A stretch of DNA of 64,000 bases from an uncultured Gammaproteobacteria bacterium (GTDB taxonomy: Bacteria; Patescibacteriota; Patescibacteriia; Magasanikbacterales; GWA2-37-8), in assembly GCA_964511375.1 (NCBI GenBank), contig CAZEEW010000001.1, forward strand, positions 70,512 to 134,511, in the 5' to 3' direction. This document shows positions 1 to 64,000 of this stretch, one piece after another (positions within the stretch are counted from its first letter, which is position 1; each line of letters opens with the position of its first letter). A program made the translations under genes and the position numbers. The notes under the pieces were generated by a model that saw only the letters and a program-made list of their open reading frames with translations, made no database searches and had not been told where the DNA came from.

Positions 1-1
1 A

Positions 2-1912
2 CCAGATTTGAAGATAGATTTAAAAGATTCAGAAATTAAAGAATTTGATCGAGAAAAAGTTGTAAAACTTTTTCAAGAATTTGAATTTACTTCTCTTTTA
101 AAACGTCTCCCAGGTTTTGGTTCCGAATCTGCGGAAGAGAAAAAAACCAGTAAGGGAAAGAAAATTAAAAAGACAGCGGCTAATTGTGAAAATATTACAG
201 ATAAAAAAGGCCTTAAAGACTTAGCAGAGCTGATCAAGAAAGAAAATCAATTTGTCGCTAAAGTTATTTTAAACAATCCAGATGTTTTTGCGCTCGACTG
301 CGGTGGAATAGTTTTTTGGGCGGGGGGTAAAGGATTTTTTGTGCCAAAAAACCTAATGGCAGACACCAAGGATATTTTTGAAGATTCCAAAACCGAACTG
401 ATTGGTTATGATTTAAAACAACTGGTTAAAGTAATGTGTCAGTTGGGTATTAAAATTAAAAACCAACTCTTTGATATCCTGATCGCCTCGTATCTGTTAT
501 CTCCGGGTAGCCGTAATAATAGTTTAGAAAGTATTATTTTAAAAGAATTGGGCGAAGAGATTAAAAATGGTAATCAAGGTGGGTTATTTGGTGTTGAGCC
601 TTTAACTGAAGTTGAGACTTTAGAGAAGATTGGTCGCGCGGCGGAGAAGTTGCGACCAGAATTAAAGTCCATTGATGATTATGGTCTGTTTCAAAAAGTA
701 GAAATGCCACTTGTTATTGTTTTAGCTGAGATTGAGCTAAATGGTATTGCTTTAGATTTTGATCTACTAAAAAAATTATCTAAAGAAGTTGCTGAGGAAA
801 TTCTAAAACTTCAAGAGACGATTTATAAACTAGCCGGACAGGAATTTAATGTTTCTTCACCACTACAACTTCGGGAAATCTTGTTTGATAAACTATCCCT
901 ACCAACCGATGGGGTAAAAAAGGGTAAAACTGGTTTGTCTACTTCAGCCGAAGAGTTAGAAAAACTTCGCCCCCTCCACCCAATTATTTCTGAAATTGAA
1001 AACTACCGGGAAACGAGCAAGTTACAGAATACCTACATCGATGTTTTACCTGCCCTGGTTAATCCAAAAACTAATCGCTTGCACACTTCCTTTAACCAAG
1101 CCGTAACTGCCACCGGTCGTCTTTCTAGTTCTGATCCAAATTTGCAAAATATTCCTATCCGTACTGCGGCAGGTAGAAAAATTCGTGCCGCCTTTGTGGC
1201 AGAAAAGGGTAATGTCTTGGTAAGTGCCGACTATTCACAGATTGAACTAAGGATCGCGGCGTCTTTGGCCGAAGATCAGAAGATGTTAGAAATCTTTTCC
1301 AAAGACGAAGACATCCATCGGGCTACCGCAGCGGCCATTAACAATGTTCCTTTAGACAAAGTAACCAAAGACATGCGCCGGGCCGCCAAAGAGGTAAACT
1401 TCGGTGTCTTGTATGGTATGGGTGCCTATGGTTTAAGTTGGCGGGCCGACATCCCCCAGTGGCAAGCCAAGGAGTTCATAGACAAATACTTCTCAGAATT
1501 TAGTGGTGTAAAAAAATATTTAGAAAGAACCCTAGAATTCACACGGAAAGAGGGATACTGCGAGACTCTCTTTGGTCGAAGAAGATATATACCCGAACTT
1601 AATTCCCACAACTTTCAATTGCGTAATGCCGCAGAACGCATGGCAATTAACCACCCCATCCAAGGCACGGCAGCTGACTTAATGAAGATGGCCATGGTTG
1701 CGGTTCAGGAAGAGTTAAAAGAAGATAAAGAAATAAAAATGTTATTGCAGGTTCACGATGAATTGGTCTTTGAAGTTAAAAAAGGTGAGGAAGTTAAGCT
1801 CGCGAAGCGACTAAAAGAAGTTATGGAAAATGTTGCTAAACTTCGAGTACCAATTAAAGTTGAGGTTAAGTTCGGCACCAATTGGGAAGAAATGGAAGGA
1901 ATTAAAATTTAA
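2..1912 (+). CDS. polA: DNA polymerase I. This is the 5'-partial part containing the 3'-5' exonuclease-like and polymerase domains; the gene continues upstream of the window.
   Basis: The ORF is open from the window edge, and the annotated TTG at position 8 is probably not the true start. The N-terminus matches the end of the 5'-nuclease/HhH region (EFEFTSLLKRL). The polymerase motifs are present: motif A (LVSADYSQIELRIAA), NFGVLYGM, and motif C (QVHDELVFEV). Confidence 0.9.
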   Translation, partial: PDLKIDLKDSEIKEFDREKVVKLFQEFEFTSLLKRLPGFGSESAEEKKTSKGKKIKKTAANCENITDKKGLKDLAELIKKENQFVAKVILNNPDVFALDCGGIVFWAGGKGFFVPKNLMADTKDIFEDSKTELIGYDLKQLVKVMCQLGIKIKNQLFDILIASYLLSPGSRNNSLESIILKELGEEIKNGNQGGLFGVEPLTEVETLEKIGRAAEKLRPELKSIDDYGLFQKVEMPLVIVLAEIELNGIALDFDLLKKLSKEVAEEILKLQETIYKLAGQEFNVSSPLQLREILFDKLSLPTDGVKKGKTGLSTSAEELEKLRPLHPIISEIENYRETSKLQNTYIDVLPALVNPKTNRLHTSFNQAVTATGRLSSSDPNLQNIPIRTAAGRKIRAAFVAEKGNVLVSADYSQIELRIAASLAEDQKMLEIFSKDEDIHRATAAAINNVPLDKVTKDMRRAAKEVNFGVLYGMGAYGLSWRADIPQWQAKEFIDKYFSEFSGVKKYLERTLEFTRKEGYCETLFGRRRYIPELNSHNFQLRNAAERMAINHPIQGTAADLMKMAMVAVQEELKEDKEIKMLLQVHDELVFEVKKGEEVKLAKRLKEVMENVAKLRVPIKVEVKFGTNWEEMEGIKI

Positions 1913-1920
1913 ATTTTTAT

Positions 1921-2661
1921 ATGAAAAAAATATTTGCATTAACTTTGTTAATGTTATTAATCTCCGGCTGTTCCTGGAATTACGGAAACGAAAATGGCAG
2001 CATTAAGAAAAGCAATTGGCAGCTAAAGAAAGAAGCATTAGAGTACCGGGATGTGGGTACCCGGACCGATACCGCGCTATACTATCCAGTAATGACTAAT
2101 TACGAAAAGGCTGAAACAAGCTTTAATAACGATGTAAAGAATTTAGTAGTGCAAGAACGTGATGCATTTTTGGTTGAGTTGGACGGAATAGAATTGCCAC
2201 GCGTAACTGATCCGGGTAGTTATTTTAGAGCGGATTACGAAATATTGAATAGCCAAGATTTCTTAAGTATTAAATTCGTTTTTGATACCTATGTCTCTGG
2301 TGCCGCCCACCCTAATAGTTTTACTAAAGCCTATAATTTTGATTTAATTACTGGACGACCTATAAGTTGGACAGAAATATTTAAACCCGGTTCAAATTAC
2401 TTACAAGTAGTTAGCGACAAGTCTGGCCAAAAACTTCTGGCAAAAAACAACGAAGAAGAATTCACAGACATTGTTTCAATACGAGAAGGAACAAAACCAA
2501 ACCCAGAGAATTTTAAAACTGTAAACATTGCAGATAAACGGTTGATCATAACCTTCGATGCCTACCAAGTGGCTTCATATGCAGCGGGACCACAGGTAAT
2601 TGAAATACCTTTTTCTGATTTGTATGAAATTTTGAAGGATGAATATGCGACTAAAATATAG
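1921..2661 (+). CDS. Lipoprotein with DUF3298/DUF4163-like (RsiV-type) domains.
   Basis: It has a signal peptide with a lipobox (LLISGCSW). The body is similar to DUF4163/DUF3298 proteins, for example YEILNSQDFLSIKFVFDTYVSGAAHPNS. Confidence 0.55.
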   Translation: MKKIFALTLLMLLISGCSWNYGNENGSIKKSNWQLKKEALEYRDVGTRTDTALYYPVMTNYEKAETSFNNDVKNLVVQERDAFLVELDGIELPRVTDPGSYFRADYEILNSQDFLSIKFVFDTYVSGAAHPNSFTKAYNFDLITGRPISWTEIFKPGSNYLQVVSDKSGQKLLAKNNEEEFTDIVSIREGTKPNPENFKTVNIADKRLIITFDAYQVASYAAGPQVIEIPFSDLYEILKDEYATKI

Positions 2662-2691
2662 TCGTAAACAAAAAATTTGTTGTGACTGATT

Positions 2692-3660
2692 ATGATAATT
2701 TTTATCAACGGCGAAGACACCTTTAGAAGTCGGCAGTATCTGCAGGAACAGGTATATAAATTTAAACAGGCACGTGACCCGGCAGGGTACAACGTTGTTT
2801 TTGTTGATGCTCTAAAAAGTGAGCCGGGGAAAATTTTAGGCGAAATTTTGTCAGCCCCTTTTCTGGCGGAAAAGAGACTTGTTGTTGTGGAAAACCTGTT
2901 GTCTCTTAGCGACAAAGATTTCCTCGCTGCGATCATTGAGCGAGTTGAAAAAAATGATTTTCCAGAAAGCAATGTCATTATTTTTTGGCAAGGTCAAAGT
3001 AAAAGCAAGGTAAAGGAAGCCGAAATCTTGGAAAAAACTTTAGCTAAAATAAAATATAGTAAAGAATTTGTTCCACTTACCGGTCAACAATTAATAACGT
3101 GGATAAAAAGCGAACTCGCTAGCCGAGGTGGAAGCATGAGCTCACCTGCCTTGTCTTACATAACAGCAAATTTCAGTGGAGACATGTGGACATTGAATTC
3201 TTTAATTGACCAACTGATCGCTTACAAATCTGGTAAAGAAATTGAAACAAAAGACGTCAGTGAGTTTTTAGATGAAAAAGTTGATGACAATGTATTCAAC
3301 ATGGTTAATGCCATAGTGACCGGCAACAAGAAATTAGCCCTTAAGCTTCTGCAAGAACAGCGCCGTTTGGGCGAGGATGATTTTAAGTTGTTTGGACTTC
3401 TAATTTGGCAGTTTCGGGCGTTATTATCTTTACGGGATCTTTACGAAACTGATGACAGAATAACGAGCGACAATGCCGCAAAAAAAACCGGACTCAACCT
3501 CTTTGTTGTGAAGAAAAATTGGCCACTTATTAAAAATTTTAGTAGCCAAAAATTAAAAGAATTATATGACGGCTTAATCCAGATGGACTTAAAAGCAAAA
3601 ACAGGTCAAGCTGACCTGTCTCTAGCGTTGGACTTATTTGTCGGAACATTAAAAGATTAA
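2692..3660 (+). CDS. holA: DNA polymerase III delta subunit-like protein.
   Basis: Its length is about 320 aa and its N-terminal architecture is typical of HolA. It sits downstream of polA. Similarity is weak and the call rests on pattern recognition. Confidence 0.55.
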   Translation: MIIFINGEDTFRSRQYLQEQVYKFKQARDPAGYNVVFVDALKSEPGKILGEILSAPFLAEKRLVVVENLLSLSDKDFLAAIIERVEKNDFPESNVIIFWQGQSKSKVKEAEILEKTLAKIKYSKEFVPLTGQQLITWIKSELASRGGSMSSPALSYITANFSGDMWTLNSLIDQLIAYKSGKEIETKDVSEFLDEKVDDNVFNMVNAIVTGNKKLALKLLQEQRRLGEDDFKLFGLLIWQFRALLSLRDLYETDDRITSDNAAKKTGLNLFVVKKNWPLIKNFSSQKLKELYDGLIQMDLKAKTGQADLSLALDLFVGTLKD

Positions 3661-4751
3661 CGGGATGTACTTTGGAAAATAAGTTTTGCTAACTCATCAA
3701 TTTTCTCGCTAATTTCTGATGGAACTGTACCGTTGTTACTTCTGGCTACATCGTCTAGCGTCCTCGCTAAAGCGCTGTTGACTATACTTTTGGCAACGTC
3801 TAAACTCTCAGCTACACTAGGCTCTTCTTTTTTAATGCCCACTAGTTTACCTGGATCTTCACTTGCGAACCGACCGTCTCTGCCTAACTTGAAAAAAAGG
3901 CCGCTGTCTTCGTTGACAAGCAGAGTTAAACCGCCTCGTCCTTGGTGTTTTGTTGTATATAAAGCTTGGTCAGCCTCTGTTTTCGTCGCTTGGAGAGTGG
4001 GCCTCCCAGCACCCTCGGGCTCAATTAGTTTTATTCCAGCACTTAAACTAATAGTAGCCTCAATTTTACCATACTGCTCTTCATTATAGCTGCTGCGTTC
4101 CACAACCTCTCTCTTGCCAGTGGTTTTATTCTTTGTGACAACATAAGAACAAGCAGCCTCTAAAATTCTTTGTGCTACAACAATAGCCTCTTCTTTGGGC
4201 AAATCATTTAACATGATCATAAATTCATCGCCGCCGAATTTACCCGCCACATCAGTTGCTCGAATAGATTGCCCTATTTTTTTACCGATGGCTGTCAGGA
4301 CATCGTCGGTTGTTGGGTGTCCAAAACGATCATTTAACTCCTTGGTTTTATCTATGTCTAAAAAAATTAAAGCTGAAACTCTATTTTTTTCGTCCCCGTT
4401 TCGTTCCTCGAGTCTTCTTATACTAGCTTCATACTTAAGGGCAAAAGCATCACGTTGAAGTAAGCCAGTGGTGGAGTCGGTGTCGGCTTTTTCTTGTAAG
4501 CGGCGATTAATTTCGGCGTTATCTCCAACCATCTCCATGACTAAGGCAAATCTCGCCTGTATTTCTGGTGATAAAGTGTGTAGAGGTTGTCCCATAGCTT
4601 CTCTTTGCAAGAAACGCGGCAAAACACGATCTAGCAGGTCTTCTACAAATGGACGATAAGCCTCTCTCTCGTTTTTTTCCCAACGAGGTAAAATATTGTC
4701 CAAAGCCTCTTTTCGGTATGCATTGATTGGATCTAGGTGTTCTGTACCCAT
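3657..4751 (-). CDS. GGDEF-domain diguanylate cyclase with N- and C-terminal extensions.
   Basis: The active-site motif GGDEF (KFGGDEFMIMLNDL) is present, preceded by RFGHPTTDDVL, which is typical of the GGDEF fold. Confidence 0.75.
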   Translation of the reverse strand: MGTEHLDPINAYRKEALDNILPRWEKNEREAYRPFVEDLLDRVLPRFLQREAMGQPLHTLSPEIQARFALVMEMVGDNAEINRRLQEKADTDSTTGLLQRDAFALKYEASIRRLEERNGDEKNRVSALIFLDIDKTKELNDRFGHPTTDDVLTAIGKKIGQSIRATDVAGKFGGDEFMIMLNDLPKEEAIVVAQRILEAACSYVVTKNKTTGKREVVERSSYNEEQYGKIEATISLSAGIKLIEPEGAGRPTLQATKTEADQALYTTKHQGRGGLTLLVNEDSGLFFKLGRDGRFASEDPGKLVGIKKEEPSVAESLDVAKSIVNSALARTLDDVARSNNGTVPSEISEKIDELAKLIFQSTSR

Positions 4752-4765
4752 AATTATAAAAAATT

Positions 4766-4793
4766 AAAAACCTCGGGTAATTCCCGAGGTTTA
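4766..4793 (-). terminator. Rho-independent terminator downstream of rpsT.
   Basis: The hairpin is AAACCTCGGG-taatt-CCCGAGGTTT, followed by a T-tract on the minus strand. Confidence 0.6.
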
Positions 4794-4807
4794 TTATACT
4801 TTTTAAC

Positions 4808-5068
4808 TTACTTTTTCGCAAGGCTGTTTACAGACTTCATAAGGCGAGACAACTTGCGAGCAGCGGTGTTTTTCTTAATAACACCACGCTTTGCCGCCTT
4901 GTCTAAAGCTTTTTGGGCAGTCTGAGCAAGCTTTTTAGCATCTTCTAAACTGGTGGCCTTTTTAGTGCTTTTTATAGCATCTTTAAAAGCGTCTTTTCGA
5001 ACTTTATTCCAAGCAGTACGTTTTATCGCTTGACGTAGAGCCTTTTTAGCATTTGCTTTATTTGGCAT
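4808..5068 (-). CDS. rpsT: 30S ribosomal protein S20.
   Basis: The N-terminus is MPNKANAKKALRQAIKRTAWNKVRK. The protein is 86 aa and basic. Confidence 0.9.
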   Translation of the reverse strand: MPNKANAKKALRQAIKRTAWNKVRKDAFKDAIKSTKKATSLEDAKKLAQTAQKALDKAAKRGVIKKNTAARKLSRLMKSVNSLAKK

Positions 5069-5168
5069 AGTATATTATTTTTTGTAAATTGAGAGCAATT
5101 TTTGGACTAAGTGAGTCAAGTATACTTTAAATCTCAACAAAAGTCAATAGAATAGGCTCTTTTGGTTG

Positions 5169-7271
5169 TTAGTTTGGATTATAGACTCGGGCGCCATTGT
5201 AAGCGTTAAGATATATCGCTGACATGGCGCTGACACCCTTCTTTACTTTAATGACTGCACCGTTGTATTTGCTGGCTATTAAGGGTCCAGAATAATTGGA
5301 GTAAGCAGTCCAGTCATATGTGGTGTGGTCACTGTACATCACTCTGACCTTGCCATTATTTAGTGCTGTCACACTTAAAAAGTATCTGTTAGCCAAGCTT
5401 TTATTTTTTGGATTAAGGCTCTTAAGAACCGGGTGTAGGCCGTTTTCAGCACGTGAGTTAACCTCATCAATGATGTTATCTCCATCGTTATCTATTGTGT
5501 CGCCACTTACCTCCAATCCAACCGAGGACAAGAAGTCATCAAAGTCAAAGTTATTAGTGGTGTAGTTAGTAGTATTTGGGTTCACACAAGCATTAATAAA
5601 GACGGTTTTACTCCCCAAACCATCTCGGTCATTGTCTTGGTAAAAATTTTGTGGGCCCAGTACCAAAACATTGTTGTCATCACAGTCATTAGCGGTTGTA
5701 ACACCGTCGTTATCATAGTCGTGGTCATTAAGGTCCAGACTATTTGTAACAAGACCTGGTTGGGCAGTACACATTAGAATCGGGGCACCAAATCCGAACC
5801 CGTCGCCATCAGCATCGTTATAGAAGCTTTGTTTGCCCAGGACCGCGCTATTGCGATCATCACAGTCATCAGTTAGGCTGATGCCGTCATTATCAAAGTC
5901 ATTATCATTGTGGTCAGAGTTGTTACTAACGTAGTTGTTGGGCGAGGAACAAGTTAGTACGCCGGTGCCATAACCAAGCCCGTCACCATCGTTGTCCTGG
6001 TAATATGTTTGTTTACCACGGATGTTAGTGTTGTGGTCATCACAATCGTTTGCAGTTGTTATACCGTCATTGTCAAAATCTTGGTCGTTTAAATCAGAGT
6101 TATTAGTCACATAGTTTGCCTGGGCAGAACACATTTGTGAAGCAGCTCCGGCGCCCAAACCATCACCGTCCCCATCGTAATAGAAATTTTGTGGACCTAA
6201 AATACTGGCATTGCGGTCGTCGCAATCAAGGCTAGCAATTAAATGGTCATTGTCGTAGTCGTTGTCGGCCTCTGGCCACGCGCTGTCTAAATAGTTGGAA
6301 ACGTATCCGGGTGGAGGAGTAAGAGAGGCAGAGGTAGTGGTTAAAAGAGAACCACGACCGTCTCCGTCATTATCTCGAAAATAGGTTTGTGTAAAACCGG
6401 TGTGCCAAGTTACGGTTGGTGTGTTGTCATGAGCAACGTAAGCATTTTTTCGGTTGTTGACAGTATCGGTGATTAGGGTAAAGCCTTCTCTAGCTGAACC
6501 CGGAACATTAGAATAGGTGTTAAGTAGAGTTCCGTCTGGTTTTACCTCTGCTAATAAGTTAACACTATCATCAAACAGAATAAAAAGCGTTCCAGTATCA
6601 CGATTAAAATATAAATCAGACACATCCTTCTTGGGTAGGCTTGGGTCCATCCTCATAGTACCAAGGTGGGTAACTTGTCCGGAAGTGGTTAGATTAACAT
6701 CAAAAATGTCAATCAAGTTATCGTTGGTGGTAATTCCGTCGGTTAAGTTATATTCTCTTTGAATGCCGGTGTAAAACACACCGCCAGAAGCTGAATTTGC
6801 ATACGGGTGGAAGCCGTTTGGCACAAAAGCCAGTCCTTCTAAACCAGAATTACCAAGTCCAGAGAGCCAGGTTCCAAGGCTCCAGTTTTTAGTAATACGA
6901 GGTGAACTGGAGGGAGAAGTCCAATCAAATTCTAAAATCGCTGGAGTGTTTTCAACCCCAATATAAATATAATTGCTAGCCGGATCAACAATAGTTAAGG
7001 CCTCATAGTCTCCAGTAATCTTCCACTCCACCTTATTATCCCCATTCTTGTCCATCATGGTAACGCGGTTTTTACCGTCGCTAGTTGGGTCGCTAACGGA
7101 AAACAACCTATTGGTATGCGCATTCCAAGCTAAACCACTTGGTTCATAAGGTGCGTTTAGAGAAATAGTGTTATTACCACTAGCTGGCCAGGAAAGACTG
7201 GCACTAAAAACAAAGGACGGAAACAGCAAAACGGCTAAAGTTAAGCTAAACCAAGCAGTGATTTTTTGCAT
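5169..7271 (-). CDS. Secreted protein with an N-terminal beta-propeller-like domain (phytase/SdiA-regulated-like) and four to five C-terminal tandem Asp/Cys-rich repeats that look calcium- or metal-binding (MopE-like).
   Basis: It has a signal peptide (MQKITAWFSLTLAVLLFPSFVFSA). A unit of about 48 aa, of the form YYQDNDGDGLG...C...NYV.NNSD.ND.DFDNDG...DCDD.N, is repeated. Confidence 0.65.
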   Translation of the reverse strand: MQKITAWFSLTLAVLLFPSFVFSASLSWPASGNNTISLNAPYEPSGLAWNAHTNRLFSVSDPTSDGKNRVTMMDKNGDNKVEWKITGDYEALTIVDPASNYIYIGVENTPAILEFDWTSPSSSPRITKNWSLGTWLSGLGNSGLEGLAFVPNGFHPYANSASGGVFYTGIQREYNLTDGITTNDNLIDIFDVNLTTSGQVTHLGTMRMDPSLPKKDVSDLYFNRDTGTLFILFDDSVNLLAEVKPDGTLLNTYSNVPGSAREGFTLITDTVNNRKNAYVAHDNTPTVTWHTGFTQTYFRDNDGDGRGSLLTTTSASLTPPPGYVSNYLDSAWPEADNDYDNDHLIASLDCDDRNASILGPQNFYYDGDGDGLGAGAASQMCSAQANYVTNNSDLNDQDFDNDGITTANDCDDHNTNIRGKQTYYQDNDGDGLGYGTGVLTCSSPNNYVSNNSDHNDNDFDNDGISLTDDCDDRNSAVLGKQSFYNDADGDGFGFGAPILMCTAQPGLVTNSLDLNDHDYDNDGVTTANDCDDNNVLVLGPQNFYQDNDRDGLGSKTVFINACVNPNTTNYTTNNFDFDDFLSSVGLEVSGDTIDNDGDNIIDEVNSRAENGLHPVLKSLNPKNKSLANRYFLSVTALNNGKVRVMYSDHTTYDWTAYSNYSGPLIASKYNGAVIKVKKGVSAMSAIYLNAYNGARVYNPN

Positions 7272-7295
7272 AAAAAATAGTTAATAAAACGAAAT

Positions 7296-7324
7296 ACTAT
7301 ACCACAAATATACGGTTTTGTCAA
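7296..7324 (-). promoter_or_regulatory. Sigma70-like promoter for the secreted repeat-protein gene.
   Basis: On the minus strand the elements are TTGACA, a 17-nt spacer and TATAGT, with an extended TGTGGTATAGT. Confidence 0.45.
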
Positions 7325-7346
7325 GCATTTCGTTACAGTAAAAAGT

Positions 7347-8429
7347 CTACACCTCTTCCATTTGTGGTTTTTCTAAAGAGAGTGGTTCAATATTTTTTTC
7401 GCCATCCGTAATGCGCATGACGTCCTTGTCTATCTTATTGAATTCTTTGTAAGCAGAGTTATAAGTATTTACTGCTGTACCGAGATTGTTTCCGAGTTTT
7501 TTTAAATACTCGTCATAGGCCAGAAGGTGTTTCCCCAGCTCCTCGACCCGTTTCCGAATTTCTTTCGCCGACTCCTCTATCTGTAAGGCGCGTAAACCCT
7601 GCAAAACAGTTTGCAAATAGGCCAAGAAAGAAGTCGGAGAAACAATAATGACATGTTTTTCTCGGAACGCGTATTCAATTAAATCATGGGTGTTGATTTT
7701 TAAAGTTCCAACTTTATTGATTAATAAGTCGTAGTAAATTCCTTCGGCCGGAATAAACATGAAAGCAAAATCCATTGTTCTTTCCTTTGGTTTAATATAT
7801 TTGCTGGTTTCATCGATGCGGTTCTTCAAATCCTGGACAAAACTTTTTTCCAAATCTTTCTTCCGATCCGGATCTTTTTCTTCGTTTAGGCGATTATAAT
7901 TCTCTAGACTAAATTTGGAGTCGATTGGTATGACTTTGTCTTTTACAAAAACTGCGGCATCAACAATGTCTCCGTCAGTAAATTTATATTGCATGGAATA
8001 ACTTCCGGGCGGCAAAACATTTTTTAAAACATTTTCTAAATAGTATTCCCCTAAGATGCCACGATGCTTTGGGTTTTGTAAAATGTTTTCTAGATTTTCT
8101 AACTGTTCAGCAAAACCAATCACTTGTTTGTTGGTTTCGTCTAATTTAGTCAGTTTTTCGGTGACGTCGGTAATAATTTTAGTGCTATTTTGGAATTGAG
8201 ACTGGATTGTCCGGTTTAAATTAGTTTGCGTATCATTTACAACGCGATGCGTTTCAGAAATTTTTTGGTCAATTTGTCGGTTTAGCTCCTGGATCTGGTT
8301 CTGTAACATCACAAACAGGTTGTTGTCAGATTCGGATTGGGGTTTTTTAAGAGAGAGTAGTAAGAAGACAATTGCGGCGAGTCCAACGCCCAAAAGAATG
8401 ATGAGCGCAATTAGTAGTGTCTCTTGCAT
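7347..8429 (-). CDS. rmuC: DNA recombination protein RmuC.
   Basis: It has an N-terminal transmembrane segment, a long coiled-coil and the RmuC C-terminal nuclease-like region (FMFIPAEGIYYDLL, VIIVSPTSFLAYLQTV). Confidence 0.8.
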   Translation of the reverse strand: MQETLLIALIILLGVGLAAIVFLLLSLKKPQSESDNNLFVMLQNQIQELNRQIDQKISETHRVVNDTQTNLNRTIQSQFQNSTKIITDVTEKLTKLDETNKQVIGFAEQLENLENILQNPKHRGILGEYYLENVLKNVLPPGSYSMQYKFTDGDIVDAAVFVKDKVIPIDSKFSLENYNRLNEEKDPDRKKDLEKSFVQDLKNRIDETSKYIKPKERTMDFAFMFIPAEGIYYDLLINKVGTLKINTHDLIEYAFREKHVIIVSPTSFLAYLQTVLQGLRALQIEESAKEIRKRVEELGKHLLAYDEYLKKLGNNLGTAVNTYNSAYKEFNKIDKDVMRITDGEKNIEPLSLEKPQMEEV

Positions 8430-8487
8430 AAAGAGTAAAAAAATTGATAATATAACCTGGCTTTAGTTTAGCATTATTTTACTATAT

Positions 8488-9846
8488 TTGAAAGTTGCTA
8501 TGGCGGATAAATTTAAACCTGTTCCGGAGGAAATGGCCGGCATGGAACAGGAATTAACTGAACAAGAATTTCAAAAATTAGAGAGACGTCACCAGAGAGT
8601 AGCGCTCACTGCTCTGTTTGAGCGACTAGCTCTGTCTTCGCGCCACTCTGAACTAACAGGCAATTTAAAGGCTGATTTCAATGTTTTGCTCGGGTCGATG
8701 TCAAAAATTTATGGAGAAAAGATCGGTGTCCTCCGACATAAAATCTTTGCAGACAGGGAATTTTTGACGAGGATGTATCATGTATATTTGGCTCTATTAA
8801 AAGAAAAAGAGTCAATTGACAAGGTCGCCTCTGATGTTTTCCACGATCATTTTAGGGAAATTCGTCATCCACCTACGCCACATGAATGGGGTAAAAAGGT
8901 CTTCGATTTATGTACTGGCAGTGAAAACAAAGGTGGGGCCACCTTAGAATTTAAGGAGGGTTTTGCTGTGTTTGCTTTATCTGATCGTGAAGACTACGAA
9001 TATTTTTTAGAAAGCATGCGCACAAGTACAGACATAGTTGAAAGAAGTTACGGCGTTTTTATTTCTAACTTTACAATTCCCGGTTATAATGAAATGAATC
9101 TTATTGTCGTAAATGGCGGCGTTTCTAGCCTTCTAAACGACACTTCTTCATTGGTATCACATGAAAAGCAGCATTTTATTAATAGGCGGCTAGTGAGCGA
9201 TGCAAACCGCCCGATGTTTGATCGGGTTGAATCGGACTATCTTAAGGCCCGCGGCGTGTCTGGTGAGACGCTTCGCAAAAGACTGTCTGAATCGGCTCTG
9301 ATGCAGCACATTAAGAATGAGGTGTTGGCTTTTTTGCGCGATGGAACTGGTGGTAGAGAGGAGGTTCGCTGGAACGAGGAGTCTGTGCCGGTGGGGATTT
9401 ACAATTATCTTCAGGGCTCTTGCTACGCACCCTTATTCGGAATGCTACCAAAAGCGCTACGTGTTAAAACAGACGAAGCTTTGCGGGAAATTGCCGTTGA
9501 AATGAATCTGCTAAAAGGATTTACTACACTGCCTGAACGCGCAGTTTTAGCAAATCATTTAATTTCCGTGCCGCTAGTTGACATGGCCGAAGAGATTAGT
9601 AGGTTTGCTAAGTTCTATACCAAGCGACTGCGAAGGTGCAATGTTATAAGGAGTTCCGTTAGAGAATACGGTCCAAAATTTAAGGACCCTGACCTTGAAA
9701 AAGAAGCCTTTAAGACCGCTAGAGCATTTGAAAGTCACATCGTTGACCCAAGAAACGTTGAGGACATTAGAGATCAGGTTGAAGGTGTGTTTAAGAAGTA
9801 CGGTGTTGCCTTCAAAGTAAGGCAACCCCTTGATTTTTCCACGTAA
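8488..9846 (+). CDS. Hypothetical protein of 452 aa.
   Basis: It is a long ORF with host-like composition. I recognised no domain. Confidence 0.5.
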   Translation: MKVAMADKFKPVPEEMAGMEQELTEQEFQKLERRHQRVALTALFERLALSSRHSELTGNLKADFNVLLGSMSKIYGEKIGVLRHKIFADREFLTRMYHVYLALLKEKESIDKVASDVFHDHFREIRHPPTPHEWGKKVFDLCTGSENKGGATLEFKEGFAVFALSDREDYEYFLESMRTSTDIVERSYGVFISNFTIPGYNEMNLIVVNGGVSSLLNDTSSLVSHEKQHFINRRLVSDANRPMFDRVESDYLKARGVSGETLRKRLSESALMQHIKNEVLAFLRDGTGGREEVRWNEESVPVGIYNYLQGSCYAPLFGMLPKALRVKTDEALREIAVEMNLLKGFTTLPERAVLANHLISVPLVDMAEEISRFAKFYTKRLRRCNVIRSSVREYGPKFKDPDLEKEAFKTARAFESHIVDPRNVEDIRDQVEGVFKKYGVAFKVRQPLDFST

Positions 9847-9872
9847 ATATAATAAAATTTGTTGGTTCAGTC

Positions 9873-9944
9873 GCCCCCATAGTTCAATGGATAGAACAGG
9901 TCCGTCCTAAGGACAAAATGTGCGTTCGATTCGTGCTGGGGGCA
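9873..9944 (+). tRNA. tRNA-Arg (anticodon CCT).
   Basis: I folded the cloverleaf manually. The acceptor stem is GCCCCCA/TGGGGGC. The anticodon loop is GTCCTAA and the T-loop is TTCGATT. No CCA is encoded. Confidence 0.7.
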
Positions 9945-9950
9945 CTATAT

Positions 9951-10021
9951 GGGCCTATGGTTCAGTGGTAGAACGCGGCATTCGCATTGCTGAGACGGCA
10001 GTTCGATTCTGCCTAGGTCCA
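9951..10021 (+). tRNA. tRNA-Ala (anticodon CGC).
   Basis: The acceptor stem is GGGCCTA/TAGGTCC with a G3:U70 pair, which is the alanine identity element. The anticodon loop is TTCGCAT. The T-arm is GGCAG-TTCGATT-CTGCC. Confidence 0.8.
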
Positions 10022-10043
10022 CAAGAAAAATGTGATAAATATC

Positions 10044-10073
10044 AAATTTGTATAGACTAGTCTATACAAATTT
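10044..10073. repeat. Perfect 30-bp palindrome, AAATTTGTATAGACTAGTCTATACAAATTT (copy 1 of 2).
   Basis: I verified it base by base around the central CTAG. A second near-identical copy lies at 10828-10851. Confidence 0.8.
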
Positions 10074-10091
10074 TGGATTATAGGCTGGATT

Positions 10092-10742
10092 ATGTTTAAT
10101 TTAAGCACGAAAGAGTTCAAGAAAGTCATAATTGCTCTAACAATATACCTCACTTCTCTTTTTGCAGCAAACACCCTTGGTTTGAAAGTAATGCCTTTTT
10201 TGTTTGGTACGCATTTATCTGTCGCCGTGTTTTACTTTCCTTTCGTTTTCTTAATGACTGACATAATTGGTGAGATTTATGGCAAGAAGATGGCAAGGTT
10301 ATTTGTTTTGGCCGGTTTTTTAAGTACAGCCATGTTTGTAATTTACTCGTTCTTGTCCTTGGCAATGCCTTGGTCGGCGGATGGACTTTGGGCCAAAGAA
10401 GGGTATAATTTAATGTTTGGTATTTCTATAAGGATGGCTATTGCCTCCCTTCTGGCCTTTGTCATAGCGGAATATCAGGATGTTTTTTCATTCTTCTTCT
10501 TTAAAGATAAGTGGGGGCAGAGGTTTTTTTGGCTAAGATCAATGCTAAGTAATCTCTGGTCTCAGCTTTTAGATACTGTAATATTTATGCTGGTGGCCTT
10601 TGCTGGCGTATATCCACCCAGGGTTTTGGTAAGCATAATAATTACGTGGTGGTTATATAAAGTAGCAATGGGCGCCCTGTATTCTCCCTTGTTGTACATT
10701 GGTTTAATGTTGTTTCGGACAAAAGAGGCCGGAACCGATTAG
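10092..10742 (+). CDS. yhhQ: Queuosine precursor transporter, YhhQ/DUF165 (VUT) family.
   Basis: It is a polytopic membrane protein. The conserved N-terminal region YFPFVFLMTDIIGEIYGKKMA is typical of YhhQ. Confidence 0.7.
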   Translation: MFNLSTKEFKKVIIALTIYLTSLFAANTLGLKVMPFLFGTHLSVAVFYFPFVFLMTDIIGEIYGKKMARLFVLAGFLSTAMFVIYSFLSLAMPWSADGLWAKEGYNLMFGISIRMAIASLLAFVIAEYQDVFSFFFFKDKWGQRFFWLRSMLSNLWSQLLDTVIFMLVAFAGVYPPRVLVSIIITWWLYKVAMGALYSPLLYIGLMLFRTKEAGTD

Positions 10743-10763
10743 ATGTTTCACCTGAAACAATAA

Positions 10764-10790
10764 ATACCCCAGATCTGGGGGTATTCTTGT
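10764..10790 (+). terminator. Putative terminator hairpin after yhhQ.
   Basis: The hairpin is ATACCCC-agatctg-GGGGTAT, followed by a weak T-run (TCTTGT). Confidence 0.35.
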
Positions 10791-10827
10791 GGATAAGTGT
10801 GTGTATAAGGCAGCCTAACTGTGGATG

Positions 10828-10851
10828 TTTGTATAGACTAGTGTATACAAA
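10828..10851. repeat. Copy 2 of the 24-bp palindrome, TTTGTATAGACTAGTGTATACAAA, with one mismatch.
   Basis: It matches 23 of the 24 bases at 10047-10070. It lies between the convergent yhhQ and TrmB-like genes. Confidence 0.8.
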
Positions 10852-10938
10852 TGATCAATTTTCAGACCCAGAACCTTCCGGTTCTAACCTTTCGGAAGGT
10901 GGTTTAGTCGTATACAGATAGTGTTCAACGTGAAACAA

Positions 10939-11676
10939 CTACAGTGTTTTCCACAATACACTATGGATTAGCTTAAACGATCTAGACAGAAGCTGACTAG
11001 TAATCACTGTGGCAAATACCGGCTCTTCTAAGGTAATAAGCGCTACATTGTCCCCCCAGATCAGTATGTCAGTAGGTTGATCGTTCCCATCGCTATCTGA
11101 ATCTGGTAGAAACTTCGCATCGTATAGACTGCCCAATTGTTGCTTGTTTTCTGAATAATTTGTTTCACGTGAAATAGGGGTCAGTATGTCCCTAATAACA
11201 ACATGATTCTTCTTAAACTGACTAATCAGATAATCATATGTATCCGGCATTACCTCAGACAACCGGTGCGTAGATCCAATTGCCCAAAAGCCTTCGGCTT
11301 TAGCGCATTCGTAGTAAATATTTTTTACTTCCTCAACTCCATTGTAGAACCTAATCTTTGGCTTATTTTTGTTTGCGCCAAATAAAACTCGTAGTTCTGG
11401 CACTATCTCATTTAATGAGGCTCTTCGTTTGTCGAGAGAAAGAAGTAGTGAGTTAGGGTCATTAGCATAGTAAATCCACCTACCTCCGGTGCGCTGTTTT
11501 CTAATTAGACCACTGGCCCACAAACTCTTTAGCACGTTGTATGAATTGGTTCTTGTAATCTTGGTGCCTAAGGCCACCTCGGGTGGAGTGGCTTGACCAT
11601 GTTCCACGAGAAACAAATACACCTTAATTTCTGATTTACTCAGTCCGAATTGTAATAAATTAGCCTCGAGATTCAT
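10939..11676 (-). CDS. TrmB-family transcriptional regulator.
   Basis: It has an N-terminal winged-HTH (LSKSEIKVYLFLVEHGQATPPEVALGTKITRTNSYNVLKSLWASGLI) and a C-terminal TrmB-like domain. Confidence 0.6.
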   Translation of the reverse strand: MNLEANLLQFGLSKSEIKVYLFLVEHGQATPPEVALGTKITRTNSYNVLKSLWASGLIRKQRTGGRWIYYANDPNSLLLSLDKRRASLNEIVPELRVLFGANKNKPKIRFYNGVEEVKNIYYECAKAEGFWAIGSTHRLSEVMPDTYDYLISQFKKNHVVIRDILTPISRETNYSENKQQLGSLYDAKFLPDSDSDGNDQPTDILIWGDNVALITLEEPVFATVITSQLLSRSFKLIHSVLWKTL

Positions 11677-11985
11677 ATAATATTGTCAAAAAAAATTATA
11701 CCATTTTTATAACTATATGTAAAGAAAAATATGAAAAATATATAAAAATGATATAAATATAATTGACAATAATCACATCTTCCACCAGAATACATAGTTC
11801 TGTGTGGGTTATCCAGACAGCACAAAGAGAGAGCAAGGTAGAGAAACAAATCGGCATACTCGATCGATCATTAAGATCGAGAAGTGCGGAAAGATAGATA
11901 AAACCCAGTGCTTAAATGCGCTGGTTTTTTGTTTTTAAAAAGTAAAAAATATGGTATAATGTTCAGGAAGAAACAACCAATCTAT

Positions 11986-14274
11986 ATGCACAATGACAAG
12001 ATAAAAAAAGTTATCAATTTTCTTTCGTTCTCATTGCTTTCTCTGGCTGTATTAGTAATGCCTTTTGTCGTGGATACCAGAGTGTTTAACGCTTTTAATA
12101 TTCCTAAACAAAATTTCTTTTTAGGAATGGTCTTGCTTTTGACTTTGTTGTTTCTCGTTAAATTTGCTCTAACCAAGACCATTTCTCTCCGGTTAACATT
12201 TTTAGATAAGATACTAGGAGTGTATGTTGTTCTTCTGTTGTTATCTGGAGCCTTTTCGGTCCAAAGACTAGATAGTTTTTGGGGCAGAAATGAGTATTTC
12301 ATTACCAACATCATTTTTCTGATCGGTTTGCTGTTGTATTACTATCTGTTTGTCAACACTGTTACAACCACAAAAAAATGGCATTTAATTTACGATGCAG
12401 TGGTCGTTTCTGGTGCCTTGGTCCAAATCCCTTATCTTTTTAAGGTCATATTTAAATGGTCTTTCTTACCCTTTCTAACTGAGGGAATGTGGAATTTGGT
12501 AGCAGAAAGTAATGCCGGGTTCGGTATTTTTGTAACTATAATCTTGGTTTTATCTTTAGGACAGTTGATCAAAAAGAAAACATCATACAATCGTAATCTT
12601 TTTTACATCATCGCTACTGTCTTAAGTTTGGCTACCTTGTCTACTATTAGCTTCTCGTTAATTTGGTGGTTGGTAGTAGCTGCAGTTGGATTGCTACTTT
12701 TACTCGGAATTAATTTTTTACAAGAAGCGAGGTTGGTAACCTTGACTGGCATGTTTCTGATTTTAGTTGCCGGCATCGCCACTTTAATTTTTGGTTCACC
12801 AAAGTTTCTGAAAGCCCCGTTGCCCCAAGAAGCGTTTTTAAGTCCGAGTGCCTCTTGGCAGGTGGCAGAAAACACAATGTTTAAGAATGTTAAAAACTTT
12901 GTGTTTGGTAGTGGACCAGGTACGTTTAGTGTGGATTTCTCTGAATTCCGTGAAGCAGGGTTTAATAACGATGCTCTGGCCTGGTCAGCTCGTTTCAGTA
13001 ATCCATTTAATACCATCTTTGCTTTTGTTGCCGAGAACGGTTTGGCTTTTTCCGCGCTATTTATAATTTTGACTCTTGTAATTTTAGGGTATGTTTCCGT
13101 TTACTGGATAAAGTTGCGAGGTGGGGCGTGGCATCAGAGCTTCGGAGAAGTGGTCGGCTACCGCACGGATTTACGGCTTGAACTTTTAGTTTCATCAATC
13201 GCCTGGGTTATGTTAACCACCACACTTTTCCTACATTTTTTCAAACCAGTTCTTTGGTTCTTGTGGTGGACACTTACGGCCTTGATTATAACTGGTTTAA
13301 GCTTTTATCGTGAAAATATTGTCCGCGAGAAGAAATGGGAAATTGAAAATCGTCCTGAGCACAGCTTGTCGTTTTCTTTCGCGGTCATAATCGTTGTTGC
13401 CCTAATAATTGTGACAAGTGTTTTTGGTGCCCGAATGTATAAAGGAGAACTGGTATATGCCGCTGCTTTACGCGAATCTAAAGTCAGTGAAGCTATCCAG
13501 CAATTAAATACCGCCATTAGGTTACGCCCGAGCACTGACGTGTATTATGCAGCGTTGGCACAGGCTTATTTATCCGAAGCAGTGGAAAAAGCCAAAGAAA
13601 AAGAACCACATCGTGAGGAAGTAGCGGCATCCCTCGGAAGTGCGGTCAATTCGGCGCGCGTCGCTACTGATCTTTCTCCGAAAATGGTTGGACTTTGGGA
13701 AAATTTAGGAACCATGTATGAGAACGCTGCTGTTATGGTGCCTGAGGCCTATACTTGGAGTCTAAAAGCCTGGACCTCAGCCAAGGTTCTAGAACCGACT
13801 AATCCAGTAATTGCCTGGCGACTTGGTCGGATTAATCTCGCTCTCGGTAATAACGAAGAGGCAGCCAAAAATTTTCAAGAAGCCATCAATTTAAAAGCTG
13901 ACCTGCTTGGTGCTTATCTGGGTTTAGCAATCGCCGAAGAGCGGTTAGAAAAAACTTCTGAAGCTTTGAAGACCTATGAAACTCTCCTGACCCTGAACCC
14001 ACAAAATCCCGAGGCCCTGTTTAATTATGGTCGAGTACTGTATAACCGCAACGCCAAAGGAGATCGAAAGGCGGCTGAACAAGCTTGGCTTTTAGCGATC
14101 AAGTTACAACCTAATTATTCTAATGCACTGTACAGTCTTGCTAATTACTATGAAACAAAAGGAGACAAGTCAATGGCTTTGAAATATTATTATGAGGTGC
14201 GCGATTTGAACCCAGATAATAAAGATATTCTGAAAAAGATTAAGTCATTAGCTCCTGCGCCTGAAAAAAAATAG
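11986..14274 (+). CDS. Polytopic membrane protein with an O-antigen-ligase-like (Wzy_C) core and C-terminal TPR repeats.
   Basis: It has at least ten transmembrane helices followed by TPR-like repeats (AYLGLAIAEERLEKTSEALKTYETLL...). The annotated start at 11908 overlaps an upstream hairpin, T-tract and -10 box, so I prefer an internal Met (11986 or 11959). Confidence 0.6.
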   Translation: MHNDKIKKVINFLSFSLLSLAVLVMPFVVDTRVFNAFNIPKQNFFLGMVLLLTLLFLVKFALTKTISLRLTFLDKILGVYVVLLLLSGAFSVQRLDSFWGRNEYFITNIIFLIGLLLYYYLFVNTVTTTKKWHLIYDAVVVSGALVQIPYLFKVIFKWSFLPFLTEGMWNLVAESNAGFGIFVTIILVLSLGQLIKKKTSYNRNLFYIIATVLSLATLSTISFSLIWWLVVAAVGLLLLLGINFLQEARLVTLTGMFLILVAGIATLIFGSPKFLKAPLPQEAFLSPSASWQVAENTMFKNVKNFVFGSGPGTFSVDFSEFREAGFNNDALAWSARFSNPFNTIFAFVAENGLAFSALFIILTLVILGYVSVYWIKLRGGAWHQSFGEVVGYRTDLRLELLVSSIAWVMLTTTLFLHFFKPVLWFLWWTLTALIITGLSFYRENIVREKKWEIENRPEHSLSFSFAVIIVVALIIVTSVFGARMYKGELVYAAALRESKVSEAIQQLNTAIRLRPSTDVYYAALAQAYLSEAVEKAKEKEPHREEVAASLGSAVNSARVATDLSPKMVGLWENLGTMYENAAVMVPEAYTWSLKAWTSAKVLEPTNPVIAWRLGRINLALGNNEEAAKNFQEAINLKADLLGAYLGLAIAEERLEKTSEALKTYETLLTLNPQNPEALFNYGRVLYNRNAKGDRKAAEQAWLLAIKLQPNYSNALYSLANYYETKGDKSMALKYYYEVRDLNPDNKDILKKIKSLAPAPEKK

Positions 14275-14275
14275 T

Positions 14276-14926
14276 ATGGTTCTAAAGAAATTTTTATTAA
14301 TATTTTTCTTAAGCACAACAACTATTTTTTGTTTTCCGGCCATTGGCAACACCACAATGACCTCGACTAATTATACAATTGAGTCAGATGTGGTTGGTTT
14401 CGGCGGTGATATTTCTAGTAGTACTGGAGATACGTATTCATTGTATGATACCGCCGGAGACAATGCTCCAGGCACTTCGACCAGCACAACTTACACTATT
14501 AATGCTGGTTTTCGGGCGATGGATGGTGGAAGTTCTATTAGTCTCACCATTGGTAACTCCTCGCTTTCTTTTGGAACTCTTTCCGCCGCCTCTGTCTCTT
14601 CAGTTTCTACAGACGTCGATGTTACTGTTACTTCAGATACTGGCTATTCTTTATCTGTTAGTAGCCAATCGGGAAGCCTTTGGACGACATTAACTGGCTC
14701 AGTTGATGCTGGGAGTCAGGAGTTCGGTGTTTTGGTAAGTGGGACTGATCAGGCGTTTGCTGGTACTGCCGCATTAAGCAATGGTTTAGTATTAGCGAGT
14801 AACAACTCGGCTATTACGAGTGAAACACGCACTACTGCTTTAAGTTTCCAGGTAGCCATGTCTAGCGCGACCGCATCAGGGTCATACACTAAAAGCATAA
14901 CTTTAACCGCCTCGGCTAATCCATAA
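14276..14926 (+). CDS. Secreted Ser/Thr-rich protein, the first gene of the surface-protein cluster.
   Basis: It has a signal peptide and low-complexity S/T-rich beta-like composition. Confidence 0.5.
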   Translation: MVLKKFLLIFFLSTTTIFCFPAIGNTTMTSTNYTIESDVVGFGGDISSSTGDTYSLYDTAGDNAPGTSTSTTYTINAGFRAMDGGSSISLTIGNSSLSFGTLSAASVSSVSTDVDVTVTSDTGYSLSVSSQSGSLWTTLTGSVDAGSQEFGVLVSGTDQAFAGTAALSNGLVLASNNSAITSETRTTALSFQVAMSSATASGSYTKSITLTASANP

Positions 14927-14928
14927 AT

Positions 14929-15795
14929 ATGAAAAGGATTGGGTTAATAATTTTATTTTGCCTTTTTTTCATACCAGCCAATACTCAGGCTGTCAGTGTG
15001 AGTCCGGTTAGAACTGTTATTACAGTTGACCCCGGAGAAAGTAATACAGTGTCGATAAAGGTGGCCAATAATACTGATGCTGAGAGGAATTATGAACTCC
15101 GCACCCTGTCTTTTTCCGAGAGCGAGCAAGGGCAAGTGATTTATGGGTATGGAGTTCAGGAAGCAGAAAAATGGCTTAAACCAAGACAAGAAAAAATTGT
15201 TTTAAAAGTCAACGAGAGTAAAACGATAGACTTTTTAGTTAAGATCCCGAGCGGTGTACCCGCCGGTTCGTACTATTTAGCTTTGGCCGCTAAAGAATTG
15301 GGAAAGGAATCAGGTAATTTAGGGGTGGGGGCAGAAGTAGCGAGTCTGCTGATCCTGCAGGTTGCCGGAGAGGTTAAAGAGGAGCTGGTTGTCAAAGAAA
15401 TTAATTCTGAACGATCTATATATTTTTCTAAGCCCTGGAAATTAGAATTAAGCTTAAAAAATTTAACCCCAGTAGAAGTACCAGTTAAGGGCCGTGTGTA
15501 TTTAAAAGATCCAATGGGTGAACTGGTTGCGGCTAAAGACCTGGCCCTCGGCCGAGATATTTTGGCTAGATCGGAGCGGAGAATTCAGACTGTACTTTGG
15601 GAAAATGCTAGTCTGGTTTTACCAGGCAAATACCGTGTTAGTATTATTATTGACTACGGAAAAACCAATGGACAAATCGCTCAAGAAGTATTTGTTTGGT
15701 ATTTTCCAATATGGTTTGTCGTTGCCGGGCCAATAGTTATAATTTTACTGGTTAGTCTTACAATTTTAAAAAAGCGAAATAAAAAGAATGCGTAA
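14929..15795 (+). CDS. Secreted protein with a C-terminal transmembrane anchor, with a DUF916/DUF3324-like architecture.
   Basis: It has an N-terminal signal peptide and a C-terminal hydrophobic helix followed by KKRNKKNA. Confidence 0.45.
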   Translation: MKRIGLIILFCLFFIPANTQAVSVSPVRTVITVDPGESNTVSIKVANNTDAERNYELRTLSFSESEQGQVIYGYGVQEAEKWLKPRQEKIVLKVNESKTIDFLVKIPSGVPAGSYYLALAAKELGKESGNLGVGAEVASLLILQVAGEVKEELVVKEINSERSIYFSKPWKLELSLKNLTPVEVPVKGRVYLKDPMGELVAAKDLALGRDILARSERRIQTVLWENASLVLPGKYRVSIIIDYGKTNGQIAQEVFVWYFPIWFVVAGPIVIILLVSLTILKKRNKKNA

Positions 15796-18700
15796 GTTTT
15801 GGTTAAAACTGTTTTTAGTTTTTTTAGTTGGGAGTGGAATTCTCACCGGCCTTTTATTTTTCGCCAGTACTTCTTTAAGCCAAAGTAGTGGCATTACTTT
15901 AGATGCTACTGTTCCGTCAACCGGTGGAGGAGGTGACCCGCCCAATCCAGGCGATACCACCCCGCCGACCATCTCGAACGTTGGGTCGAGTAGTATTTCT
16001 CAAACGGGCGCTGTTGTTACTTGGACAGCGACGGATAATACTTTGTTGACTGGTTGTTCGTTTGCTTATGGAGAAAGCTATGGCAGTTCGGTGACGCCAT
16101 CTAATAACGGCAGTAATTTTACGGCGTCATTATCTGGTTTGGTAGCCAATACATTATATAATTTTCGAATCACTTGCACTGATTCAAGTAGTAACTCAGC
16201 TCAACAAACTGGTAGTTTCCAAACTTTGCCGCTCCAAGACACCACCCCGCCGGTTATTTCTAACATTCTCGCCACACCAAGCGTGCGCAGCAGTGTTATA
16301 ACCTGGGACACCAACGAGGCGGCAGATAACCAGGTAGATTTTGGGCTAACCACTAGCTATGGGCAGAGCGTTAATGACGTTAATCTTCTTTTAAGCCATA
16401 GTCTAACTTTAAACGGACTCCTACCTGGTACATTGTATAATTACCGAGTGATTAGTGCTGACGCTAGTGGTAATCGGGCTACATCAGTGAACCAAACCTT
16501 CACTACTTTGAATGATACCGTCCCACCAGCTGAGGCGAGTAATTATACTTTAACCACGACCACCAACTCGATTGTATTAAATTGGACTAATCCTGTAGAT
16601 ACGGATTTTTCAAAAGTCATTTTAGTCCGGAAGATCGGCAGTCGCTCGAATACACCAACCGACGGCACAGTAATTTACGAGGGAGCGAATAGTACGAAAA
16701 CCGATACCAATATTCAAGTAAATGTAACTTATTTTTATACACTTTTCTCTTTTGACACCTCTAATAATCGTAGCAATGGTATTTTCTTGTCAGGCAAAAT
16801 TAACCCTCCGCAGAATGTTGAAGTGTGTACTAATGGCGTTGATGACGATGGTGACAACAAGATTGACTGTGCTGATTCAGATTGTTCACTTGCCGAGAAC
16901 TGTGTGCATCGGGATGAGATTTGTAATAACGGTGTAGATGATGATCGAGACACAAAAATTGATTGCGCTGACAGTGATTGCGCGAATAACATTGCCTGTC
17001 GTGTCCCTACTCCGGAAATATGTAATAACAGTGTAGACGACGATGAAGATGGAAAAGTCGATTGTGCAGATAATGATTGTTCTCAGTCTAGTTATTGCCA
17101 ACCAGCTGCAACAGAGATTTGTAATAATGGGCAAGACGACGACAATGACGGAATGATAGATTGTGCCGATAGTAATTGCAGCGCTTTTCCAGGTTGCGCT
17201 GAATCCCCGGGCGGAAGCAGTGCATGTAATAATGGAAGAGATGATGATGGGGATGCTAAAGTGGATTACCCGAATGATCCTGGCTGCACTTCAATAGATG
17301 ATAATGATGAATATAACCCGCCAGACGAAAATGTGCCATCGTCTTTAAGACTCGAGCTGTCTTCGTTGGAATTTTTTGCCGGTTTAAGAAATATTAGTAT
17401 ACCCTGGCGCAACAAAAGTATAGCTAGCCTTGCCAACTCCCGTGCTTACTTGCGTATTAACACTAATGCCTTCACAACTCGGCCAGAAAAAGTAACTTTT
17501 TATACGGCTTCGAATAAGTATGAATTGGCCCTAAGTAATAATTATTACTTGGTTGATTTTACTTTCCCCAAAGCCGGTGTCCATGACTCCTATTTAGAGT
17601 TAAATTACGGTGCTGGCCAAAACGATTCATTATCTTTTGTTTTAAACAGTTTGCCTGCTGGTCTTGTAACCGGTGATGAGAACAAACCTTTAGCTGGCGC
17701 ACGAGTTACAATAAGTCCGCGCGGTAGTGGAAGTTCATCAGCCGAAAATTATGGCCAAAACAGTCAATTAGTAACCGACGTCAATGGTCTTTATGGTTGG
17801 GTCATGCCGGTTGGTTTTTATGAACTAAAAATTACTAAAGAAGGATATTACGAAGAAACTAAAGTACTAAAAGTAGATAATAACATTGTTAATGAAAACA
17901 TTTCCTTAGTGTTGAAACCAAAAAAACTGGAAGATGTAATCGACCCCAAAGCTGGTTTAACTGAAAACATTTCAAACGTCGCAAAAAATATTGGTCAAAA
18001 AAGTAGTGCTACTCTTAAGAGAGGTATTAAATCGGCGGAAAATGTCGTTAAAGACATTGATCGAGCAAAAGAAAATCCGGAAGTGCAGAAGGTGACTAGA
18101 GAAGTGGTTGCTCCTGGTACGACGGCTGTAGTAGCAGTTGGTGCCGTACCGTTAATTTCTTGGGGAAGCATTTGGCCGTTGCTTCGCTTTATCTTTTTGC
18201 AGCCAACCCTTCTTTTGGGAAGAAAAAAACGTCAAGCTTGGGGCGTAGTTTACAATGCGTTAAACAAATTACCACTTGATCTGGTTATCGTGCGTCTTTT
18301 AGACGCACAAACTAAAAAAGTTTTGCAAACCAAAGTTACGGATAAACAAGGTCGCTTTATTTTTTGGGCTGAGCCAGGCGAATATCTGATTGAAGCGCAG
18401 AAAGGGTCGATGAAGTTTCCTTCCGCCCTTCTTAGTGGTTATGAACAAGATGGCCGGAAAGGAGATATTTACCATGGTGAGAAAATTGTGGTATCTCAAG
18501 AAGAGGCTAATATATCACCAAATATACCGCTTGATCCGGGCGGAGTGTTAAAAACCCCAACTCGTTTAAGGTGGGAAAAATTTGGTCGCGCCGTGCAAAA
18601 TATTTTGGCCTGGTTAGGTTTAATTGTAACAGCCGCATCACTATATATCACACTGGTGTGGTATATGTGGTTCCTCCTTGTTGTGCATGTGGTATTGTTC

Positions 18701-19036
18701 CTGCTCTTTAAACGTTTGGCAGTACCACCAAAACCAAGAAATTGGGGCATGGTTGCTGACGCCGACACCAAGTCACCGCTTCGGCAGGTAGTGGCGAGGC
18801 TCTTTAGCGCTCAATTTAACAAATTAGTAGCGACTGAAGTTACTGATCGTAGAGGTCGTTACAATTTCCTGGTCGGTGATGGGGAATATTATGTTACCTA
18901 TGATAAAGCTGAATACTTGCCACACAAAACTAATGTGATAGATACAAGCAGGGAAGAAGAAAAGATATTAGCTAAAAATATTGTTTTGAAAAAGAAAGAA
19001 AATACATTATCCACAATAGAAAAAACCAGCGAATAG
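15788..19036 (+). CDS. Giant surface protein of 1082 aa.
   Basis: Starting from a signal peptide, it carries about three FN3-like modules (TWTATDNT..., ITWDTNEAADN...). These are followed by five tandem C.NG.DDD.DG.(I/V)DC.D.DC repeats of the putative metal-binding MopE type, CarboxypepD_reg-like segments (TDVNGLYGW..FYELKITKEGYYE), and internal transmembrane helices. Confidence 0.7.
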   Translation: MRKFWLKLFLVFLVGSGILTGLLFFASTSLSQSSGITLDATVPSTGGGGDPPNPGDTTPPTISNVGSSSISQTGAVVTWTATDNTLLTGCSFAYGESYGSSVTPSNNGSNFTASLSGLVANTLYNFRITCTDSSSNSAQQTGSFQTLPLQDTTPPVISNILATPSVRSSVITWDTNEAADNQVDFGLTTSYGQSVNDVNLLLSHSLTLNGLLPGTLYNYRVISADASGNRATSVNQTFTTLNDTVPPAEASNYTLTTTTNSIVLNWTNPVDTDFSKVILVRKIGSRSNTPTDGTVIYEGANSTKTDTNIQVNVTYFYTLFSFDTSNNRSNGIFLSGKINPPQNVEVCTNGVDDDGDNKIDCADSDCSLAENCVHRDEICNNGVDDDRDTKIDCADSDCANNIACRVPTPEICNNSVDDDEDGKVDCADNDCSQSSYCQPAATEICNNGQDDDNDGMIDCADSNCSAFPGCAESPGGSSACNNGRDDDGDAKVDYPNDPGCTSIDDNDEYNPPDENVPSSLRLELSSLEFFAGLRNISIPWRNKSIASLANSRAYLRINTNAFTTRPEKVTFYTASNKYELALSNNYYLVDFTFPKAGVHDSYLELNYGAGQNDSLSFVLNSLPAGLVTGDENKPLAGARVTISPRGSGSSSAENYGQNSQLVTDVNGLYGWVMPVGFYELKITKEGYYEETKVLKVDNNIVNENISLVLKPKKLEDVIDPKAGLTENISNVAKNIGQKSSATLKRGIKSAENVVKDIDRAKENPEVQKVTREVVAPGTTAVVAVGAVPLISWGSIWPLLRFIFLQPTLLLGRKKRQAWGVVYNALNKLPLDLVIVRLLDAQTKKVLQTKVTDKQGRFIFWAEPGEYLIEAQKGSMKFPSALLSGYEQDGRKGDIYHGEKIVVSQEEANISPNIPLDPGGVLKTPTRLRWEKFGRAVQNILAWLGLIVTAASLYITLVWYMWFLLVVHVVLFLLFKRLAVPPKPRNWGMVADADTKSPLRQVVARLFSAQFNKLVATEVTDRRGRYNFLVGDGEYYVTYDKAEYLPHKTNVIDTSREEEKILAKNIVLKKKENTLSTIEKTSE

Positions 19037-19065
19037 TAGTATAATAATATAGAATAGAAGAGATT

Positions 19066-22000
19066 ATGGAAGAGTTTGCGGAAAAGTTAAAAAAACAGGG
19101 AAGAACCCTATTTTTTAGCGTACTAGGGATATTTTTTGTTATGCTAACTTTTAGCATTATTTTGCAACAAGATTCAGCTGTCGAAGCAGCGACGCCCCCT
19201 ACTATTGTTTCTTACCAAGGCAAGCTCTTGGTAGGTGGGAGTTTGGCATCGAGCACTGTTAGCATGACTTTCCGTTTATATGATGATCCAACCGCTGGGA
19301 GTGAAAAATATAATTCTGGAGCGGTAAGTGTCACTCCGCAATCCGGTTTATTTTCGGTCGAACTAGGTGGTAATGATGGTGCGGTAATTGACCCAACGAT
19401 TTTTAAGGATAATGCTGCTTTGTATTTGCAGGTTACAATTGGTGCCGAAAACCTGTCGCCTAGAAAGAGGATTACCACTGCACCTTACGCTCTAAACGCT
19501 CTTTACTTGGATGGTCGAATTGCTACAAGTACACCAACCAGCACTAGTTATGTTCCGTTGGCAGATAATTCTGGAAATTTTAATTTCAACAAAGTAACCT
19601 CCACGGAGGTATATGTGAGTGCTACGAGTTCATTTAACAATGGGACAGCCTTCTTTGTTCCATTTGATGGCACCAGTATTTTGAGCCTTGGCAATATAAC
19701 ATCAAATTCAGGGCTGCTGAGTATTTTGGGTACGACTGGAGATGCTCCCACAATTTTAATGGGAACAGGTGATGTGTACGGGGATGAATTTAATGTTTCA
19801 ATCGGTGGAGGAAATAGTCCAAGTATTGCTTTAAACTATAATTCGGTCTCGAATAATGGTTTGGAAATCGGGGCTAATGCCAGCGGCGGCTACATTGAGA
19901 GTACCCCAAGTAGTACAACTCTGAAGTTTGTTTCCAATATTGCTGCAGGGCTAGATTCATACTCTGCCTTTGAATTCAGAACAAATAATACCTTGACGGG
20001 CGGTGTAAACAAATATTTAGCCGCCTGGTACAATAATACGACAAACGTTATGGTTTTAAGTCCAGAGGGTACCCTGCTTGTTAACGCCCTTGGTGTTGCG
20101 GGTGTAGGCATTGAAACCACTGCGCTTACATCTTTCGGTACTGTCTCAGTCGGGACTGATCTTACAATAGGTGGTATAAATTATACACCCTACTTTATTG
20201 ATTCAGTTGGTACAAATGGTTATTTGTGGAAGTCAGACGGTGATGGACGTGGAACTTGGGTTTCAACTTCGAGCCTTGGTATAATAGGCGACCTTCCTCC
20301 TGGATCGACTGGCCAAGTTTTTCGTTATGGCTCTTCCTCGTGGGAAGCAACTAGTAGTTTGTTTATCGCTGATTCAGGTTTTGTTGGTATAGGAACCACA
20401 ACACCTAATTTAAAATTGACCATCGCAAATGATGGTGGTATGCAAGCAATGGGAACCTATGGTAGTGGTACGCTTCTTGCGACCAGTACAGGTTCGCAAT
20501 TTATTTGGTATCCAAGAAAGAGTTCTTTAATGGCTGGTCACATGGAAAGTTCGTACGAATATTGGTCAGATGGAATGGTGGGTAGTTACACTGCTTCGTT
20601 CGGAAGAGATAACCGTACCGGTGCTGATTATGCTTTCGCAGCAGGCAGCGGCAACAACGCTAACGGAACAGCTGCGGTTGCCATTGGATACGGTAATCAG
20701 GCAAGCGCAGAGTATAGTTCTGCCTTTGGGTCAGGGAATTTAAGCTTAGGTAATTATGGTGCAACTATAGGCCGCAGTAATCGAACTGATGGTGAATATT
20801 CCATTGCTATGGGATACACTGTGCGTGCTAGTTCAACCAGCGCTTTTGCCTGGGGATACAACTATACATTAACGACAGACTACTCACTTTCTATCGGTCG
20901 TGACGATGCAGATTTTATCTTTACGCCAGGAGAAAGCACAGCAACAAATACTGTAGCATTTTCTACTGTCACTCAATTTAATAACAACGTCGCAAGTACT
21001 ACTGGTGCCCTTGCATATATTTTGAATGCACCGAATTTTGCTTCTACGAGTCCCGATCAATACATTTTGTCCTTGCGCTCCAATAACACCCCGGTCTTTT
21101 CAGTAGCTTCCAACGGCAATGTTCATGCCTTAGGTACGTTAAGTGCATCGAGCGCAACGGTTGGTACTCCAGGAACACCCGGTGACTTGGCCGAGCGCGT
21201 GGATATTGCCATAGATGATACAGCTGAAGCTGGAGACGTATTAACTGTAGATGAAATCAGTCCAGATACTTATCGTCGCACGTCTGGCTCCTATGATGCT
21301 TCCGTTTCTGGTGTTGTGTCCACAAACCCGACGATTGTTGTTGGTAATGGTAAAACAGATTACACGGCGGTAATGGCCATGGTTGGTCGTGTACCCGTTA
21401 AAGCAAGTGCTGAAAACGGGCCAATTAATCGAGGTGATTTATTAGTTAGTGCTTCCTTACCCGGTCATGCTATGCGCTATGACCCGACCAAGGATGATAC
21501 CCGTGTAGTCGGTGTGATTGGTGTGGCTCTTGATTCGCTACCTTCCGGCAGTGGTAAAATTATGGCCCTGATCCGCACGGGCTGGGTGTATAACCGCAAT
21601 CAAAGCATCCAAGAGATTAAATCTAATTTAGAAACTTTAGCTGCGGTACAAGGCTTGAGCTTGGGTAGTAACCCGAACAATTTAGAAGTGCAGAATACTG
21701 GAGGTGCTTTAAATTACACTAGTGGAAACCTAAATCTTCAAGGGTTTGCCATTTTAAATGTGGGTCGAGTTATAGGAGTAAATGGTCGGTGGATTATTGA
21801 TGGTAATGGTCGATTAATTTCTAAAGTACAAACTTCTGAAGGTGAAAAAACTCTGTATTCTGTAAATTCATATAGCGATGAATTAATTATCTCAGGTAGT
21901 GATAAATTAACTTCCGGTGAGGCGCGAATTAATTTTGACCAAGCAACCAGAGAGATAATAAATAGTGACGAAACTTTGAAAGTAAATGTTACTTTAACTT

Positions 22001-22479
22001 CCGGTGAGGCCACGGGTATATACGTAAAAGAAAAAAATGAGCAGGGCTTTGTGGTAAAAGAAACTGGTGCTGGACAGAGTAATGCCACTTTTGATTGGGT
22101 AGTAATTGCTAAGCGTAAGCCAGTACCAACTCCCGAACCTCCAGCTGAAGTGACTAACCCGCCTCCGTCTAGCGGTAATAACACAGAAACGCCAGCGAGT
22201 TCGAATGAAAGTTCTGGTGGTAACCAAGTCAACCCACCTACCACTGATCAAGGTGCTGGTGAGACTAGTGAAGCCCCACCAAGTACTGATGCCAACGCAA
22301 GTCCAGACACAAACGACAATACTTCAGACACTGCTAGCCCTACTACAGAAACAAGTTCAACTCCGCCGCCAGCGGACCCTGTTGAAACTACCCCAGCACT
22401 AACCCAAACCACAGAAGCGCCTGTCGAGACAGGTGAAACTACTCCAGGCAATGGAGGAGAAGCATTAGCCAGCCCTTGA
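19066..22479 (+). CDS. Giant adhesin-like protein of 1137 aa.
   Basis: It has an N-terminal transmembrane segment and S/T/G-rich beta-like repeats. It carries Hep_Hag-like heptad repeats (AAGSGNNANGTAAVAIGYGNQASAEYSSAFGSGN...). The C-terminus is a low-complexity Pro/Thr-rich tail. Confidence 0.7.
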   Translation: MEEFAEKLKKQGRTLFFSVLGIFFVMLTFSIILQQDSAVEAATPPTIVSYQGKLLVGGSLASSTVSMTFRLYDDPTAGSEKYNSGAVSVTPQSGLFSVELGGNDGAVIDPTIFKDNAALYLQVTIGAENLSPRKRITTAPYALNALYLDGRIATSTPTSTSYVPLADNSGNFNFNKVTSTEVYVSATSSFNNGTAFFVPFDGTSILSLGNITSNSGLLSILGTTGDAPTILMGTGDVYGDEFNVSIGGGNSPSIALNYNSVSNNGLEIGANASGGYIESTPSSTTLKFVSNIAAGLDSYSAFEFRTNNTLTGGVNKYLAAWYNNTTNVMVLSPEGTLLVNALGVAGVGIETTALTSFGTVSVGTDLTIGGINYTPYFIDSVGTNGYLWKSDGDGRGTWVSTSSLGIIGDLPPGSTGQVFRYGSSSWEATSSLFIADSGFVGIGTTTPNLKLTIANDGGMQAMGTYGSGTLLATSTGSQFIWYPRKSSLMAGHMESSYEYWSDGMVGSYTASFGRDNRTGADYAFAAGSGNNANGTAAVAIGYGNQASAEYSSAFGSGNLSLGNYGATIGRSNRTDGEYSIAMGYTVRASSTSAFAWGYNYTLTTDYSLSIGRDDADFIFTPGESTATNTVAFSTVTQFNNNVASTTGALAYILNAPNFASTSPDQYILSLRSNNTPVFSVASNGNVHALGTLSASSATVGTPGTPGDLAERVDIAIDDTAEAGDVLTVDEISPDTYRRTSGSYDASVSGVVSTNPTIVVGNGKTDYTAVMAMVGRVPVKASAENGPINRGDLLVSASLPGHAMRYDPTKDDTRVVGVIGVALDSLPSGSGKIMALIRTGWVYNRNQSIQEIKSNLETLAAVQGLSLGSNPNNLEVQNTGGALNYTSGNLNLQGFAILNVGRVIGVNGRWIIDGNGRLISKVQTSEGEKTLYSVNSYSDELIISGSDKLTSGEARINFDQATREIINSDETLKVNVTLTSGEATGIYVKEKNEQGFVVKETGAGQSNATFDWVVIAKRKPVPTPEPPAEVTNPPPSSGNNTETPASSNESSGGNQVNPPTTDQGAGETSEAPPSTDANASPDTNDNTSDTASPTTETSSTPPPADPVETTPALTQTTEAPVETGETTPGNGGEALASP

Positions 22480-22516
22480 TTTTCTTCATACTCTAGGCTA
22501 TACTATCCTGACTTAG

Positions 22517-22590
22517 GGGCCCTTAGCGTAGCTGGCTAGCGCGCTTCCATGGCATGGAAGAGGTCACGAGTTCGAATCTCGTAGGGTCCA
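22517..22590 (+). tRNA. tRNA-Ala (anticodon GGC).
   Basis: The acceptor stem is GGGCCCT/AGGGTCC with a G3:U70 pair. The anticodon loop is ATGGCAT and the T-arm is ACGAG-TTCGAAT-CTCGT. Confidence 0.8.
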
Positions 22591-22597
22591 CAAAAAT

Positions 22598-22619
22598 CCG
22601 GCACTTTGCCGGTTTTTTT
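22598..22619 (+). terminator. Rho-independent terminator after tRNA-Ala.
   Basis: The hairpin is CCGGC-acttt-GCCGG, followed by TTTTTTT. Confidence 0.75.
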
Positions 22620-22658
22620 CTGGACTTTTTTTAAAATTAGTCGTAGAATACTGGCACT

Positions 22659-23183
22659 ATGACAGATTTTTATCTTATTTTACAAATAATTCTACTTATA
22701 TTAGCCTTTTCAATGGTTGTTGCTACTTTGTCACTGGCGCCTTGGGTACCGACGAGAAATAGGGATTTACAAAGGGTGTTCAGATTAAGTAATCTGTCTC
22801 CGGGAGAAGTATTTTATGATCTAGGTAGCGGGACCGGGACTACGGTTTTTGCTGCGGCCAAAATCAAAGATGTAAAAGCAAGGGGTATTGAATTGGCTCT
22901 GCCGTTGTATGTATTTTCGGTAATTAAAAAGGTACTTTTAGGTAGTAAACAAGCAAGTTTCAAATGGAAATCCTTGTTTAAGGAAGATTTATCAGAAGCC
23001 GACGTTATTTACATTTTTGGTTTACCAAACAAATTAAAAGATAAATTAGTTAATAAATTTCAAAAAGAACTGAAATCTGGTAGTCGGGTGGTAAGTTACG
23101 TTTTTCCGATCAAAGGCCTCGAGCCAGTGATCGTCGATCACCCGACCGACCAAGATCTTTCTGTTTACGTATATAAATTTTAA
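22659..23183 (+). CDS. Small membrane-anchored class I SAM-methyltransferase-like protein.
   Basis: It has an N-terminal transmembrane helix and motif I (VFYDLGSGTGTT). Confidence 0.45.
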   Translation: MTDFYLILQIILLILAFSMVVATLSLAPWVPTRNRDLQRVFRLSNLSPGEVFYDLGSGTGTTVFAAAKIKDVKARGIELALPLYVFSVIKKVLLGSKQASFKWKSLFKEDLSEADVIYIFGLPNKLKDKLVNKFQKELKSGSRVVSYVFPIKGLEPVIVDHPTDQDLSVYVYKF

Positions 23184-23187
23184 TTAT

Positions 23188-24264
23188 ATGTCATTTTCTA
23201 TTGGTATTGTTGGTCTGCCAAATGTCGGTAAATCCACCTTATTTAACGCCTTAACTAGAAGTAAACAAGCTGACGCGCAAAATTACCCCTTTTGTACTAT
23301 TGATCCCAATGTAGGAGTGGTGGAGGTTCCAGATGAACGCCTGCAAAAATTATCTGATGTCTCCAAATCATTGAAAATAGTACCAACAGTAATCGAGTTT
23401 GTAGACATTGCTGGTTTGGTTAAGGGCGCATCCGAAGGAGAAGGCTTGGGCAACAAATTTCTATCCCACATCCGTGAAGTAGACGCGATCGCTCAAGTGG
23501 TTCGTAGTTTTAGTGACTCAAATGTTATTCATGTACATAACCGCGTTGACCCGAAAGATGATGCAGATATAATTAATTTAGAATTAACTTTAGCCGACCT
23601 CCAGACTGTTTCTAAAAGATTAGAAAATACAAAGAAAGCTGCGAAGGGTACTGCGGCCAAGGAAAAAGAAAAGGAATTGGAGTTTTTGGAAAAACTCAAC
23701 TCCCATTTAGAAAAAGGTCTACCCGCCCGCCTATTAGAGATTGAAGAGGATGAAAAGCCCTTACTTAAGGAACTCCAACTTATTACCTCTAAGCCCATGC
23801 TCTATGTAGTTAACTCTGACGAAGGTAAGAGTGCACCAATTGCAGAATTGTCTGGCAGCTTAACTGAGCAGATTGCATTAAGCGCAAAGTTGGAGGCAGA
23901 GTTAGCAGATCTTTCCCCAGAAGAGGGTAGAGAATATTTAAAAAGCCTGGGTTTAGAAGAGACTGGTTTGGAAAAATTGATTAGGGCGAGTTACAAGCTC
24001 TTAAATTTAGTGACATATTTTACTTCTGGTGAACCAGAAACCCGAGCTTGGACAGTAACCGAAGGCACTAAAGCTCCACAGGCAGCTGGTGTCATCCACA
24101 CGGATTTTATTAAAGGTTTCATTAAGGCCGATGTTTCCAATTGGAAAGATTTTGTTGAGTGCGGAGGTTGGGGAAAAATAAAAGAAACCGGAAAGCTCCG
24201 GTTAGAAGGAAAAGATTATGTTGTCAAAGACGGCGATGTCTGTTATTTCCATGTTAATACTTAA
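23188..24264 (+). CDS. ychF: Ribosome-binding ATPase YchF (Obg family).
   Basis: It has a P-loop ([18 protein letters not shown]), the G-domain motifs and a C-terminal TGS domain. Confidence 0.9.
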
Positions 24265-25508
24265 GCAGTTTTTCGAGAGTATCTGAAACGCCAGATTTCT
24301 CTACCTACTTGCTGTCCTGGTCTATGATAAAGAAGAAAATCTTGGTTGTTAAACATTTGTTTCACCTCAAAACCCATTTTCATAATGGGTTTTTTAATAT
24401 CTATCGTTACCCATTGGCCTTTAACCCAAAACCGTGGGATAAGAAAAACTACCGAAGCGTTTAATTCTAGCACCCTGCTAAATGAACGAAAGGCCGCCAA
24501 GTACAATTCCTTCAGTTCGTTTAATTGTAAGTCTAATTTTTGGCGATCAATTTTGCCTCGCCAGGCAATACCCAGGTAGGGCTCAGTAACGATTCCGCCA
24601 ATTGAGTTTTTGTTTATTTTTTTTTCCAAATCATGGACGTCGGCCTGAAATACGCGTGCGGAAAATTTTTGACTAATTTCACTATTATCTTTTAACCACG
24701 CAATATTCTTTTCAGAATCAGTAACGGCCTTATCATAAAGATCAGAACCAATAACACTTTGGTAGCCTAATAATAGCGCTTCGGACAAAACTGTGCCTGA
24801 GCCACAGAAAGGATCAAGTAAGGTTTTGTCCTTTGGAGTTTGGGAAAGGTTGATCATCATCATGGCTAATTTCGGCGGCAACATTCCGCTGAAGTCGTCG
24901 CGACCAGGACGATTAAAGTCTCGCTCAGAAAATTTTTCAAAGGGCTGTACGGAAAGAGTCTTGGCTACTGAATAATCGTGACCAGACTTTTCTAAAATAA
25001 GAAATTCGATTCCTTTATCTAAAAGATCATTTTTTACAACTGACACGCTAGAGAGCTCGGTTTCCGCATCAAAAATGTAGCGAGAAGACAAATTTTTATC
25101 TGCCAACCTTTTTTTGATTTTCTTCCCCAAATCATTCAGCCAGTCTGGCGTTCCGGCCCCCTCTATTGAAGAGGGGCGGTAAAGACTTAGTCCAAAATCT
25201 TTTTTTCGTGTTTTGTCGTCACTTAAGTAATCACTAATTAACCCTATAATGTCTTCTTTGGAAGAAATTTGTTTCCCAGAAAATAATCTTTCACCAATTT
25301 TGACTGTGCCACCCAACTCATTAATTATATCTGGGCTCACATTGTCCGAAACAAGGCGTAGAATCTTGTTTTCGACCTCTAAGTTTTTTGGCTCTAAGTT
25401 TAAAGAAGCCGCGATTTCAGCGGCAGAAATATTTGGTTCACGACCTAAAACAAACCAGATCTCGCTAGGTTTTTTTTGCTGTGGAAGTTGTGCTGGTTGT
25501 TTGTTCAT
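24261..25508 (-). CDS. Putative RNA (guanine-N2)-type methyltransferase, UPF0020/Trm11-like.
   Basis: Motif I is DPFCGSGTVLSEALLLGY. The N-terminal region could be THUMP-like. The annotated start overlaps the upstream gene, so the true start may be an internal Met. Confidence 0.55.
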   Translation of the reverse strand: MNKQPAQLPQQKKPSEIWFVLGREPNISAAEIAASLNLEPKNLEVENKILRLVSDNVSPDIINELGGTVKIGERLFSGKQISSKEDIIGLISDYLSDDKTRKKDFGLSLYRPSSIEGAGTPDWLNDLGKKIKKRLADKNLSSRYIFDAETELSSVSVVKNDLLDKGIEFLILEKSGHDYSVAKTLSVQPFEKFSERDFNRPGRDDFSGMLPPKLAMMMINLSQTPKDKTLLDPFCGSGTVLSEALLLGYQSVIGSDLYDKAVTDSEKNIAWLKDNSEISQKFSARVFQADVHDLEKKINKNSIGGIVTEPYLGIAWRGKIDRQKLDLQLNELKELYLAAFRSFSRVLELNASVVFLIPRFWVKGQWVTIDIKKPIMKMGFEVKQMFNNQDFLLYHRPGQQVGREIWRFRYSRKTA

Positions 25509-25821
25509 ACATGAGAATATCCTTGTTCTGGAAAAAGTCTCTGGTAGAGGTTGGAATGTTAAATTCGCTTGTTTTAGTTAACTGGAGAGCGTTTGCCTCC
25601 TCATAAGCTGCCTGGTCGATCGCTTCACCGCCAATCTGTGAGTTCAAGGCAACGACGGCATTGGCATCGGCTAAAGTCGTATAGATATTATTGTATATAA
25701 AGTAATATGTAAAGAGGGAGGCAGTAAGAAGAACCCCCATAAGGAAGATGCTTAGTAAGCGCCAACCGGCGTACTTGCCGACTGATTTAAATTCAAGTTT
25801 TATTGGTTTATTTAGAAACAT
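25465..25821 (-). CDS. Small membrane protein at the distal end of the pilus operon.
   Basis: It has a single transmembrane helix. It is not a pilin, because there is no G-FTLIE prepilin motif. Confidence 0.35.
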   Translation of the reverse strand: MFLNKPIKLEFKSVGKYAGWRLLSIFLMGVLLTASLFTYYFIYNNIYTTLADANAVVALNSQIGGEAIDQAAYEEANALQLTKTSEFNIPTSTRDFFQNKDILMYEQTTSTTSTAKKT

Positions 25822-26344
25822 ACAAGGAGATATCTAGAACCAGACGAACGTTGCTTTCTTTATGAGAATTGATCCCTGTCGGCATCAGGCTAAGGTTTTC
25901 TAAACGTAGAAAATATGGTAAATTTTCTAATTCATTCATGTAGAATAAGACATTTTTGTAGCTGCCATTAACAATCAAATTAAATTTTAGCGACTGTTTG
26001 TTTGGGTCATCTAAGTTGCTACTATTTATTTTTTGGTCCAACTTATGTTTTAACGCGAGGTTCTCAAGCAGCGTAATAAATTTTAGTTCCTGTCCTGTTT
26101 GATATAAATGCTGGTCTAAGTTAGCAATTTGTTCACGGACGGTTTCCACCTGGTGGACAGAGCTTTTAGATTGTAATGTCCTTTGGTAGCGTTTCTCTAA
26201 GAAATTTTTGAGAGCAGCTGTCTCTTCCTTTAAATTATTAATGTCCTGGCTGGTAGGGTAAATCACCCCAAAAATTATACCCAAAGTCAGGACCATGATG
26301 GCCACAAGTAGTAAATAAACTTTCTTTTCTTGCGTTGTACGCAT
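25808..26344 (-). CDS. pilO: Type IV pilus assembly protein PilO-like.
   Basis: It has a single N-terminal transmembrane segment and a coiled-coil plus periplasmic domain. It sits after pilN. Confidence 0.55.
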   Translation of the reverse strand: MRTTQEKKVYLLLVAIMVLTLGIIFGVIYPTSQDINNLKEETAALKNFLEKRYQRTLQSKSSVHQVETVREQIANLDQHLYQTGQELKFITLLENLALKHKLDQKINSSNLDDPNKQSLKFNLIVNGSYKNVLFYMNELENLPYFLRLENLSLMPTGINSHKESNVRLVLDISLYVSK

Positions 26345-26352
26345 AGGCGTTA

Positions 26353-26895
26353 TTAAAGACTGGGCCAGCCCTGGATTTTAATTTTAAACTCAAATGGTAT
26401 ATTCTCTTTTTGCAGCAGACGAGAAATTGGGGAGGAGACATTTTCTAACCAGCTAATTTCTTTAAGCTTGTCTTGGTAATCCAACAAAGCTTGACGGGTG
26501 GTGGCTGTCCCACTTAAGGACAAAGTAGAATCAGAACGGTTAACAGCAAGACTGTTTAGGGTAATATTCTGGGGCAAGTTACTGGACAGAACTAATAATT
26601 CTGGCACAATTCTTTTAAAACCTTTTCCAGCCTCATTGAATCTTTCTAGTTTACGATTTGTCTCTCTTACCTCTTGGTTATGTGCTGTAAATTCTTGGTT
26701 AACAACGATTGCGCTTTCCGACAAAGAATTAAAATCCTCTTGAAGTGTTAGCCAGCTCCAAACTAAACTAATTCCTAAGACAGCGGCAGTAATGAGCACA
26801 ATCTCCAGCATGTTTTTGACAAAGATAAAGCGCACCAGGTGTTCTAACTTAGCTTTTTTTGGGGGAGGTAATAGATTAACGGCTTGTCGAAACAT
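26353..26895 (-). CDS. pilN: Type IV pilus assembly protein PilN-like.
   Basis: The N-terminus carries the conserved NLLP motif (AVNLLPPPKK) followed by a transmembrane helix. Confidence 0.6.
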   Translation of the reverse strand: MFRQAVNLLPPPKKAKLEHLVRFIFVKNMLEIVLITAAVLGISLVWSWLTLQEDFNSLSESAIVVNQEFTAHNQEVRETNRKLERFNEAGKGFKRIVPELLVLSSNLPQNITLNSLAVNRSDSTLSLSGTATTRQALLDYQDKLKEISWLENVSSPISRLLQKENIPFEFKIKIQGWPSL

Positions 26896-26896
26896 A

Positions 26897-27985
26897 TTAT
26901 TCTTTACTCAAGAAAGGATTTTGTGCTGCTCGTAGCGCCAAACCAACTACCGAAGCCAAGGAAGAATCAGTGGTGTGGTTAGCAAATTCATCCGAAAATT
27001 TAAGTGTGGGCAGGAATGGTAAAATGCTTGTTTTTACCTTTAATTTTCTACCAATCGTCTCTGGCAAATTTTTTAAAGAAGCTGAACCACCACACAGGTT
27101 AACTTCTTTTATTGGATCAGTTTCAGAAAAGTGTTCTTGGTAAAAATTAACTGCCCGGCTAACCTCGGTAATTAAATTGTCAGTTAATTTTGTGACTACC
27201 TTAAGATATTTCGGATCTAGTTTAGAGTAAGTAACCCCTCGCTCAATTTTTAAATCCTCGGCTTTTTCGTAGTCAATCTTCATTTCTTGTGCAATTGCGG
27301 TTGTAAGTAATTCACCTGAGAAGTTCAGATGAGTACTAAACTTAACGCCCTCATGATCAAAAAAGATAAGGTTAGAGCGGGTGGCGCCTAAGTCTAAAAT
27401 CGCGCTCGCTTTTTGCTCGACTTGGTTATCTGGCAACAGGGCGCGGGCGATAGACAAAACCTCGATTTCTAAAGCCAGAGGGGTTAGCCCAACACTTTCT
27501 AAGAGATAAGTATATGAGTCGGCAATAATTTTAGGTACAGCACCTACCAATACTCGCGAATGGTTGTTGTTGCTGCCTCCTAACACCTTCCAATCAATAT
27601 AAGTTTCTTCGGCTTCAAATGGTAAATGCTTTTTCGCCTGGTACAAAACATCTTCTTCAGTTACCTGATCTGGGCTAGCTTCCAACGGAATGATTTTTAA
27701 AAAAGTTTTTGGTTCTGGCAGGTCAGCTACTACCCAGGGAGATTTGATTGCTTTATAACGTCCTTCCCGTCCTAGAAGGTAGAGAATTTTTTTCCGAACC
27801 ATTTCTGGCTGTTGGATCTCTCCGTTCACTATACAACCTGGGGAGAGAGGGGCGGTGCGTAGTTCTTTAACGTAATAATAATCATGGCCCCGTAAGGATT
27901 TACGTCGTTCTAATTGCATTAATTTTATTGACAGGTCACCAATGTTTAAGCCAAAGGCGCCGCAAAAAGGATTTTGCAAAAACAT
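26897..27985 (-). CDS. pilM: Type IV pilus assembly protein PilM (actin-like ATPase fold).
   Basis: It has the PilM_2-like N-terminus (FGLNIGDLSIKLMQLER) and is 362 aa long. Confidence 0.75.
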   Translation of the reverse strand: MFLQNPFCGAFGLNIGDLSIKLMQLERRKSLRGHDYYYVKELRTAPLSPGCIVNGEIQQPEMVRKKILYLLGREGRYKAIKSPWVVADLPEPKTFLKIIPLEASPDQVTEEDVLYQAKKHLPFEAEETYIDWKVLGGSNNNHSRVLVGAVPKIIADSYTYLLESVGLTPLALEIEVLSIARALLPDNQVEQKASAILDLGATRSNLIFFDHEGVKFSTHLNFSGELLTTAIAQEMKIDYEKAEDLKIERGVTYSKLDPKYLKVVTKLTDNLITEVSRAVNFYQEHFSETDPIKEVNLCGGSASLKNLPETIGRKLKVKTSILPFLPTLKFSDEFANHTTDSSLASVVGLALRAAQNPFLSKE

Positions 27986-27987
27986 AA

Positions 27988-29136
27988 CTAGAAACTCTGA
28001 GCTAAAGAGTACATCGGCATGATAACTGCCACCGCTATGCCAGCAACTGCCAAGCCAAGTATTAAAATAATAACTGGCTCAATAATTGTAGAAAAGTTTT
28101 TCATCGTGTTATCTACTTCATTTGAATAGTAATCAGACAATTCTTTCAACATATGTTCTACCTCACCGGACTGTTCTCCAACCATGATCATTTCCGTTAC
28201 CATTGGTGGAAACGCTTTTGGGAAGGTTGCTAAGATTTCTGACAAAGCCTCACCTTTTTTAAGTTTTTCCGAAACTTCTAACAAGTTGTTTTTGTAAACT
28301 AAATTACTTTGTACTTCTGAAGTGATGCGGACAGCATCAATAATTGGAATGGAGCTCTGCATTAGAGAAGAAAGAGTCAAAGTAAAACGAGCTAAGTTAA
28401 TTTTTTTAATGATTGGTCCGGCTAAAGGTAGGTGCAAGTTCAAAACATGCAATTTTTTTCTTAAGCTTGGCACTTTAAATAACTGAATTAGGCCAATAAT
28501 TAAAGCTACCAAGCCAATTCCAATAAAGATGCCATACTTTTGTGTGCCCTCGGTAATCGCAATTAGGATTCTTGTTGGTAAAGGCAATTCCGCATCAAAG
28601 TCATTAAACATGACCATAACTTTTGGTAAAACAAATACCACTACTTCGATCGCAATCCCTACCATGGCCACCAACACTACTGCCGGGTAAACCATGGCGC
28701 CCCGCACCCGGCTTGTAAGTTCGTGGCTTTTTTTCATTTGAGTATGGATTTGGTCTAAAGCCTCCTCCATTTTGCCGGCGGCCTCACCCGCAGCGACCAT
28801 ACTTACGTAGATAGGCGGGAAGACTTTTGGGTACAAGGCCAAGACTTCGCTTAACTGCTTGCCTTTTTCAACCCCTTCTTTAATCTCACCAATTATTTTT
28901 TTAAGTCTTTTATTCTCGATTTCTTGCCCTAAGACTTGTAAAGCGTTCACAATCGGCAAACCAGCCTTAATCATGGTCTTAAGGTGGTAAATGAACAGCA
29001 TTTTGTGCACCAAAGGAATCCGAGTCAAATGATCAGTGACCCAGGCATTTAGCTTGGATTCAAAAGAAGATAGTTGCTTTTCACTCCCTTTGTCAGTTAC
29101 TTCTTCCAAGTTGGGTGCTTTGCGTGTCGCAAACAT
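27988..29136 (-). CDS. pilC: Type IV pilus platform protein PilC (GspF family).
   Basis: It has two T2SSF repeats and three transmembrane segments. Confidence 0.85.
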   Translation of the reverse strand: MFATRKAPNLEEVTDKGSEKQLSSFESKLNAWVTDHLTRIPLVHKMLFIYHLKTMIKAGLPIVNALQVLGQEIENKRLKKIIGEIKEGVEKGKQLSEVLALYPKVFPPIYVSMVAAGEAAGKMEEALDQIHTQMKKSHELTSRVRGAMVYPAVVLVAMVGIAIEVVVFVLPKVMVMFNDFDAELPLPTRILIAITEGTQKYGIFIGIGLVALIIGLIQLFKVPSLRKKLHVLNLHLPLAGPIIKKINLARFTLTLSSLMQSSIPIIDAVRITSEVQSNLVYKNNLLEVSEKLKKGEALSEILATFPKAFPPMVTEMIMVGEQSGEVEHMLKELSDYYSNEVDNTMKNFSTIIEPVIILILGLAVAGIAVAVIMPMYSLAQSF

Positions 29137-29138
29137 AA

Positions 29139-30860
29139 CTATTCTTTAGTTACACGTAGTATTTCACTAATTGTGGTAATGCCAATTTTGGCTTTAATCA
29201 AGCCATCTTCTAACATTGTCAACATGCCGTGTTCGCGGGCATAATTTTTAATTTCCTCAGCGGTGCCACGATTGTTAATGATTTGGGTTAGTTTATCGTC
29301 GATTTCCAAAACTTCGTAAATACCTTGTCGTCCCTTATACCCAGTGTCGCCGCATCTTCGGCAGCCCGTGCCTTGGTAAAAAATCATACTGGCCAGGTTT
29401 TTTTCTTTTATCTTAATATCTCCGTATTTTGTAAATAGTTCTCCCATCTTTTTAACATCGAATATCTTCAAGAGGTCAGCAATCGCGGCTTTATCTAACT
29501 TGTATTCTTTTTTACAGTGTGGACAGATTTTTCTGACTAAACGTTGAGCAATAATAATGTTAGCGGTAAAGGCGACCAAGAAAGGCGGAACACCCATGTC
29601 TGTTAGGCGAGGTAGGGCGGTCGGTGCGTCATTTGTATGCAGTGTCGACAATACCAAGTGTCCAGTCATGGCCGAATGAATAGCGATCTCAGCAGTTTCT
29701 TCATCGCGGATTTCTCCGACCATGATAACATTCGGGTCCTGACGTAATAAGGAGCGCAAGCCTGAAGCAAAGGTAAATCCTACTTTGGGATTAATTTGGC
29801 TTTGGTTTACCCCAGCAACGCGGTACTCGATCGGGTCTTCGATGGTTGAAATGTTTACACCCGGTTGGTTTAAAATACCAAGAACAGAATACAAGGTTGT
29901 GGTTTTACCAGAACCAGTCGGACCGGTAACCAAGATCATGCCGTGCGGTTTCTTAATAGCGGATTCAACAATTTCTTTAATTTTTGGTAAAAACCCAAGC
30001 TGATCCAAAGTTAATGGTTTTGTTCCTTCATGTAGCAGGCGCATAACAATCTTTTCACCATCATATACTGGTAGAATAGACACACGAAAAGCCAACTTCT
30101 CATCCTGCACTTGTATTTTAAAGCGCCCGTCCTGTGGCACCATGTGCTCATCTAGCTTTAGATTAGCCAAAATCTTGATTCTTGCAATAATACCATTTTG
30201 AATCGCTTTTGGTAGGGTCATGACAGGTTTTAAGACGCCATCAATGCGGTAACGAATAGTCACCTCTTTTTCGCCAGGCTCCATGTGAATATCTGAAGCA
30301 TTTTCGTAAACTGCGTGCTCTAAAATACTATTCACGATATTTACTACTGGCAATTCTTCCGCTGCCTTTTTTAGGTCCTTGGCGTTTATCGTCCCAGTTG
30401 GGTCAGTAACAATTTTCAAATCATCTTCCAGCTCCGCATGATAACGGCGTAGAGCATCTTTGAGATCAGACGGTGTGGTAATAAACACGTTCGGTTCTAA
30501 TCCAGTTTTACGACGCAGGAATTCGATTGTTTGAATATCGGTCGGATCAGTCATGGCCAGTTTTAGTTCAGTCGCGTCTTTGTCAAAAGCAACAACCTGG
30601 TGAGTGCCAGCCAGAGGACCAGGAATAAGATTCAAAATTTCTTTTTTAATTTCTTTTCCTTTTAAACCAATAAATGGGAAATCCAAATACTTTCCAGCCT
30701 TTTCATAAAGCTCTTCTTCAGAAATTTCTCCTTCTGCAACCAGGGCGTCTTCCAACTCCTTATTTTGTTTTTCAGCTTTAGTAGATACCGAGCGTAAAGC
30801 CGAAGTAGAAATAAGTTTATACTTTTTAATAACTTCTTTTAGTGTGTCTGTAGGTAACAT
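29139..30860 (-). CDS. pilB: Type IV pilus assembly ATPase PilB (GspE family).
   Basis: It has Walker A (GPTGSGKTTT), the Asp/His boxes and a tetracysteine motif (CPHC...CRRC). Confidence 0.9.
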   Translation of the reverse strand: MLPTDTLKEVIKKYKLISTSALRSVSTKAEKQNKELEDALVAEGEISEEELYEKAGKYLDFPFIGLKGKEIKKEILNLIPGPLAGTHQVVAFDKDATELKLAMTDPTDIQTIEFLRRKTGLEPNVFITTPSDLKDALRRYHAELEDDLKIVTDPTGTINAKDLKKAAEELPVVNIVNSILEHAVYENASDIHMEPGEKEVTIRYRIDGVLKPVMTLPKAIQNGIIARIKILANLKLDEHMVPQDGRFKIQVQDEKLAFRVSILPVYDGEKIVMRLLHEGTKPLTLDQLGFLPKIKEIVESAIKKPHGMILVTGPTGSGKTTTLYSVLGILNQPGVNISTIEDPIEYRVAGVNQSQINPKVGFTFASGLRSLLRQDPNVIMVGEIRDEETAEIAIHSAMTGHLVLSTLHTNDAPTALPRLTDMGVPPFLVAFTANIIIAQRLVRKICPHCKKEYKLDKAAIADLLKIFDVKKMGELFTKYGDIKIKEKNLASMIFYQGTGCRRCGDTGYKGRQGIYEVLEIDDKLTQIINNRGTAEEIKNYAREHGMLTMLEDGLIKAKIGITTISEILRVTKE

Positions 30861-30930
30861 AAAAATCGCAAAATTTTTGCAATTTAATTATATCACATTA
30901 TAGAGTTATGATGAAGTAAGAAAAATATAT

Positions 30931-30942
30931 TTGTGGTATACT
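30931..30942 (+). promoter_or_regulatory. Extended -10 promoter element (TGTGGTATACT) upstream of GC-rich island A.
   Basis: It is nearly identical to the extended -10 element at 7296 (TGTGGTATAGT). It sits about 10 nt before the GC-rich segment. Confidence 0.4.
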
Positions 30943-30977
30943 CTAAGTGAGATGCTGGCTCGGAGAGGAGGTGAGCG

Positions 30978-31208
30978 ATGAGCCAGTTCAAGCGAGGTCT
31001 ACCACCCGACCTCAAAGCAATGGGTGGCCAGGTTTTCTGCCGGGAGCGGTTTGGTACAATCGTCGGTTACTCAACCGACGCCGCTCGAGGCAGACGGACT
31101 CTTCTTGTTCTCCAGGTCGTTCCTGGGTTCGGGGCGCAGGTGCTCCGGATTTCGGAGAATGACCACGATCTCTCGCGTGTGAGACTGGCGACGGCTTCGC
31201 CATGCTAG
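30978..31208 (+). CDS. GC-rich small hypothetical protein of 76 aa (island A).
   Basis: A strong SD (GGAGAGGAGG) lies 6 nt before the ATG. Third-position GC is elevated. It is preceded by a nine-codon upstream ORF (MLARRGGER) whose stop overlaps the start as ATGA. It could alternatively be a structured RNA. Confidence 0.35.
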   Translation: MSQFKRGLPPDLKAMGGQVFCRERFGTIVGYSTDAARGRRTLLVLQVVPGFGAQVLRISENDHDLSRVRLATASPC

Positions 31209-31313
31209 CCCCACGCGATAAGAAGGAGGCCTCGTGGCCTGCCTGATTCTCTTTGGCGCCGTTAAACACCTCGCGGCGCCCCTTCATTAAAAAAAATAAT
31301 TAGCCGCCCTGAT

Positions 31314-31736
31314 TTAAGAGCGGCTATTGTTAAATATTTGTTCAATCAGAACGGGTAAATTGTCTGGCGTGGCGTAAGTGAAAATCTCTACTTCCGTATT
31401 GCCCTTAATCATAGCGGATAATTTGTAGGTGTCCTTGCCTTGGTAAAGACAGACAACTCGTTTTTTTTCGTTCAAAGCCTGAGCTATTTCATATCCTACA
31501 CCCAAGCTTGGTGTGGTTACTTCAGCAATTACAACATTACTATTTAAAATGTTTTTCATTTCTCTGTCATGAATTTCCTCTTTACTTAGGTCGGTTTCCC
31601 CGTATACAGTAATATTTTCGTCAGCGACCTGAGCAGATAAAACTCGGCCGTATTTTTGTAGTTCCCCAACTATTGTTGCATATATTGGCAACATGGCCCG
31701 TCCGCCCCGTATCGAACCAGTAAAGAAGATGTTCAT
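31314..31736 (-). CDS. Nucleoside 2-deoxyribosyltransferase-like (PF05014/Rcl-like) protein.
   Basis: It is 140 aa with the N-terminus MNIFFTGSIRGG, which is typical of the NDT/DNPH1 fold. A putative terminator hairpin (TAGCCGC...GCGGCTA) overlaps the stop codon. Confidence 0.45.
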   Translation of the reverse strand: MNIFFTGSIRGGRAMLPIYATIVGELQKYGRVLSAQVADENITVYGETDLSKEEIHDREMKNILNSNVVIAEVTTPSLGVGYEIAQALNEKKRVVCLYQGKDTYKLSAMIKGNTEVEIFTYATPDNLPVLIEQIFNNSRS

Positions 31737-31747
31737 AAAACTTAATG

Positions 31748-32539
31748 TTAATATCTTGGCGTATTGCTTAATTCCCAGATAAATTGAAATAAATTAGATT
31801 GCATTGTAATCAGGTTTTGATCTTCCAGTAAGAGTATGATGGGTTCGCGTCCATCGTGAGTAACGTAAAGCATTTTGGAATTATAAAGGTAAATGTCTTG
31901 GGTGGCAATCTTAAGGTTGTTTGGCCCGAGACGATGCCAAGTATAGTCATTAAGCGGTTGCTTTCTTATCCATTCCAAACTAGCAGTGCTATTTTCCACT
32001 AAAATATTGAGCGGCAGACGCTTATTAAGCCTTCTGACTTCAAAATCTTCTTGCACTTCTAAGCCGGGAATTTTTGGCGTACCAATATGTTTGTAATAAT
32101 AAATTATCTTAGGGTTAGAGCGCAAGATGTCTTCTAAGGCTGATTGGTAACCATGAATACCTTGAAAGATCGATGTGTCCGGTCGTTTAGACGAAAGACG
32201 GTAAGCAGCTTTTAGTTCAGGAATAATCTCCTGGATAGTTAGAGTGGTGTTTTTGAATTCCTGCCCGCGTTTGTCTAGCAATTCATATAACCGGTCGGGG
32301 TTTTCCACAATATATTCTGTTCGCCAACCCGCCTTTTCTCGTGTAACAAGGCCGGCTTCTTGTAAATTGTTTAGAACATAATACAATATGGTACGCGGGA
32401 AAGGTGTGCGTACTTGTAGTTCTTGTACTGTGCTTTTGGGATGCGTCAATAATAAAGAGTAAAGCAGGGACTCATTCTCCCCCAGCCCTAAATTCCGCAG
32501 GGCCTCTACCACCCGACTTTTTGTTTGTTTTTTAGCCAT
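31748..32539 (-). CDS. TrmB-family transcriptional regulator, a paralog of the gene at 10939-11676.
   Basis: It has an N-terminal wHTH (ESLLYSLLLTHPKSTVQELQVRTPFPRTILYYVLNNLQEAGLV) and a TrmB-like C-terminus. Confidence 0.55.
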   Translation of the reverse strand: MAKKQTKSRVVEALRNLGLGENESLLYSLLLTHPKSTVQELQVRTPFPRTILYYVLNNLQEAGLVTREKAGWRTEYIVENPDRLYELLDKRGQEFKNTTLTIQEIIPELKAAYRLSSKRPDTSIFQGIHGYQSALEDILRSNPKIIYYYKHIGTPKIPGLEVQEDFEVRRLNKRLPLNILVENSTASLEWIRKQPLNDYTWHRLGPNNLKIATQDIYLYNSKMLYVTHDGREPIILLLEDQNLITMQSNLFQFIWELSNTPRY

Positions 32540-32822
32540 ATGCGCTAGAATAACAGCTTTTTAATTATTTGTCAAATACATATTTACAATCTCATGCCTG
32601 GACTATTGCTAGGTATCCAAAAGTCTGCTATTATAAACGATCATCTTCAAAAAAAGAAGATGTTCAAATAATATTTACAAGCTCCTTAAAATTCGCAAAA
32701 AAGGCAAATTCAATCTGGCGAACCAACATTTTCTTTTAATTTTAGAAAAAAATGCTGGCTCGCCAGAAGGTCGTTCCTCACGGTGGGGGATGACTGGAAG
32801 GTAAGTTGGAAAGGAAAAAGAG

Positions 32823-33986
32823 ATGGAGTCGGTCCGTCTCTTGTCCTGGAGCTTCGTTCACGTGCTCCAGATGATTCTCAACCTCGCCCGGCGCGGCGGG
32901 GTCGACTTCTCCAACCCCGGTCTCCTCCGTGAGGCCCTGAACATCCGGGCCTGGGAGGCCCTCGACGAGTTGGGGCGCGACCCCAAACACTTGTGGCGGC
33001 TTACGCCGCCCCTGCACCAGGTTTACTCTCGGGCCCTGGCTTACGGAGCTGGGGACAGGTGTAGCCATAATCAGGTCTACATGGCAGCCGAACAAGCCAC
33101 CAGTCTCGCCGAGGTAGCACTCGGTGAGGTGGGGTACAGTTGGCTGTCGCGGCGTCAGGTTGCTGCTCAGCTGATCTACGCACTGGCGAATGAGATCCAG
33201 GGCGATCCGCACGCCCTGGACGCAGCCGAGCGTCAGTCCCGCTCCGAGGCCTTCCTCCGGGAGTTCTACGGGTGCGGGTGGGACGACCCCGACCCCGAGC
33301 TCCAGAAGGAAGTTGAGTACTACGAGCGCCAGCTCGGGGTGCTCTACTGCCTCAGGGCGATCGCGGTGCTCACCGAGCATCCCGAGCTCGACCTCGTCGA
33401 GCTGACCCGCCAGGGCCTCATGAAGTACGGGGTCGTGGACACCCGGGGCCGCCGGGTGTGCTACTGGTGCTCCGGTGCCCCCTGCGTCTGCGGTGGGCGG
33501 AAGGGCGGGATGAAGGCCCGCCGGCCGGAGATCACCTCCGACCTCGTCTGGGCCCGGGGACTGCCGGAGATGGACCAGCACATGGTCGTCTACGGCGTGT
33601 CTCGGAACTCGGCCATCAACGCCCTCGCGGGTGTGGTTCGCTCCCTGTCGGAGGACGGTGGGGAGTACGGATGGATCAACCTCATGTCCCGCTGTGGCGG
33701 GACGAACCGGGGAATCCAAGAGAGGCTCGGCTGCCTCTACCTCGGCAGCAGCCGGCACCCCCGCATGGCGGCCAAGAAGTTCGACGCCGAGGGCGTGCCT
33801 CTCATCGAGGGGCTCTACTCGGAGGCGGCGGACGCCGTCGTCTCCTGGCCCTGCCTCGTGACACAGGCCTTCGGTCTGCAGTTCACAAGGTCGGTCTTAC
33901 TCGGTCTCCAGCACATGGCCGATGGCGCCGGGGTCACGCTCGAGACCCCAGACGATCTGACCCGGACCATCCCGGTCCGCGAGTAG
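32823..33986 (+). CDS. GC-rich hypothetical protein of 387 aa (island B, gene 1).
   Basis: It has a strong GC3 codon bias in this frame. The SD-like AGGAAAAAGAG precedes the ATG. It has a Cys cluster (CYWCSGAPCVCGG). I recognised no domain. The overlapping antisense ORFs are composition artifacts. Confidence 0.55.
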   Translation: MESVRLLSWSFVHVLQMILNLARRGGVDFSNPGLLREALNIRAWEALDELGRDPKHLWRLTPPLHQVYSRALAYGAGDRCSHNQVYMAAEQATSLAEVALGEVGYSWLSRRQVAAQLIYALANEIQGDPHALDAAERQSRSEAFLREFYGCGWDDPDPELQKEVEYYERQLGVLYCLRAIAVLTEHPELDLVELTRQGLMKYGVVDTRGRRVCYWCSGAPCVCGGRKGGMKARRPEITSDLVWARGLPEMDQHMVVYGVSRNSAINALAGVVRSLSEDGGEYGWINLMSRCGGTNRGIQERLGCLYLGSSRHPRMAAKKFDAEGVPLIEGLYSEAADAVVSWPCLVTQAFGLQFTRSVLLGLQHMADGAGVTLETPDDLTRTIPVRE

Positions 33987-34187
33987 TCGCCTCGCCGGCT
34001 GTCCTTCGGGGCGGTCGGTGGGCATGGTTTAGAGGTGGGGCGTTTCTCTTAGGGGAGACGCTTGCGCCTCCCCTATCCCAGTATTTCTTAATTCAAGGAA
34101 TGTTGAGATAGGAGGCTCGTAGACCGACGTGTTTTCGTTGGGCGCTCGGTTGAGCGCACGGCGAAACACCAAACAGAGGGAGGACAA

Positions 34188-34547
34188 ATGGTCCACAAGG
34201 ATCTCAGAATCGAGCTGGTGCTCGGCGGCGTCACTTTTATCATCGTTGGCTTCCTCGAGGCAGGCGAGGAAGTGATCACCGGTGATGAAATGAAGCGTCG
34301 GCTGGCGGCCCGCTCCTTGCGGCTCATCCACGGGGCGGATTTCGAGCACTTCTCTCGCTACCGCGAGGATTTGCCGAAAGAACTCCGACCTCACCTACTG
34401 GCCACAGACCAGTGTGCTCCAGAGTGCCAGAAAGAGACGACCGTCTTCGAGTTCTTCGAAGATGTGGAAGTGTGGCACTCGTTCTGGCACAACCTTTGCG
34501 GCCCGACATGGGGCCACAACGTCTTGGCGGTGTGCTGTTGTGTGTAG
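34188..34547 (+). CDS. GC-rich hypothetical protein of 119 aa (island B, gene 2).
   Basis: The SD is GAGGGAGG, 5 nt before the ATG. It has GC3 bias. It is followed by a 14-bp GC hairpin. Confidence 0.45.
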   Translation: MVHKDLRIELVLGGVTFIIVGFLEAGEEVITGDEMKRRLAARSLRLIHGADFEHFSRYREDLPKELRPHLLATDQCAPECQKETTVFEFFEDVEVWHSFWHNLCGPTWGHNVLAVCCCV

Positions 34548-34555
34548 GAGGGAGC

Positions 34556-34600
34556 GGTGCCGGCGGGGGACCCCCCGCCGGCACCCGTAGTCCCTTTTAA
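34556..34600 (+). terminator. Strong GC hairpin terminator closing island B.
   Basis: The stem is GGTGCCGGCGGGGG-a-CCCCCGCCGGCACC (14 bp), followed by a T-rich tract. Confidence 0.6.
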
Positions 34601-34691
34601 TTTAAATCACTAGCGTTGTTTTATTATAACTTACCTCTTGATGTACTAAATAATTATTTGTGATATACTTCATTTATTCTAATTCTTAATT

Positions 34692-35315
34692 ATGACCCCC
34701 AACAAAATACAGGAGATCATCACGTTTTTAAATCGTGCTAATGAGCTAAAAGCTGTACCACGGTTCAGTGCTTCTTTAAAAGAAGGTGGAGATACAGTTG
34801 CCGAGCATTCTTGGCGACTAGCTCTCATGACATTTATCATCGCCCAAGAATGTAATTTAGATATCAATCTTGAGAAGGCTTTAGTTTTTTCGCTTTTGCA
34901 CGACTTGGCTGAAGCCAAAACCGGAGATATCGACGGGTATTTGGTCGCCACTCAAAAAGTATCTCTGAAAGATAAAGAAGCGGCTGAAGAAAATGCCATG
35001 CATGAAATGACCGATGATCTTTCCTTTGGTGAATGGATTTACCATATTTGGGAGGAATATGAAAAACAAGAGATAATTGAAGCTAAATTGGTTAAAGCTC
35101 TCGATAAAATTGAAGCCTACTTGCATATTATGGATACAGGCGTAGAGGCTTATATACCAACAGAGTTTCATGCCGACTATGCAGATAAAGCTGTGGCTGC
35201 TTTCGACGCCGCTACTTCTCATTTCCCCGAGCTTAAGGACTTATTAGAAGCTGTAAAAATCGCTTTAAGGGAAAAACTTGAGGCCCGAGGAGTTAGTTGG
35301 GAGAGCAAAGTCTAA
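34692..35315 (+). CDS. HD-domain phosphohydrolase, YfbR-like 5'-deoxynucleotidase.
   Basis: The HD motif is HSWRLALMTF...LLHDLAEAKTGDID. Confidence 0.7.
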   Translation: MTPNKIQEIITFLNRANELKAVPRFSASLKEGGDTVAEHSWRLALMTFIIAQECNLDINLEKALVFSLLHDLAEAKTGDIDGYLVATQKVSLKDKEAAEENAMHEMTDDLSFGEWIYHIWEEYEKQEIIEAKLVKALDKIEAYLHIMDTGVEAYIPTEFHADYADKAVAAFDAATSHFPELKDLLEAVKIALREKLEARGVSWESKV

Positions 35316-35325
35316 ATATAATTTT

Positions 35326-35901
35326 ATGGCAAATTCGGAAATAGAAATCAAAGTTAATATTGAAAACATGGATAATTTAACAAAGTTTTTAGAAGAAAAT
35401 GCCATGTTTAAATTGTCCACCCGTCAGATTGATGAATACTTTAATGCCCCAGATAGAGATTTTTTGGCTATCCGTCCGGTTACTGAATGGTTGCGTCTTC
35501 GGCAGACCAGAGAGGCGGTTCTGATAACTTACAAAAAGGCGCACTATACTACGGAGGGGAAGCTGAATTTCCGTGACGAGTTTGAAACTATAGTTGGTGA
35601 CATCGATCAAGCCAGAAAAATTCTTTTGTCTCTTGGTTATACTCCATTGGTTACAGTTAACAAAGTTCGCAAAATCTGGCGTTACCAGGAGTATGAAGTA
35701 GCCCTAGATGAAGTACAGGGATTAGGGATATTTGTAGAAATTGAGTATAAAGGTGAAGACCCAAGCAACCCAAAGTTAATCACTGACCAAATGATTGAGT
35801 TTTTACGGAAAGTTGATTGTGGAGAGATCAAACGGCACCACTCTGGTTACCCTTACATTATGCTTCTTCCTAGTGAGGCGCGTTACGATGTTATAACATA
35901 A
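35326..35901 (+). CDS. CYTH-domain protein (class IV adenylate cyclase / triphosphatase-like).
   Basis: The EIEIKV N-terminal signature (SEIEIKVNI) is present and the protein is about 190 aa. I chose the internal Met as the start to avoid a 38-nt overlap; the ORF track start is 35278. Confidence 0.6.
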   Translation: MANSEIEIKVNIENMDNLTKFLEENAMFKLSTRQIDEYFNAPDRDFLAIRPVTEWLRLRQTREAVLITYKKAHYTTEGKLNFRDEFETIVGDIDQARKILLSLGYTPLVTVNKVRKIWRYQEYEVALDEVQGLGIFVEIEYKGEDPSNPKLITDQMIEFLRKVDCGEIKRHHSGYPYIMLLPSEARYDVIT

Positions 35902-35914
35902 GTTTAGTAAACAA

Positions 35915-35937
35915 AATCCCGGCTATTAGCCGGGATT
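35915..35937. terminator. Bidirectional terminator between the CYTH gene and sodA.
   Basis: The hairpin is AATCCCGGC-tatta-GCCGGGATT, with T-tracts on both strands. Confidence 0.6.
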
Positions 35938-35942
35938 TAAGT

Positions 35943-36524
35943 TTAAAATAACTTTAGTACTTTCCACCAGTTTTCTATATAATCTTGCCTTCGGTTTTGG
36001 TATTTTAGGTAATAGGCATGTTCCCAGAGGTCGAGTCCTATAATGGGTGTGTGGCCAAGGGAAAGAGGTGAATCCTGATTAGGCAAAGAATACATTTTTA
36101 ATTTGTCATTTTCGTCACGCACCAACCAACTCCAACCGCTGCCGAAATGAGCAAGAGAAAGTTTGTTAAACTCTTCCTTAAAATTGTCCAAAGAACCCCA
36201 AGTCTCTTCAATTTTTTTAACTAACATTTCGTCAGTTTGCTTTTCTGGCCCCATGATGAGCCAATACAGGTTGTGATTAACAAACCCACCGCCATTATTT
36301 CTTATCTTCACTCGATCTCCCTCATCGACAGAAACATTTTTAATATCTGTGAGTATTTCTTCCGCCGTTTTTTCTGTTAGTTCTGAATATTTATTAACAA
36401 GTTCTTGGAAATTATCTAAATACTTTTGATGGTGCTTGGTATAATGTACCTCCATAGTTTTAGCATCAATGTACGGCTCAAGCGCATTATAACTATATGG
36501 TAATAGTACTAAAGAGTGTTGCAT
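35943..36524 (-). CDS. sodA: Fe/Mn superoxide dismutase.
   Basis: The N-terminus is LPYSYNALEPYIDAKTMEVHYTKHHQ, and the C-terminal motif is DLWEHAYY. Confidence 0.9.
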   Translation of the reverse strand: MQHSLVLLPYSYNALEPYIDAKTMEVHYTKHHQKYLDNFQELVNKYSELTEKTAEEILTDIKNVSVDEGDRVKIRNNGGGFVNHNLYWLIMGPEKQTDEMLVKKIEETWGSLDNFKEEFNKLSLAHFGSGWSWLVRDENDKLKMYSLPNQDSPLSLGHTPIIGLDLWEHAYYLKYQNRRQDYIENWWKVLKLF

Positions 36525-36619
36525 AAATGTATTCTTAGTAAATTTTAAATAGTATACATATTTAGTATGAATCTATCATAATGCAAAAGTGAAGCGAAGT
36601 CAAATATGTTTGTCATAAA

Positions 36620-36646
36620 GAAAACCCACGCTCTTAGCGTGGGTTA
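36620..36646 (-). terminator. Terminator downstream of recA.
   Basis: The hairpin is AACCCACGC-tctta-GCGTGGGTT, followed by a T-tract on the minus strand. Confidence 0.6.
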
Positions 36647-36650
36647 AAGT

Positions 36651-37739
36651 CTATTCTTCAGGAGGTAAGGGTACTTCTTCGTCGGTTGGTTCACCTGGGT
36701 TTCCTTCCTCTTCCTCTGGCGCCTCACCTCGTTCAACCACTTCCCATACCTTATCTCTGATTTCGTTTAATAGTTTTGGGTTATCCTTTAAATATTTTTT
36801 AGCAGTCTCGCGGCCAACACCTAATTTTTCTTCGCGGTAGTTATATGAATTTCCTTTTTTGTCTATTACTTTGTAAGTAACAGCGGTGTCTAATAAATCG
36901 CCCGACAATGAAATACCTTCATTGTACATGATATCAAATTCTGTTGTGCGGAATGGGGGCGCTACTTTGTTCTTTACTACTTTAATTTTTACGCGATTAC
37001 CAATTACTTTGTCACCCTGTTTAATCTGAGCAGCCCGGCGGATTTCAATGCGGATAGACGAATAGAATTTTAAAGCTACACCACCAGTTGTAGTTTCTGG
37101 GTTGCCAAAATATACGCCGATCTTCATACGAGTCTGGTTAATGAAGATCAAGACGGTTTTGGACTTACTAATAATCGCAGTCAGTTTACGGAGAGCCTGA
37201 CTCATGAGGCGAGCCTGTAAACCCATCTGCGCCTCGCCCATTTCTCCTTCAATTTCCGCCTTTGGCACCAGGGCCGCAACGGAGTCCACAACTACAACGT
37301 CAACAGCATTAGAGCGCACCAAAGTTTCTACGATTTCTAATGCCTGTTCACCGGTATCTGGCTGAGAAATTAAAAGTTCGTCAACCTTAATACCAATTTT
37401 ACGTGCATAATCTGGGTCAAAAGCGTGTTCGGCATCGACAAAAGCCGCAATGCCACCACGTTTTTGCACTTCCGCTACAACGTGCTGTGCTAAAGTTGTT
37501 TTACCACTAGCTTCTGGTCCATACACTTCAATAATACGACCACGTGGTACGCCTTTAACGCCAAGTGCTATGTCCAGGGACATGCAGCCAGTAGGTATTG
37601 ATTCTACCTGCATTGAAGCCTTGGCTTCGCCAAAAGTCATAATTGCCCCATCACCAAAGCGGCTCTTGATCTGCTCGATCGCGCTTTCGGCTGCTTTCAG
37701 CTTGTTCTTTACCTCCTCGTTAACTGATCCTTTAGCCAT
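36651..37739 (-). CDS. recA: Recombinase RecA.
   Basis: It has Walker A ([10 protein letters not shown]) and the RecA L1/L2 regions. Confidence 0.95.
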
Positions 37740-37764
37740 ACTAGAATAAAATTAAATACTTTTA

Positions 37765-38469
37765 TTAATTTGGTAATACGCTTATCTTTTCACCAGCGAC
37801 TGCTCCTGGCCTCGCAACGACGTGACGGGTCACAGTAGTGGTTTTGCCGTGCTTCTTTTTTACGGAAACAATAATTGTGTTAACACCGTTTTGTAAATCT
37901 AAATGTGTTTCAAATCTCCCCGCATCATTTACCCGAACCTCCTGTCCGTTAATTGTTAAAGCTGTTTCCTTTTCTGTCTCCCCTTGGATGAACGCAGAAA
38001 GCGTATTCGCGATCATACCTTCTTCTGGCGAGTAAAGAACCAGCTCGGGTGGCTCAATTACCCCTTTAACTTGCCAAGCTAGGTAGCCAAGGAAGATAAA
38101 AATAAAAACCCCAGCGACAACATAACGGAGTGTTAAAGAGAAGAAGTTAAAGCGAGAATTACGAATAGTTTGGTGTGGATGGATAGTTCGGATGTCTTTT
38201 AGACCACCTTCATTCTTAAAATCTCTGGTCAAAGATTTCGGATCAAGCCCAACCGCTTTAGCATAACCTTTAATATATGCTAGTCGGTAGGCAACGGCCT
38301 GAGGTAGACGATGGTACTCACAATCCTCAATCATCAGCAAGTGATTCTTGGCGATTAAAGAATTGCGTGAGATATTATCCAAATCCAAACCAATGCGAAT
38401 TCGAGCTTCTTTTAACTCTTCGCCAACGCGCTTTGTTTTCGCTATCTTTTTGTAGCAAAACATTGTCAT
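37765..38469 (-). CDS. HTH-domain membrane protein, RodZ-like.
   Basis: It has an N-terminal XRE-like HTH, a single transmembrane helix and a C-terminal beta domain. Confidence 0.5.
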   Translation of the reverse strand: MTMFCYKKIAKTKRVGEELKEARIRIGLDLDNISRNSLIAKNHLLMIEDCEYHRLPQAVAYRLAYIKGYAKAVGLDPKSLTRDFKNEGGLKDIRTIHPHQTIRNSRFNFFSLTLRYVVAGVFIFIFLGYLAWQVKGVIEPPELVLYSPEEGMIANTLSAFIQGETEKETALTINGQEVRVNDAGRFETHLDLQNGVNTIIVSVKKKHGKTTTVTRHVVARPGAVAGEKISVLPN

Positions 38470-38472
38470 AAT

Positions 38473-40785
38473 CTACTCTTTAAACACTGTTCCGCCAGCG
38501 TCCATAGTTTGTTCATCCTCGCTCAGCTCTCCTTCTGGTTCTGGCATTAGGTGTTCACTGAAAACTTCTCTAGGTTTAGCGCCATCAGCAGGTCCTACTA
38601 TACCAGCTTCCTCTAATTCGTCAAGCAGTCTGGCCGCCCGGGCATAGCCCACTTTCATGCGGCGTTGTAATAACGAAGCACTGGCTTTGCCAGACTCCAT
38701 AACCACTCGCTTTGCTTCGTCAAAAAGCGGATCTTGGTCGTCACTTCCACCGCCAAACATATTCATCGTTCCGCCAGAAACCCCGCCGCCCTTACTAACA
38801 ATTGATTCGTTGTAATTTGGTTCAGCGTTCCCCTTCAGGAATTCAACAATCCGCTTCATTTCCTCTTCAGAAACATAGGCACCCTGGATACGTTTTGGTT
38901 TGGAGAGTTCAGCTGTTAAGAACAACATGTCGCCTCGTCCTAAAAGTTTCTCTGCACCAGGACAATCTAAGATGGTACGGGAATCGATAAGCGAAGCAAC
39001 CGAGAAAGCAATGCGAGCTGGGATGTTTGCTTTCATAAGACCGGTAATAACTTCCACACTTGGGCGTTGGGTAGCGACAATTAAGTGAATACCAACTGCC
39101 CGGGCCATCTGGGCAATGCGGATGATGCCAGCTTCCACTTCACTGGCAGCCATGGCCATAAGATCAGCGAGCTCATCAATAACGAAAACAATGTAAGGCA
39201 TTTTTTCAGTGGCTGTCTTGTTGTAAGATTGGATGTCGCGTTTTCCTGCTTGAGCGAGAACATCAAAACGGCGTTCCATTTCACCAATTGTCCATTTCAA
39301 AGCATTTACAGTTTTACTTGGGTCAGTGATAACTGGAGTCAAAAGGTGCGGAATGCCGTTATACAAAGTTAATTCGACTCTTTTTGGATCAACCATAATA
39401 AGCCGTAAGGTTTCTGGTGTGTTTTGGTATAGCAAGCTTAACAAAATGGTATTAATACAAACTGTTTTACCAGAACCAGTTGTACCAGCAATGAGTAGAT
39501 GTGGCATTTTAGCTAATTTTCCAAACCAGACTTTGCCAGCTACATCCTTACCTAACGCGATTTGCAAGCTGTCGTCACGTTCTTTAAATTCCGGGGCTTC
39601 TAACAACTCACGCAAAGTAACCATGGCCACTTTTTGGTTGGGGACCTCAATACCAACCAAAGATTGACCAGGAATTGGCGCCTCAATACGAATAGGGTGA
39701 GCAGCCATAGCCAAAGCCAGATCGTTACTTAAAGCTAAGATGCGAGTCAGTTTAATACCTTTGGCTGGCTTTAGTGAATATTGTGTAACAGTCGGACCAA
39801 CACGGACTTCGCCCATGTCTACCTCAATACCAAAGTTTTGCAAGGTATCTTTAATCACCTCGGCATTGCTTTTAATATCACCTGATGATGGTTTGCTTTT
39901 CGAAGTAAAGAGCAGGTTTGTGTCAGGTAAGGCAAAAGAACTGTAATCTGGTAGTGGTAGTTCTTCAATTTCTTCCTTATTAGTTGTTTCCTCGGTTTCT
40001 TCATCTGCTTCAGCCGAATTGCGTTCTAAGGATTTGCGTTCAAAAGCGCGTTTTTCTTCCTCTTCTTCTAGATTAACAGTTTCCCACTCTTCTTCGTTTT
40101 CTTCGCTCGGTGTTTCTTGGTAATCCCCCTTAATTTTGAATTCAACCTTCTTCTCTTTTTTGAATGAACCGAAGAAGTTTAGTAATTGTTGACCAATAAA
40201 ACCCATCATTAAGAAAAATTTCTTGTTTAAAAGCACTAACTGAGCTAAGGAAGTGTTGAAAAGGAAAATGACAGAAACAAGTAAAAGAGCGATAAAAATT
40301 ACTAGACTACCCCAATAACCGAGATAGGTACCAAGCGGCCAAGCCAACGCCAGGCCAAACAAACCACCGCCATAGCCTTGCATGGCTAGGCTAACCATTT
40401 CCTCAACTGGTTTTTGGATATGGACAAGACCATTAAAGCTTAAAAAGAAAAGTAAAGAGCCAAAAAAGTGGGTTGGCCGGTATTCGTAGCTTAAGTCTTT
40501 AATAATTAAACCAGCCACAATGGCTAGAATGATCGGGAAAACGTACCTAACTTGACCAAAGACAATAGCCAGCAAGGAGTCAATAAAGTGGCCAGCAATA
40601 CCAGCCAGATTAAAGAAACTAAGAATGGACAGGCCGGCTATGACGAAGAGGAAAATAGATAAAAGACCCCTGCCAATTTCAGGGTTCAGATTAATTCGCT
40701 CATGCAAAGGTGGCCGTCCGCGACGTGGTCGTGACATAATTATTTTTGTTACGAATATTATACCACAGAGGAGAAAAGCGAACAA
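38473..40785 (-). CDS. ftsK: DNA translocase FtsK/SpoIIIE.
   Basis: It has N-terminal transmembrane helices, an acidic linker, the motor with Walker A (GTTGSGKT) and a C-terminal gamma (wHTH) domain. Confidence 0.9.
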   Translation of the reverse strand: MFAFLLCGIIFVTKIIMSRPRRGRPPLHERINLNPEIGRGLLSIFLFVIAGLSILSFFNLAGIAGHFIDSLLAIVFGQVRYVFPIILAIVAGLIIKDLSYEYRPTHFFGSLLFFLSFNGLVHIQKPVEEMVSLAMQGYGGGLFGLALAWPLGTYLGYWGSLVIFIALLLVSVIFLFNTSLAQLVLLNKKFFLMMGFIGQQLLNFFGSFKKEKKVEFKIKGDYQETPSEENEEEWETVNLEEEEEKRAFERKSLERNSAEADEETEETTNKEEIEELPLPDYSSFALPDTNLLFTSKSKPSSGDIKSNAEVIKDTLQNFGIEVDMGEVRVGPTVTQYSLKPAKGIKLTRILALSNDLALAMAAHPIRIEAPIPGQSLVGIEVPNQKVAMVTLRELLEAPEFKERDDSLQIALGKDVAGKVWFGKLAKMPHLLIAGTTGSGKTVCINTILLSLLYQNTPETLRLIMVDPKRVELTLYNGIPHLLTPVITDPSKTVNALKWTIGEMERRFDVLAQAGKRDIQSYNKTATEKMPYIVFVIDELADLMAMAASEVEAGIIRIAQMARAVGIHLIVATQRPSVEVITGLMKANIPARIAFSVASLIDSRTILDCPGAEKLLGRGDMLFLTAELSKPKRIQGAYVSEEEMKRIVEFLKGNAEPNYNESIVSKGGGVSGGTMNMFGGGSDDQDPLFDEAKRVVMESGKASASLLQRRMKVGYARAARLLDELEEAGIVGPADGAKPREVFSEHLMPEPEGELSEDEQTMDAGGTVFKE

Positions 40786-40853
40786 ATAACGTGGGGCTTG
40801 GTCTTGCTAAAACAAGCGAACTCAGGTATACTGACTGGTCAGGAATATGGAAT

Positions 40854-41318
40854 ATGACACTGCCTTATTACAAACAAGAGACAAATTATACCTGTGGACC
40901 AGCTAGTTTGCGAATGGTCATGGCTTATTTGGGTTATAGCTATGAAGAGTCGGAACTTCGAAAAATGCTAAAGACTACCAAGGTTTGGGGTACTTTGCAC
41001 AAAAATATAGTTAAGGCTGCTGAAAAACATAAACTCAGTTACGTTGTTAAGCGAAATACCAGTATCGAGGAATTAAAAAAGTCGTTGAAAAAGAAAAAGG
41101 TCGCCATTGTCTGTTATATGATTCCGCAAGGTAATATTTATCACTATGCAGTGGTTCGGAAAATCGGTTCTAAATACATTTATCTTCATGACCCTTATCT
41201 CGGGCCAGACTGCAAATATCTAATTGAGGATTTTATAGAAGTTTGGAAAAGTGACCCTAAGCACGAGGGGGATGAAAGATGGTTTTTCGCCATTGAAACA
41301 AAAGGTCATATAAATTAA
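40854..41318 (+). CDS. Standalone papain-like peptidase C39-like domain protein.
   Basis: It has the catalytic Cys motif NYTCGPASLRM and a His/Asp region (YHYAVV...LHDPY). I took the start as the internal Met because the ORF at 40746 overlaps ftsK. Confidence 0.5.
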   Translation: MTLPYYKQETNYTCGPASLRMVMAYLGYSYEESELRKMLKTTKVWGTLHKNIVKAAEKHKLSYVVKRNTSIEELKKSLKKKKVAIVCYMIPQGNIYHYAVVRKIGSKYIYLHDPYLGPDCKYLIEDFIEVWKSDPKHEGDERWFFAIETKGHIN

Positions 41319-41351
41319 AACCGCTCTGTAAGCTACACAGGCGGTTTTTTA
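41319..41351 (+). terminator. Terminator after the C39-like gene.
   Basis: The hairpin is AAACCGC...GCGGTTT, followed by TTTTT. Confidence 0.55.
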
Positions 41352-41413
41352 GTTGTCTTGACCAGTATACATGTTGAGGCTATTATTAATTAATAAAATA
41401 ATTAAATAAGATT

Positions 41414-41833
41414 ATGCGTATAGGTATAATTGGGTCAATGCAGTTTACGGAAAAGATGTTAGAAGTAAGGGAGGCTTTAGTTGATTTAGGACACGATGCT
41501 TACGTGACAAGTTATGCCGTGGGTTTTGTTGGTAAAACAGACGAAGAAAAAGAAGTTTTAAAAATTGAACAGAAGATGGACAAAAACGAAGATGTAATCA
41601 AGGAATATTGGGACCTGATGCAAGGTGGCGATGTGGTTTTGGTTTTAAATTTGGATAAACACGGTATAAAAAATTACGTGGGAGGAAACACGCTTATGGA
41701 AATAGGGTTTGCGCACGTGCTCGGACAAAAAATATTTATGTGGAATCCTATTCCTGAACAGCCGTACTGTAAACACGAGATCGAGTCGGCTCATCCGACA
41801 ATTATTAATGGCGATTTATCTTTAATAAAATAA
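41414..41833 (+). CDS. Nucleoside 2-deoxyribosyltransferase-like protein, the second paralog.
   Basis: It is 139 aa with the N-terminus MRIGIIGSMQF, typical of the NDT/Rcl fold. Confidence 0.45.
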   Translation: MRIGIIGSMQFTEKMLEVREALVDLGHDAYVTSYAVGFVGKTDEEKEVLKIEQKMDKNEDVIKEYWDLMQGGDVVLVLNLDKHGIKNYVGGNTLMEIGFAHVLGQKIFMWNPIPEQPYCKHEIESAHPTIINGDLSLIK

Positions 41834-41834
41834 T

Positions 41835-42320
41835 ATGGAGATAATGGATATTGTAGACGGTAAAGACGAAGTCGTGGGTCAAGTAGATAAGGAAGACGTT
41901 TACAAAAAATTATTATGCCATCGTATAGTTCATGTACTAATTTTTAATGATGAGGGAAAAATGGCGCTGCAACTTCGCCACCCTAATCTTTCTTTTGCCC
42001 CAAATCATTGGTCGACCACAGTCGGTGGTCATGTCCAAAGTGGTGAAAGCTATGAAGAAGCGGCGAAACGTGAAATGATGGAAGAGATCGGGATTGAATT
42101 ACCGTTAGAATATTTTTCTAAAGATTTTTACCAAGTACCAGGGAGACCAGATAAATTTTTTGTTAGTTATAAAGCAAAATATGAGGGGCCTTTCCAACTG
42201 GAGGAAGGAGCAGTAGTAAAAGTTGACTATTTCACCATCGATCAAATTAAGAGCATGATTGATCAAGGTGAAAAATTTCATCCTGAACTTTTGTATCTTC
42301 TCAAGAAATACTTTTTGTAA
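41835..42320 (+). CDS. NUDIX hydrolase.
   Basis: The Nudix box is GGHVQSGESYEEAAKREMMEEIGIEL. Confidence 0.75.
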   Translation: MEIMDIVDGKDEVVGQVDKEDVYKKLLCHRIVHVLIFNDEGKMALQLRHPNLSFAPNHWSTTVGGHVQSGESYEEAAKREMMEEIGIELPLEYFSKDFYQVPGRPDKFFVSYKAKYEGPFQLEEGAVVKVDYFTIDQIKSMIDQGEKFHPELLYLLKKYFL

Positions 42321-42325
42321 AAATA

Positions 42326-42352
42326 AACCCTCGACATAATCGAGGGTTTTTC
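42326..42352 (+). terminator. Rho-independent terminator.
   Basis: The hairpin is ACCCTCGA-cataa-TCGAGGGT, followed by TTTTT. Confidence 0.7.
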
Positions 42353-42630
42353 TTTCCACTAAGCTGCGTAAAGAGTTGCATGTTTTAATCACGAGTCGAA
42401 TCTAAAAAACTTCGACTATAAACAAAATAATGTTTACAGAGGAGAGAGAATTGCTTTTTATAATCCGATCCGGTTGAGACATCAACTCCACCGCAGCTCA
42501 TTGGAAAGAAAGTGAGAATATTGTAAAGTCAAATACACCTAGTGTCAAGTGTGGATAGGTATATAGGTAGGTTGTTGTTGAAAACAGATTAAGGTATACT
42601 ATATTTTGTCTATTATTTAAATTTCGGAAT

Positions 42631-43908
42631 ATGGCTGAAAGAAGTCGGGAAGTAAAAAAATATGACCGTTCGTTTTTTGATGAGCAAATCCTCAAAGCTA
42701 ATGAGGTGAGTCTTTTAGAATTATTAAGACGCGGCAACCCTGAACAAGGAGTTTTCGGTGCAGACATAGAAATGATAGAGAGAGCTATTTATGATAAGGA
42801 ATTTCGTAAAAAATTGGTGGGGCTAAACATAAAAGTAGGTTCTGATTTTGTGCCCTTATCAACCGCCAGTCGAGAGCAATTAAAAGAAGCAAAGCTTGCT
42901 CGAGTGGGGCTTTTACTAAATAAATTAGTAGAAATTGATTTAGAGAATTTGGTTTTTTTACCACCAGAAGAGCAACAGTTTTTGATCGGCTTAAAACAGA
43001 GAGCGATAAAAGGAGAAAAAATTTTGGTGAGAGAAATTATGGATTTTTTTCAAATGCACCAGCTTAATCACGAAAAAATGTCTGAAACCCAGCAACAAAG
43101 AATAGAAAAACATGCCGAGGTATTTAGTTCGCTAAGCCAAAAATTTTTGGAGCACATTGGAATGGATAGTGAAAGAGCTGCAGAAATTGTTAGTAGACTG
43201 AAAAGAGTAAGGCTGCAAGTTAAAGATCGATTAAGCTTGTTGGCTTATACACCACCAGGGAGAAAATTAGAAGAGGCCATGAATGTGGGCGGAAATTTCG
43301 ATCCTGTCCTACAAATAATATCTATTTTTCCACCCAAGTACTCGGGTTCGAGAGAGGATGCTTACGTTGGGATGGCTGTGCCTCATGAATTTTTTCACAG
43401 CGCTTCTGGTATAGCTATTAAAGAAGGACCGCTCACTTCTAGCGAAGATGGCATTAGAATCATGAAAGCTGGGATGGGTTTTGCGCTTGGCAACGGCAGA
43501 ATGTTATCGGGGCTTAATGAAGGATATACACAAATTTTAACCAAAAAATATCTGGAGTTTTTGCAAATTGAAAGACCGGAAAGCTTGACGGCAGAAGACG
43601 TTCAAGCTTCTGCCCGGATCGCTGATGATGTTTATCCAGAGGAAGCTAAATTGGTAAGAAAAATTATTGAGGCTTTAGATTTAAGAGACCCTAGTTGTGG
43701 CGCTTTTGAATTGTTTCGCAACGCTTATTTTGAAGATCTACAGACTTCTGCATCTAAGTCTGGATTTCCTGCTACTCAAGAATTAAATCGTACTTTGTAT
43801 AAGTTTTTTGGGAGGGGCTTCTTGCTCGCGATTGAAAAAATGCTCCGGAAAGGGGATATTTCCCGAGCATTGGATTTTATAGAAAGCAAATCTTCTGGAG
43901 CTGTCTAG
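42631..43908 (+). CDS. Hypothetical protein with an HExxH motif (putative metallopeptidase-like).
   Basis: It is 425 aa. It carries HEFFH in the context AVPHEFFHSASG. It has no signal peptide. Confidence 0.45.
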   Translation: MAERSREVKKYDRSFFDEQILKANEVSLLELLRRGNPEQGVFGADIEMIERAIYDKEFRKKLVGLNIKVGSDFVPLSTASREQLKEAKLARVGLLLNKLVEIDLENLVFLPPEEQQFLIGLKQRAIKGEKILVREIMDFFQMHQLNHEKMSETQQQRIEKHAEVFSSLSQKFLEHIGMDSERAAEIVSRLKRVRLQVKDRLSLLAYTPPGRKLEEAMNVGGNFDPVLQIISIFPPKYSGSREDAYVGMAVPHEFFHSASGIAIKEGPLTSSEDGIRIMKAGMGFALGNGRMLSGLNEGYTQILTKKYLEFLQIERPESLTAEDVQASARIADDVYPEEAKLVRKIIEALDLRDPSCGAFELFRNAYFEDLQTSASKSGFPATQELNRTLYKFFGRGFLLAIEKMLRKGDISRALDFIESKSSGAV

Positions 43909-43958
43909 TTTGATTAAATGAGAATTTTTGTTCCAGTCACTTATCCACTGTTTTCAGG

Positions 43959-43987
43959 TTGACAAATCACTTGACTTTTTGTATTAT
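43959..43987 (+). promoter_or_regulatory. Sigma70-like promoter upstream of rpoB.
   Basis: The elements are TTGACA, a 17-nt spacer and TATTAT. Confidence 0.5.
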
Positions 43988-44252
43988 TCTAGTACTTTGA
44001 AAACCATAGGCGTAAACAACCATTTTTTGGCTAAATATAGCTAAAAGTTCGGTTGCGTCCAACCTCGCTTAGCGCAAGGTTTTACAAACATCGAGAATAA
44101 ATAGATGCGTACCTTGCTTTTTTTGGCTCAACTGTAAGAAAAATTGATTAAGCCCAATGCACCAGCGGCCTTTTTTGGTTTGTGGCTTTTGCCTGCTTTT
44201 TTAACAAAAAATAACCTTTTTTAAACTAAAATAACTTTAAAACGCTAAGCTT

Positions 44253-47200
44253 ATGTCCATCTACAAGCACAAGCCAGTTTCTTCTGCCCCTCGTCGTTTC
44301 TTCAACGGCCGAGAGGGTGTTATGCCGTTACCAGACCTAATTGAGCTCCAAAAGGACTCCTATGGTTGGTTTTTAAAGTTCGGTGTTAAAGAGCTTTTTG
44401 AAGAGGTTTCCCCAATCACAGACTTTACCGGTCGGGACCTTGAGTTATATCTCGAAGATTATTATTTAGATGAGCCTCGTTTTGATGAGGTGGTCTGTCG
44501 TACTCGTAACATCACTTTCGAAGCCCCGCTTCGTATTACTGCTCGCTTGGTAAACAAAAGGACTGGTCAGTCTAAGTCACAAGAAATTTATTTGGGTGAA
44601 ATCCCGGTCATGACTAACCGTGGTACTTTCATTGTTAATGGTATTGAACGTGTCGTAGTTTCTCAGCTGATTCGTAGCGCCGGTGCTTTCTTTACGGCGG
44701 AAAATGTTCGTGGTCGTCGATTCTATGGCGCGAAGATCATCCCAAACCGCGGTGCTTGGATCGAAGTGGAAACTGACATGAACAATGTGCTTTGGGTAAA
44801 AGTAGATCGCAAACGTAAAGTTGCCGCCACTTCTATTCTCCGGGCTTTTGGCTATGAGAACGATGACGAGATTAAGAAATTGTTCGAGGATGTTAATACT
44901 AACCCACACATCGATTACGTCGATGCCACGATTAAGAAAGATTTAGCCAAGAACCGCGATGAAGGTTTAATTGAAGTTTACAAAAGAATTCGTCCTGGTG
45001 ATTTAGCCACTGCTGACAACGCTAAGAGTTTAATCGAAGCCATGTTCTTTAACTTCGAGCGCTATGATCTTGGTCGCGTTGGTGTTTACAAATTCAATAC
45101 CAAGTTTGATCTCGGTTATACCGAAGGAGATTTTGATCAAAAAGATAATCGTGTTTTAAGTCCAGAAAAATTATTACTAGTTTTAAAAGAAGTTGTTCGC
45201 TTAAACGTTACTCAAGAAGAACCAGATGATGTTGATCACTTAGGTAACCGCCGTGTTCGATCAGTTGGTGAATTAGTACAAAACAGATTTCGTATCGGTT
45301 TAGCTAGAATGGAACGTATCATCAAAGATCGCATGAGTACTTATGATGTTGAGCAACTAAGTCCAAATAAACTTATCAACGCTCGTCCAGTGACTTCAGC
45401 CATCCGTGAATTTTTCATGAGTTCACAGTTGTCTCAGTTCATGGACCAAACCAATCCATTGTCTGAACTTGAGCATAAACGTCGTTTGTCCGCTCTTGGT
45501 CCAGGTGGTTTGTCTCGTGATCGCGCTGGCTTCGAAGTTCGTGACGTGCACACTACTCATTATGGTCGTATCTGTCCGATTGCTACTCCGGAAGGTCCAA
45601 ACATTGGTTTGGTTAACCATCTTTCAAGTTACGCTCGTATTAACGAATTTGGTTTTATTGAAACACCATACCGCAAAGTTTTACGTGAAGTAGAAAACGA
45701 TCCGAAACTTCTAGTGGGAGAAATTTTACGTGGTGATATTGAGGGTCTCAAAGATGGTACCAAGATTACTGAAGACGTTGCTAAAAAATTAGCAAAATCC
45801 AGTTTAAAACGTATTCCAGTAAAACCACGTTTAACAAATGAAATTGTTTATTTAAATTCCTTTAAGGAGGAGAAGGTCGTAACTGCCGCCGCCTCGACAA
45901 AAGTTGATGCTGACGGTTATTTTGTTGACGAAATGATTGCGGCTCGTGTTAACGGTAAGGCTGGTGTTGGCAGAAGTGAAGATGTTGAATATATTGACGT
46001 TGCCCCACACCAGATTGTGAGTATCGCAACAGCTTGTATTCCTTTCCTTGAACATGATGATGCGACTCGTGCTCTCATGGGTACAAACATGCAACGTCAG
46101 GCTGTTCCCTGTATTAATCCAGAACCACCATTGGTTGGTACTGGTGTTGAACGTGAAGCGGCTTTGTATACTGGCCACATTGTTGTCGCAGATGCTGATG
46201 GCGATATCACAGAAATGGATGGTAGTAAGATTGTCTTGACTACCAAGAAAGGTGAAAAGTTTACTTACAATTTAAATAAATTCGTTCGCTCTAACTCTTC
46301 AACCTGTATCAACCAACATCCTTGTGTGAATGTAGGTGACAAGGTGAAGAAGGGCGATGTTTTATCCGATGGTCCATCTGTCCGCGATGGTGAAATGGCT
46401 CTCGGAAGAAATGTTTTGGTTGGTTACATGGTCTGGGATGGTTTTAACTACGAAGACGCGGTTATCATTTCTGAACGCGTTGTGCAAAAAGATGCTTACA
46501 CTTCAATCCACATTGAAGACTACACCATTGATGTTCGTGAAACCAAACTTGGTCCAGAAGTTGTGACTTCTGACATTCCAAATGTTAGTGAAGAAAAATT
46601 AAAGAACCTAGATAGTGAAGGTATTGTACGTATTGGTGCAGAAGTAAAATCTGGCGATATCTTAGTTGGTAAGATTACACCAAAGGGTGAAACTGAACTA
46701 AGCGCGGAAGAAAGATTGCTTCGTGCCATCTTCGGTGAGAAAGCTCGTGACGTTCGTGACTCTTCTTTGTATCTTGAACATGGTGAGCATGGTAAAGTGA
46801 TTGGTATCCAAATCTTCTCTGCTGAAGCTGGTGACAAACTTGAACCAGGTGTTATTAAACAAGTTCAGGTTACAGTGGCTGACATGAGAAAAGTACAGGT
46901 TGGTGATAAAATGTCTGGTCGCCATGGTAACAAAGGTGTGATCTCCAAAGTCGTTCCGGTCGCTGACATGCCATTTATGGAAGATGGTACTCCATTAGAT
47001 ATTATTTTGTCCCCGCTTGGTGTTATCTCACGTATGAACTTGGGTCAGTTACTTGAAAACCACCTAGGTTTGGCGGCTAATGCTTTAGGCTACAAGGTTG
47101 CTACTCCAGTATTAGACGGCATGACCGAAGAACAAATTAAAGCCGAATTAAAGAAAGCTGGCTTGCCAGAAGGTGGCCAGGTTACTTTGTGTGATGGCCG

Positions 47201-47678
47201 TACTGGTGAACCTTTTGATAACCCCGTTACTATCGGTTACAACTACATGTTGAAGTTGAACCACATGGTTGAAGACAAGATCCACCAACGTTCTATTGGC
47301 CCTTACAGTTTGATCACTCAACAGCCATTGGGCGGTAAAGCACAATTCGGTGGTCAGAGATTTGGTGAAATGGAAGTTTGGGCTTTGGAAGCATATGGTG
47401 CTGCCCATACTTTACAAGAAATGTTAACCATTAAGTCCGATGATGTTCCCGGTCGCTCTAAAGCTTATGAAGCGATCATTAAGGGTGAGCAAGTATCTCG
47501 TGTTAACATCCCTGAATCATTTAACGTTTTGGTCCGCGAACTTAAAGGTCTGGGCCTGGACGTCGAGTTATTAAGCCGTAGTGAATCTGGTCAGTATTTG
47601 CCTACTGAAGAAGTAAAGCGTGAAAAGGCAGAGACTGAAGAAGCGGCTCCGGTCGAAGCGCCGGTTCAAGCCGAGTAA
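44253..47678 (+). CDS. rpoB: DNA-directed RNA polymerase beta subunit.
   Basis: It is 1141 aa with conserved RpoB blocks throughout. Confidence 0.97.
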   Translation: MSIYKHKPVSSAPRRFFNGREGVMPLPDLIELQKDSYGWFLKFGVKELFEEVSPITDFTGRDLELYLEDYYLDEPRFDEVVCRTRNITFEAPLRITARLVNKRTGQSKSQEIYLGEIPVMTNRGTFIVNGIERVVVSQLIRSAGAFFTAENVRGRRFYGAKIIPNRGAWIEVETDMNNVLWVKVDRKRKVAATSILRAFGYENDDEIKKLFEDVNTNPHIDYVDATIKKDLAKNRDEGLIEVYKRIRPGDLATADNAKSLIEAMFFNFERYDLGRVGVYKFNTKFDLGYTEGDFDQKDNRVLSPEKLLLVLKEVVRLNVTQEEPDDVDHLGNRRVRSVGELVQNRFRIGLARMERIIKDRMSTYDVEQLSPNKLINARPVTSAIREFFMSSQLSQFMDQTNPLSELEHKRRLSALGPGGLSRDRAGFEVRDVHTTHYGRICPIATPEGPNIGLVNHLSSYARINEFGFIETPYRKVLREVENDPKLLVGEILRGDIEGLKDGTKITEDVAKKLAKSSLKRIPVKPRLTNEIVYLNSFKEEKVVTAAASTKVDADGYFVDEMIAARVNGKAGVGRSEDVEYIDVAPHQIVSIATACIPFLEHDDATRALMGTNMQRQAVPCINPEPPLVGTGVEREAALYTGHIVVADADGDITEMDGSKIVLTTKKGEKFTYNLNKFVRSNSSTCINQHPCVNVGDKVKKGDVLSDGPSVRDGEMALGRNVLVGYMVWDGFNYEDAVIISERVVQKDAYTSIHIEDYTIDVRETKLGPEVVTSDIPNVSEEKLKNLDSEGIVRIGAEVKSGDILVGKITPKGETELSAEERLLRAIFGEKARDVRDSSLYLEHGEHGKVIGIQIFSAEAGDKLEPGVIKQVQVTVADMRKVQVGDKMSGRHGNKGVISKVVPVADMPFMEDGTPLDIILSPLGVISRMNLGQLLENHLGLAANALGYKVATPVLDGMTEEQIKAELKKAGLPEGGQVTLCDGRTGEPFDNPVTIGYNYMLKLNHMVEDKIHQRSIGPYSLITQQPLGGKAQFGGQRFGEMEVWALEAYGAAHTLQEMLTIKSDDVPGRSKAYEAIIKGEQVSRVNIPESFNVLVRELKGLGLDVELLSRSESGQYLPTEEVKREKAETEEAAPVEAPVQAE

Positions 47679-47703
47679 CGGCCTTAATTCACCTTAAATA
47701 GTC

Positions 47704-50700
47704 ATGAAAAATATGTCACGCGATTCACTCCATTCAATTGACTTCGATGCCATTCGTCTTAGGCTGGCCTCTCCTGACATTATCCGCAATTGGTCATACG
47801 GTGAAGTAAACAAACCAGAAACCATTAACTACCGCACCCAGAAACCTGAGAAGGGTGGTTTGTTTGCCGAAGAAATTTTTGGTCCGACCAAAGACTGGGA
47901 ATGTTATTGTGGAAAGTATAAAAAGATTAGATATAAAGGTATTGTCTGCGACAAGTGTGGTGTAGAAGTTACTCACTCCTTAGTTCGCCGAGAACGCATG
48001 GGTCACATCGAACTGGCTGCTCCAGTCTCCCACATTTGGTTCTTACGTTCAGTCCCATCCAAAGTTGGTTTGGTTTTAGACCTTTCGGCTCAGGCTTTGG
48101 AAAAAGTTATTTACTTCGCTTCATTTGTAATAACTCAAGTCGATGAAGAAGGTAAGAAATTAGCTTCTGATCAATTACGTCAAGAATATAAGTCCAAACG
48201 CAAACAGATCGAACGTGAATTAGAACAAGCCATTCAAAAGTTGAATGATGAAAAAGCTGGGAAATCTGCTTTGGACAACGCCCAACAAGAAGCTGAGCGC
48301 AAATTAAAATCTCTAGAAAATGATTTCCAACAAGCTGACAAGGAACTAAAGGAAATCCAAGTGATGAAGATTGTTTCCGAAAATCGTTACCAGGAACTTT
48401 CTTTGCGCTATGGTCATTTATTTGAAGCTTCAATTGGTGCCGAAGCCGTCCGCAACTTACTCGAGCGCATTGATCTTGAAGAAACTATTAAACGTCTAAC
48501 TGAGGAACAACAAACTGCAAAAGGTGCAAAACGTGAAAGAATCATCCGCCGTAAGAAACTACTTAAGAGTTTGTTCATGACTGGTATCCGCCCAGAATGG
48601 ATGATCATGTTAAATATCCCGGTTATCCCACCAGACTTACGTCCAATGGTTGCTCTTGATGGTGGTCGTTTTGCAACCAGTGACTTAAATGATTTGTATC
48701 GTCGTGTTATTAACCGCAACAATCGTTTACGTCGTTTGAATGAATTGGATGCTCCGGAAGTTATCTGTCGCAACGAGAAAAGAATGCTGCAAGAAGCGGT
48801 TGATGCTTTGATCGACAATAGTGCTCGCCACTCAAAGACCGTCACTGCTTCCACTGGTCAAAAGAGACAATTGCGTTCTTTGGCCGACATCTTAAAAGGT
48901 AAACAAGGTCGTTTCCGCCAGAATCTTTTAGGTAAACGTGTTGATTATTCTGGTCGTTCGGTAATCGTCGTTGGCCCAACCCTAAATATTGATGAATGTG
49001 GTTTGCCAAAACGCATGGCTCTCGAATTATTCAAGCCATTCATTATTAGTGAGATTATTAAACGTGAATTAGCTCACAACGTTCGTAGTGCTAGCCGCTT
49101 TATTGAATCGGAGCGTGATGAGGTTTGGGATATTTTGGAAGAATTAACCAAAACCACTCGCGTGCTTTTGAACCGTGCGCCAACCCTACACCGCTTAGGT
49201 ATCCAGGCTTTCCACCCTCGTTTAATCGAAGGTAAAGCTATCCAATTACATCCCTTGGTTTGTACGGCTTTCAACGCTGACTTCGACGGTGACCAGATGG
49301 CTGTACATTTGCCTTTGACTTTAGAAGCCCGCGCTGAAGCCGATAATCTTATGGCTGCAGAAAAGAATCTTTTGAAGCCAGCGACTGGCCAACCAGTTAT
49401 TACTCCTAAGCAAGACATTGCACTTGGTTGTTTCTACCTGACTCACCACAAGACCGATGATACGGCTGAAGTTAAGAAGTTCTTCTATTCACCAAAGGAA
49501 GCCTTGCTTGCTTACAAGAGCCGCGTTGTTACTTTGCACGAACGCATTAAAGTTCGTATTTCTGAAGGTTTAGAACGACACGGCAAGAGCGAACCATTCT
49601 TGCTTGAGACTTCCATGGGTCGTCTTATCTTCAACGAAGTTGTTCCCGAAGGCTTACCATATTACAACGAAACAATTAACGTTAAAAAATTAGCCATGAT
49701 CATCCGGCTTTCTCTTGAAATGAATGGCCAAGAACGTACCGCTCATTTCTTGGATGATTTAAAGAACATGGGCTATAAGTATGTCACCAAGTCTGGTTAC
49801 TCACTTGGTATGAACAACTTCCCACGTATTGATGAAAAGCCAGCGATCTTAAAAGAAAGCGATGCTCGTGTACAAGAAGTAGAAGAACAATTCCAAGAAG
49901 GTTTGTTAACTCAAGCTGAACGTCGTGCCAAGATTTTAGAAATCTGGACTGAAGCTAAAGAAAAGATTTTGGCCAATAACCAAGCAACCTTGGATAAAAA
50001 CGGTCCAGTATTCGCCATGATTGATTCTGGTGCTCGTGGTACTTGGGGTCAGCTTGGTCAGGTTATTGGTATGAAAGGTTTGGTGGTGTCTCCTTCCGGC
50101 GATATTATCGAGCTTCCGGTTAAAGGTAACTTTAAAGAAGGTTTCGATGTACTTGAATTCTTCATCTCCTCCCACGGTACTCGTAAGGGTTTGTCCGATA
50201 CCGCTTTACGTACTGCTAACGCTGGTTACTTAACCCGTCGTTTAGTAGATGTTTCTCAAGATGTCGTAGTCTTAGAAGACGATTGTGGTGATGATATCGG
50301 TGAAACCTTTACTGAAGCTCAGTCTAAAGAAATGGGTGAGAAATTGGCTGACCGTGTCTGGGGTCGTTATGTCTTAGCGGATGTTAAGACAAACGATGGT
50401 AAGGTCATTGTTAAGGCCGGTGAAGCCATTGATGACAAAGCGGCTCGCGAAATTGAAAAGAGCGGTGTTACCTCAGTGCATGTTCGTAGCGTCTTACAAT
50501 GTCATTTGCCAAAAGGTGTTTGCCGCAAGTGTTATGGCTTTGATCTCGCCCACAACGCTCCAGCTAACATTGGTGTGGCCGTTGGTGTAATCGCTGCTCA
50601 GTCTATCGGTGAACCGGGTACTCAGCTTACACTTCGCACCTTCCACACTGGTGGTGTCATGGGTGGAGATATTACCCAAGGTTTGCCCCGCGTAGAAGAA

Positions 50701-51591
50701 CTATTTGAATGTCGTGCACCAAAGCACCAAGCTGTCTTGGCTGAAGTTGAAGGAACTGTCGAAATTGATGATGCTGACGGTAAGGTTATTACTTCCGCCT
50801 CTGGCAAGAAGATCTTTGAAGGCCGCCGTGGTCAAAAAATCATCCGCATTAAGTTTGAGGGTATGGAAGAAATGAAACTCAAATTTACTGAGGAAGACGA
50901 AGTGGAAGTAAAAGATGGTGATACAGTAAATAAAGATCAGGTTCTCATGGTTCGTGGTGGATCTGGTGAAGAAATTAAAGCTAAATACGGTGGTACTGTT
51001 AAAGTTAACAAGAACACTATTATTTTAACCTACGAAGGTCCAAAGGTTCGTGAATACATCGTCCCATTGGGTTACAAAGTCACTGTTCAAGACGGACAAA
51101 AGGTAGAAAAAGGTGACCGCCTAACTGATGGTAGTATTAACCTCCAAGACCTCTTTGATCTTAAGGGTCGCCCAGCGGTGCAAAGATACGTTTTGGAAGA
51201 AGTACAAAACATCTACTCTTCTCAAGGCCAGAAGGTTAATGATAAGCACGTAGAAATCATTATCCGCCAGATGTTTAGCCGTGTCTATGTTGAAGATGCT
51301 GGTGACACAGATTTATTACCAGGTGAAGTAGTAGAGAAAGCCCAGTTAGAGATTTCTAACCGTATGGCTAAGAAAGACGGCGGTAAGACTGCTACCTGCC
51401 GCGAACTCTTACTCGGTGTTTCTCGTGTTGCTCTTTCCACCCAGAGTTTCTTGTCTTCTGCTTCCTTCCAGGAAACAGCGAAAGTTCTTATTAACACCGC
51501 TATCACTGGTAAGATTGACTATCTTGAAGGTCTTAAAGAAAATGTTATTATCGGTCGTCTTATCCCAGCTGGTACTGGTTTCAAAGGTTAA
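47704..51591 (+). CDS. rpoC: DNA-directed RNA polymerase beta' subunit.
   Basis: It is 1295 aa. It carries NADFDGD and a zinc-binding Cys cluster. Confidence 0.97.
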   Translation: MKNMSRDSLHSIDFDAIRLRLASPDIIRNWSYGEVNKPETINYRTQKPEKGGLFAEEIFGPTKDWECYCGKYKKIRYKGIVCDKCGVEVTHSLVRRERMGHIELAAPVSHIWFLRSVPSKVGLVLDLSAQALEKVIYFASFVITQVDEEGKKLASDQLRQEYKSKRKQIERELEQAIQKLNDEKAGKSALDNAQQEAERKLKSLENDFQQADKELKEIQVMKIVSENRYQELSLRYGHLFEASIGAEAVRNLLERIDLEETIKRLTEEQQTAKGAKRERIIRRKKLLKSLFMTGIRPEWMIMLNIPVIPPDLRPMVALDGGRFATSDLNDLYRRVINRNNRLRRLNELDAPEVICRNEKRMLQEAVDALIDNSARHSKTVTASTGQKRQLRSLADILKGKQGRFRQNLLGKRVDYSGRSVIVVGPTLNIDECGLPKRMALELFKPFIISEIIKRELAHNVRSASRFIESERDEVWDILEELTKTTRVLLNRAPTLHRLGIQAFHPRLIEGKAIQLHPLVCTAFNADFDGDQMAVHLPLTLEARAEADNLMAAEKNLLKPATGQPVITPKQDIALGCFYLTHHKTDDTAEVKKFFYSPKEALLAYKSRVVTLHERIKVRISEGLERHGKSEPFLLETSMGRLIFNEVVPEGLPYYNETINVKKLAMIIRLSLEMNGQERTAHFLDDLKNMGYKYVTKSGYSLGMNNFPRIDEKPAILKESDARVQEVEEQFQEGLLTQAERRAKILEIWTEAKEKILANNQATLDKNGPVFAMIDSGARGTWGQLGQVIGMKGLVVSPSGDIIELPVKGNFKEGFDVLEFFISSHGTRKGLSDTALRTANAGYLTRRLVDVSQDVVVLEDDCGDDIGETFTEAQSKEMGEKLADRVWGRYVLADVKTNDGKVIVKAGEAIDDKAAREIEKSGVTSVHVRSVLQCHLPKGVCRKCYGFDLAHNAPANIGVAVGVIAAQSIGEPGTQLTLRTFHTGGVMGGDITQGLPRVEELFECRAPKHQAVLAEVEGTVEIDDADGKVITSASGKKIFEGRRGQKIIRIKFEGMEEMKLKFTEEDEVEVKDGDTVNKDQVLMVRGGSGEEIKAKYGGTVKVNKNTIILTYEGPKVREYIVPLGYKVTVQDGQKVEKGDRLTDGSINLQDLFDLKGRPAVQRYVLEEVQNIYSSQGQKVNDKHVEIIIRQMFSRVYVEDAGDTDLLPGEVVEKAQLEISNRMAKKDGGKTATCRELLLGVSRVALSTQSFLSSASFQETAKVLINTAITGKIDYLEGLKENVIIGRLIPAGTGFKG

Positions 51592-51602
51592 TAAAATATT
51601 TA

Positions 51603-51632
51603 AAGAGCCCCATAACTGGGGCTCTTGTTTTT
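51603..51632 (+). terminator. Terminator after rpoC.
   Basis: The hairpin is AGAGCCCC-ataact-GGGGCTCT, followed by TGTTTTT. Confidence 0.75.
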
Positions 51633-51815
51633 GGCTAAAATTTGAGATAGAATAACAATATAAAACAAAAATCCTACACTTTAAAGTATAGGATCTTATG
51701 TATTCCATTTAGCTTCTCTGTAGTCTTTAGCTAACAAGTGTTTGCTAGTTAAGGGCCGGGACAGAGAAGCTGTCCGCGGGTTAAAGAGTATGGGAACAGC
51801 TAGGTGGTTCGTCGA

Positions 51816-52037
51816 TCACCGCCTTCGCTGTAGAACAGCGAGGGTAGCGATTGAGAAGAACACACCTCCCACAACCGTCACGCGCTTAGGTTCGCGCGCA
51901 AGATCGTGGAACAAGCCGTCCCCGGTAAGGTCACCGCTCGCGCAGGCCAGGAGTCCGCAGATGATGCTTGCGAACACGGCTCCAGCCACGAGAGCGAGGA
52001 CTAGCCGAACGATCGCTTGATCACACTGCTGGGTCAT
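51816..52037 (-). CDS. GC-rich small membrane protein of 73 aa (island C).
   Basis: The SD is GGAGGGG, 6 nt before the ATG on the minus strand. It has one or two transmembrane helices (VRLVLALVAGAVFASIICGLLACA). The longer ORF to 52091 starts in the AT-rich flank without an SD. Confidence 0.4.
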   Translation of the reverse strand: MTQQCDQAIVRLVLALVAGAVFASIICGLLACASGDLTGDGLFHDLAREPKRVTVVGGVFFSIATLAVLQRRR

Positions 52038-52120
52038 TTGACCCCTCCATGCCCCCGCAGGGGCAAGTTGGAATAGACAAGATTTAATCACGAAAATGAG
52101 TTATAGTCAATCACATTTTT

Positions 52121-53986
52121 ATGTATAACCGCACCAAAATTATAGTCGTAACTTCCCTAATTTTAGCTATATTTGCAGGAATTCTAGGATATTTTTATGG
52201 GCCAAAAATATCCACAGATGGCAGCGTTTTTAACAGTACTGTTGAGGCTCAAAATGATAATCCCAACACCTCAACACCGGTCGTAGGTAAAAACCATAAT
52301 CCCTATGTAAACGATTCTCGTTTGTATGATGAATTTTTTGACTACGCCAAAAAGCCTAATGCCATTAGTGATAAAATTGTCTCTGGTGTTATCCCACATC
52401 ATCTTGTCGCTGGTCACTATGTAGCTGGATTTTTCGATTCTGTACAGAACACCGATCCTGAAGTAGTAGTATTGGTTGGGCCTAATCATGGGCAGCGTGG
52501 CAATGACAATTTTGTATCCAGCTACTTAAATTGGAACACACCATATGGTGAATTAAAGACAGATGCTAAATTGGTTGGTAAATTGGAAAAAGAAGGACTG
52601 GTTAAGATTAAGCCGGAAATAATGGAGGGAGAACATAGTATTAGTTCGCTCGTACCGTTTATCAGAAAAAACTGGAAAAACACTAAAATAGTGCCAGTCA
52701 TTGTTAAAAACAACGCCACAACTTCAGAATTAGATCGATTGGTGGAGTGGATTAAAAATGAAGTAGGAGATAAGGGATTGCTTTTAACTAGTGTAGACTT
52801 TTCACACTACCTGCAAAAAGATTCGGCAGATTTTCATGATGAGTTGTCCTTAGCAGTTTTAAGATCAGGCGACTTATCTCGGGTTCGTAAGTTGGAAGTA
52901 GATAGCCCTAATAGTTTGTACTTATTACTGAAGTACAATGAACAAATGGGTGCGAAAAAGTTTGAATTTTTTTCTCATACTAATAGTGCGGACATTTTAG
53001 AAAATCCGTCCTTGCTGGAAACCACTTCTCACGTCATTGCCGGATTTAATAGAGGTGAAGCGGCAGATAAGGCTATTACAATGCAATTTTTTGGCGACAT
53101 GATGCTAGAACGCAATGTTGCTAAGGTCATGGGCGTAAAAGGACTAGATTATCTTTTTGACAAATTAAAGGCCCAAGAAAACCGCTTCTTCTATGGCATG
53201 GACTTATTAGTTGCCAACCTCGAAGGTCCGTTTGCGCCAAGTAGAGTCCCCACCACTAAGTCCATCGCTTTTCGTTTTGATCCAAAACTCGCTTCGCAAT
53301 TGTCTAAGTATGGTTTCAGCGGATTCAATATCGCCAACAACCATACCGTGGATATGGGCTGGGCGAATGTGGATTACACCAAAAAGATTTTAAAACAAAA
53401 TAATTTAAAATATTTTGGTGATCAATTACGTGAAGGGAAAGAGTATTCTTGGATTGCGGGAGAAGAAATGGGCTTACCAGAAAAAGTTGCTTTTATCGGT
53501 GTTAATAACACCGACCACGCCTTGAAGATGGCAAAGGTTAGAGAAGCGATTGAGGAAGCAAAAAAGCAGGCTAGATACATAGTTGTTAACGTCCATTGGG
53601 GAGTAGAATACCAGCGAAACTCCAGAAAGGCTGAACAAGATTTAGCGCATTGGTTTGTGGACCAAGGAGTCGATGCGGTGATTGGTCATCATCCCCATGT
53701 GATTCAAGAAATGGAAGTGTATAAAGGTGCACCAATTTTTTATTCACTTGGCAATTTCATCTTTGACCAATATTTTTCAACGGAAACACAAGAAGGTATA
53801 AGCGTTGGATTAACTTTTAGCGACGGTAAGGTGAACGACGTGTATGTCTTCCCTTTCTACGGCACGAAATCCCAGGTTCAGTTAATGACCGGTAGTCGTA
53901 AAACAAAGTTTTTTGACTGGTGGAATAAAAATAGTCGGTTGGGAGGAGAGAAATTTGAAAATGGTAAAATAACTTTAAGTGAATAA
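52121..53986 (+). CDS. Fusion protein with an N-terminal AmmeMemoRadiSam-B/Memo-like domain and a C-terminal CapA (PGA_cap metallophosphatase) domain.
   Basis: The N-terminus has a transmembrane segment plus the Memo-like region (IPHHLVAGHYVAGFF...VVVLVGPNHG). The C-terminus carries the CapA motifs (NLEGPF, NIANNHTVDMG, HWGVEY, GHHPHV, SLGNFIFDQ). Confidence 0.6.
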   Translation: MYNRTKIIVVTSLILAIFAGILGYFYGPKISTDGSVFNSTVEAQNDNPNTSTPVVGKNHNPYVNDSRLYDEFFDYAKKPNAISDKIVSGVIPHHLVAGHYVAGFFDSVQNTDPEVVVLVGPNHGQRGNDNFVSSYLNWNTPYGELKTDAKLVGKLEKEGLVKIKPEIMEGEHSISSLVPFIRKNWKNTKIVPVIVKNNATTSELDRLVEWIKNEVGDKGLLLTSVDFSHYLQKDSADFHDELSLAVLRSGDLSRVRKLEVDSPNSLYLLLKYNEQMGAKKFEFFSHTNSADILENPSLLETTSHVIAGFNRGEAADKAITMQFFGDMMLERNVAKVMGVKGLDYLFDKLKAQENRFFYGMDLLVANLEGPFAPSRVPTTKSIAFRFDPKLASQLSKYGFSGFNIANNHTVDMGWANVDYTKKILKQNNLKYFGDQLREGKEYSWIAGEEMGLPEKVAFIGVNNTDHALKMAKVREAIEEAKKQARYIVVNVHWGVEYQRNSRKAEQDLAHWFVDQGVDAVIGHHPHVIQEMEVYKGAPIFYSLGNFIFDQYFSTETQEGISVGLTFSDGKVNDVYVFPFYGTKSQVQLMTGSRKTKFFDWWNKNSRLGGEKFENGKITLSE

Positions 53987-54000
53987 CTATTAAGTTTTGT

Positions 54001-54729
54001 ATGTCAGGACATTCCAAATGGCACAATATTCAAGGACGGAAAGGTAAACAAGATGCGAAGCGTAGCAACCTATTTACTAAATTTGCTAAAGGCATTACGG
54101 TCGCGGCCCAATCTGGTGGAGGAGACCCTGAAATGAATTTCTCTTTACGCATTGCAATTGAAAAGGCTAAGGCTGTCGGTATGCCCAAAGATAATATCGA
54201 GCGGGCTATCAAACGCGGCACTGGTGAATTAAATGATGGCGTAAAAGTAGAAACAGTAATATATGAGGGATATGGACCGGGCGGTGTGGCCATACTTCTA
54301 AAAGCTTTAACTGACAATAAGAATCGAACTGTTTCAGATGTTAAACATTTGCTTTCTGAACATGGTGGCTCAATGGCTGGGCCGGGAAGCGTACTTTGGA
54401 TGTTTGAGCAGTGGGGATTAATTACTATCAGCAGATCCAGCATTACCAAAAGTCGTGATGAATTTGAATTAGAGTTAATCGAAGCTGGGGCTGAGGATAT
54501 TGCCGACGTGGAGGAAGATAAAGTTGAAATTAAAACCAAAGTAGAAAATTTACAAAAAGTTTTAGCTGCTCTTAAGACCTCTGGTATTGAACCAGAACAA
54601 TCCGGATTAGTGTGGTTGGCTAAAGACGAAGTAGATGTGACACCAGAGAATGCCGAGAAGCTGGCCGATCTCTTCGCCGAACTAGAAGACAATGATGATA
54701 TCGAAGATTATTACACCAACGCTAAATAG
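54001..54729 (+). CDS. yebC: YebC/PmpR-family transcriptional regulator.
   Basis: The N-terminus is MSGHSKWHNIQGRKGKQDAKR. Confidence 0.9.
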   Translation: MSGHSKWHNIQGRKGKQDAKRSNLFTKFAKGITVAAQSGGGDPEMNFSLRIAIEKAKAVGMPKDNIERAIKRGTGELNDGVKVETVIYEGYGPGGVAILLKALTDNKNRTVSDVKHLLSEHGGSMAGPGSVLWMFEQWGLITISRSSITKSRDEFELELIEAGAEDIADVEEDKVEIKTKVENLQKVLAALKTSGIEPEQSGLVWLAKDEVDVTPENAEKLADLFAELEDNDDIEDYYTNAK

Positions 54730-54730
54730 C

Positions 54731-55255
54731 ATGAAAGCACTACTCGAAAAAAAGACAAGAATAATTGGTATTGACCCCGGTTTTGGTCGGGTTGGTTATG
54801 GCGTAATAGAGAAGGTAGGGAGGAGAGATTGGCAAGTAGTGGATTATGGTTGCATTGAAACCGCTAAGGGGAAAAAGTTTGTCGATCGCTTAACAGAAAT
54901 ATTTGACGAGCTAAATGTTTTAGTTAAAAAATACAAACCAGAAAGAATGGCGGTTGAAAAGCTATTCTTTTTTCGTAATGTAACAACCGCAATTGAAGTC
55001 GGGCAGGCCCGAGGGGTAATATTACTTACCGCTGTTCAGAATGGACTGGAGGTAGACGAATTTACGCCGCTTCAGGTAAAGCAAGCCATTACTGGCTACG
55101 GTAAAGCAGAGAAGCCGCAGATGCAGAAAATGGTAGCTATGATATTAGGTATCAAGGAAAAAATAAAATCCGATGATGCGGCCGACGCCCTGGCGATTGC
55201 TTTGTGTGCCGGACAGAGTCTGTGGATGAATAAACTAAAAGGAGTAAAACCGTGA
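54731..55255 (+). CDS. ruvC: Holliday junction resolvase RuvC.
   Basis: The N-terminus is IIGIDPGFGRVGYGVIE. I chose an internal start because the ORF track start at 54692 overlaps yebC. Confidence 0.85.
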   Translation: MKALLEKKTRIIGIDPGFGRVGYGVIEKVGRRDWQVVDYGCIETAKGKKFVDRLTEIFDELNVLVKKYKPERMAVEKLFFFRNVTTAIEVGQARGVILLTAVQNGLEVDEFTPLQVKQAITGYGKAEKPQMQKMVAMILGIKEKIKSDDAADALAIALCAGQSLWMNKLKGVKP

Positions 55256-55262
55256 AGCACGG

Positions 55263-55291
55263 TTGACAATTTGTCTAATTTTAGCTAAAAT
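55263..55291 (+). promoter_or_regulatory. Sigma70-like promoter upstream of the island D lipoprotein gene.
   Basis: The elements are TTGACA, a 17-nt spacer and TAAAAT. Confidence 0.45.
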
Positions 55292-55398
55292 CACATTCAT
55301 ACATTGGACGTGATTTGTTTTTTAATAGCGAAAATTGCTGTTAAAAAACATGTCTCGTCCAGGGCGGACGGGAGTAAACCCGCAACGGGAGAGTTCAG

Positions 55399-55932
55399 AT
55401 GAAGAGCCTGGTGTCGTGTTTCGTGCTGGTCGCCCTGTTCCTCAACCTGTTCGGCTGCATCGAAGCGGCCGAGTTCAACCACTCCGACGCGACGACCGTG
55501 TCGGAGGACGTGGCTAGCGTCCAAGACGTCTCCTTGCCAGAGGAGAACGACATCGCCATCAAGATTCCCCGGGCGGAGTGCCCGGAGGCAACAGCCGGAC
55601 CATACACGGTCCGAGTTGTGATCGACGCCACGACCTGGGTCAGGATCTCGTCCGAGGTAGAGCGTGTCTTCCTCAGCCGGGAGCTCGATGCAGATCGGAT
55701 GGACACGGCCGAAATTCGCGTCGAGTCCGCCGGGTGCGATTTCCAGTTCGCCATCAGCAACAACTCCACGGAGGTCGCGCACGTCTCTGTGGAAGCCCCG
55801 ACAGGGGTTTCCATCACCATCCGGTACGCCCGTGGCGGATCCGAGACCGTTCCCGCGAACGGTTTCAAGCAGGCGATCGTCTACACGGTCGGTAATGTGA
55901 AGTACTACTTCCATTACCAGCCGCCGGGCTGA
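55399..55932 (+). CDS. GC-rich putative lipoprotein of 177 aa (island D).
   Basis: The SD is GGGAGAG, 6 nt before the ATG. It has a signal peptide with a lipobox (LFGC). It has GC3 bias. The antisense ORFs are composition artifacts. Confidence 0.55.
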   Translation: MKSLVSCFVLVALFLNLFGCIEAAEFNHSDATTVSEDVASVQDVSLPEENDIAIKIPRAECPEATAGPYTVRVVIDATTWVRISSEVERVFLSRELDADRMDTAEIRVESAGCDFQFAISNNSTEVAHVSVEAPTGVSITIRYARGGSETVPANGFKQAIVYTVGNVKYYFHYQPPG

Positions 55933-56056
55933 GCACCAAGGGCGGCAAGTCGCCGCCCGCGAGGCTGCCGCATCGTACTGGCCCTCGTATTCATTATTAA
56001 TCCTTTGGGGTTGGTAATGAGTACTTACTTCCAGTACGCTTGCGAATAAAAATAAA

Positions 56057-56089
56057 GGACTTCCCAATCGGGGAGTCCTTTTGACTTTT
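56057..56089 (+). terminator. Rho-independent terminator after the island D gene.
   Basis: The hairpin is GGACTTCCC-aatc-GGGGAGTCC (9 bp, with one G-U pair), followed by TTTTGACTTTT. Confidence 0.7.
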
Positions 56090-56110
56090 CACACATAATT
56101 ATGCTAAAAT

Positions 56111-56587
56111 TTGCTAAATATTATGAAAAAAACCGATAGAAAATTTGTAATAGTGTTACCGAATATTCGCAGCTGCCATAATGTAGGTGCTGTTTTTCGT
56201 ACTGCCGATGGCGCCGGGGTAGATAAAATCTATCTCACTGGCTATACGCCAGACCCATCTCACCCTAAAATGGCGAAAGTGTCGCTTGGTGCAGAAAAGT
56301 CTGTGCCCTGGGAAAAACACTATCAAACAGCCAGGGTTTTAAAGCAATTAAAGGCCGAAGGATACAAAATAGTTGCCTTGGAGAAAACTAGTAAAAGTGT
56401 TAATATGTATTCATGGAAACCAGACTTCCCCCTTGCTTTGATCGTTGGAAATGAAGTAACTGGTGTCACACCAAATATCTTGAAATACTGTGATGAAATC
56501 ATTCATTTACCAATGAATGGCATTAAAGAGAGTCTGAATGTCAGTATCGCAAGCGGTATCGCCATCTATTACATTGCTAATAACTAA
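56111..56587 (+). CDS. SpoU/TrmH-class RNA 2'-O-methyltransferase.
   Basis: It has a SPOUT fold and is 158 aa, with C-terminal IHLPMNG...ESLNVSIASGIAIY. Confidence 0.75.
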   Translation: MLNIMKKTDRKFVIVLPNIRSCHNVGAVFRTADGAGVDKIYLTGYTPDPSHPKMAKVSLGAEKSVPWEKHYQTARVLKQLKAEGYKIVALEKTSKSVNMYSWKPDFPLALIVGNEVTGVTPNILKYCDEIIHLPMNGIKESLNVSIASGIAIYYIANN

Positions 56588-56590
56588 ATT

Positions 56591-57316
56591 ATGCAATCCA
56601 CTATCTCACTTTTTCGTCACCTTTACGAAAAACTTCCTCCCTTATTTCCGGAAGAAACAAAGACCAAGATTAAACACGCCCTGGATCATTTAGAAAATGA
56701 TCCGACCGTTAGTTTAAGTGAAATTGAGGACACGATGGTGATGTTTGGTTATGAGGTGTGGCCTTGGAATCAGGCTTATCGTGAATTCTTGGCTTTAGCC
56801 GAAGGCGAAGTTGGCGAACATTTTTTACTACCCAGACTGAGCCAGGAGCTACAAACAAAATACGAAGATTATAAAGGATATGGAATGTCGCTTCGGGATT
56901 TGCATTCAGGGAATCCAGCTGAGTATTTCACGTCCGAAGAGCGAGTTGAACTCGCTACTGCCCTCGTAGATTTGCAGAATGATTTAAGAAAATATTTAGA
57001 GCACAAGATAATTAGCGAATACCAGACTAAATATTTATCTCGCGTTCAGGAATTTACTAGATTATTAGATGAGATGAGAGCCAGGATTCAAGACTTACGT
57101 AGTTTGGCAGATTCAGAACAAGATCACCCAACACTAGCTGACGAAATTCGACAGCAAATCAAAGCCTTTGAGCATGGACTATGCTTGCTCGGCCCAGAAC
57201 TACGTTATGACGCTGTTCTTGGTTCACCGGAATATTTTCATGGTCGCAAGTCCGAGCTAAACCGCATGCGAGGTATTCATGAAAGTCTGGAAATAGATTT
57301 TTATAACGAAGATTAA
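56591..57316 (+). CDS. Hypothetical protein of 241 aa.
   Basis: I recognised no domain. It is in an operon position with the SpoU gene. Confidence 0.45.
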   Translation: MQSTISLFRHLYEKLPPLFPEETKTKIKHALDHLENDPTVSLSEIEDTMVMFGYEVWPWNQAYREFLALAEGEVGEHFLLPRLSQELQTKYEDYKGYGMSLRDLHSGNPAEYFTSEERVELATALVDLQNDLRKYLEHKIISEYQTKYLSRVQEFTRLLDEMRARIQDLRSLADSEQDHPTLADEIRQQIKAFEHGLCLLGPELRYDAVLGSPEYFHGRKSELNRMRGIHESLEIDFYNED

Positions 57317-57324
57317 TAAATTTT

Positions 57325-57762
57325 ATGGAAGAGAAGAGAGTTGGGGTGGGATTTGGTGTAATGTTATTAAAAGGAAACAAGATATTATTAGGCAAACGAC
57401 ACGAAGATCCGGTAAAGGCCAGTAGCTTATTGAATGGTGCCGGGACTTGGACCATGCCAGGGGGTAAATTGAAGTTTGGGGAAACATTTGAACAAGGATC
57501 AAAAAGAGAAGTATTAGAGGAAACCGGTATTGAATTAAACAGCGCCAAAGTAATCGCCGTTAATAATGATATTGTTGATTCCGCCCACTTTGTTACTGTC
57601 GGAGTTATGTCCAATGACTTTGTTGGTGAGCCCCAAGTTTTAGAGCCAGAACAAATTACTGAGTGGGATTGGTTTGAATTAGATAATCTACCTTCACCGT
57701 TATATTTTCCGAGTGCCAAGATTTTAGAAAATTATAAAGAAAACAAGTTCTATATCCCTTAG
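57325..57762 (+). CDS. NUDIX hydrolase.
   Basis: The Nudix box is GGKLKFGETFEQGSKREVLEETGIEL. Confidence 0.7.
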   Translation: MEEKRVGVGFGVMLLKGNKILLGKRHEDPVKASSLLNGAGTWTMPGGKLKFGETFEQGSKREVLEETGIELNSAKVIAVNNDIVDSAHFVTVGVMSNDFVGEPQVLEPEQITEWDWFELDNLPSPLYFPSAKILENYKENKFYIP

Positions 57763-57772
57763 ATATTAAAAT

Positions 57773-58189
57773 ATGGAAAGCCAACGACCAAAAGTAGGAG
57801 TAGGAGTCTTTGTTTTTAAAGATGGAAAAATTCTCTTTGGCCAGAGAAAAAATACCGGGCATGGAGTCGGAACATGGAGTTTGCCCGGTGGTCACCTGGA
57901 GTTTAATGAGGAAGTAGAAAAATGCGCAGAGAGAGAGGTGATGGAGGAGGCGGGTATTAAGATAAAAAATGTGCGTCTGGGTCCCTATACTAATGATATT
58001 TTTACAAATGACAACAAGCATTACATAACATTATTTGTAATGTCGGACTACGATTCGGGCGAGGTAACTAACATGGAGCCAGAGAAACTCGAAGAATGGC
58101 GGTGGGTAGAGTGGAACGACCTGCCAGAACCTCTGTTTTCACCAATAGTTAGCTTTATGAATTCTGGTTATAGCCCGTTCATGAACTAA
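57773..58189 (+). CDS. NUDIX hydrolase, a tandem paralog of the previous gene.
   Basis: The Nudix box is GGHLEFNEEVEKCAEREVMEEAGIKI. Confidence 0.7.
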   Translation: MESQRPKVGVGVFVFKDGKILFGQRKNTGHGVGTWSLPGGHLEFNEEVEKCAEREVMEEAGIKIKNVRLGPYTNDIFTNDNKHYITLFVMSDYDSGEVTNMEPEKLEEWRWVEWNDLPEPLFSPIVSFMNSGYSPFMN

Positions 58190-58195
58190 AAAGCT

Positions 58196-58227
58196 TAAAA
58201 AACTGACCATTAAGGTCAGTTTTTTGT
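58196..58227. terminator. Bidirectional terminator between the Nudix and PfkB genes.
   Basis: The hairpin is ACTGACC-attaa-GGTCAGT, flanked by an A-tract and a T-tract. Confidence 0.7.
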
Positions 58228-58232
58228 TTCTA

Positions 58233-59216
58233 TTAAATTCTTTTTGGTCTTACGTGGTTATATCTCTTCAACATTCTTTTAATTCCGTTTTCGTCCAAAA
58301 GACCAAAATGCGGACCGTGTTTTTGAATTACCCCCGAGCTATTAGCGATACCCCACATTAAGGCGGTATACATATTCTCGCCTTTAATTCTGGCCGCCAG
58401 ATAACCAGCAGAAAAAGCATCTCCGGCACCAGTTTTGGCTATAACCTTCACCGGCAGGCTTTCCATGTGCCAACCCTCATCTTCCTCTAGTGCAAAGACA
58501 CCATTAGCACCATCGGTAATCACAACTTCTTTGGCACCAAACATCATAAGTTGGTGCATAATTGAAGTAAGATTTTTTTCTTTCTCAAGAGTAGTATTTA
58601 GGAGCATTTCCGCCTCCTCGAGGTTGAGTATAAGAATATCTGCTCTCGCCAGTGCCTCTAGTAATTTTTTGGGAGCATATTTTAATTGGAAAGAGCCAGG
58701 GTTGATCGCGAGACGAACTGTTGGGTGTTTGCTTAAGTATTTCAGTAAACCATCCTGGATTTTTTCATAGCCATCAGATAACCCAGTGTAATAAATCCAG
58801 TTACTTGGTGGGATCTCTTTTGGCCAGACATATTTTCTCTTTTGGTGGTAAGAAAGGATCGTGCGTTCACCCTGGAAGTTAATAACCGTCGAGTATCTGG
58901 TCAAGGCTTTGTCATCGATGGTAACAAGAGTTGTATCAACTCCGGCCGCGTTTAATTCTTGAGTTACAAATTCACCATTAGGGTCGTTCCCGATGCTGGC
59001 AATAATGGCAGTGTTTAAGGCTAATTCAATTGCGCCTCGAGCGACGTTGGCCGCATTACCTCCGAGCGACTGGAAACTACCTTTAATTGGCACTTTACCA
59101 GCATAGTTAAAGCAAAGTTTTTTATGATCATGAAGTATGGCACATTCAGCGCTGGATTCATCAACGATGAGGTGGGTGTCAACTAAGACGTCACCAATGG
59201 TTATTAGCTTAAACAT
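58233..59216 (-). CDS. PfkB-family carbohydrate/nucleoside kinase.
   Basis: It has the C-terminal TGAGDAFSAGYL motif, and a GG dipeptide in the N-terminal part. Confidence 0.8.
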   Translation of the reverse strand: MFKLITIGDVLVDTHLIVDESSAECAILHDHKKLCFNYAGKVPIKGSFQSLGGNAANVARGAIELALNTAIIASIGNDPNGEFVTQELNAAGVDTTLVTIDDKALTRYSTVINFQGERTILSYHQKRKYVWPKEIPPSNWIYYTGLSDGYEKIQDGLLKYLSKHPTVRLAINPGSFQLKYAPKKLLEALARADILILNLEEAEMLLNTTLEKEKNLTSIMHQLMMFGAKEVVITDGANGVFALEEDEGWHMESLPVKVIAKTGAGDAFSAGYLAARIKGENMYTALMWGIANSSGVIQKHGPHFGLLDENGIKRMLKRYNHVRPKRI

Positions 59217-59222
59217 ATCTGT

Positions 59223-59546
59223 CTAGTTAGATTTACCACTAGGATTTTTGTAGCTCTCCACGTCCTTCAGGTTGTGTCCGTGTTTGCCTAAAATAATTTC
59301 CACCATTTCAATGAAACTACCGAGAGTAAAACCAGCCATGGCAATCGAAAATACCTTGTTACCCACCCAGAGGGCGTATATAAATAAACAGGCGCCCGCC
59401 ACAACAAATACAGCGTCTTGGCGACGCTCTGTTTCCAAAAACACCCCATAAGTTAATAAAATAGCCCCAAGACCAGCAACTACGTTCATAAGGATTGTAG
59501 TTAGCGGCCAAGGTAGGGTAGAGAAAATCTCTGGTAGTGGCGGCAT
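59223..59546 (-). CDS. Small integral membrane protein (tandem paralog 1).
   Basis: It has three predicted transmembrane helices and is similar to the downstream 77-aa ORF. Confidence 0.4.
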   Translation of the reverse strand: MPPLPEIFSTLPWPLTTILMNVVAGLGAILLTYGVFLETERRQDAVFVVAGACLFIYALWVGNKVFSIAMAGFTLGSFIEMVEIILGKHGHNLKDVESYKNPSGKSN

Positions 59547-59556
59547 ATGTTTTAAG

Positions 59557-59790
59557 TTAAGAAGTAACTTTTTTATTTCGTAATTTAAATATTTCGTAGA
59601 GACTAGCGAGAGTAAAAATTATTTGCAAAGGTATGAAGATTGGATCGCGCAAGTACGAGCTGTATGCTAAGAGAAATATCCCGCCTAAAGCAAAAACAAT
59701 ATCTTGTCGTATCTCTTTTTTAACAAAAATACCGTAAGTAATGAGCAAAACTCCAATTACTCCAGAAGTTTTCGCTAAGATTTCTAGCAT
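59557..59790 (-). CDS. Small integral membrane protein (tandem paralog 2).
   Basis: It has two transmembrane helices and shares the pattern (G)VIGVLLITYGIF...RQDIVF with its neighbour. Confidence 0.4.
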   Translation of the reverse strand: MLEILAKTSGVIGVLLITYGIFVKKEIRQDIVFALGGIFLLAYSSYLRDPIFIPLQIIFTLASLYEIFKLRNKKVTS

Positions 59791-59791
59791 A

Positions 59792-60754
59792 TTAATTTTC
59801 TGTCCAACGGTTTATGTATTCAATGGCAGCAAGAGCAGCCGTAATACCTTGTCCAGCAGAAATGCCGATCTGTTTGTAAGGGATGTTGGTGACGTCACCA
59901 GCCGCAAATATTCCAGGGCAACTGGTTCGGCATTTTTGATCAACTATGATTTGGCCGTTTGCATCTTTCTCAACACAATCGGCGATGTCTGAATTCGGTG
60001 TTTGACCAATGTGGATCATAACCCCATCAAGGTTTAAGGTATTTTCCTTGCCTTGTTCATCTAAATATTTCAACCCCGTTACTTTATCTGGCCCAATTAT
60101 TTCAGCTGTTTTTACTGAGTAAAGAATCTCAATTTTTGGATTAGCTTTAATTTTATCCACTAAAATAGTTTCACCCTTAGGGAAGCCACCATTAAATTCC
60201 TTTTGGTTCGGATATTTACTTAGTACATATACCTTGCTCGCGAGTTCGCCCATCATAAGGGCAGATTCGAGAGCGGCATTACCTGAACCAATCGTTGCCG
60301 TTACCTTATTTCGGAAAAGAGGACCATCACAGACTGTACAGTAGGTAAGACCTTTGTGAAGTAATTCCTGCTCACCTGGCACCTTTAGGTGACGAGGTTT
60401 AATGCCGGTGGCAATAATTACTCCCTTAGCTTGGTAAACATCTTCCTTGCCATCAGCTTTTTTGACGTGAACGTTGTGGTGATTCATTTCTGGAACAATT
60501 TTGTAGACCCAGGTGCCTTCTTCTAAATCTACTTCTGGATAGCTCTTGGCATGTTCAATAAATTTATTAGCCAATTCATAACCCTGAATTTCAATAATAC
60601 CTGGCCAGTTGTTAACAATGCCAGATAAGGCAACTTCTCCGCCCAAACGGTCAGAGATTAGTTTAATTTTTAGTCTGCGTCTTGCCGCATACACTGCGGC
60701 AGCTGGTCCAGCCGCTGCCCCTCCGATGATAATAAGATCAAACATAACAAACAA
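59792..60754 (-). CDS. trxB: Thioredoxin-disulfide reductase.
   Basis: It has FAD motifs (GGAAAGPAAAVYAARR), the redox CTVCDG motif and an NADPH GxGxxA motif. Confidence 0.85.
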   Translation of the reverse strand: MFVMFDLIIIGGAAAGPAAAVYAARRRLKIKLISDRLGGEVALSGIVNNWPGIIEIQGYELANKFIEHAKSYPEVDLEEGTWVYKIVPEMNHHNVHVKKADGKEDVYQAKGVIIATGIKPRHLKVPGEQELLHKGLTYCTVCDGPLFRNKVTATIGSGNAALESALMMGELASKVYVLSKYPNQKEFNGGFPKGETILVDKIKANPKIEILYSVKTAEIIGPDKVTGLKYLDEQGKENTLNLDGVMIHIGQTPNSDIADCVEKDANGQIIVDQKCRTSCPGIFAAGDVTNIPYKQIGISAGQGITAALAAIEYINRWTEN

Positions 60755-60756
60755 GT

Positions 60757-61410
60757 TTACAAATTGGTTAATTGTGAATAAGCTGCTTGAATATTTTCCG
60801 CCCCCATTAAGGCACTACCAACATAGGCAATATCTACACTCCAAGAACGGATCAGATCGATATTTTCTGGCTTTACCCCACCATCAATAGCTAGAACAGG
60901 GGAGTCGGTACCAAGACTGCTTTTTAAGTCTTTAATCTTGTTGCCAACAAAATCTAAAAAGTCTCCACCTTGTTTTCCGGGGTAAACGGTCATGAATAAA
61001 ATTAAGTCAATTATACCACAGAACGGTTGGATTTTCGACCAAGCCGTGTCTGGGTTAATTGCTATTCCGACTTCATGTCCCAGTTCCCTAATTTTAGCTA
61101 TCACTTCCGCTGGGTCGTCGAGAGATTCAATGTGAAAGATTATTCTTTTTAAACCGTGGACATTTGACCAAGATTTAATCTCTTCTAGTGGGTTATTAAC
61201 CATGAGATGCAATTCTAAGCCAAAAGGTAAGTTAAGGTGGTTAACTTCCTCTCTCTCAGGAAACGACTGGTTATTTACAAAAACTCCGTCCATAATGTCT
61301 AGTTGAACATAGGACGGATTCAGTAGTTTAACTTTCTCAGTCTGTATTTTGAATTTTGAAAAACTGTCTACCAAAATGGCCGGAACAATTTGCATAGTTT
61401 TAAGCTTCAA
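60757..61410 (-). CDS. rpe: Ribulose-phosphate 3-epimerase.
   Basis: The conserved region is VQLDIMDGVFVNN. It has a TIM-barrel-like length of 217 aa. Confidence 0.75.
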   Translation of the reverse strand: MKLKTMQIVPAILVDSFSKFKIQTEKVKLLNPSYVQLDIMDGVFVNNQSFPEREEVNHLNLPFGLELHLMVNNPLEEIKSWSNVHGLKRIIFHIESLDDPAEVIAKIRELGHEVGIAINPDTAWSKIQPFCGIIDLILFMTVYPGKQGGDFLDFVGNKIKDLKSSLGTDSPVLAIDGGVKPENIDLIRSWSVDIAYVGSALMGAENIQAAYSQLTNL

Positions 61411-61846
61411 TTTGGCTAATCTTATCTAATCTTCTCTGGTATTTCGGGTCATCAGTTCTAAATTCTGTTTCTAGGAATTTTTTAGTGATTGCTGCAGCAT
61501 GATCATTAGAAATTATCCTGGCTGCTAAACATAATACATTCAAGTCATCGTCGCGTCGCCCTAGCTCAACCCCTTCAATGCTGTAACCAATACTAGCGCG
61601 GACTCCTTTAAACTTATTAGCTGCAACACACACACCGTGTCCGCTACCGCAAAGTAAAAGGCCCAGTGATCCCTTATCTTTTTGTACTGCCTCAGCAACT
61701 TTTTTAGCGTAATCTACATAATCATCATTCTCATCGTACTTATCTCCACCGAGATCAGTCACGTCTTTTTTGAGTTGGGTCTTAAGATAGGTGGTGAGAT
61801 ATTTCTTCATGTCGAAACCTCGGTGATCTGAGGCAATGTATATCAT
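61400..61846 (-). CDS. rpiB: Ribose-5-phosphate isomerase B.
   Basis: It has IYIASDHRGFDMK and CGSGHGVCVAANKFKGVRAS. Confidence 0.85.
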   Translation of the reverse strand: MIYIASDHRGFDMKKYLTTYLKTQLKKDVTDLGGDKYDENDDYVDYAKKVAEAVQKDKGSLGLLLCGSGHGVCVAANKFKGVRASIGYSIEGVELGRRDDDLNVLCLAARIISNDHAAAITKKFLETEFRTDDPKYQRRLDKISQIEA

Positions 61847-61925
61847 AGAATATGGCTTAAATACCTCTGTATTATATAGTTTTGTAAATGGTTTGGCAAA
61901 TAGAAAAGCCCTGTTTTTCAGGGCT

Positions 61926-62669
61926 CTAAATTTTTCCTATAAACACTTTCTCCAGTACGCCCGACGATATAATTTTTTGAGGTGCTCCTTCTGTCACCAC
62001 CGTGCCTTTGTCCAATACATAAGCTCGATCAACGATCTGCAGAAGGGACTTAATGTTGTGTTCAACGACCAAGATAGCAGTTTTATGCCTTAAATTTATC
62101 TCCTTTATAGTGTGAAACACCTCTTTAACTAGTTTGGGGGAAAGTCCAAGTGATGGTTCATCTAGCAACAATACCTTGGGAGCGATCATAAGACCTCTCG
62201 CCAGAGCTAACATCTGTTGTTGTCCGCCAGAAAGGGTCCCAGATTTAGATTTTAACTTTGGCTTAAGGCTAGGAAAAATTTCTATTGCTTCTTGCAGCCG
62301 GCGTTTTAGTTCCTCTTTGTTCTTTACAGCAAATCCACCCATCTCGAGATTTTCCCTTACAGTCAGGTGGGTGAAAACCCGTCGTCCCTGAGGAACAAAA
62401 GCAATACCCAGATCAGCCATTTCATAGGAAACAGGTGTGACTGATTTATCGTGCCAGAGAATTTTACCAGACTCAATCGGTGCTAGGCCGAAAATTGCTT
62501 TGAGGATCGTCGATTTGCCTGCCCCGTTAGGTCCCATCAGGGCGACAATTTCTCCTTCGTCAATTTCAATAGTGGCACCATCAAGTGCCTTTACACCTCC
62601 ATAGTGAACATGAATATCTTTAGCTTGTAAAAGCAGGTCTTTCATATTACTCACCAAGATAGGCTTCAA
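61926..62669 (-). CDS. Branched-chain amino acid ABC transporter ATP-binding protein, LivF-like.
   Basis: It has Walker A (GPNGAGKST), the signature LSGGQQQ and Walker B (LLLDEP). Confidence 0.8.
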   Translation of the reverse strand: MKPILVSNMKDLLLQAKDIHVHYGGVKALDGATIEIDEGEIVALMGPNGAGKSTILKAIFGLAPIESGKILWHDKSVTPVSYEMADLGIAFVPQGRRVFTHLTVRENLEMGGFAVKNKEELKRRLQEAIEIFPSLKPKLKSKSGTLSGGQQQMLALARGLMIAPKVLLLDEPSLGLSPKLVKEVFHTIKEINLRHKTAILVVEHNIKSLLQIVDRAYVLDKGTVVTEGAPQKIISSGVLEKVFIGKI

Positions 62670-63396
62670 TTACTTTTTTATCTTCCAAAACTTTATCTGG
62701 CTTTCCAAACGCGAGTAATGCTCCACTATCTAAAACTACTACTTCATCACAAAGTTCGCGGATAAGGTCCATACTGTGCTCAATTAGAATAATGGTTTTA
62801 CCGCTTTGTCTAAGTTCTTGCAGAATTTTGATGACAATCTTACGCATCTCGGGAAAAAGACCAGCAAAAGGTTCGTCGAATAGATATATTTCCGAATTCA
62901 TGGCTAAAGCACGTCCAATTTCTAATAGTTTCCTCTGACCATAAGAGAGGTTAACTGCAAGTTCGTGGCATTTTTCTTTAAGACTAAGTTTTTCTAAAAT
63001 TTCATGAGTTTTATCTAAGTGATACTTACTGTGTCGTTCAAATAAGGCACTAAAGATATTCCTTTCGGTTAGGACAACAAGCAAATTATCTTCCACTGTC
63101 ATTTGATTAAACAATCTTACTTCTTGGAAAGTGCGGGTAATTGAATATATCTGATTATCTATGGGGTTAATGTTCTTTTTACTAATACCGTTAATCACTA
63201 TTAACCCTGAATCGGGGTGAAATAAGCCGCTTAAAATGTTTACGAGAGTAGATTTACCTGATCCGTTTGGTCCAATTAGGCCTGTAATTTGTCCTTTTTT
63301 AAATGCTAAATCCAGGTTGTCGATGGCTCGAACACCATTAAATTTTTTAACTAAACTTTTTGTCGAGACCACTACCATACTACAATTTATATTCAC
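62647..63396 (-). CDS. Branched-chain amino acid ABC transporter ATP-binding protein, LivG-like.
   Basis: It has Walker A (GPNGSGKST), the signature LSYGQRK and Walker B (YLFDEP). Confidence 0.8.
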   Translation of the reverse strand: MNINCSMVVVSTKSLVKKFNGVRAIDNLDLAFKKGQITGLIGPNGSGKSTLVNILSGLFHPDSGLIVINGISKKNINPIDNQIYSITRTFQEVRLFNQMTVEDNLLVVLTERNIFSALFERHSKYHLDKTHEILEKLSLKEKCHELAVNLSYGQRKLLEIGRALAMNSEIYLFDEPFAGLFPEMRKIVIKILQELRQSGKTIILIEHSMDLIRELCDEVVVLDSGALLAFGKPDKVLEDKKVIEAYLGE

Positions 63397-64000
63397 CCAT
63401 TATACCTTGAGGACGGAAGAGCATGAGTAAAATTAAGATTACCCCATAAATTACCTGTCGCATTTGTGCCGCGATATCATTCGGTAGACCAAGGAAACGT
63501 AGTGCTTCAGGCAACAGCACTAAAATTAAAGCACCAACAATCGAGCCTCTTAGGTTGGCAAGCCCGCCAAGGATTATAATGGCAAGGATAAAAATAGATT
63601 CATCGATTGTAAAGGTAGAAGGGTCAATGAAAGTAATGTAGCTTGCGATTAATGAGCCTGCAATCGAGGCGAACATTGCTCCGATTACAAAGATTGCCAG
63701 CTTATAAACACTAACGTTATACCCAAATATTTTGATCGCCCCCTCATCTTCTCGAATGGCCTTTAGGACTCTTCCAAAAGAAGAATGAATCAAAGAACGA
63801 GATAAATAATACACGATAATAAGAAGGACTAATGCTAAGATAAGAAACATCCAGTTTTCAGTAAAATTTAAACCCAATATATTTGGTCGGTAAATGCCTG
63901 GAATACCAAGTGGCCCGCGGGTTAATTCTTGCCAGTTTAACATAATACTGTAGACGATGATGTTAAAACCCAAGGAGGCGAGTGCGTAGTAGTCTTCTTT
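63380..64000 (-). CDS. ABC transporter permease, LivM-like. This is 3' in window coordinates; the N-terminus lies beyond the window end.
   Basis: It is a polytopic membrane protein that overlaps the downstream ATPase. The ORF is open to the window edge. Confidence 0.6.
   Translation of the reverse strand, partial: KEDYYALASLGFNIIVYSIMLNWQELTRGPLGIPGIYRPNILGLNFTENWMFLILALVLLIIVYYLSRSLIHSSFGRVLKAIREDEGAIKIFGYNVSVYKLAIFVIGAMFASIAGSLIASYITFIDPSTFTIDESIFILAIIILGGLANLRGSIVGALILVLLPEALRFLGLPNDIAAQMRQVIYGVILILLMLFRPQGIMGEYKL

Follow-up and report, generated by a model that had tools for sequence, protein, structure and literature searches.

The window, i.e. the whole 64,000-nt stretch of DNA analysed here, comes from a Candidatus Saccharibacteria (TM7) bacterium and has a GC content of 40.6% outside the islets described below (standard deviation 4.6% in 200-nt windows). 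When 100-nt windows with GC of at least 0.55 were merged over the whole window, exactly four long islets of 57-63% GC were obtained, and the same whole-window GC scan found no fifth stretch to match them in both length and GC-richness. The islet borders are sharp to a few bases, and the neighbouring flanks have no GC rise. The sliding-window check thus bore out, as four sharp steps, the discrete GC-rich islands in AT-rich DNA that an earlier note had described, and gene calls with Pfam confirmed that they are intergenic, at pilB/NDT, TrmB/HD, rpoC/Memo-CapA and RuvC/SpoU. The features are as follows.

30934..30942, + strand: inferred promoter TGgTATACT, an extended -10-like element immediately before islet A, read from the sequence
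30947..31300 (merged windows 30930-31310), + strand: islet A, pilB / NDT-like gap, 57-59% GC
30952..30962, + strand: 11-mer ATGCTGGCTCG, copy 1, where the GC-rich sequence of islet A begins
30978..31208, + strand: A76, predicted 76-aa ORF, SD GGAGAGGAGG (-13.3 kcal/mol), GC3 0.62
32752..34595 (merged windows 32752-34629), + strand: islet B with two genes, TrmB / HD (YfbR-like) gap, 63-64% GC
32752..32762, + strand: 11-mer ATGCTGGCTCG, copy 2, at the left edge of islet B
32823..33986, + strand: X387, 387-aa all-alpha cytoplasmic protein, GC3 0.86
33987..34187, + strand: X387-B119 spacer, GC-rich, highly structured and conserved (87-97% identical to relative L009)
34188..34547, + strand: B119, 119 aa with a Cys-rich C-terminus (CCCV), SD GAGGGAGGA (-11.9 kcal/mol), GC3 0.74
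34556..34585, + strand: putative terminator, a GC-rich 14-bp hairpin after B119 at the end of islet B, judged by its letters
51740..52080 (merged windows 51740-52087), - strand: islet C, rpoC terminator / Memo-CapA gap, 58-59% GC
51816..52037, - strand: C73, predicted 73-aa two-helix membrane protein, SD GGAGGGG (-9.8 kcal/mol), GC3 0.65
55263..55291, + strand: host-style promoter TTGACA-17-TAAAAT upstream of islet D, 11/12 consensus matches
55335..56050 (merged windows 55335-56041), + strand: islet D, RuvC / SpoU gap, about 60% GC
55399..55932, + strand: D177, 177-aa lipoprotein with signal peptide, lipobox LFGC and a hypervariable mature domain, GC3 0.82
55933..56037, + strand: D177 3' UTR, GC-rich and conserved, with hairpins GGGCGGCAAGTCGCCGCCC and GTACTGG...CCAGTAC
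56054..56081, + strand: intrinsic terminator closing the islet D unit, a 12-bp stem followed by a T-run, detected by the scan

The third-position GC bias of the islet ORFs proved real, with GC3 of 0.62-0.86 against 0.29-0.45 in about 50 host ORFs. Codon use in the islets (C3 0.48, G3 0.37) goes with Arg-rich proteins, and the bias extends beyond codons, as the UTRs too have 54-81% GC. SD sites precede all five islet ORFs and none of the 48 host genes. Anti-SD duplex energies range from -5.9 to -13.3 kcal/mol in the five islet genes, while host genes average -0.35 and none of the 48 reaches -6, which agrees with the claim that strong SD sites are scarce in the host. In the relatives L009, L013, L014 and L019, islet genes likewise have SD energies of -7.8 to -11.8 kcal/mol, with host genes at about 0. 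The window itself contains no 16S rRNA gene. Taken together, the dispersed but stylistically uniform and foreign-looking gene set (in GC, codon use and SD) stands as first described.

The proposed transcription signals held in part. Of the host-style promoters claimed before islets A and D, that of D is clear, while that of A is only plausible, being an extended -10 that a two-hexamer promoter scan missed. Of the two GC-rich rho-independent terminators, the hairpin in islet B is indeed GC-rich and is kept in L009 with compensating changes, but its T-run begins 9 nt after the stem and the terminator scan did not flag it; the terminator of islet D is present but only moderately GC-rich. The extents of islets and transcripts would not match exactly: in islet D the GC-rich sequence sets in some 50 nt past the predicted transcription start, and islet B probably has an AT-rich leader segment. 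This mismatch speaks against the mRNA-level reading proposed below.

No integrase, transposase or reverse transcriptase was found in the window, no tRNA adjoins any islet, repeats within or between islets do not exceed 11-mers, and searches for terminal repeats, att-like sites or sequence shared between islets found none. The absence of mobility features reported earlier therefore holds across the window, and a cargo-delivery mechanism is not supported. The exact ATGCTGGCTCG motif occurs twice in the window (30952 and 32752); in islet A it would open a short uORF (MLARRGGER) with its TGA overlapping the A76 ATG. RecA and type IV pilus genes are present in the window.

To our first reading the islet products had resembled no recognisable family, and family searches agreed. 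X387 is the founder of a small family found only in Saccharibacteria, with conserved motifs CYWCSGxPCVCGGRKGG, VYGVGRNSA and SWPCLVTQAFG and a nucleotide salvage neighbourhood. The gene lies in the order TrmB..X..HD in 8/8 related genomes recovered. X387 shares 42-69% identity with the remaining clade-1 copies (TrmB 42-49%, HD 53-60%, NDT 55%), and the allele of the eighth genome is 27-32% identical; close relatives carry such deep alleles (27-32%), with the homology breaking exactly at the X stop codon. Its GC3 is raised in all recovered genomes but one, other copies having 0.91-0.93; X in L003/L007 has no GC3 excess, so whatever maintains the composition is not universal. The X387-B119 spacer has a predicted fold of -97.8 kcal/mol (z = -5.47) and no Rfam match. 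A B119 homologue 71% identical (P0008) occupies the same position in L009-L012, with dN of 0.19 versus 0.04 for the adjacent HD gene and GC3 of 0.74 / 0.72 across relatives.

Islet D is found between RuvC and SpoU in three genomes, namely the window genome, L013 and L019, and the site is empty in L014. D177 was aligned with its homologues P0009, P0010 and a 189-aa protein of L013. Across the three genomes the 5' UTR, signal peptide, C-terminal tail and 3' UTR are conserved, whereas D is only 35-44% identical where the flanks are 84-97% identical, with dN of 0.47-0.59 versus 0.01-0.18. The islet is thus a mosaic of conserved ends and a scrambled middle. Its 3' UTR is about 80-87% identical to that of L013, the same as the flanking genes, and GC3 across the three genomes is 0.82 / 0.85 / 0.77. 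Public gene calls omit D177 and place an antisense 256-aa ORF there; we rejected that ORF as spurious, the D177 frame being validated by the lipoprotein signal conserved in two homologues.

Islets B and D provide the comparative evidence on persistence. Between the window genome and L009, L013 or L019, the flanks have pS of 0.56-0.84 and dS from 1.0 to infinity. A two-state decay model, which takes the islets to mutate with the same spectrum as their flanks and each of the D and B units to go back to a single ancestral insertion, gives GC3 of at most 0.56 at dS of at least 1.5, even from a starting GC3 of 1.0. Islet GC3 nevertheless persists at 0.72-0.93 across relatives. This shows that the islet style is actively maintained and is not the fading trace of a recent import. 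Conserved islet parts diverge at the rate of the flanks, which argues for co-inheritance.

Folding analyses showed that sense windows of islet B have a mean z of about -3.3, the antisense mean being about -1.7 and the host mean about -0.4. With a codon-shuffle control, the averages were -2.9 in islet genes and -1.1 in host genes (Mann-Whitney p = 0.005); the excess is moderate, and the host gene HD (z = -3.7) falls in the islet range. We propose, with a probability of about one half, that the islets belong to a Candidatus Saccharibacteria (Patescibacteria) clade as resident transcription units, restricted to this lineage and passed on vertically, and that their style is maintained. Each islet would comprise one or two genes under its own AT-rich promoter, sharing GC-rich codons and UTRs, Arg-rich proteins, a strong SD and structured mRNAs, in a genome whose bulk is AT-rich and without SD. 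It is a tentative suggestion, less probable than not when taken alone, that selection at the mRNA level maintains the style by favouring stable, highly structured transcripts. On this view, genes with a GC-rich folded leader could not take the unstructured AU-rich initiation route of the other genes and may for that reason require a strong SD. The islet proteins would be accessory and fast-evolving, D177 as a hypervariable surface lipoprotein, probably with roles at a host or phage interface under diversifying selection, which may lead to allele replacement and to presence/absence differences among relatives. The style perhaps came from an old transfer and was then kept; no donor for such an ancient foreign origin was found. 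Against residence, an inserted foreign fragment would also show borders as sharp as these, together with SD sites and GC-rich terminators.

Those sharp steps, the foreign-looking style and the orphan proteins are what recommended the recent multi-site acquisition, or assembly or engineering artefact, considered by the earlier note. Both now seem hardly credible. All four islet joins recur in Logan assemblies of SRR5011273, and those of islet B recur in the SRR6488411 assembly with 1 mismatch in 4965 nt, so that joins appear in two sequencing runs (islet A in contig L001, B in L001 and L002, D in L006, C in L024). Other metagenomes and MAGs also carry orthologous islets, including D in L013 and L019; L014 has GC-rich islets of its own, one at the post-rpoC site, and site occupancy differs among relatives. 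No known marker or vector proteins are present, nor were mobility genes or repeats found. The earlier note had itself held that conservation in related genomes would weaken its idea, and the 387-aa gene is syntenic at TrmB..HD in all eight, as is D in three genomes with saturated flanking synonymous sites, which contradicts a recent arrival of B and D. Repeated import from GC-rich, SD-using donors, such as the Actinobacteria on which the epibiont lives, or mobile elements of those hosts, would instead replace alleles in place and refresh the composition. Codon use, Arg-rich proteins, strong SD and a GC-rich terminator do resemble high-GC bacteria, and X and D alleles of close relatives are far more divergent than the flanks. 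Cultivated Saccharibacteria are described as naturally competent epibionts growing on Actinobacteria (PMC10633639, PMC10187176). On the other hand, X387, B119 and D177 have no homologues outside Saccharibacteria/Patescibacteria among 5.8 billion + 1.84 billion proteins, and phage, plasmid and IMG/VR collections contained neither homologues nor a donor. The UTRs, like the B spacer and B119, have orthologues in relatives and diverge no differently from the flanks; these parts were thus not re-imported, yet they remain GC-rich. Same-site replacement also needs homology arms, which a foreign donor would lack. We consider repeated import improbable.

It is also unlikely that GC-biased gene conversion at recombination hot spots explains the islets, i.e. 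that accessory loci under diversifying selection are exchanged by transformation and heteroduplex repair raises their GC in situ. The mosaic of D, the 27-32% X alleles breaking at the stop codon, the presence/absence variation, the RecA and pilus genes, and the GC-richness of every islet site class, non-coding included, all fit. However, the GC3 shift of +0.45 is very large, implying a population-scaled bias of about 2.4-3; shifts reported for recombining bacterial genes are far smaller. Conversion tracts must end in the flanks, where GC does not rise, correctly spaced SD sites in 5/5 genes are left unexplained, and X is GC-elevated though better conserved than its flanks across distant genomes. 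For islets A and C alone (about 340 nt each), we weighed whether they are primarily structured ncRNA genes or type-I-toxin-like structured mRNAs rather than ordinary protein genes. RNA folding gives a z of -3.96 in A; for C it is -5.95 on the minus strand and -4.95 on the plus strand, and the predicted fold of C pairs the transcript 5' and 3' ends; GC3 periodicity is weak in both (0.62 / 0.65 versus GC1 of 0.66-0.69), C73 is small and hydrophobic, and the public record calls no gene in islet C. Against this, no Rfam family matched even at E <= 1, ARAGORN found no tmRNA, each islet has an ORF with a strong, correctly spaced SD, and B and D, with ORFs conserved as proteins, would be left unexplained. 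A76 has no family match and is called as a gene in contig L001; C73 is a putative coding ORF with no known homologue. An RNA identity for A and C is distinctly doubtful.

Resident units with a maintained style, as we propose, can be set beside several known systems. Like acquired genomic islets, those described here are discrete intergenic blocks of atypical GC, codon use and translation signals that carry orphan accessory genes and vary in presence among relatives. They differ in being GC-richer, not AT-richer, than the host, in their size of only 0.3-1.9 kb without integrase, tRNA site or repeats, and in their synteny across genus- to family-level relatives. Under the amelioration model for acquired DNA, reportedly due to Lawrence and Ochman, their composition would stand out as unameliorated despite saturated synonymous sites in the flanks, with no donor found. 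GC-rich structural RNA genes, for which Klein, Misulovin and Eddy are said to have screened AT-rich genomes by GC content in 2002, are likewise short, rich in GC and predicted to fold with significant stability, but islets B and D hold protein-conserved ORFs with three-base periodicity and a lipoprotein signal, and no islet matches any Rfam family. GC-biased gene conversion, which Lassalle et al. reportedly found in 2015 to raise GC3 of recombining bacterial genes, also lifts GC3 where signs of recombination exist; the islet shift is about 10 times larger, with sharp borders and SD sites alongside. The hypervariable surface loci of transformable bacteria, which are allelic mosaics with conserved ends, resemble D, in which the UTRs, signal peptide and tail are conserved but the mature domain is scrambled, and X, with its deep alleles at one locus, in a host with competence-type pili and RecA. 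Unlike the islets, which differ from their own genome in composition and SD usage, no such locus is known to stand apart from its genome in either respect. Finally, SD-poor Bacteroidota have a few SD-led genes, and their rpsU/bS21 is autoregulated through anti-SD sequestration. The phylum and genes are different, and in the islets SD is coupled with GC-rich codons; nevertheless, a strong-SD minority in a genome otherwise without SD suggests a separately controlled translation class.

A 100-nt GC scan of the 64 kb window showed exactly four long GC-rich blocks (57-63% GC) against a background of 40.6% GC (sd 4.6% in 200-nt windows), confirming the discrete GC steps proposed in the earlier note. 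The borders of these blocks, or islets, are sharp to within a few bases.

GC-rich islets of the window and their genes
30930-31310, islet A, between pilB and NDT, 57% GC
30978-31208, A76, 76-aa ORF of islet A, GC3 0.62
32752-34629, islet B, between TrmB and HD, 63% GC
32823-33986, X387, 387-aa ORF of islet B (gene X), GC3 0.86
34188-34547, B119, second ORF of islet B, GC3 0.74
51740-52087, islet C, between rpoC and Memo-CapA, 58% GC
51816-52037, minus strand, C73, ORF of islet C, GC3 0.65
55335-56041, islet D, between RuvC and SpoU, 60% GC
55399-55932, D177, lipoprotein ORF of islet D, GC3 0.82

All other ORFs of the window have GC3 values of 0.29-0.45, and the UTRs and spacers within the islets are 54-81% GC. 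In both GC and GC3, the islets have the atypical composition expected of a recently acquired genomic island. The predicted anti-SD pairing of the five islet genes ranges from -5.9 to -13.3 kcal/mol, whereas that of 48 host genes averages -0.35 kcal/mol, with none of the 48 at -6 or better; the SD contrast is thus stronger than the earlier note had put it. The islet proteins are Arg-rich, with R/(R+K) of 0.67-0.86 compared with 0.2-0.5 for host proteins. Near-absence of SD sites in host genes was also observed in two relatives' contigs, L014 and L019. The scarcity of SD sites suggests that this Saccharibacteria clade initiates translation in an SD-independent way. The three tRNA genes of the window (9873-10022 and 22517-22591; Arg-CCT, Ala-CGC and Ala-GGC) all decode codons ending in G or C; decoders for GC-rich codons are thus kept in the genome.

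The window is ordinary core chromosome (PolA, RmuC, type IV pilus genes, RecA, FtsK, rpoB/C, RuvC and others). No integrase, transposase or reverse transcriptase was found among its ORFs with Pfam, and the tRNA genes, located only at 9.9 kb and 22.5 kb, do not adjoin any islet. Comparison of the islets with the window by k-mers and blastn-short for shared ends, repeats or mobile-element copies returned chance-level 9-11-mers only, besides one pair of 11-mers. The absence of integrase, transposase, tRNA attachment site and inverted terminal repeats, noted earlier from the sequence alone, therefore holds in the Pfam, tRNA and repeat scans of the window. The 11-mer in question, ATGCTGGCTCG, occurs exactly twice in the 64 kb (30952-30962 and 32752-32762, plus strand), where the GC-rich sequence of islets A and B begins; both copies lie 10 nt downstream of a -10-like hexamer and would open a short uORF starting MLAR. 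The motif was not seen upstream of X in the relatives' contigs L004 or L005. A second 11-mer, AGGTCGTTCCT, is also common to islets A and B (31114-31124 and 32768-32778, plus strand). An integron-type cassette was rejected, since there is no integrase and the islets have no common ends save the single 11-mer that A and B share on their left side; that each islet unit has its own predicted promoter also counts against it. A target of a diversity-generating retroelement was rejected as well, with no reverse transcriptase among the window ORFs and no template repeat or second islet copy in the 64 kb.

An assembly artefact, one of the explanations offered earlier, is contradicted by the recurrence of the joins in independent assemblies and in relatives. 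The Logan assembly of SRR5011273 matches the window at 100% over 11.6 kb, taking in islet A and part of islet B, and other contigs of this run (L024 and L006) span islets C and D, so that all four islets are covered. The Logan assembly of SRR6488411 has 1 mismatch in 4965 nt across the whole of islet B. The exact 387-aa protein with its flanks is present in the assemblies of both runs, and the islet architecture recurs in relatives.

No donor was found for the islet genes. Searches for a donor lineage returned homologues of the islet proteins in Saccharibacteria or Patescibacteria contexts only, and the genome records with X387 relatives were only one "uncultured Candidatus Saccharibacteria bacterium" MAG and one "Patescibacteria group bacterium" MAG. 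The gene content of the window (type IV pili, NDT, HD, CYTH and no biosynthetic genes) fits the same groups. There was no match in phage and plasmid collections by tblastn with the concatenated islet proteins, or in IMG/VR scanned with an X profile. Separate scans of JGI metagenomes with the X profile and of genomes with a single TrmB protein returned nothing. That the products belong to no recognisable family was upheld: Pfam, PHROGs, PADLOC and NCBIfam held no credible match to any of the five islet proteins or to three proteins from relatives, and Foldseek with X387 returned no significant match in PDB and BFVD. The all-alpha NTP pyrophosphatase / dimeric dUTPase superfamily was considered as a candidate assignment for X387.

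The comparisons with relatives cover a small number of loci, on short metagenomic contigs. Among 5.8 billion proteins, five clusters are homologous to X387 at 42-69% identity, and these homologues have strongly conserved motifs in common. Wherever the context is readable, the locus is constant: X lies downstream of a divergent NDT-TrmB pair and upstream of an HD/YfbR-like gene, with a MazG-like 110-aa gene sometimes intervening. Gene X was found between TrmB and HD in eight genomes. Between the window genome and five relatives with readable context that carry X copies of the 42-69% class, identity is 42-69% for X, 42-49% for TrmB, 53-60% for HD and 55% for NDT; X is conserved at least as well as its neighbouring genes. 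The GC3 of X exceeds that of its flanks by 0.48 in the window genome and in L010, 0.25 in L023, 0.17 in L004, 0.13 in L005 and 0.12 in L020, and only in L003 is there no excess (0). In L008, where X is partial on the contig, X is 56% GC compared with 41% for the flanks. The earlier note had held that its import hypothesis would be weakened if homologues with the same GC content were core genes in related AT-rich genomes, and this is the kind of outcome found for islet B, with X syntenic in relatives and only one genome in which its GC3 does not exceed that of the flanking genes.

A close relative from JGI, ENA and Logan samples (L009-L012) has an HD protein 93% identical to that of the window genome and a B119 homologue at 71%. 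Identity of 87-97% between the DNA of L009 and the window starts precisely at the X stop codon (33985) and spans a spacer of about 200 nt; beyond it, across B119 and HD, identity is 68-93%. The gene upstream of the spacer in L009-L012 is X-like, with GC3 of 0.91-0.93, and is only 27-32% identical to X387. Thus, the X locus has deeply divergent alleles inside one genus, both of them extremely GC-rich. The X387-B119 spacer (33987-34190, plus strand, 204 nt) is conserved above nearby synonymous sites. Its predicted fold, with an MFE of -97.8 kcal/mol (z = -5.47), has four or five hairpins. In the first of them, two differences from L009 each change G.U to G-C, and these were the only changes of this kind seen. 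The spacer, a candidate for a structured RNA or a cis-regulatory element, has no match in Rfam. The last residues of B119 (34536-34547) form a Cys cluster, CCCV. B119 also has a motif of some 56 aa (FxxFLExGExxxxGxEM...IPxELR, E = 0.004) in common with a 161-aa protein that a GC-rich islet of L014 encodes at another locus (14612-15097), which hints at a small family of islet proteins at differing sites.

At islet D, the public gene calls have a spurious antisense ORF of 256 aa (55297-56067, minus strand) in place of D177, which the first protein search therefore missed. For islet C (51740-52080), the public calls contain no gene. Gene finders that were trained on AT-rich bulk sequence are misled by such an atypical composition, and as a result D177 is absent from protein databases. 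An exhaustive HMMER search found two relatives, in L013 and L019 (GCA_035289165.1), both with the order RuvC, lipoprotein, SpoU as in the window. The signal peptide and lipobox are kept in all three D proteins, as in bacterial lipoproteins, with the lipobox at the same position (LFGC in the window genome and L013, LTGC in the homologous protein P0009). Between genomes, D proteins are 35-44% identical, RuvC 84-97% and SpoU 85-92%, and dN is 0.47-0.59 for D compared with 0.01-0.18 for the flanks. The 5' UTR, signal peptide, last ~10 codons and 3' UTR of D have flank-like DNA identity; the mature domain is scrambled. In the three genomes, the GC3 of D is 0.82, 0.85 and 0.77, and the SD energies are -7.4, -10.7 and -10.9 kcal/mol. 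D177 is a hypervariable surface lipoprotein, and it may act at the interface with a host or phage. Its structure model (pLDDT 44) was too poor for a fold search.

A recent island is expected to be absent from the same site in close relatives. For islets B and D this expectation failed, as B is present in eight genomes and D in the window genome, L013 and L019. The only empty sites seen were in a more distant relative or at another site: L014 lacks an islet at the D site, and L019 lacks one at the C site. In the more distant L014 (RuvC 70%), RuvC and SpoU are only ~30 nt apart. L014 has its own GC-rich islet directly after rpoC, at the position of islet C and with no sequence similarity to C, and a second one after RpiB with the 161-aa SD-led gene (GC3 0.83), which is weakly similar to B119. 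No islet follows rpoC in L019. The L014 islets and the differences between empty and occupied sites show that islets of this style recur in the clade and that the occupied sites vary; the gap after rpoC seems to be a variable insertion site. Between rpoC and Memo-CapA, L019 carries a 1260-aa radical-SAM / B12-binding / aminotransferase fusion (2817-6599). Repeated TTGTCATTCCGAC / TTGTCATCCTGAGC...GCGAAGG-type motifs adjoin the GC-rich islets of L014 (7767, 7932 and 15406) and may be REP- or MITE-like repeats.

The synonymous sites of the flanks are saturated between the window genome and L009, L013 or L019 (pS 0.56-0.84, dS 1.0 to infinity). A two-state decay model starting at GC3 1.0, with the host GC3 of 0.37 as target, predicts that GC3 should now be at most 0.56 at a flank dS of at least 1.5, yet across all lineages of the genus the orthologous islet genes have GC3 of 0.72-0.93. 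A recent sweep of islets through the genus does not account for the GC-rich state, since the flanks are not older than the conserved parts of the islets. Recent transfer of islets among relatives was likewise rejected, as the conserved islet parts diverge at the pace of the flanks. The firmest conclusion of this study, assuming a shared mutation spectrum and single ancestral insertions, is that the GC-rich state is held by some force and is not a leftover of recent import. The recent import proposed in the earlier note thus does not stand for islets B and D, which show no amelioration despite a flank dS of 1.0 to infinity. Overall, four of the five properties defining a recent genomic island (mobility hallmarks, absence from relatives, an identifiable donor and amelioration) were lacking, and this candidate was rejected.

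What maintains the composition may lie in the RNA. The fold z was -3.96 for islet A and -5.95 for islet C. In islet B, the mean z was about -3.3 for sense windows and -1.7 for antisense windows, compared with -0.4 for host sequence; sliding dinucleotide-shuffle z values of windows straddling a border were left out as mixed-composition artefacts. In a codon-shuffle control that kept the three-base periodicity, islet genes had a mean of -2.9 and host genes -1.1 (p = 0.005). Islet RNAs therefore fold more stably than composition predicts, with the folding excess of structured RNA. Against Rfam, only the three tRNAs of the window reached the gathering score, nothing credible was found in the islets at E <= 1, and there was no tmRNA in the window. 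A rival reading is that islets A and C might work mainly as structured RNAs; the ORFs of islets B and D are conserved as proteins. We favour mRNA-level selection for stable, structured messages as the maintaining force, tentatively and with a probability of about 0.3. Folded GC-rich leaders would then need SD sites as their initiation route, with initiation in the rest of the genome proceeding via unstructured AU-rich starts.

Translational selection for the genome's own tRNA pool is unlikely, because rpoB/C and the ribosomal-protein region (41414-42320) have GC3 of only 0.31-0.38 and the non-coding islet parts are GC-rich. The main rival to selection on the messages is biased gene conversion at recombination-prone loci, which would account for the mosaic alleles. 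It is harder to reconcile with borders that are sharp to the base, with flanks that are unaffected, with so large a shift and with the SD sites. Ongoing import from GC-rich donors would supply genes of the observed GC-rich, SD-led style; however, the searches yielded no donor, and import leaves the orthologous GC-rich UTRs and spacer unexplained. A further idea, to which we give little credence, is that the islets are a second, selectively maintained expression class with GC-ending codons, strong SD sites, highly folded mRNAs and a translation or decay regime of their own. Such messages could, for example, be stored or RNase-resistant mRNAs for one stage of an epibiont life cycle, translated by ribosomes whose anti-SD is exposed; in the most extreme version, they would be matched to the translation machinery of a GC-rich, SD-using actinobacterial host.

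Compositional oddity is routinely taken as a sign of recent horizontal transfer. Here, the same oddity marks genes that have kept their loci while divergence reached saturation, and it persists undiminished. Should the pattern extend to the whole genome, Saccharibacteria would have a stable genome of two gene classes, the bulk and a GC-rich, SD-led one. It would offer a handle on the force, mRNA-level selection or biased gene conversion, that keeps synonymous sites ~0.45 GC3 units off mutational equilibrium in a bacterium, and a route to lineage-specific, fast-evolving surface or accessory proteins that are likely relevant to the epibiont-host interface. It would also be a warning for annotation, as standard gene callers mis-call such loci (an antisense ORF over D177, nothing in islet C). 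In the literature, we could not find a description of this combination: tiny, dispersed single-gene units that combine GC3 of 0.8-0.9 with strong SD sites, in an SD-less genome of 40% GC, with synteny across saturated divergence and fast-evolving products. We rate the islets as a non-ameliorating class of genes of atypical composition. They resemble compositionally atypical acquired genes in their composition, and they are unlike integron cassettes, targets of diversity-generating retroelements and known RNA families.

Follow-up and report, generated by a model that had tools for sequence, protein, structure and literature searches.

An identical 11-mer opens two GC-rich islands of a Patescibacteria genome and may begin small translation-coupling leaders

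Short cistrons ahead of a gene are known from several systems, both natural and engineered. Among the closest to the locus described here is the leaderless bicistronic design (BCD) of Corynebacterium glutamicum, in which the mRNA begins with, or just before, a short first cistron that contains the Shine-Dalgarno (SD) motif of the gene and is joined to the gene by a stop/start overlap. Translation of the fore-cistron and the SD motif are both needed, and the purpose of the design is to make downstream translation independent of the gene's own GC-rich or structured start region (PMC10367133). In natural operons, NTGA is the commonest coupling junction; trpB-trpA and phage f1 genes VII-IX (-4 nt) are examples, with structure predicted around the downstream start that is opened by the upstream ribosome and with reinitiation possible across short positive gaps. 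One study cited in the same review found coupling efficiency unaffected at spacings of -4 to +25 nt, and ATGA is noted to evolve easily (PMC12548453). In the leaderless mRNAs of Mycobacterium (PMC4633059) and Deinococcus deserti (PMC4007540), the -10 box lies a few nucleotides before an SD-free ATG, and very short ORFs stand at transcript 5′ ends. Attenuator leader peptides (trpL, ermCL, pyrL) place a short ORF in a structured leader 5′ of a gene, while MITEs, IS ends and integron cassette boundaries show an identical short sequence at the edge of DNA of foreign composition. Each of these arrangements bears some likeness to the two leaders considered below.

The window, by which we mean the whole 64-kb stretch of DNA that was analysed, comes from a Patescibacteria (CPR) genome of ~42% GC, one that is probably close to Saccharibacteria, and includes the core genes polA, ftsK, rpoB/C, recA and ruvC, as well as a type IV pilus cluster. 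It holds four short GC-rich islands, A to D, all in intergenic gaps (Table 1). Native upstream regions are AT-rich, and only 2 of 51 native gene starts have GGAG, GAGG, AGGA or AAGG at -20 to -4, an SD-free pattern that is also seen in relatives; the anti-SD is missing in some CPR lineages (PMC9297842). By contrast, all five island ORFs carry an SD motif (GGAGG, AAAGGA, GGGAGG, GGGAG and GGAGGGG), and the GC3 of the island genes is 0.74-0.86 versus 0.38 in native genes. High GC spans the entire unit of island B, including its non-coding spacer and a lineage-specific 119-aa ORF, and the third-position profile of the 387-aa gene in that island (B387) nearly equals that of the unrelated gene in island C. 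As an observation in its own right, the presence of such discrete GC-rich, SD-bearing units in a genome that is otherwise AT-rich and free of SD motifs is odder than the motif that opens two of them. The island proteins gave no match of any weight in Pfam, PHROG, NCBIfam or PADLOC, and the 177-aa ORF of island C had no database match at all. Known structured RNAs were considered and rejected: only three tRNAs passed the Rfam gathering threshold in the whole window, and the interval 30880-31340, around island A, returned nothing credible at E ≤ 5. Nor are islands A and B diverged duplicates of each other, as their alignment is no better than that of shuffled sequences and blastn and tblastx found only chance-level words.

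Table 1. Features of the islands, the two leaders and the interval between them, in window coordinates.
Feature	Position	Strand	Remarks
Extended -10 promoter, native type, TTTGTGGTATACT	30930-30942	+	-10 hexamer TATACT at 30937-30942
Island A	30950-31285		76-aa ORF
11-mer copy A, ATGCTGGCTCG	30952-30962	+	exact match; AT-to-GC change point 30947
Upstream ORF A, MLARRGGER + TGA	30952-30981	+	ATG CTG GCT CGG AGA GGA GGT GAG CGA TGA
SD motif GGAGG	30967-30971	+	within upstream ORF A, 6 nt 5′ of the 76-aa ORF ATG
76-aa ORF (A76)	30978-31208	+	orphan; coding status uncertain
Predicted hairpin 3′ arm, TGAGCCAGT	30979-30987	+	pairs with 11-mer bases 30954-30962
TrmB-family regulator gene	31748-32539	-	between the 11-mer copies; Pfam PF01978, E = 2e-11
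Imperfect inverted 11-mer copy, ATGTTGGTTCG	32719-32729	-	9/11; 22 nt upstream of copy B
Island B	32752-34595		387-aa and 119-aa ORFs
11-mer copy B, ATGCTGGCTCG	32752-32762	+	exact match; AT-to-GC change point 32754
Upstream ORF B, MLARQKVVPHGGG + TGA	32752-32793	+	ATGA at 32790-32793
Predicted long leader hairpin	32755-32809	+	55 nt; CTGGCT of the 11-mer is its 5′ base
Mini-ORF MTGR + TAA	32790-32804	+	opened by ATGA; in frame with the 387-aa gene
SD-like AAAGGA	32810-32815	+	7 nt 5′ of the 387-aa gene ATG
387-aa gene (B387)	32823-33986	+	conserved CPR-specific family, function unassigned; GC3 0.86
119-aa lineage-specific ORF	34188-34547	+	in the GC-rich unit of B387
GC-rich hairpin GGTGCCGGCGGGG...CCCCGCCGGCACC	34556-34586	+	3′ end of island B; island ends at 34595
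Island D	51753-52065		small membrane ORF on the - strand
Island C	55350-55988		177-aa lipoprotein-like ORF

A sequence-only reading of the window had proposed that islands A and B open with the same 11-mer, at 30952 and 32751 and a few nucleotides from the composition boundary, and had taken it either for the common end of a mobile or delivered element or for a conserved leader-peptide and coupling device. The identity and the first site were confirmed, while the second copy was found to begin at 32752. Two-segment maximum-likelihood fits place the AT-to-GC change point within 5 nt of the 11-mer in island A (range 30933-30954) and within 2 nt of it in island B (range 32753-32757), in agreement with the proposed proximity. 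The two copies, exactly 1800 bp apart, are the only ones in the whole 64-kb window (0.04 expected from dinucleotide shuffles), and no third was found in 79 kb, that is, the window and a further 15 kb of the same genome, which has no strong GC-rich island. The earlier reading had named further islands that begin otherwise as one ground for abandoning its hypothesis. Islands C and D open without the 11-mer, and the general version of the hypothesis therefore fails. Both loci were also found in assemblies SRR5011273 and SRR6488411 at 99.98-100% identity. The identical arrangement in these two other, independent assemblies rules out an assembly chimera, and no strain polymorphism was seen at the islands in them.

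The departure from chance was estimated with probabilities that are all post hoc, the feature having been chosen after reading 64 kb. That choice itself counts in favour of coincidence, by which two GC-rich leaders would match by accident and both frames would happen to end on ATGA, with no function and no common origin. So do the words that the islands share by chance: the four have seven exact 11-mers and one 12-mer in common in 5.6 million position pairs, an 11-mer sharing rate of 1.25e-6 per pair, or about three times the naive base-composition rate. Islands A and B hold a second, non-collinear 11-mer in common, and the best local alignment between the whole of A and the whole of B is the 11-mer itself, with 136 of 200 shuffles scoring at least as high. 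At the empirical rate, an 11-mer common to two 50-nt boundary windows has a probability of ~2e-3 for the A/B pair and ~1e-2 once all six island pairs are allowed for, which is weaker than the value of below about 1e-3 originally put forward. From an 11-mer in island-like sequence, a frame of 5-20 codons follows in 30% of cases and one that ends on ATGA in 2.4%; given an ORF of 5-20 codons, the ATGA ending has a probability of 0.079, or ~0.006 for both leaders. Beyond the 11-mer, an alignment of the two upstream ORFs with a single 12-nt gap (four codons, in frame) beats 99.3% of shuffles, but most of this signal comes from the common GATGA, and the remainder, the middle of the ORFs, is not significantly alike (P = 0.19). 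The raw 11-mer match, in other words, is not special; only its position and the double ATGA are unusual. These two are jointly improbable even with a generous look-elsewhere factor, and the resulting layout equals that of a known functional design. The absence of the motif from islands C and D and from the rest of the 79 kb, together with the lack of conservation in orthologous leaders described below, still speaks for accident. On balance, the common architecture of the two leaders is probably not due to chance, and coincidence is an unlikely explanation, albeit one to be taken seriously.

In both islands the 11-mer starts a short upstream ORF, of nine codons in A and thirteen in B, and both reading frames agree with those first proposed. 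The stop codon of each overlaps a further start as ATGA, at 30978-30981 in island A, as originally given, and one base above the original 32789-32792 in island B. The ATG within this overlap opens the 76-aa ORF (A76) in A and a four-codon mini-ORF ahead of B387 in B, again as had been read. The island A leader is the more complete of the two. Its -10 hexamer ends 9 nt 5′ of the ATG of the 11-mer, and the window contains three instances of the promoter motif TTTGTGnTATAnT, against an expectation of 0.07, all of them 5′ of a gene start. The native TrmB gene, apparently leaderless, has a promoter of the form TTGACA-17-TATTCT that likewise abuts its start codon, the -10 box ending 7 nt before the ATG; both spacings may be compared with those of leaderless mRNAs. 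Given a -10 box that ends 9 nt 5′ of the ATG, the island A transcript should start 0-3 nt before it, and upstream ORF A is probably leaderless or near-leaderless, judging from this spacing. A76 matches itself alone among 5.8 billion proteins, its GC content at codon positions 1, 2 and 3 is 0.66, 0.49 and 0.62, with no third-position peak, and its AF2 model is uninformative (pLDDT 50). As an orphan lacking a third-position GC signal, A76 may not be a real gene, in which case the device in island A would serve nothing.

The island B leader is built differently. At the spacing seen in island A its promoter sequence is TAATTT, a 3/6 match, and better promoter matches lie 60-120 nt upstream, for which reason upstream ORF B is probably not leaderless and would be reached through a long AT-rich leader. 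Its ATGA opens the mini-ORF, whose start is abutted by a G-run without spacing and whose stop lies 18 nt 5′ of the B387 ATG; AAAGGA falls after this relay ORF.

The likeliest of the readings considered, though short of probable, is that the 11-mer is the start of a coupled leader cistron, a small translation-coupling leader. The sequence would then open two related short leader cistrons, each of which begins at the first ATG past an AT-rich, SD-free region, as native genes do. Ribosomes would load on the upstream ORF by the native route, in A probably in a leaderless or near-leaderless manner, traverse the GC-rich folded leader and either reinitiate at the ATG of the overlap or, by unfolding the leader, give access to the SD-led downstream gene. 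In island A the upstream ORF would feed A76 directly, whereas in island B it would feed the four-codon relay ORF that stops short of B387. Several features are consistent with this mechanism. Both upstream-ORF ATGs follow AT-rich, SD-free sequence like that of native starts and, with SD motifs confined to the island genes, the ATG at the boundary is the sole native-looking start in each leader. Stop and start overlap in both leaders as in coupled cistrons, although in B the restart covers only four codons. In A, the upstream cistron encloses the SD motif of the 76-aa ORF; in B, the motif follows the relay ORF, and the 18-nt gap there is among the spacings, from -4 to +25 nt, at which the study cited above found coupling efficiency unaffected. 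The proposal of a conserved leader-peptide and coupling device is partly supported: it fits the anatomy, above all in A (promoter, internal SD and ATGA), but not as to conservation: the leaders of the orthologues L004, L005 and L006 cannot be aligned with that of island B and have neither the 11-mer nor a coupled upstream ORF, and no coupled upstream ORF was found in islands C and D or before the 119-aa ORF. As a separate observation, the coupling model gives no reason for the identity of the eight bases that follow the ATG. Descent from a common leader would explain it, as would a second role of these bases as a protein-binding site.

Structure in the leaders can be read in two ways. Both are predicted to fold into a hairpin with the 11-mer as its 5′ arm, and a ribosome that starts on the 11-mer would keep these hairpins open, as the coupling model supposes. 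Alternatively, the 11-mer could act as the 5′ arm of a 5′-proximal stem-loop that stabilises the mRNA or masks a start, whether or not the upstream ORF is translated. The fold predicted for the island B leader is far more stable than its shuffles (-36.5 kcal/mol, z = -4.5, none of 200 shuffles as stable), and island A as a whole also folds better than its shuffles (z = -4.3). Yet the local hairpin of island A, whose 3′ arm includes part of the A76 start codon and would hide it, does not exceed shuffles in stability (z = -0.3), the pairing partners of the 11-mer are unrelated between the two leaders, Rfam has no match and there are no homologues from which covariation could be read. A purely RNA-based role is accordingly improbable in our view.

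A protein-binding role has somewhat more in its favour, yet we consider it rather unlikely. Here the 11-mer would be an operator for a transcription factor that co-regulates both GC-rich units, with the TrmB-family regulator as the simplest candidate. Identical sites do flank the regulator operon, 1800 bp from each other, and an exact identity of ~11 bp amid unrelated flanks is operator-like. Relative to the predicted promoter, the island A site would span about +3 to +13, the classic position for a repressor; the best promoter matches of island B lie 60-120 nt away from its site, and the regulator start ~210 nt away. Inverted partners exist in both places, namely the 9/11 copy upstream of copy B and CTGGC-TC-GCCAG in island B, and GAGCCAG 19 nt downstream in island A, but they are unlike in position, spacing and side, and the 11-mer itself is not palindromic. 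Matches to the 11-mer with up to two mismatches number nine in the window against 9.3 expected, so that only the nearness of ATGTTGGTTCG is worthy of note. The lack of conservation would fit an operator, given that the regulator and its counterparts in relatives share no more than 42-46% identity. No additional sites were found, however, and an operator leaves the ATG, the reading frames and the ATGA unexplained.

The other origin first suggested for the shared sequence, as the terminus of a mobile or delivered element, was judged mainly from the history of B387. This family has six members by word search, five of them relatives of the window protein, and 20 cluster representatives among 1.84 billion proteins, and all members with names are from CPR. 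In four related Patescibacteria contigs, the related loci being from two MAGs, one of Saccharibacteria and one labelled 'Patescibacteria group', the gene lies in the order NDT-TrmB / gene / HD, where NDT is a nucleoside 2-deoxyribosyltransferase-like gene, TrmB the TrmB-family regulator and HD an HD-domain gene. In L005, L006 and L008 the B387 orthologue is flanked by the divergent TrmB-NDT pair on one side and the HD gene on the other. Amino-acid identity to the window is 61-69% for B387, compared with 54-55% for NDT, 42-46% for TrmB and 53-59% for HD, and the B387 identities rank the relatives in the same order as the flanking genes do. Being syntenic and more conserved than its flanks, B387 is, on this comparison, an old resident gene, vertically inherited in place and not inserted. 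Because it was inherited in place, recent or simple horizontal transfer does not fit its GC-richness (GC3 0.86 versus 0.38 in its neighbours). Its orthologues, too, exceed their neighbours in GC3 (0.61 versus 0.46, 0.68 versus 0.52 and 0.66 versus 0.43); that of L004 alone is level with them, at 0.50. The idea that island B arrived recently from a high-GC donor (an actinobacterium, for example) was rejected on the same grounds, the family being one of CPR and both synteny and identity tracking the flanks. So was an origin from a phage, plasmid or virus, as collections of these gave no match and a scan of JGI metagenomes also gave nothing. The 119-aa ORF has no homologue in the loci of relatives.

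An inserted GC-rich element, with the 11-mer as its conserved left terminus or the core of its attachment site, would account for an identity whose start coincides with the composition boundary of both islands, for the foreign look of the island genes in GC3 and SD motifs and for the difference in gene order between the island A site and L006. It does not account for a B387 that occupies the same site in L005, L006 and L008, no empty site for island B having been found, nor for a CPR-only family of which phage, plasmid and viral collections have no member. When the four islands were compared in pairs, only chance-level words emerged, with no common 3′ or right end, no terminal repeats, inverted or otherwise, and no target-site duplication. 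No integrase, transposase or reverse transcriptase was present among the 25 listed of the 60 Pfam families matched by 39 window ORFs. Target-site duplication by the two 11-mers was rejected because the 1800 bp between them hold the ancestral NDT-TrmB pair, in the same orientation to B387 as in relatives. With islands C and D starting otherwise and only two copies in 79 kb, the suggestion of a common element end is not upheld; for island B it is largely refuted, and for the 11-mer in general it is very improbable.

To the best of our knowledge, translation initiation in CPR/Patescibacteria is almost unstudied. Taken alone, two copies of an 11-mer without conservation carry small weight, and the more valuable lead is their context: GC-rich, SD-bearing units in an AT-rich, SD-free genome, one of them with an old resident gene whose presence there simple horizontal transfer does not explain. 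A speculative extension of the coupling model, which we hold to be distinctly unlikely as it stands, is that the MLAR mini-cistron is an adaptor by which a Patescibacterium that initiates on AT-rich or leaderless mRNAs, and not by SD pairing, translates GC-rich, SD-bearing, strongly folded units as a class apart, and that these units are perhaps a maintained expression class rather than recent imports. The latter part draws support from the vertical inheritance of B387 and from its GC3, far above that of its neighbours here and elevated in three other lineages. Should the mini-cistron act as the coupling model supposes, it would illustrate how SD-type genes are expressed in a cell not dependent on Shine-Dalgarno pairing, and it would be nature's equivalent of the bicistronic leaders with which engineers force the translation of badly behaved coding sequences.

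Set against the known systems, the leaders differ from each in distinct ways. MITEs, IS ends and integron cassettes are the most remote: here only one end of 11 nt is common, in two copies and without repeats or duplication, no recombinase was seen, and one of the 'elements' is a vertically inherited gene. Attenuators such as trpL, ermCL and pyrL have regulatory codon runs, which these leaders do not, as well as terminator/antiterminator pairs with a U-tract and conservation across orthologues; in neither leader is there a terminator-like site between the upstream ORF and the gene, and the predicted hairpins have no U-tract. Compared with leaderless mRNAs, canonical spacing gives a predicted leader of 1-3 nt in island A instead of 0, and island B has no convincing promoter at such spacing. 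Known cases of NTGA coupling pair two real protein genes, whereas the upstream partner here is an ORF of 9-13 codons with no obvious function and the downstream partner in island A may not be a real gene. The BCD is engineered, while the present leaders are natural and putative; its junction is TAATG, not ATGA, its first cistron has ~20 codons, not 9-13, its overlap is direct where island B has a four-codon relay ORF and an 18-nt gap, and the present host appears not to use SD motifs for its own genes. Nevertheless, all three sequence parts of that design (the short cistron, here close to the predicted mRNA 5′ end, the embedded SD motif and the stop/start overlap) are present in island A, and the leader pair is a candidate natural example of a known device.

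The four GC-rich islands each fill an intergenic gap between core genes, with edges that a change-point fit placed sharply, to within a few nucleotides, in all four. Their GC content is 57-67% against 42% overall, and for each of the four the island ORFs have no or almost no relatives in the databases. A clear Shine-Dalgarno (SD) motif at normal spacing precedes every one of the five island ORFs. An SD-like motif was found at only 2 of the 51 native gene starts in the window, where upstream regions are AT-rich, and the native genes of the relatives' loci L004-L008 likewise lack it.

Coordinates of islands, start sites, promoter-like motifs and the 387-aa gene region (positions in the window unless a locus name precedes them; (-), minus strand)
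Feature	Positions	Remark
GC-rich islands	30950-31285, 32752-34595, 51753-52065, 55350-55988	n=4 in window
Island ORF starts	30978, 32823, 34188, 55399, 52037 (-)	SD present
Native starts, examples	genes 29139-30860 (-), 34692, 36651-37739 (-)	without SD
TTTGTGnTATAnT copies	7296-7308 (-), 30930-30942, 34657-34669	
387-aa gene and orthologues	window 32823-33986; L005 1445-2698; L006 1448-2602; L008 1-432	
Gap between 387-aa gene and HD-domain gene	window 33987-34691; L005 2699-3171; L006 2603-2700; L008 433-1462	

The sequence TTTGTGnTATAnT occurs three times in the window against an expectation of 0.07, each time upstream of a gene start, and the third copy lies shortly past the 3' edge of island B; it looks like a house extended -10 promoter. 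Because the promoter of the gene for the TrmB-family regulator (TTGACA-17-TATTCT, 32539-32575 (-)) ends 7 nt ahead of the ATG, the mRNA of this gene is probably leaderless. A -10 box is also situated 6-9 nt ahead of the start in several genes of the relatives (L005 2821, L008 1123 and L008 4318). About 6 kb beyond the left edge of the window (L012 5087-6371), a second paralogue of TrmB and an unannotated 100-aa ORF form a divergent pair. The ORF has mildly raised GC (~50%) and a G-rich stretch ahead of its ATG; the 11-mer that begins islands A and B is absent at this ORF.

The two copies of that 11-mer (30952 and 32752) are exactly 1800 bp apart and flank the operon of the nucleoside 2-deoxyribosyltransferase-like (NDT) and TrmB genes, a spacing that is probably a coincidence. 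In island C the change point coincides with an ATG too, ATGTCTCGTCCAG, with a loose likeness to ATGCTGGCTCGCCAG (55350-55517); its frame of 55 codons runs into the 177-aa ORF out of frame, and no stop-start overlap is present. The upstream ORF of island D, MEGSNDPAV (9 codons, 52021-52050 (-)), overlaps the start of the 73-aa membrane ORF by 17 nt and shows no sequence relationship with the MLAR upstream ORFs of islands A and B.

The 76-aa ORF of island A is an orphan that shows no codon-position GC signal, and the RNA of this island (30945-31300) folds at -152.7 kcal/mol, well past shuffled sequences (z = -4.3). Instead of a gene, the island may be a decaying fragment or a non-coding RNA. Near the end of the island, a strong SD, AAGGAGG, stands 4 nt ahead of a GTG that opens a hydrophobic ORF of 18 codons, MACLILFGAVKHLAAPLH (31223-31290), the stop codon of which coincides with the island's 3' edge. 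The pilB-like gene, convergent with the NDT gene in L006 (2-91), is inverted in the window (29139-30860), and island A is located at this very junction, which places it, judged from gene order, at a rearrangement breakpoint.

The interval that separates the HD-domain gene from the 387-aa gene is, as read from the compared sequences, a local hot spot of gene gain. Its contents are lineage-specific and differ by genome: the window has the GC-rich 119-aa ORF, L005 a 110-aa ORF and L008 ORFs of 171 and 110 aa; L006 has no gene there. The 119-aa orphan (34188-34547) has a cysteine-rich C terminus ending in CCCV, and no homologue of it was found in any relative's locus searched.

The 387-aa protein is all-helical in its predicted AF2 model, to which no PDB match was found. 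Invariant in its family (alignment A1) are the motifs C-Y-x(3)-G-x(2)-C-x(2)-G-x-R, YG-x(2)-RNSA and SWPCLV-x-QA-x-G, and the neighbouring genes are nucleotide-related (NDT-like, HD 5'-nucleotidase-like and CYTH, with QueF in L004). The gene is inherited vertically, with synteny kept and conservation above that of the flanks. Its third-codon-position GC is 0.86 against 0.38 in its neighbours, and is also raised in the orthologues of three of four other lineages. Together with vertical inheritance, this pattern suggests a persistent local force, not recent transfer.

Follow-up and report, generated by a model that had tools for sequence, protein, structure and literature searches.

A minus-strand mini-gene for a small membrane protein, possibly controlled at the RNA level, between rpoC and the Memo-CapA gene of a Magasanikbacteria-like member of the Patescibacteria

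The locus between rpoC and Memo-CapA

The window considered here is a stretch of 64,000 nt (GCA_964511375.1, contig CAZEEW010000001.1, positions 70,512-134,511 of the forward strand) from a genome belonging to the Patescibacteria and resembling Magasanikbacteria. Between rpoC and a gene encoding a Memo-CapA fusion, it displays a GC-rich block, Island C (51740-52087, delimited by 100-nt windows of at least 55 % GC), with a GC content of 57.8 % against 41.7 % for the window as a whole. The Logan assembly of run SRR5011273, made independently, is identical over 5368 nt that include the block, which is therefore not an artefact of a single assembly; no gene was called at the block in that Logan record. 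Rfam at gathering score returned only three tRNAs for the whole window, Rfam 15 at E <= 10 gave no credible match for positions 51550-52200, and no tmRNA was found with ARAGORN.

A preliminary description had placed the block directly after the rpoC terminator. It does lie between that terminator and Memo-CapA, but the wording was loose, as about 110 nt of AT-rich sequence, conserved in the related genome L003, intervene. An equivalent rpoC terminator hairpin of different sequence was found in L003. Island C forms the coding core of a minus-strand mini-gene that is dispensable and measures about 450 bp (~51668-52110), hereafter the cassette. The features of the locus are as follows.

51603-51632, plus strand: intrinsic terminator of rpoC (terminator scan; hairpin 51603-51626 and T run)
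51625-51653, plus strand: retained ancestral Memo-CapA promoter TTGTTT-N17-TAGAAT, pointing through the cassette (cross-genome comparison by eye; putatively active)
51668-51697, minus strand: intrinsic terminator of the small gene (terminator scan; 13 pairs and T run)
51693-51707, minus strand: 3' arm UGGAAUACAUAAGAU of a predicted 5'-3' clamp (inverted repeat I3, 14/15 RNA pairs)
51711-51771, minus strand: long conserved 3' UTR hairpin, an 11-bp stem AGCUUCUCUGU/ACAGAGAAGCU around an inner hairpin (inverted repeats and RNAalifold)
51784-51796, minus strand: CU-rich motif UUCCCAUACUCUU past the stop codon, a possible pairing partner of the ribosome-binding site
51816-52037, minus strand: open reading frame of 73 codons and TGA, predicted two-helix membrane protein (ORF list, codon-position GC, shuffles, AlphaFold2)
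52042-52048, minus strand: Shine-Dalgarno sequence GGAGGGG (from the sequence), predicted to be mostly base-paired
52051-52064, minus strand: predicted GC hairpin GCCCCUGCGGGGGC of the short 5' UTR (sequence and fold)
52068-52097, plus strand: possible proximal Memo-CapA promoter TTGGAA-18-GAAAAT (weak, 8/12 by eye), back to back with the small-gene promoter
52069-52083, minus strand: 5' arm AUCUUGUCUAUUCCA of the predicted clamp (inverted repeat and fold), overlapping the plus-strand -35-like hexamer TTGGAA
52082-52110, minus strand: small-gene promoter with -35 TTGACT (52110-52105), 17-nt spacer, TG (52090-52089) and -10 TTAAAT (52087-52082), by eye
52121-53986, plus strand: Memo-CapA fusion gene (Pfam Memo and PGA_cap), whose leader contains the small-gene cassette

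The small open reading frame and its product

The list of open reading frames gave a minus-strand frame at 51816-52091, 91 aa long from a GTG; starting at the ATG in 52035-52037 and ending at the TGA in 51816-51818, it encodes 73 aa. The GGAGGGG lies 4 nt from this ATG, or 6 nt if the distance is taken from the GGAGG core. Shine-Dalgarno sequence, ATG and 73-aa product were thus all present on the minus strand as previously described. The hydrophobic helix VRLVLALVAGAVFASIICGLLACA and the QRRR tail were also encountered, but the product had been credited with a single helix, a second hydrophobic segment, VTVVGGVFFSIATLAVL, having been overlooked. A single-sequence AlphaFold2 model displayed helices at residues 3-37, 42-48 and 50-72 (pLDDT 70). 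The first of the two hydrophobic helices is rich in Ala, Gly and Ser, and the protein ends in a short basic tail. The product would form a two-pass helical hairpin in the membrane, with both ends cytoplasmic, as suggested by the basic QRRR tail, and an acidic loop outside.

Taken alone, the length of the frame is within chance, since frames at least as long occurred in 19 % (ATG start) to 26 % (any start) of island shuffles. An ATG frame of at least 55 aa with at least two TM-like segments was found on the minus strand in none of 3000 dinucleotide shuffles of the window island. GC contents at the three codon positions of the minus frame (0.69/0.47/0.65, the second being lowest) fit a coding sequence, and those of the 92-aa plus-strand frame (0.51/0.65/0.62) equal the expectation for a shifted antisense frame of the small gene. 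Codon-position GC and shuffles thereby bore out the earlier view that the plus-strand frame is a by-product and the minus frame the coding one.

Homologues of the 73-aa protein were found neither by a word-seeded search of 5.8 billion proteins nor by exhaustive HMMER against 1.84 billion representatives, where the two matches (proteins of 2070 and 1323 aa) were spurious and repeat-driven. Pfam yielded only DUF6394 (E = 0.069, below cut-off), and NCBIfam, PHROGs and PADLOC yielded no match. The search against small-toxin families proposed in the preliminary description was run on these four collections, and no significant profile match to known type I toxin, holin or small-toxin families was obtained.

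Counterparts in related genomes

A small-gene unit occupies the same site in L003, where the ORF is unrelated, yet GC-rich and two-helix (99 aa); it was called by the JGI gene caller and matched only itself in the protein search. The more distant relative L040 harbored a third two-helix ORF of GC-rich type (67 aa). All three ORFs (67-99 aa) are located on the strand matched by the promoter, divergent from and adjoining Memo-CapA. Among dinucleotide shuffles, the chance frequency of such two-helix ORFs was 0/3000, 0.002 and 0.001 for the three lineages. No similarity was detected among the three small proteins, nor among the DNA regions of their ORFs: between window and L003, the ORF region displayed 51 % identity, which is the level of shuffled sequence. 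Memo-CapA itself was 57-75 % identical in the comparison of the cassette-bearing lineages, and its four-fold sites, with 30 % identity between window and L003, were saturated. Replacement of the cassette was considered as a necessary cause of the unrelated ORFs and rejected, as saturation of the four-fold sites makes it dispensable. L003, L028 and L029 were mutually identical and L001 was identical to the window, leaving no within-species variation for dN/dS.

The 3' module behaved differently from the ORF region, with 77-78 % identity between the window and L003 (blastn: 78 % over 114 nt, E = 2e-17). The predicted base pairs were retained in L003 in 41 out of 41 cases, with three compensatory and seven one-sided changes; the conserved scaffold is known from these two sequences and the covariation counts are small.

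The cassette was missing as a clean indel from the sister genome L002, whose site is rearranged, and was missing also from L034/L035/L036, L037 and L042. In five relatives rpoC was followed almost directly by Memo-CapA (in L037 by a CapA-only homologue). The near adjacency of the two genes in these five, together with the cassette-free L002, excludes a conserved element of the rpoC 3' UTR, the reading which the preliminary description had named as fatal to its proposal. Among relatives the gap is a hot spot for differing GC-rich inserts; the insert of L041 was not GC-rich.

These comparisons bear on the possibility that a structured non-coding RNA, or else a structured Memo-CapA leader read on the plus strand, accounts for the block, with an ORF arising fortuitously in GC-rich DNA. 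GC-rich intergenic blocks of AT-rich genomes are often RNAs, the block folds with z-scores of -4.9 (plus strand) and -5.6 (minus strand), and the insignificant ORF length and the lack of a gene call in the Logan record agree with such a reading. Fold z-scores were nevertheless rejected as evidence for a non-coding RNA: the coding GC-rich islands B and D score just as negatively (-3 to -5), and the ORF region of L003 gave only -1.1. Neither the sequence nor the fold propensity of the block is conserved there. Moreover, no Rfam match appeared even at E <= 10, the repeated occurrence of two-helix ORFs on one strand in three lineages far exceeds chance, and codon-position GC fits coding. A non-coding origin is thus very unlikely.

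A remnant of a phage-type class II holin or pinholin can be weighed on the same material. Class II holins possess two helices and a charged C-terminus, and the two predicted membrane helices, the Ala/Gly/Ser-rich first helix and the short basic tail are reminiscent of them. The absence of PHROGs matches, the neighborhood of rpoC and Memo-CapA with no endolysin or other phage gene adjoining, and the synteny of the unit among housekeeping genes in three lineages all argue against this origin, which is highly improbable.

Expression signals and predicted antisense layout

The small-gene promoter, of the extended -10 type, was conserved in L003, where the scan reported TTGACT-18-TACATT; that of the window fails the scan rule requiring A at position 2 of the -10 box. 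L040 displayed a perfect TTGACA-17-TG-TATAAT at the equivalent place. The intrinsic terminator also has an equivalent in L003, its stem being kept by two compensatory and several one-sided changes. As the promoter is conserved, a ribosome-binding site is present and the scan identified a terminator, the earlier proposal of a small membrane protein having its own expression signals was upheld, and the unit is very probably a real, expressed protein-coding gene. The attribution of "foreign-composition" DNA was accurate for the ribosome-binding site and the ORF only; the AT-rich promoter, 3' UTR and terminator are conserved in the relative.

The recommended search for antisense promoters uncovered a conserved convergent motif, the TTGTTT-N17-TAGAAT listed above, pointing into the 3' module. 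In a comparison of seven genomes by eye, TTG(T/A)TT-N17-TA(G/A)(A/G)AT was located 9 nt before the Memo-CapA ATG in L030, L033, L034 and L035, the distance in L002 being 26 nt. The window and L003 keep this motif to the left of the cassette, and the window, L002 and L003 share an identical TTGAGATAGAAT. Since the cassette separates the retained ancestral promoter from the start codon of Memo-CapA, a transcript from that promoter would be antisense to the entire small-gene mRNA; no plus-strand terminator was found within the cassette by the terminator scan, either in the window or in L003. The earlier statement that there is no antitoxin or sRNA has to be amended accordingly: the motif points to a candidate antisense transcript, although a discrete antisense RNA with its own terminator was indeed not visible.

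A proximal Memo-CapA promoter probably exists too, its counterpart in L003 being TTGGAA-16-TATAAT (10/12). In L040 the Memo-CapA promoter is found on the side of the cassette nearer to the gene, and the antisense-in-leader layout is thus not shared by all lineages.

Predicted structure of the small-gene transcript

The predicted transcript measures about 410 nt, including a structured 3' UTR of about 120 nt. The 5'-3' clamp was present in the minimum-energy folds of the window and L003 transcripts, with pairing probabilities of at least 0.9 at most arm positions. Three substituted positions of L003 face each other across the arms, and two of the three restore pairing. Compared with shuffles, the clamp duplex was of modest significance, with p ~0.016 for the window and 0.22 for L003; it was not seen in L040, where a scaffold gap falls. 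If transcription starts 7-8 nt past the -10 box, the RNA contains no more than the inner 6-10 nt of the 5' arm, and the outer third of the clamp may lie upstream of the start. Conservation of the 5' arm could also reflect the plus-strand -35-like hexamer that it overlaps.

Within the ribosome-binding site, the unpaired probability was 0.0 for GGGGU and 0.18-0.38 for GGAG. The CU-rich motif pairs with this GGAG in the minimum-energy fold, and both L003 and L040 display CU-rich counterparts able to pair with their own ribosome-binding sites; a role of the motif as ribosome-binding-site partner is suggestive only. The 3' module folds with a z-score of -4.9. RNAalifold showed its hairpin to have an invariant outer stem and an inner stem with one compensatory and several one-sided changes.

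At the level of aligned sequences, these data show selection acting on an RNA scaffold made up of promoter, clamp arms, 3' hairpin and terminator. By the same comparison, selection on the protein would act at most for a short two-helix hydrophobic product, the amino-acid sequence being unconserved.

The clamp arms may alternatively be viewed as terminal repeats (15-nt inverted repeats, 51693-51707/52069-52083) of a small MITE-like mobile element or exchangeable gene cassette, with the ORFs as swapped cargo. The repeats correspond in position between the window and L003 and carry matched changes, presence and absence take the form of a clean indel in the sister genome, the gap attracts differing GC-rich inserts, and ORF cores of foreign composition are set between flanks of native composition. 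Of the characters of MITE- or IS-derived elements, however, only the inverted repeat was observed: no target-site duplication was seen, and neither the repeat nor the 3' module occurred elsewhere in the 64-kb window. A 20-nt motif of the 3' module was found in no viral contig, and its 19 matches in metagenome contigs were all due to chance, inside unrelated genes. Promoter and terminator are located outside the repeats and oriented to express the interior, which fits a single transcription unit better, and synonymous saturation lets plain divergence erase the similarity of the ORFs. An integron cassette would carry an attC site with RYYYAAC / GTTRRRY cores, close to an integrase gene; by eye, no such core sites were seen, either in the 3' hairpin or elsewhere in the cassette. 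Neither repeat links between GC-rich islands nor a template/variable repeat pair, as in diversity-generating retroelements, were detected within the window. A mobile origin is consequently quite unlikely.

Discussion

The best explanation, to which we assign a probability of about 0.5, is an accessory gene that encodes a small membrane protein, is controlled at the RNA level and resembles type I toxin-antitoxin systems. Control at the RNA level, by the conserved UTR structures or by an antisense transcript, is by itself somewhat probable. That the protein is toxic or growth-arresting when made, and the system thus type I-like in function, appears possible but doubtful. According to this explanation, synthesis of a membrane-active small protein would be held down post-transcriptionally: the clamp, together with the pairing of the ribosome-binding site, would restrain translation, and pairing with the convergent antisense transcript would act as a second brake.

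Type I toxins are usually small hydrophobic proteins of 20-60 aa, and their mRNAs are short (150-400 nt) and structured, with stem-loops at the 5' and 3' ends and with sequestration of the ribosome-binding site and/or long-distance 5'-3' interaction (PMC8594479). Type I antitoxins are antisense RNAs of 60-200 nt that base-pair with the toxin mRNA. In txpA/RatA, bsrG/SR4 and fst/RNAII the antisense is 3'-overlapping or convergent; hok/Sok and aapA1/IsoA1 have 5'-3' fold-back control. Like these systems, the cassette encodes a small hydrophobic membrane protein in an intergenic gap. Its predicted mRNA, of about 400 nt, has a promoter and a terminator of its own, and stem-loops at the ends, 5'-3' pairing and a paired ribosome-binding site are predicted; a putative convergent promoter for a complementary RNA, a patchy distribution and a fast turnover of sequence add to the likeness.

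The differences are equally clear. The products have two helices rather than one, and with 73 (window), 99 (L003) and 67 aa (L040) they exceed the range of 20-60 aa. Neither sequence nor covariance models matched a toxin or antitoxin family (Rfam, Pfam, NCBIfam). A discrete antitoxin of 60-200 nt with a terminator is not visible, the candidate antisense being the mRNA leader of a neighbor. Finally, the abstract of PMC12390103 (2025) lists Proteobacteria, Firmicutes and Tenericutes as the only phyla with type I systems, with Cyanobacteria proposed, and the host phylum of the cassette, Patescibacteria, falls outside that list.

The layout also recalls excludon-type or antisense-embedded genes. 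In these, the long leader of one gene is antisense to a divergent neighbor, just as the long Memo-CapA leader would be fully complementary to the opposed small gene. The antisense layout described here is predicted from a promoter motif, however; a proximal Memo-CapA promoter is probable and the layout is absent in L040.

A rival view would see an ordinary, non-toxic accessory membrane protein, for example a modulator or partner of Memo-CapA or a factor in surface or host interaction, with UTRs serving only mRNA stability and termination and with an incidental antisense layout. Many small membrane proteins modulate larger ones, and CapA/PgsA of poly-gamma-glutamate systems works with the small membrane peptide CapE/PgsE. 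A real coding gene, divergent from and adjoining Memo-CapA in three lineages, conforms to this, as does the L040 cassette, which lies outside the Memo-CapA leader. The cassette product resembles AcrZ, MgrB, KdpF and CapE/PgsE in being small, in its predicted membrane insertion and in the location of its gene beside that of a membrane-anchored CapA-domain enzyme; those proteins, though, are usually single-helix, shorter than 60 aa and conserved with their partner, while the cassette ORF is unconserved and the gene often absent. A specific partner should have kept some sequence, yet the three ORFs share none at 57-75 % Memo-CapA identity, and many relatives bearing Memo-CapA have no such ORF. 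No Pfam or NCBIfam match was found, and conservation of the RNA scaffold goes beyond the need of a simple terminator. This ordinary role is therefore rather unlikely.

To our knowledge, small proteins and post-transcriptional control have hardly been described for Patescibacteria. Since the ORF was missed by gene calling in the genome that holds the window, counts of such genes in CPR genomes are probably too low. A puzzle of the lineage is that fast-evolving accessory genes display third-position GC contents of 0.65-0.86, against ~0.37 in core genes.

A further interpretation, unlikely and offered as speculation, is that of a fixed expression scaffold (promoter, clamp, 3' hairpin and terminator) whose coding core undergoes recurrent replacement or hyper-diversification, while an active process keeps it GC-rich, for instance exchange of cassettes drawn from a GC-rich pool or biased gene conversion at a hot spot of recombination. 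If this were true, the locus would serve episymbiotic CPR bacteria as a slot for diversifying small membrane proteins, of a kind not described before and perhaps with a role in host interaction or immunity, and the other GC-rich islands of the window would be products of the same process.

The untranslated RNA scaffold was conserved through saturating divergence and the protein sequence was not, which suggests that selection favours the RNA architecture together with a hydrophobic two-helix product of a generic kind. Understood as an RNA-controlled small gene resembling type I systems, the cassette would be a candidate RNA-controlled, toxin-like small membrane module in Patescibacteria, a phylum outside the list given in the abstract of PMC12390103.

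Transcription unit and coding potential

Island C, the GC-rich block between rpoC and the Memo-CapA fusion gene, was delimited as the span of 100-nt windows with at least 55 % GC; positions 51740-52087 displayed 57.8 % GC, against 41.7 % for the whole window. Such a block, and a minus-strand ORF of 73 aa behind a strong Shine-Dalgarno sequence, had been announced in the preliminary description, and both were recovered here, GGAGGGG and the ATG being read directly in the sequence. The DNA was unchanged in an independent Logan assembly of SRR5011273 (5368 nt identical, including the block), in the record of which the gene caller placed no gene on the island. The clamp listed below is a predicted 5'-3' pairing in the small-gene mRNA.

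Features of island C and its surroundings
47704-51591: rpoC, left neighbour
51625-51653, plus: retained Memo-CapA promoter, directly after the rpoC terminator; likewise kept in L003 (a close relative)
51697-51668, minus: predicted intrinsic terminator (terminator scan; stem of 13 pairs followed by a T run), beyond the stop codon
51693-51707, minus: 3' arm of the clamp, 15-nt inverted repeat, immediately before the terminator
51816..52091, minus: small-gene ORF (ORF listing), ATG at 52037
52042-52048, minus: ribosome-binding site GGAGGGG, upstream of the ATG
52069-52083, minus: 5' arm of the clamp, 15-nt inverted repeat, start of the transcript
52090-52082, minus: predicted extended -10, TG-A-TTAAAT, read by eye
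52110-52105, minus: predicted -35, TTGACT, read by eye; 17-nt spacer
52121-53986: Memo-CapA fusion gene (Pfam Memo and PGA_cap), right neighbour

According to these predicted signals, the ORF is the core of a complete minus-strand transcription unit with an RNA of about 410 nt. Its promoter was omitted by the promoter scan, the rule of which demands A at the second position of the -10 hexamer.

ORF length was not distinctive: ORFs of about 90 codons were encountered on either strand, and shuffles of the island yielded an equal or longer ORF in 19-26 % of trials. The minus frame was considered coding because of its codon-position GC (0.69/0.47/0.65, with the minimum at the second position), its two-helix product and the shuffle result, none of 3000 dinucleotide shuffles having produced, on the minus strand, an ORF that started with ATG, reached 55 aa or more and contained two or more hydrophobic segments. 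The plus-strand ORF, already suspected to be an artifact, displayed 0.51/0.65/0.62, which is the pattern expected of a frame shifted and antisense to the minus-strand gene.

The 73-aa product counted from the ATG, MTQQCDQAIVRLVLALVAGAVFASIICGLLACASGDLTGDGLFHDLAREPKRVTVVGGVFFSIATLAVLQRRR, was hydrophobic over two segments, at about residues 10-33 and 53-69, rather than in the single helix initially described; the basic tail (QRRR) was confirmed. A single-sequence AlphaFold2 model displayed helices at residues 3-37, 42-48 and 50-72 (mean pLDDT 69.6). The N-terminus is near-neutral, the loop acidic and the tail basic; through the positive-inside rule, this distribution of charges suggests that both termini are cytoplasmic.

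Island C matched no family in Rfam, and the protein none in Pfam, NCBIfam, PHROGs or PADLOC. No homologue was found among 5.8 billion proteins, and exhaustive HMMER against 1.84 billion representatives returned two matches only, both repeat-driven artefacts; the resemblance to small toxic or holin-like peptides found no match in these collections.

Distribution among relatives

Protein searches placed the host among Magasanikbacteria-like Patescibacteria. Relatives were gathered by a genome scan with Memo-CapA, which delivered two close ones, L002 and L003. These are sisters (Memo-CapA 91 % and YebC 95 % identical), to which the window is an outgroup (75-77 % and 85 %, respectively). The intergenic region and neighbour genes of L003 were identical to those of L028 and L029. 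The L003 record (CAZRZQ010000038.1) is titled 'uncultured Gammaproteobacteria bacterium', yet its genes share 90-95 % identity with their counterparts in L002, a Patescibacteria MAG; it is probably mislabelled or a contaminated bin.

L003 carried the small-gene unit at the homologous site, with promoter TTGACT...TGATTACAT (TTGACT-18-TACATT in the scan). The first 5' UTR nucleotides, the 3' module (about 116 nt; 3' UTR hairpin and terminator region) and the terminator were kept, while the ribosome-binding site and ORF were unrelated to those of the window. This ORF (99 aa, starting MHNLP, called by JGI) displayed codon-position GC of 0.51/0.39/0.76, and its product likewise combined two hydrophobic helices with an acidic loop and a basic tail. 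The entire unit was missing from L002 as a clean indel that starts with the terminator hairpin and ends with the -35 box. In the more distant L040 (Memo-CapA 57 % identical), the same gap and strand were occupied by a third ORF, of 67 aa, again GC-rich, two-helix and unrelated to the others, preceded by a perfect TTGACA-17-TG-TATAAT promoter and with a terminator hairpin read by eye. As two-helix ORFs arose at frequencies of only 0.002 (L003) and 0.001 (L040) in shuffled regions, their recurrence in three lineages is not due to chance.

Elsewhere, rpoC was directly followed by Memo-CapA (L034, L035/L036, L042) or by a CapA-only homologue (L037). Among relatives the gap was also a hot spot for insertions. 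L030 (2071-3000) harbored a GC-rich ORF of 236 aa, and L033 (214-3000) a GC-rich insert of 2.8 kb that encodes a multi-helix membrane protein of 230 aa besides further GC-rich ORFs; that of L041 (1-2422), with orphans of 575 and 180 aa, was not GC-rich (48 % versus 46 % for the locus). Two plus-strand ORFs of L033 (1311-1865 and 2185-2340) shared the motif RHVAYL(F/Y)F(D/N)G(V/D)RWVL(Y/N)F(S/N)WE..DW.S.DRFACS, which suggests a duplicated domain.

Conserved RNA scaffold

Four-fold degenerate sites of Memo-CapA were only 30 % identical between window and L003, which corresponds to saturation. The 3' module was nevertheless 77-78 % identical (blastn E = 2e-17 over 114 nt). RNAalifold predicted two structures in it, a long hairpin with an invariant 11-bp stem (AGCUUCUCUGU/ACAGAGAAGCU) enclosing an inner hairpin, and the terminator. 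All 41 predicted pairs were kept in the window as well as in L003, with three compensatory and seven one-sided changes and none broken, which together with saturation indicates selection on the RNA scaffold.

The ribosome-binding site and ORF region reached 51 % in gapped alignment, the level of shuffled controls, and neither BLASTP nor tblastn aligned the two small proteins. Selection at the protein level would at most concern a short two-helix hydrophobic product. With saturation at neutral sites, the lack of kinship between the ORFs can be accounted for by plain divergence; cassette replacement is possible and not required.

The clamp arms are predicted to form 14 of 15 pairs as RNA, and L003 displayed the inverted repeat at homologous positions. 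By inspection, the arms differed by three substitutions, all at facing positions, two of which restore pairing (C-G to U-A and A-U to G-C). Minimum-energy folding of either full transcript gave the clamp (pair probabilities at least 0.9), and the ribosome-binding site was largely paired in both predicted ensembles; in all three lineages, a possible pairing partner of this site is a CU-rich motif that follows soon after the stop codon. Compared with shuffles the duplex was modest (p about 0.016 in the window, 0.22 in L003). The outer part of its 5' arm may lie upstream of the transcription start and be untranscribed; this arm also overlaps a plus-strand TTGGAA hexamer, which may serve a proximal Memo-CapA promoter as its -35 box (TTGGAA-16-TATAAT, 10/12, in L003). 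A scaffold gap interrupts the equivalent region in L040.

Antisense setting

In L030, L033, L034 and L035 a distance of 9 nt separated the end of a TTG(T/A)TT-N17-TA(G/A)(A/G)AT promoter from the Memo-CapA ATG; in L002 it was 26 nt. The distance from promoter to ATG, now taken up by the cassette, is about 470 nt in the window and about 530 nt in L003. Being perfectly conserved, the retained promoter is presumably active, and the terminator scan found no plus-strand terminator within either cassette. If active, it would deliver an RNA complementary to the entire small-gene mRNA, starting within about 10 nt of its 3' end. A candidate antisense promoter was present where no antitoxin RNA had been seen. 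Several type I toxin-antitoxin loci have a convergent layout, which that of the window and L003 resembled; in L040 the Memo-CapA promoter was gene-proximal and this layout not present.

The Memo-CapA -10 box ended only 6-9 nt before the ATG in L030, L033, L034, L035 and L040; this implies that the mRNA there has no leader, or almost none, and no Shine-Dalgarno sequence. In L040 (500-727), about 190 nt of moderate GC with several hairpins separated the rpoC terminator from a further hairpin at 693-727, which is flanked on each side by A and T runs and could terminate both strands; the scaffold gap follows. Rfam gave no match for this stretch at E <=0.5. It may represent a small RNA convergent with the 67-aa ORF.

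Other GC-rich islands

Island D (55335-56041) contained a lipoprotein-like 177-aa orphan (ORF 55399-55932, plus; signal ...LFGC; codon-position GC 0.58/0.44/0.82). Its orthologues in L002 (9262-9813) and L003 (5048-5599) were 37-40 % identical, against 75-85 % for neighbour genes. Despite saturation of synonymous sites, the gene has remained at 58-61 % GC; its GC-richness is therefore maintained and does not reflect fresh transfer. More distant relatives lacked it, RuvC being directly followed by the SpoU methylase.

Island B (32752-34629, 63 % GC), between genes of native composition, contained a 387-aa orphan without Pfam family (32823-33986, plus; codon-position GC 0.68/0.46/0.86) and a second ORF of 119 aa (34188-34547, plus). 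Island A (30930-31310; 381 bp, 57 % GC), between two minus-strand genes, had no ORF in which codon-position GC looked like that of coding sequence, and Rfam yielded nothing at E <=10. The fold z-score was about -3.7 on either strand, and the island may represent a structured RNA of an undescribed kind. In contrast to island C, two small multi-helix membrane ORFs of 107 and 77 aa, adjacent to each other at 59223-59790 (minus), were of native AT-rich composition and seem to encode membrane proteins of an ordinary small kind.

Overall interpretation

Island C is read, with a probability of roughly 0.85, as a real orphan accessory gene for a small membrane protein. Sequence comparison places this gene within an RNA scaffold that is conserved, and in antisense orientation inside the Memo-CapA leader. 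Readings as holin, MITE, integron cassette or non-coding RNA each failed at least one defining feature.

Type I toxin mRNAs measure 150-400 nt and encode toxins of 20-60 aa, their antitoxins are antisense RNAs of 60-200 nt, and ribosome-binding-site sequestration, terminal stem-loops and 5'-3' long-distance interactions are among their features (T1TAdb paper, PMC8594479). The unit matched them in mRNA architecture in silico, but its product exceeds this size range and both a discrete antitoxin and toxicity would be hypothetical, which is why it is termed type I-like and not classed as type I. Control of the small gene at the RNA level is slightly more likely than not; a toxin function of the 73-aa protein is rather doubtful. 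By analogy, the most likely mechanism would be synthesis of a membrane-active peptide held back post-transcriptionally, after the manner of type I systems. More interesting is the lasting GC-richness of these fast-evolving accessory ORFs.
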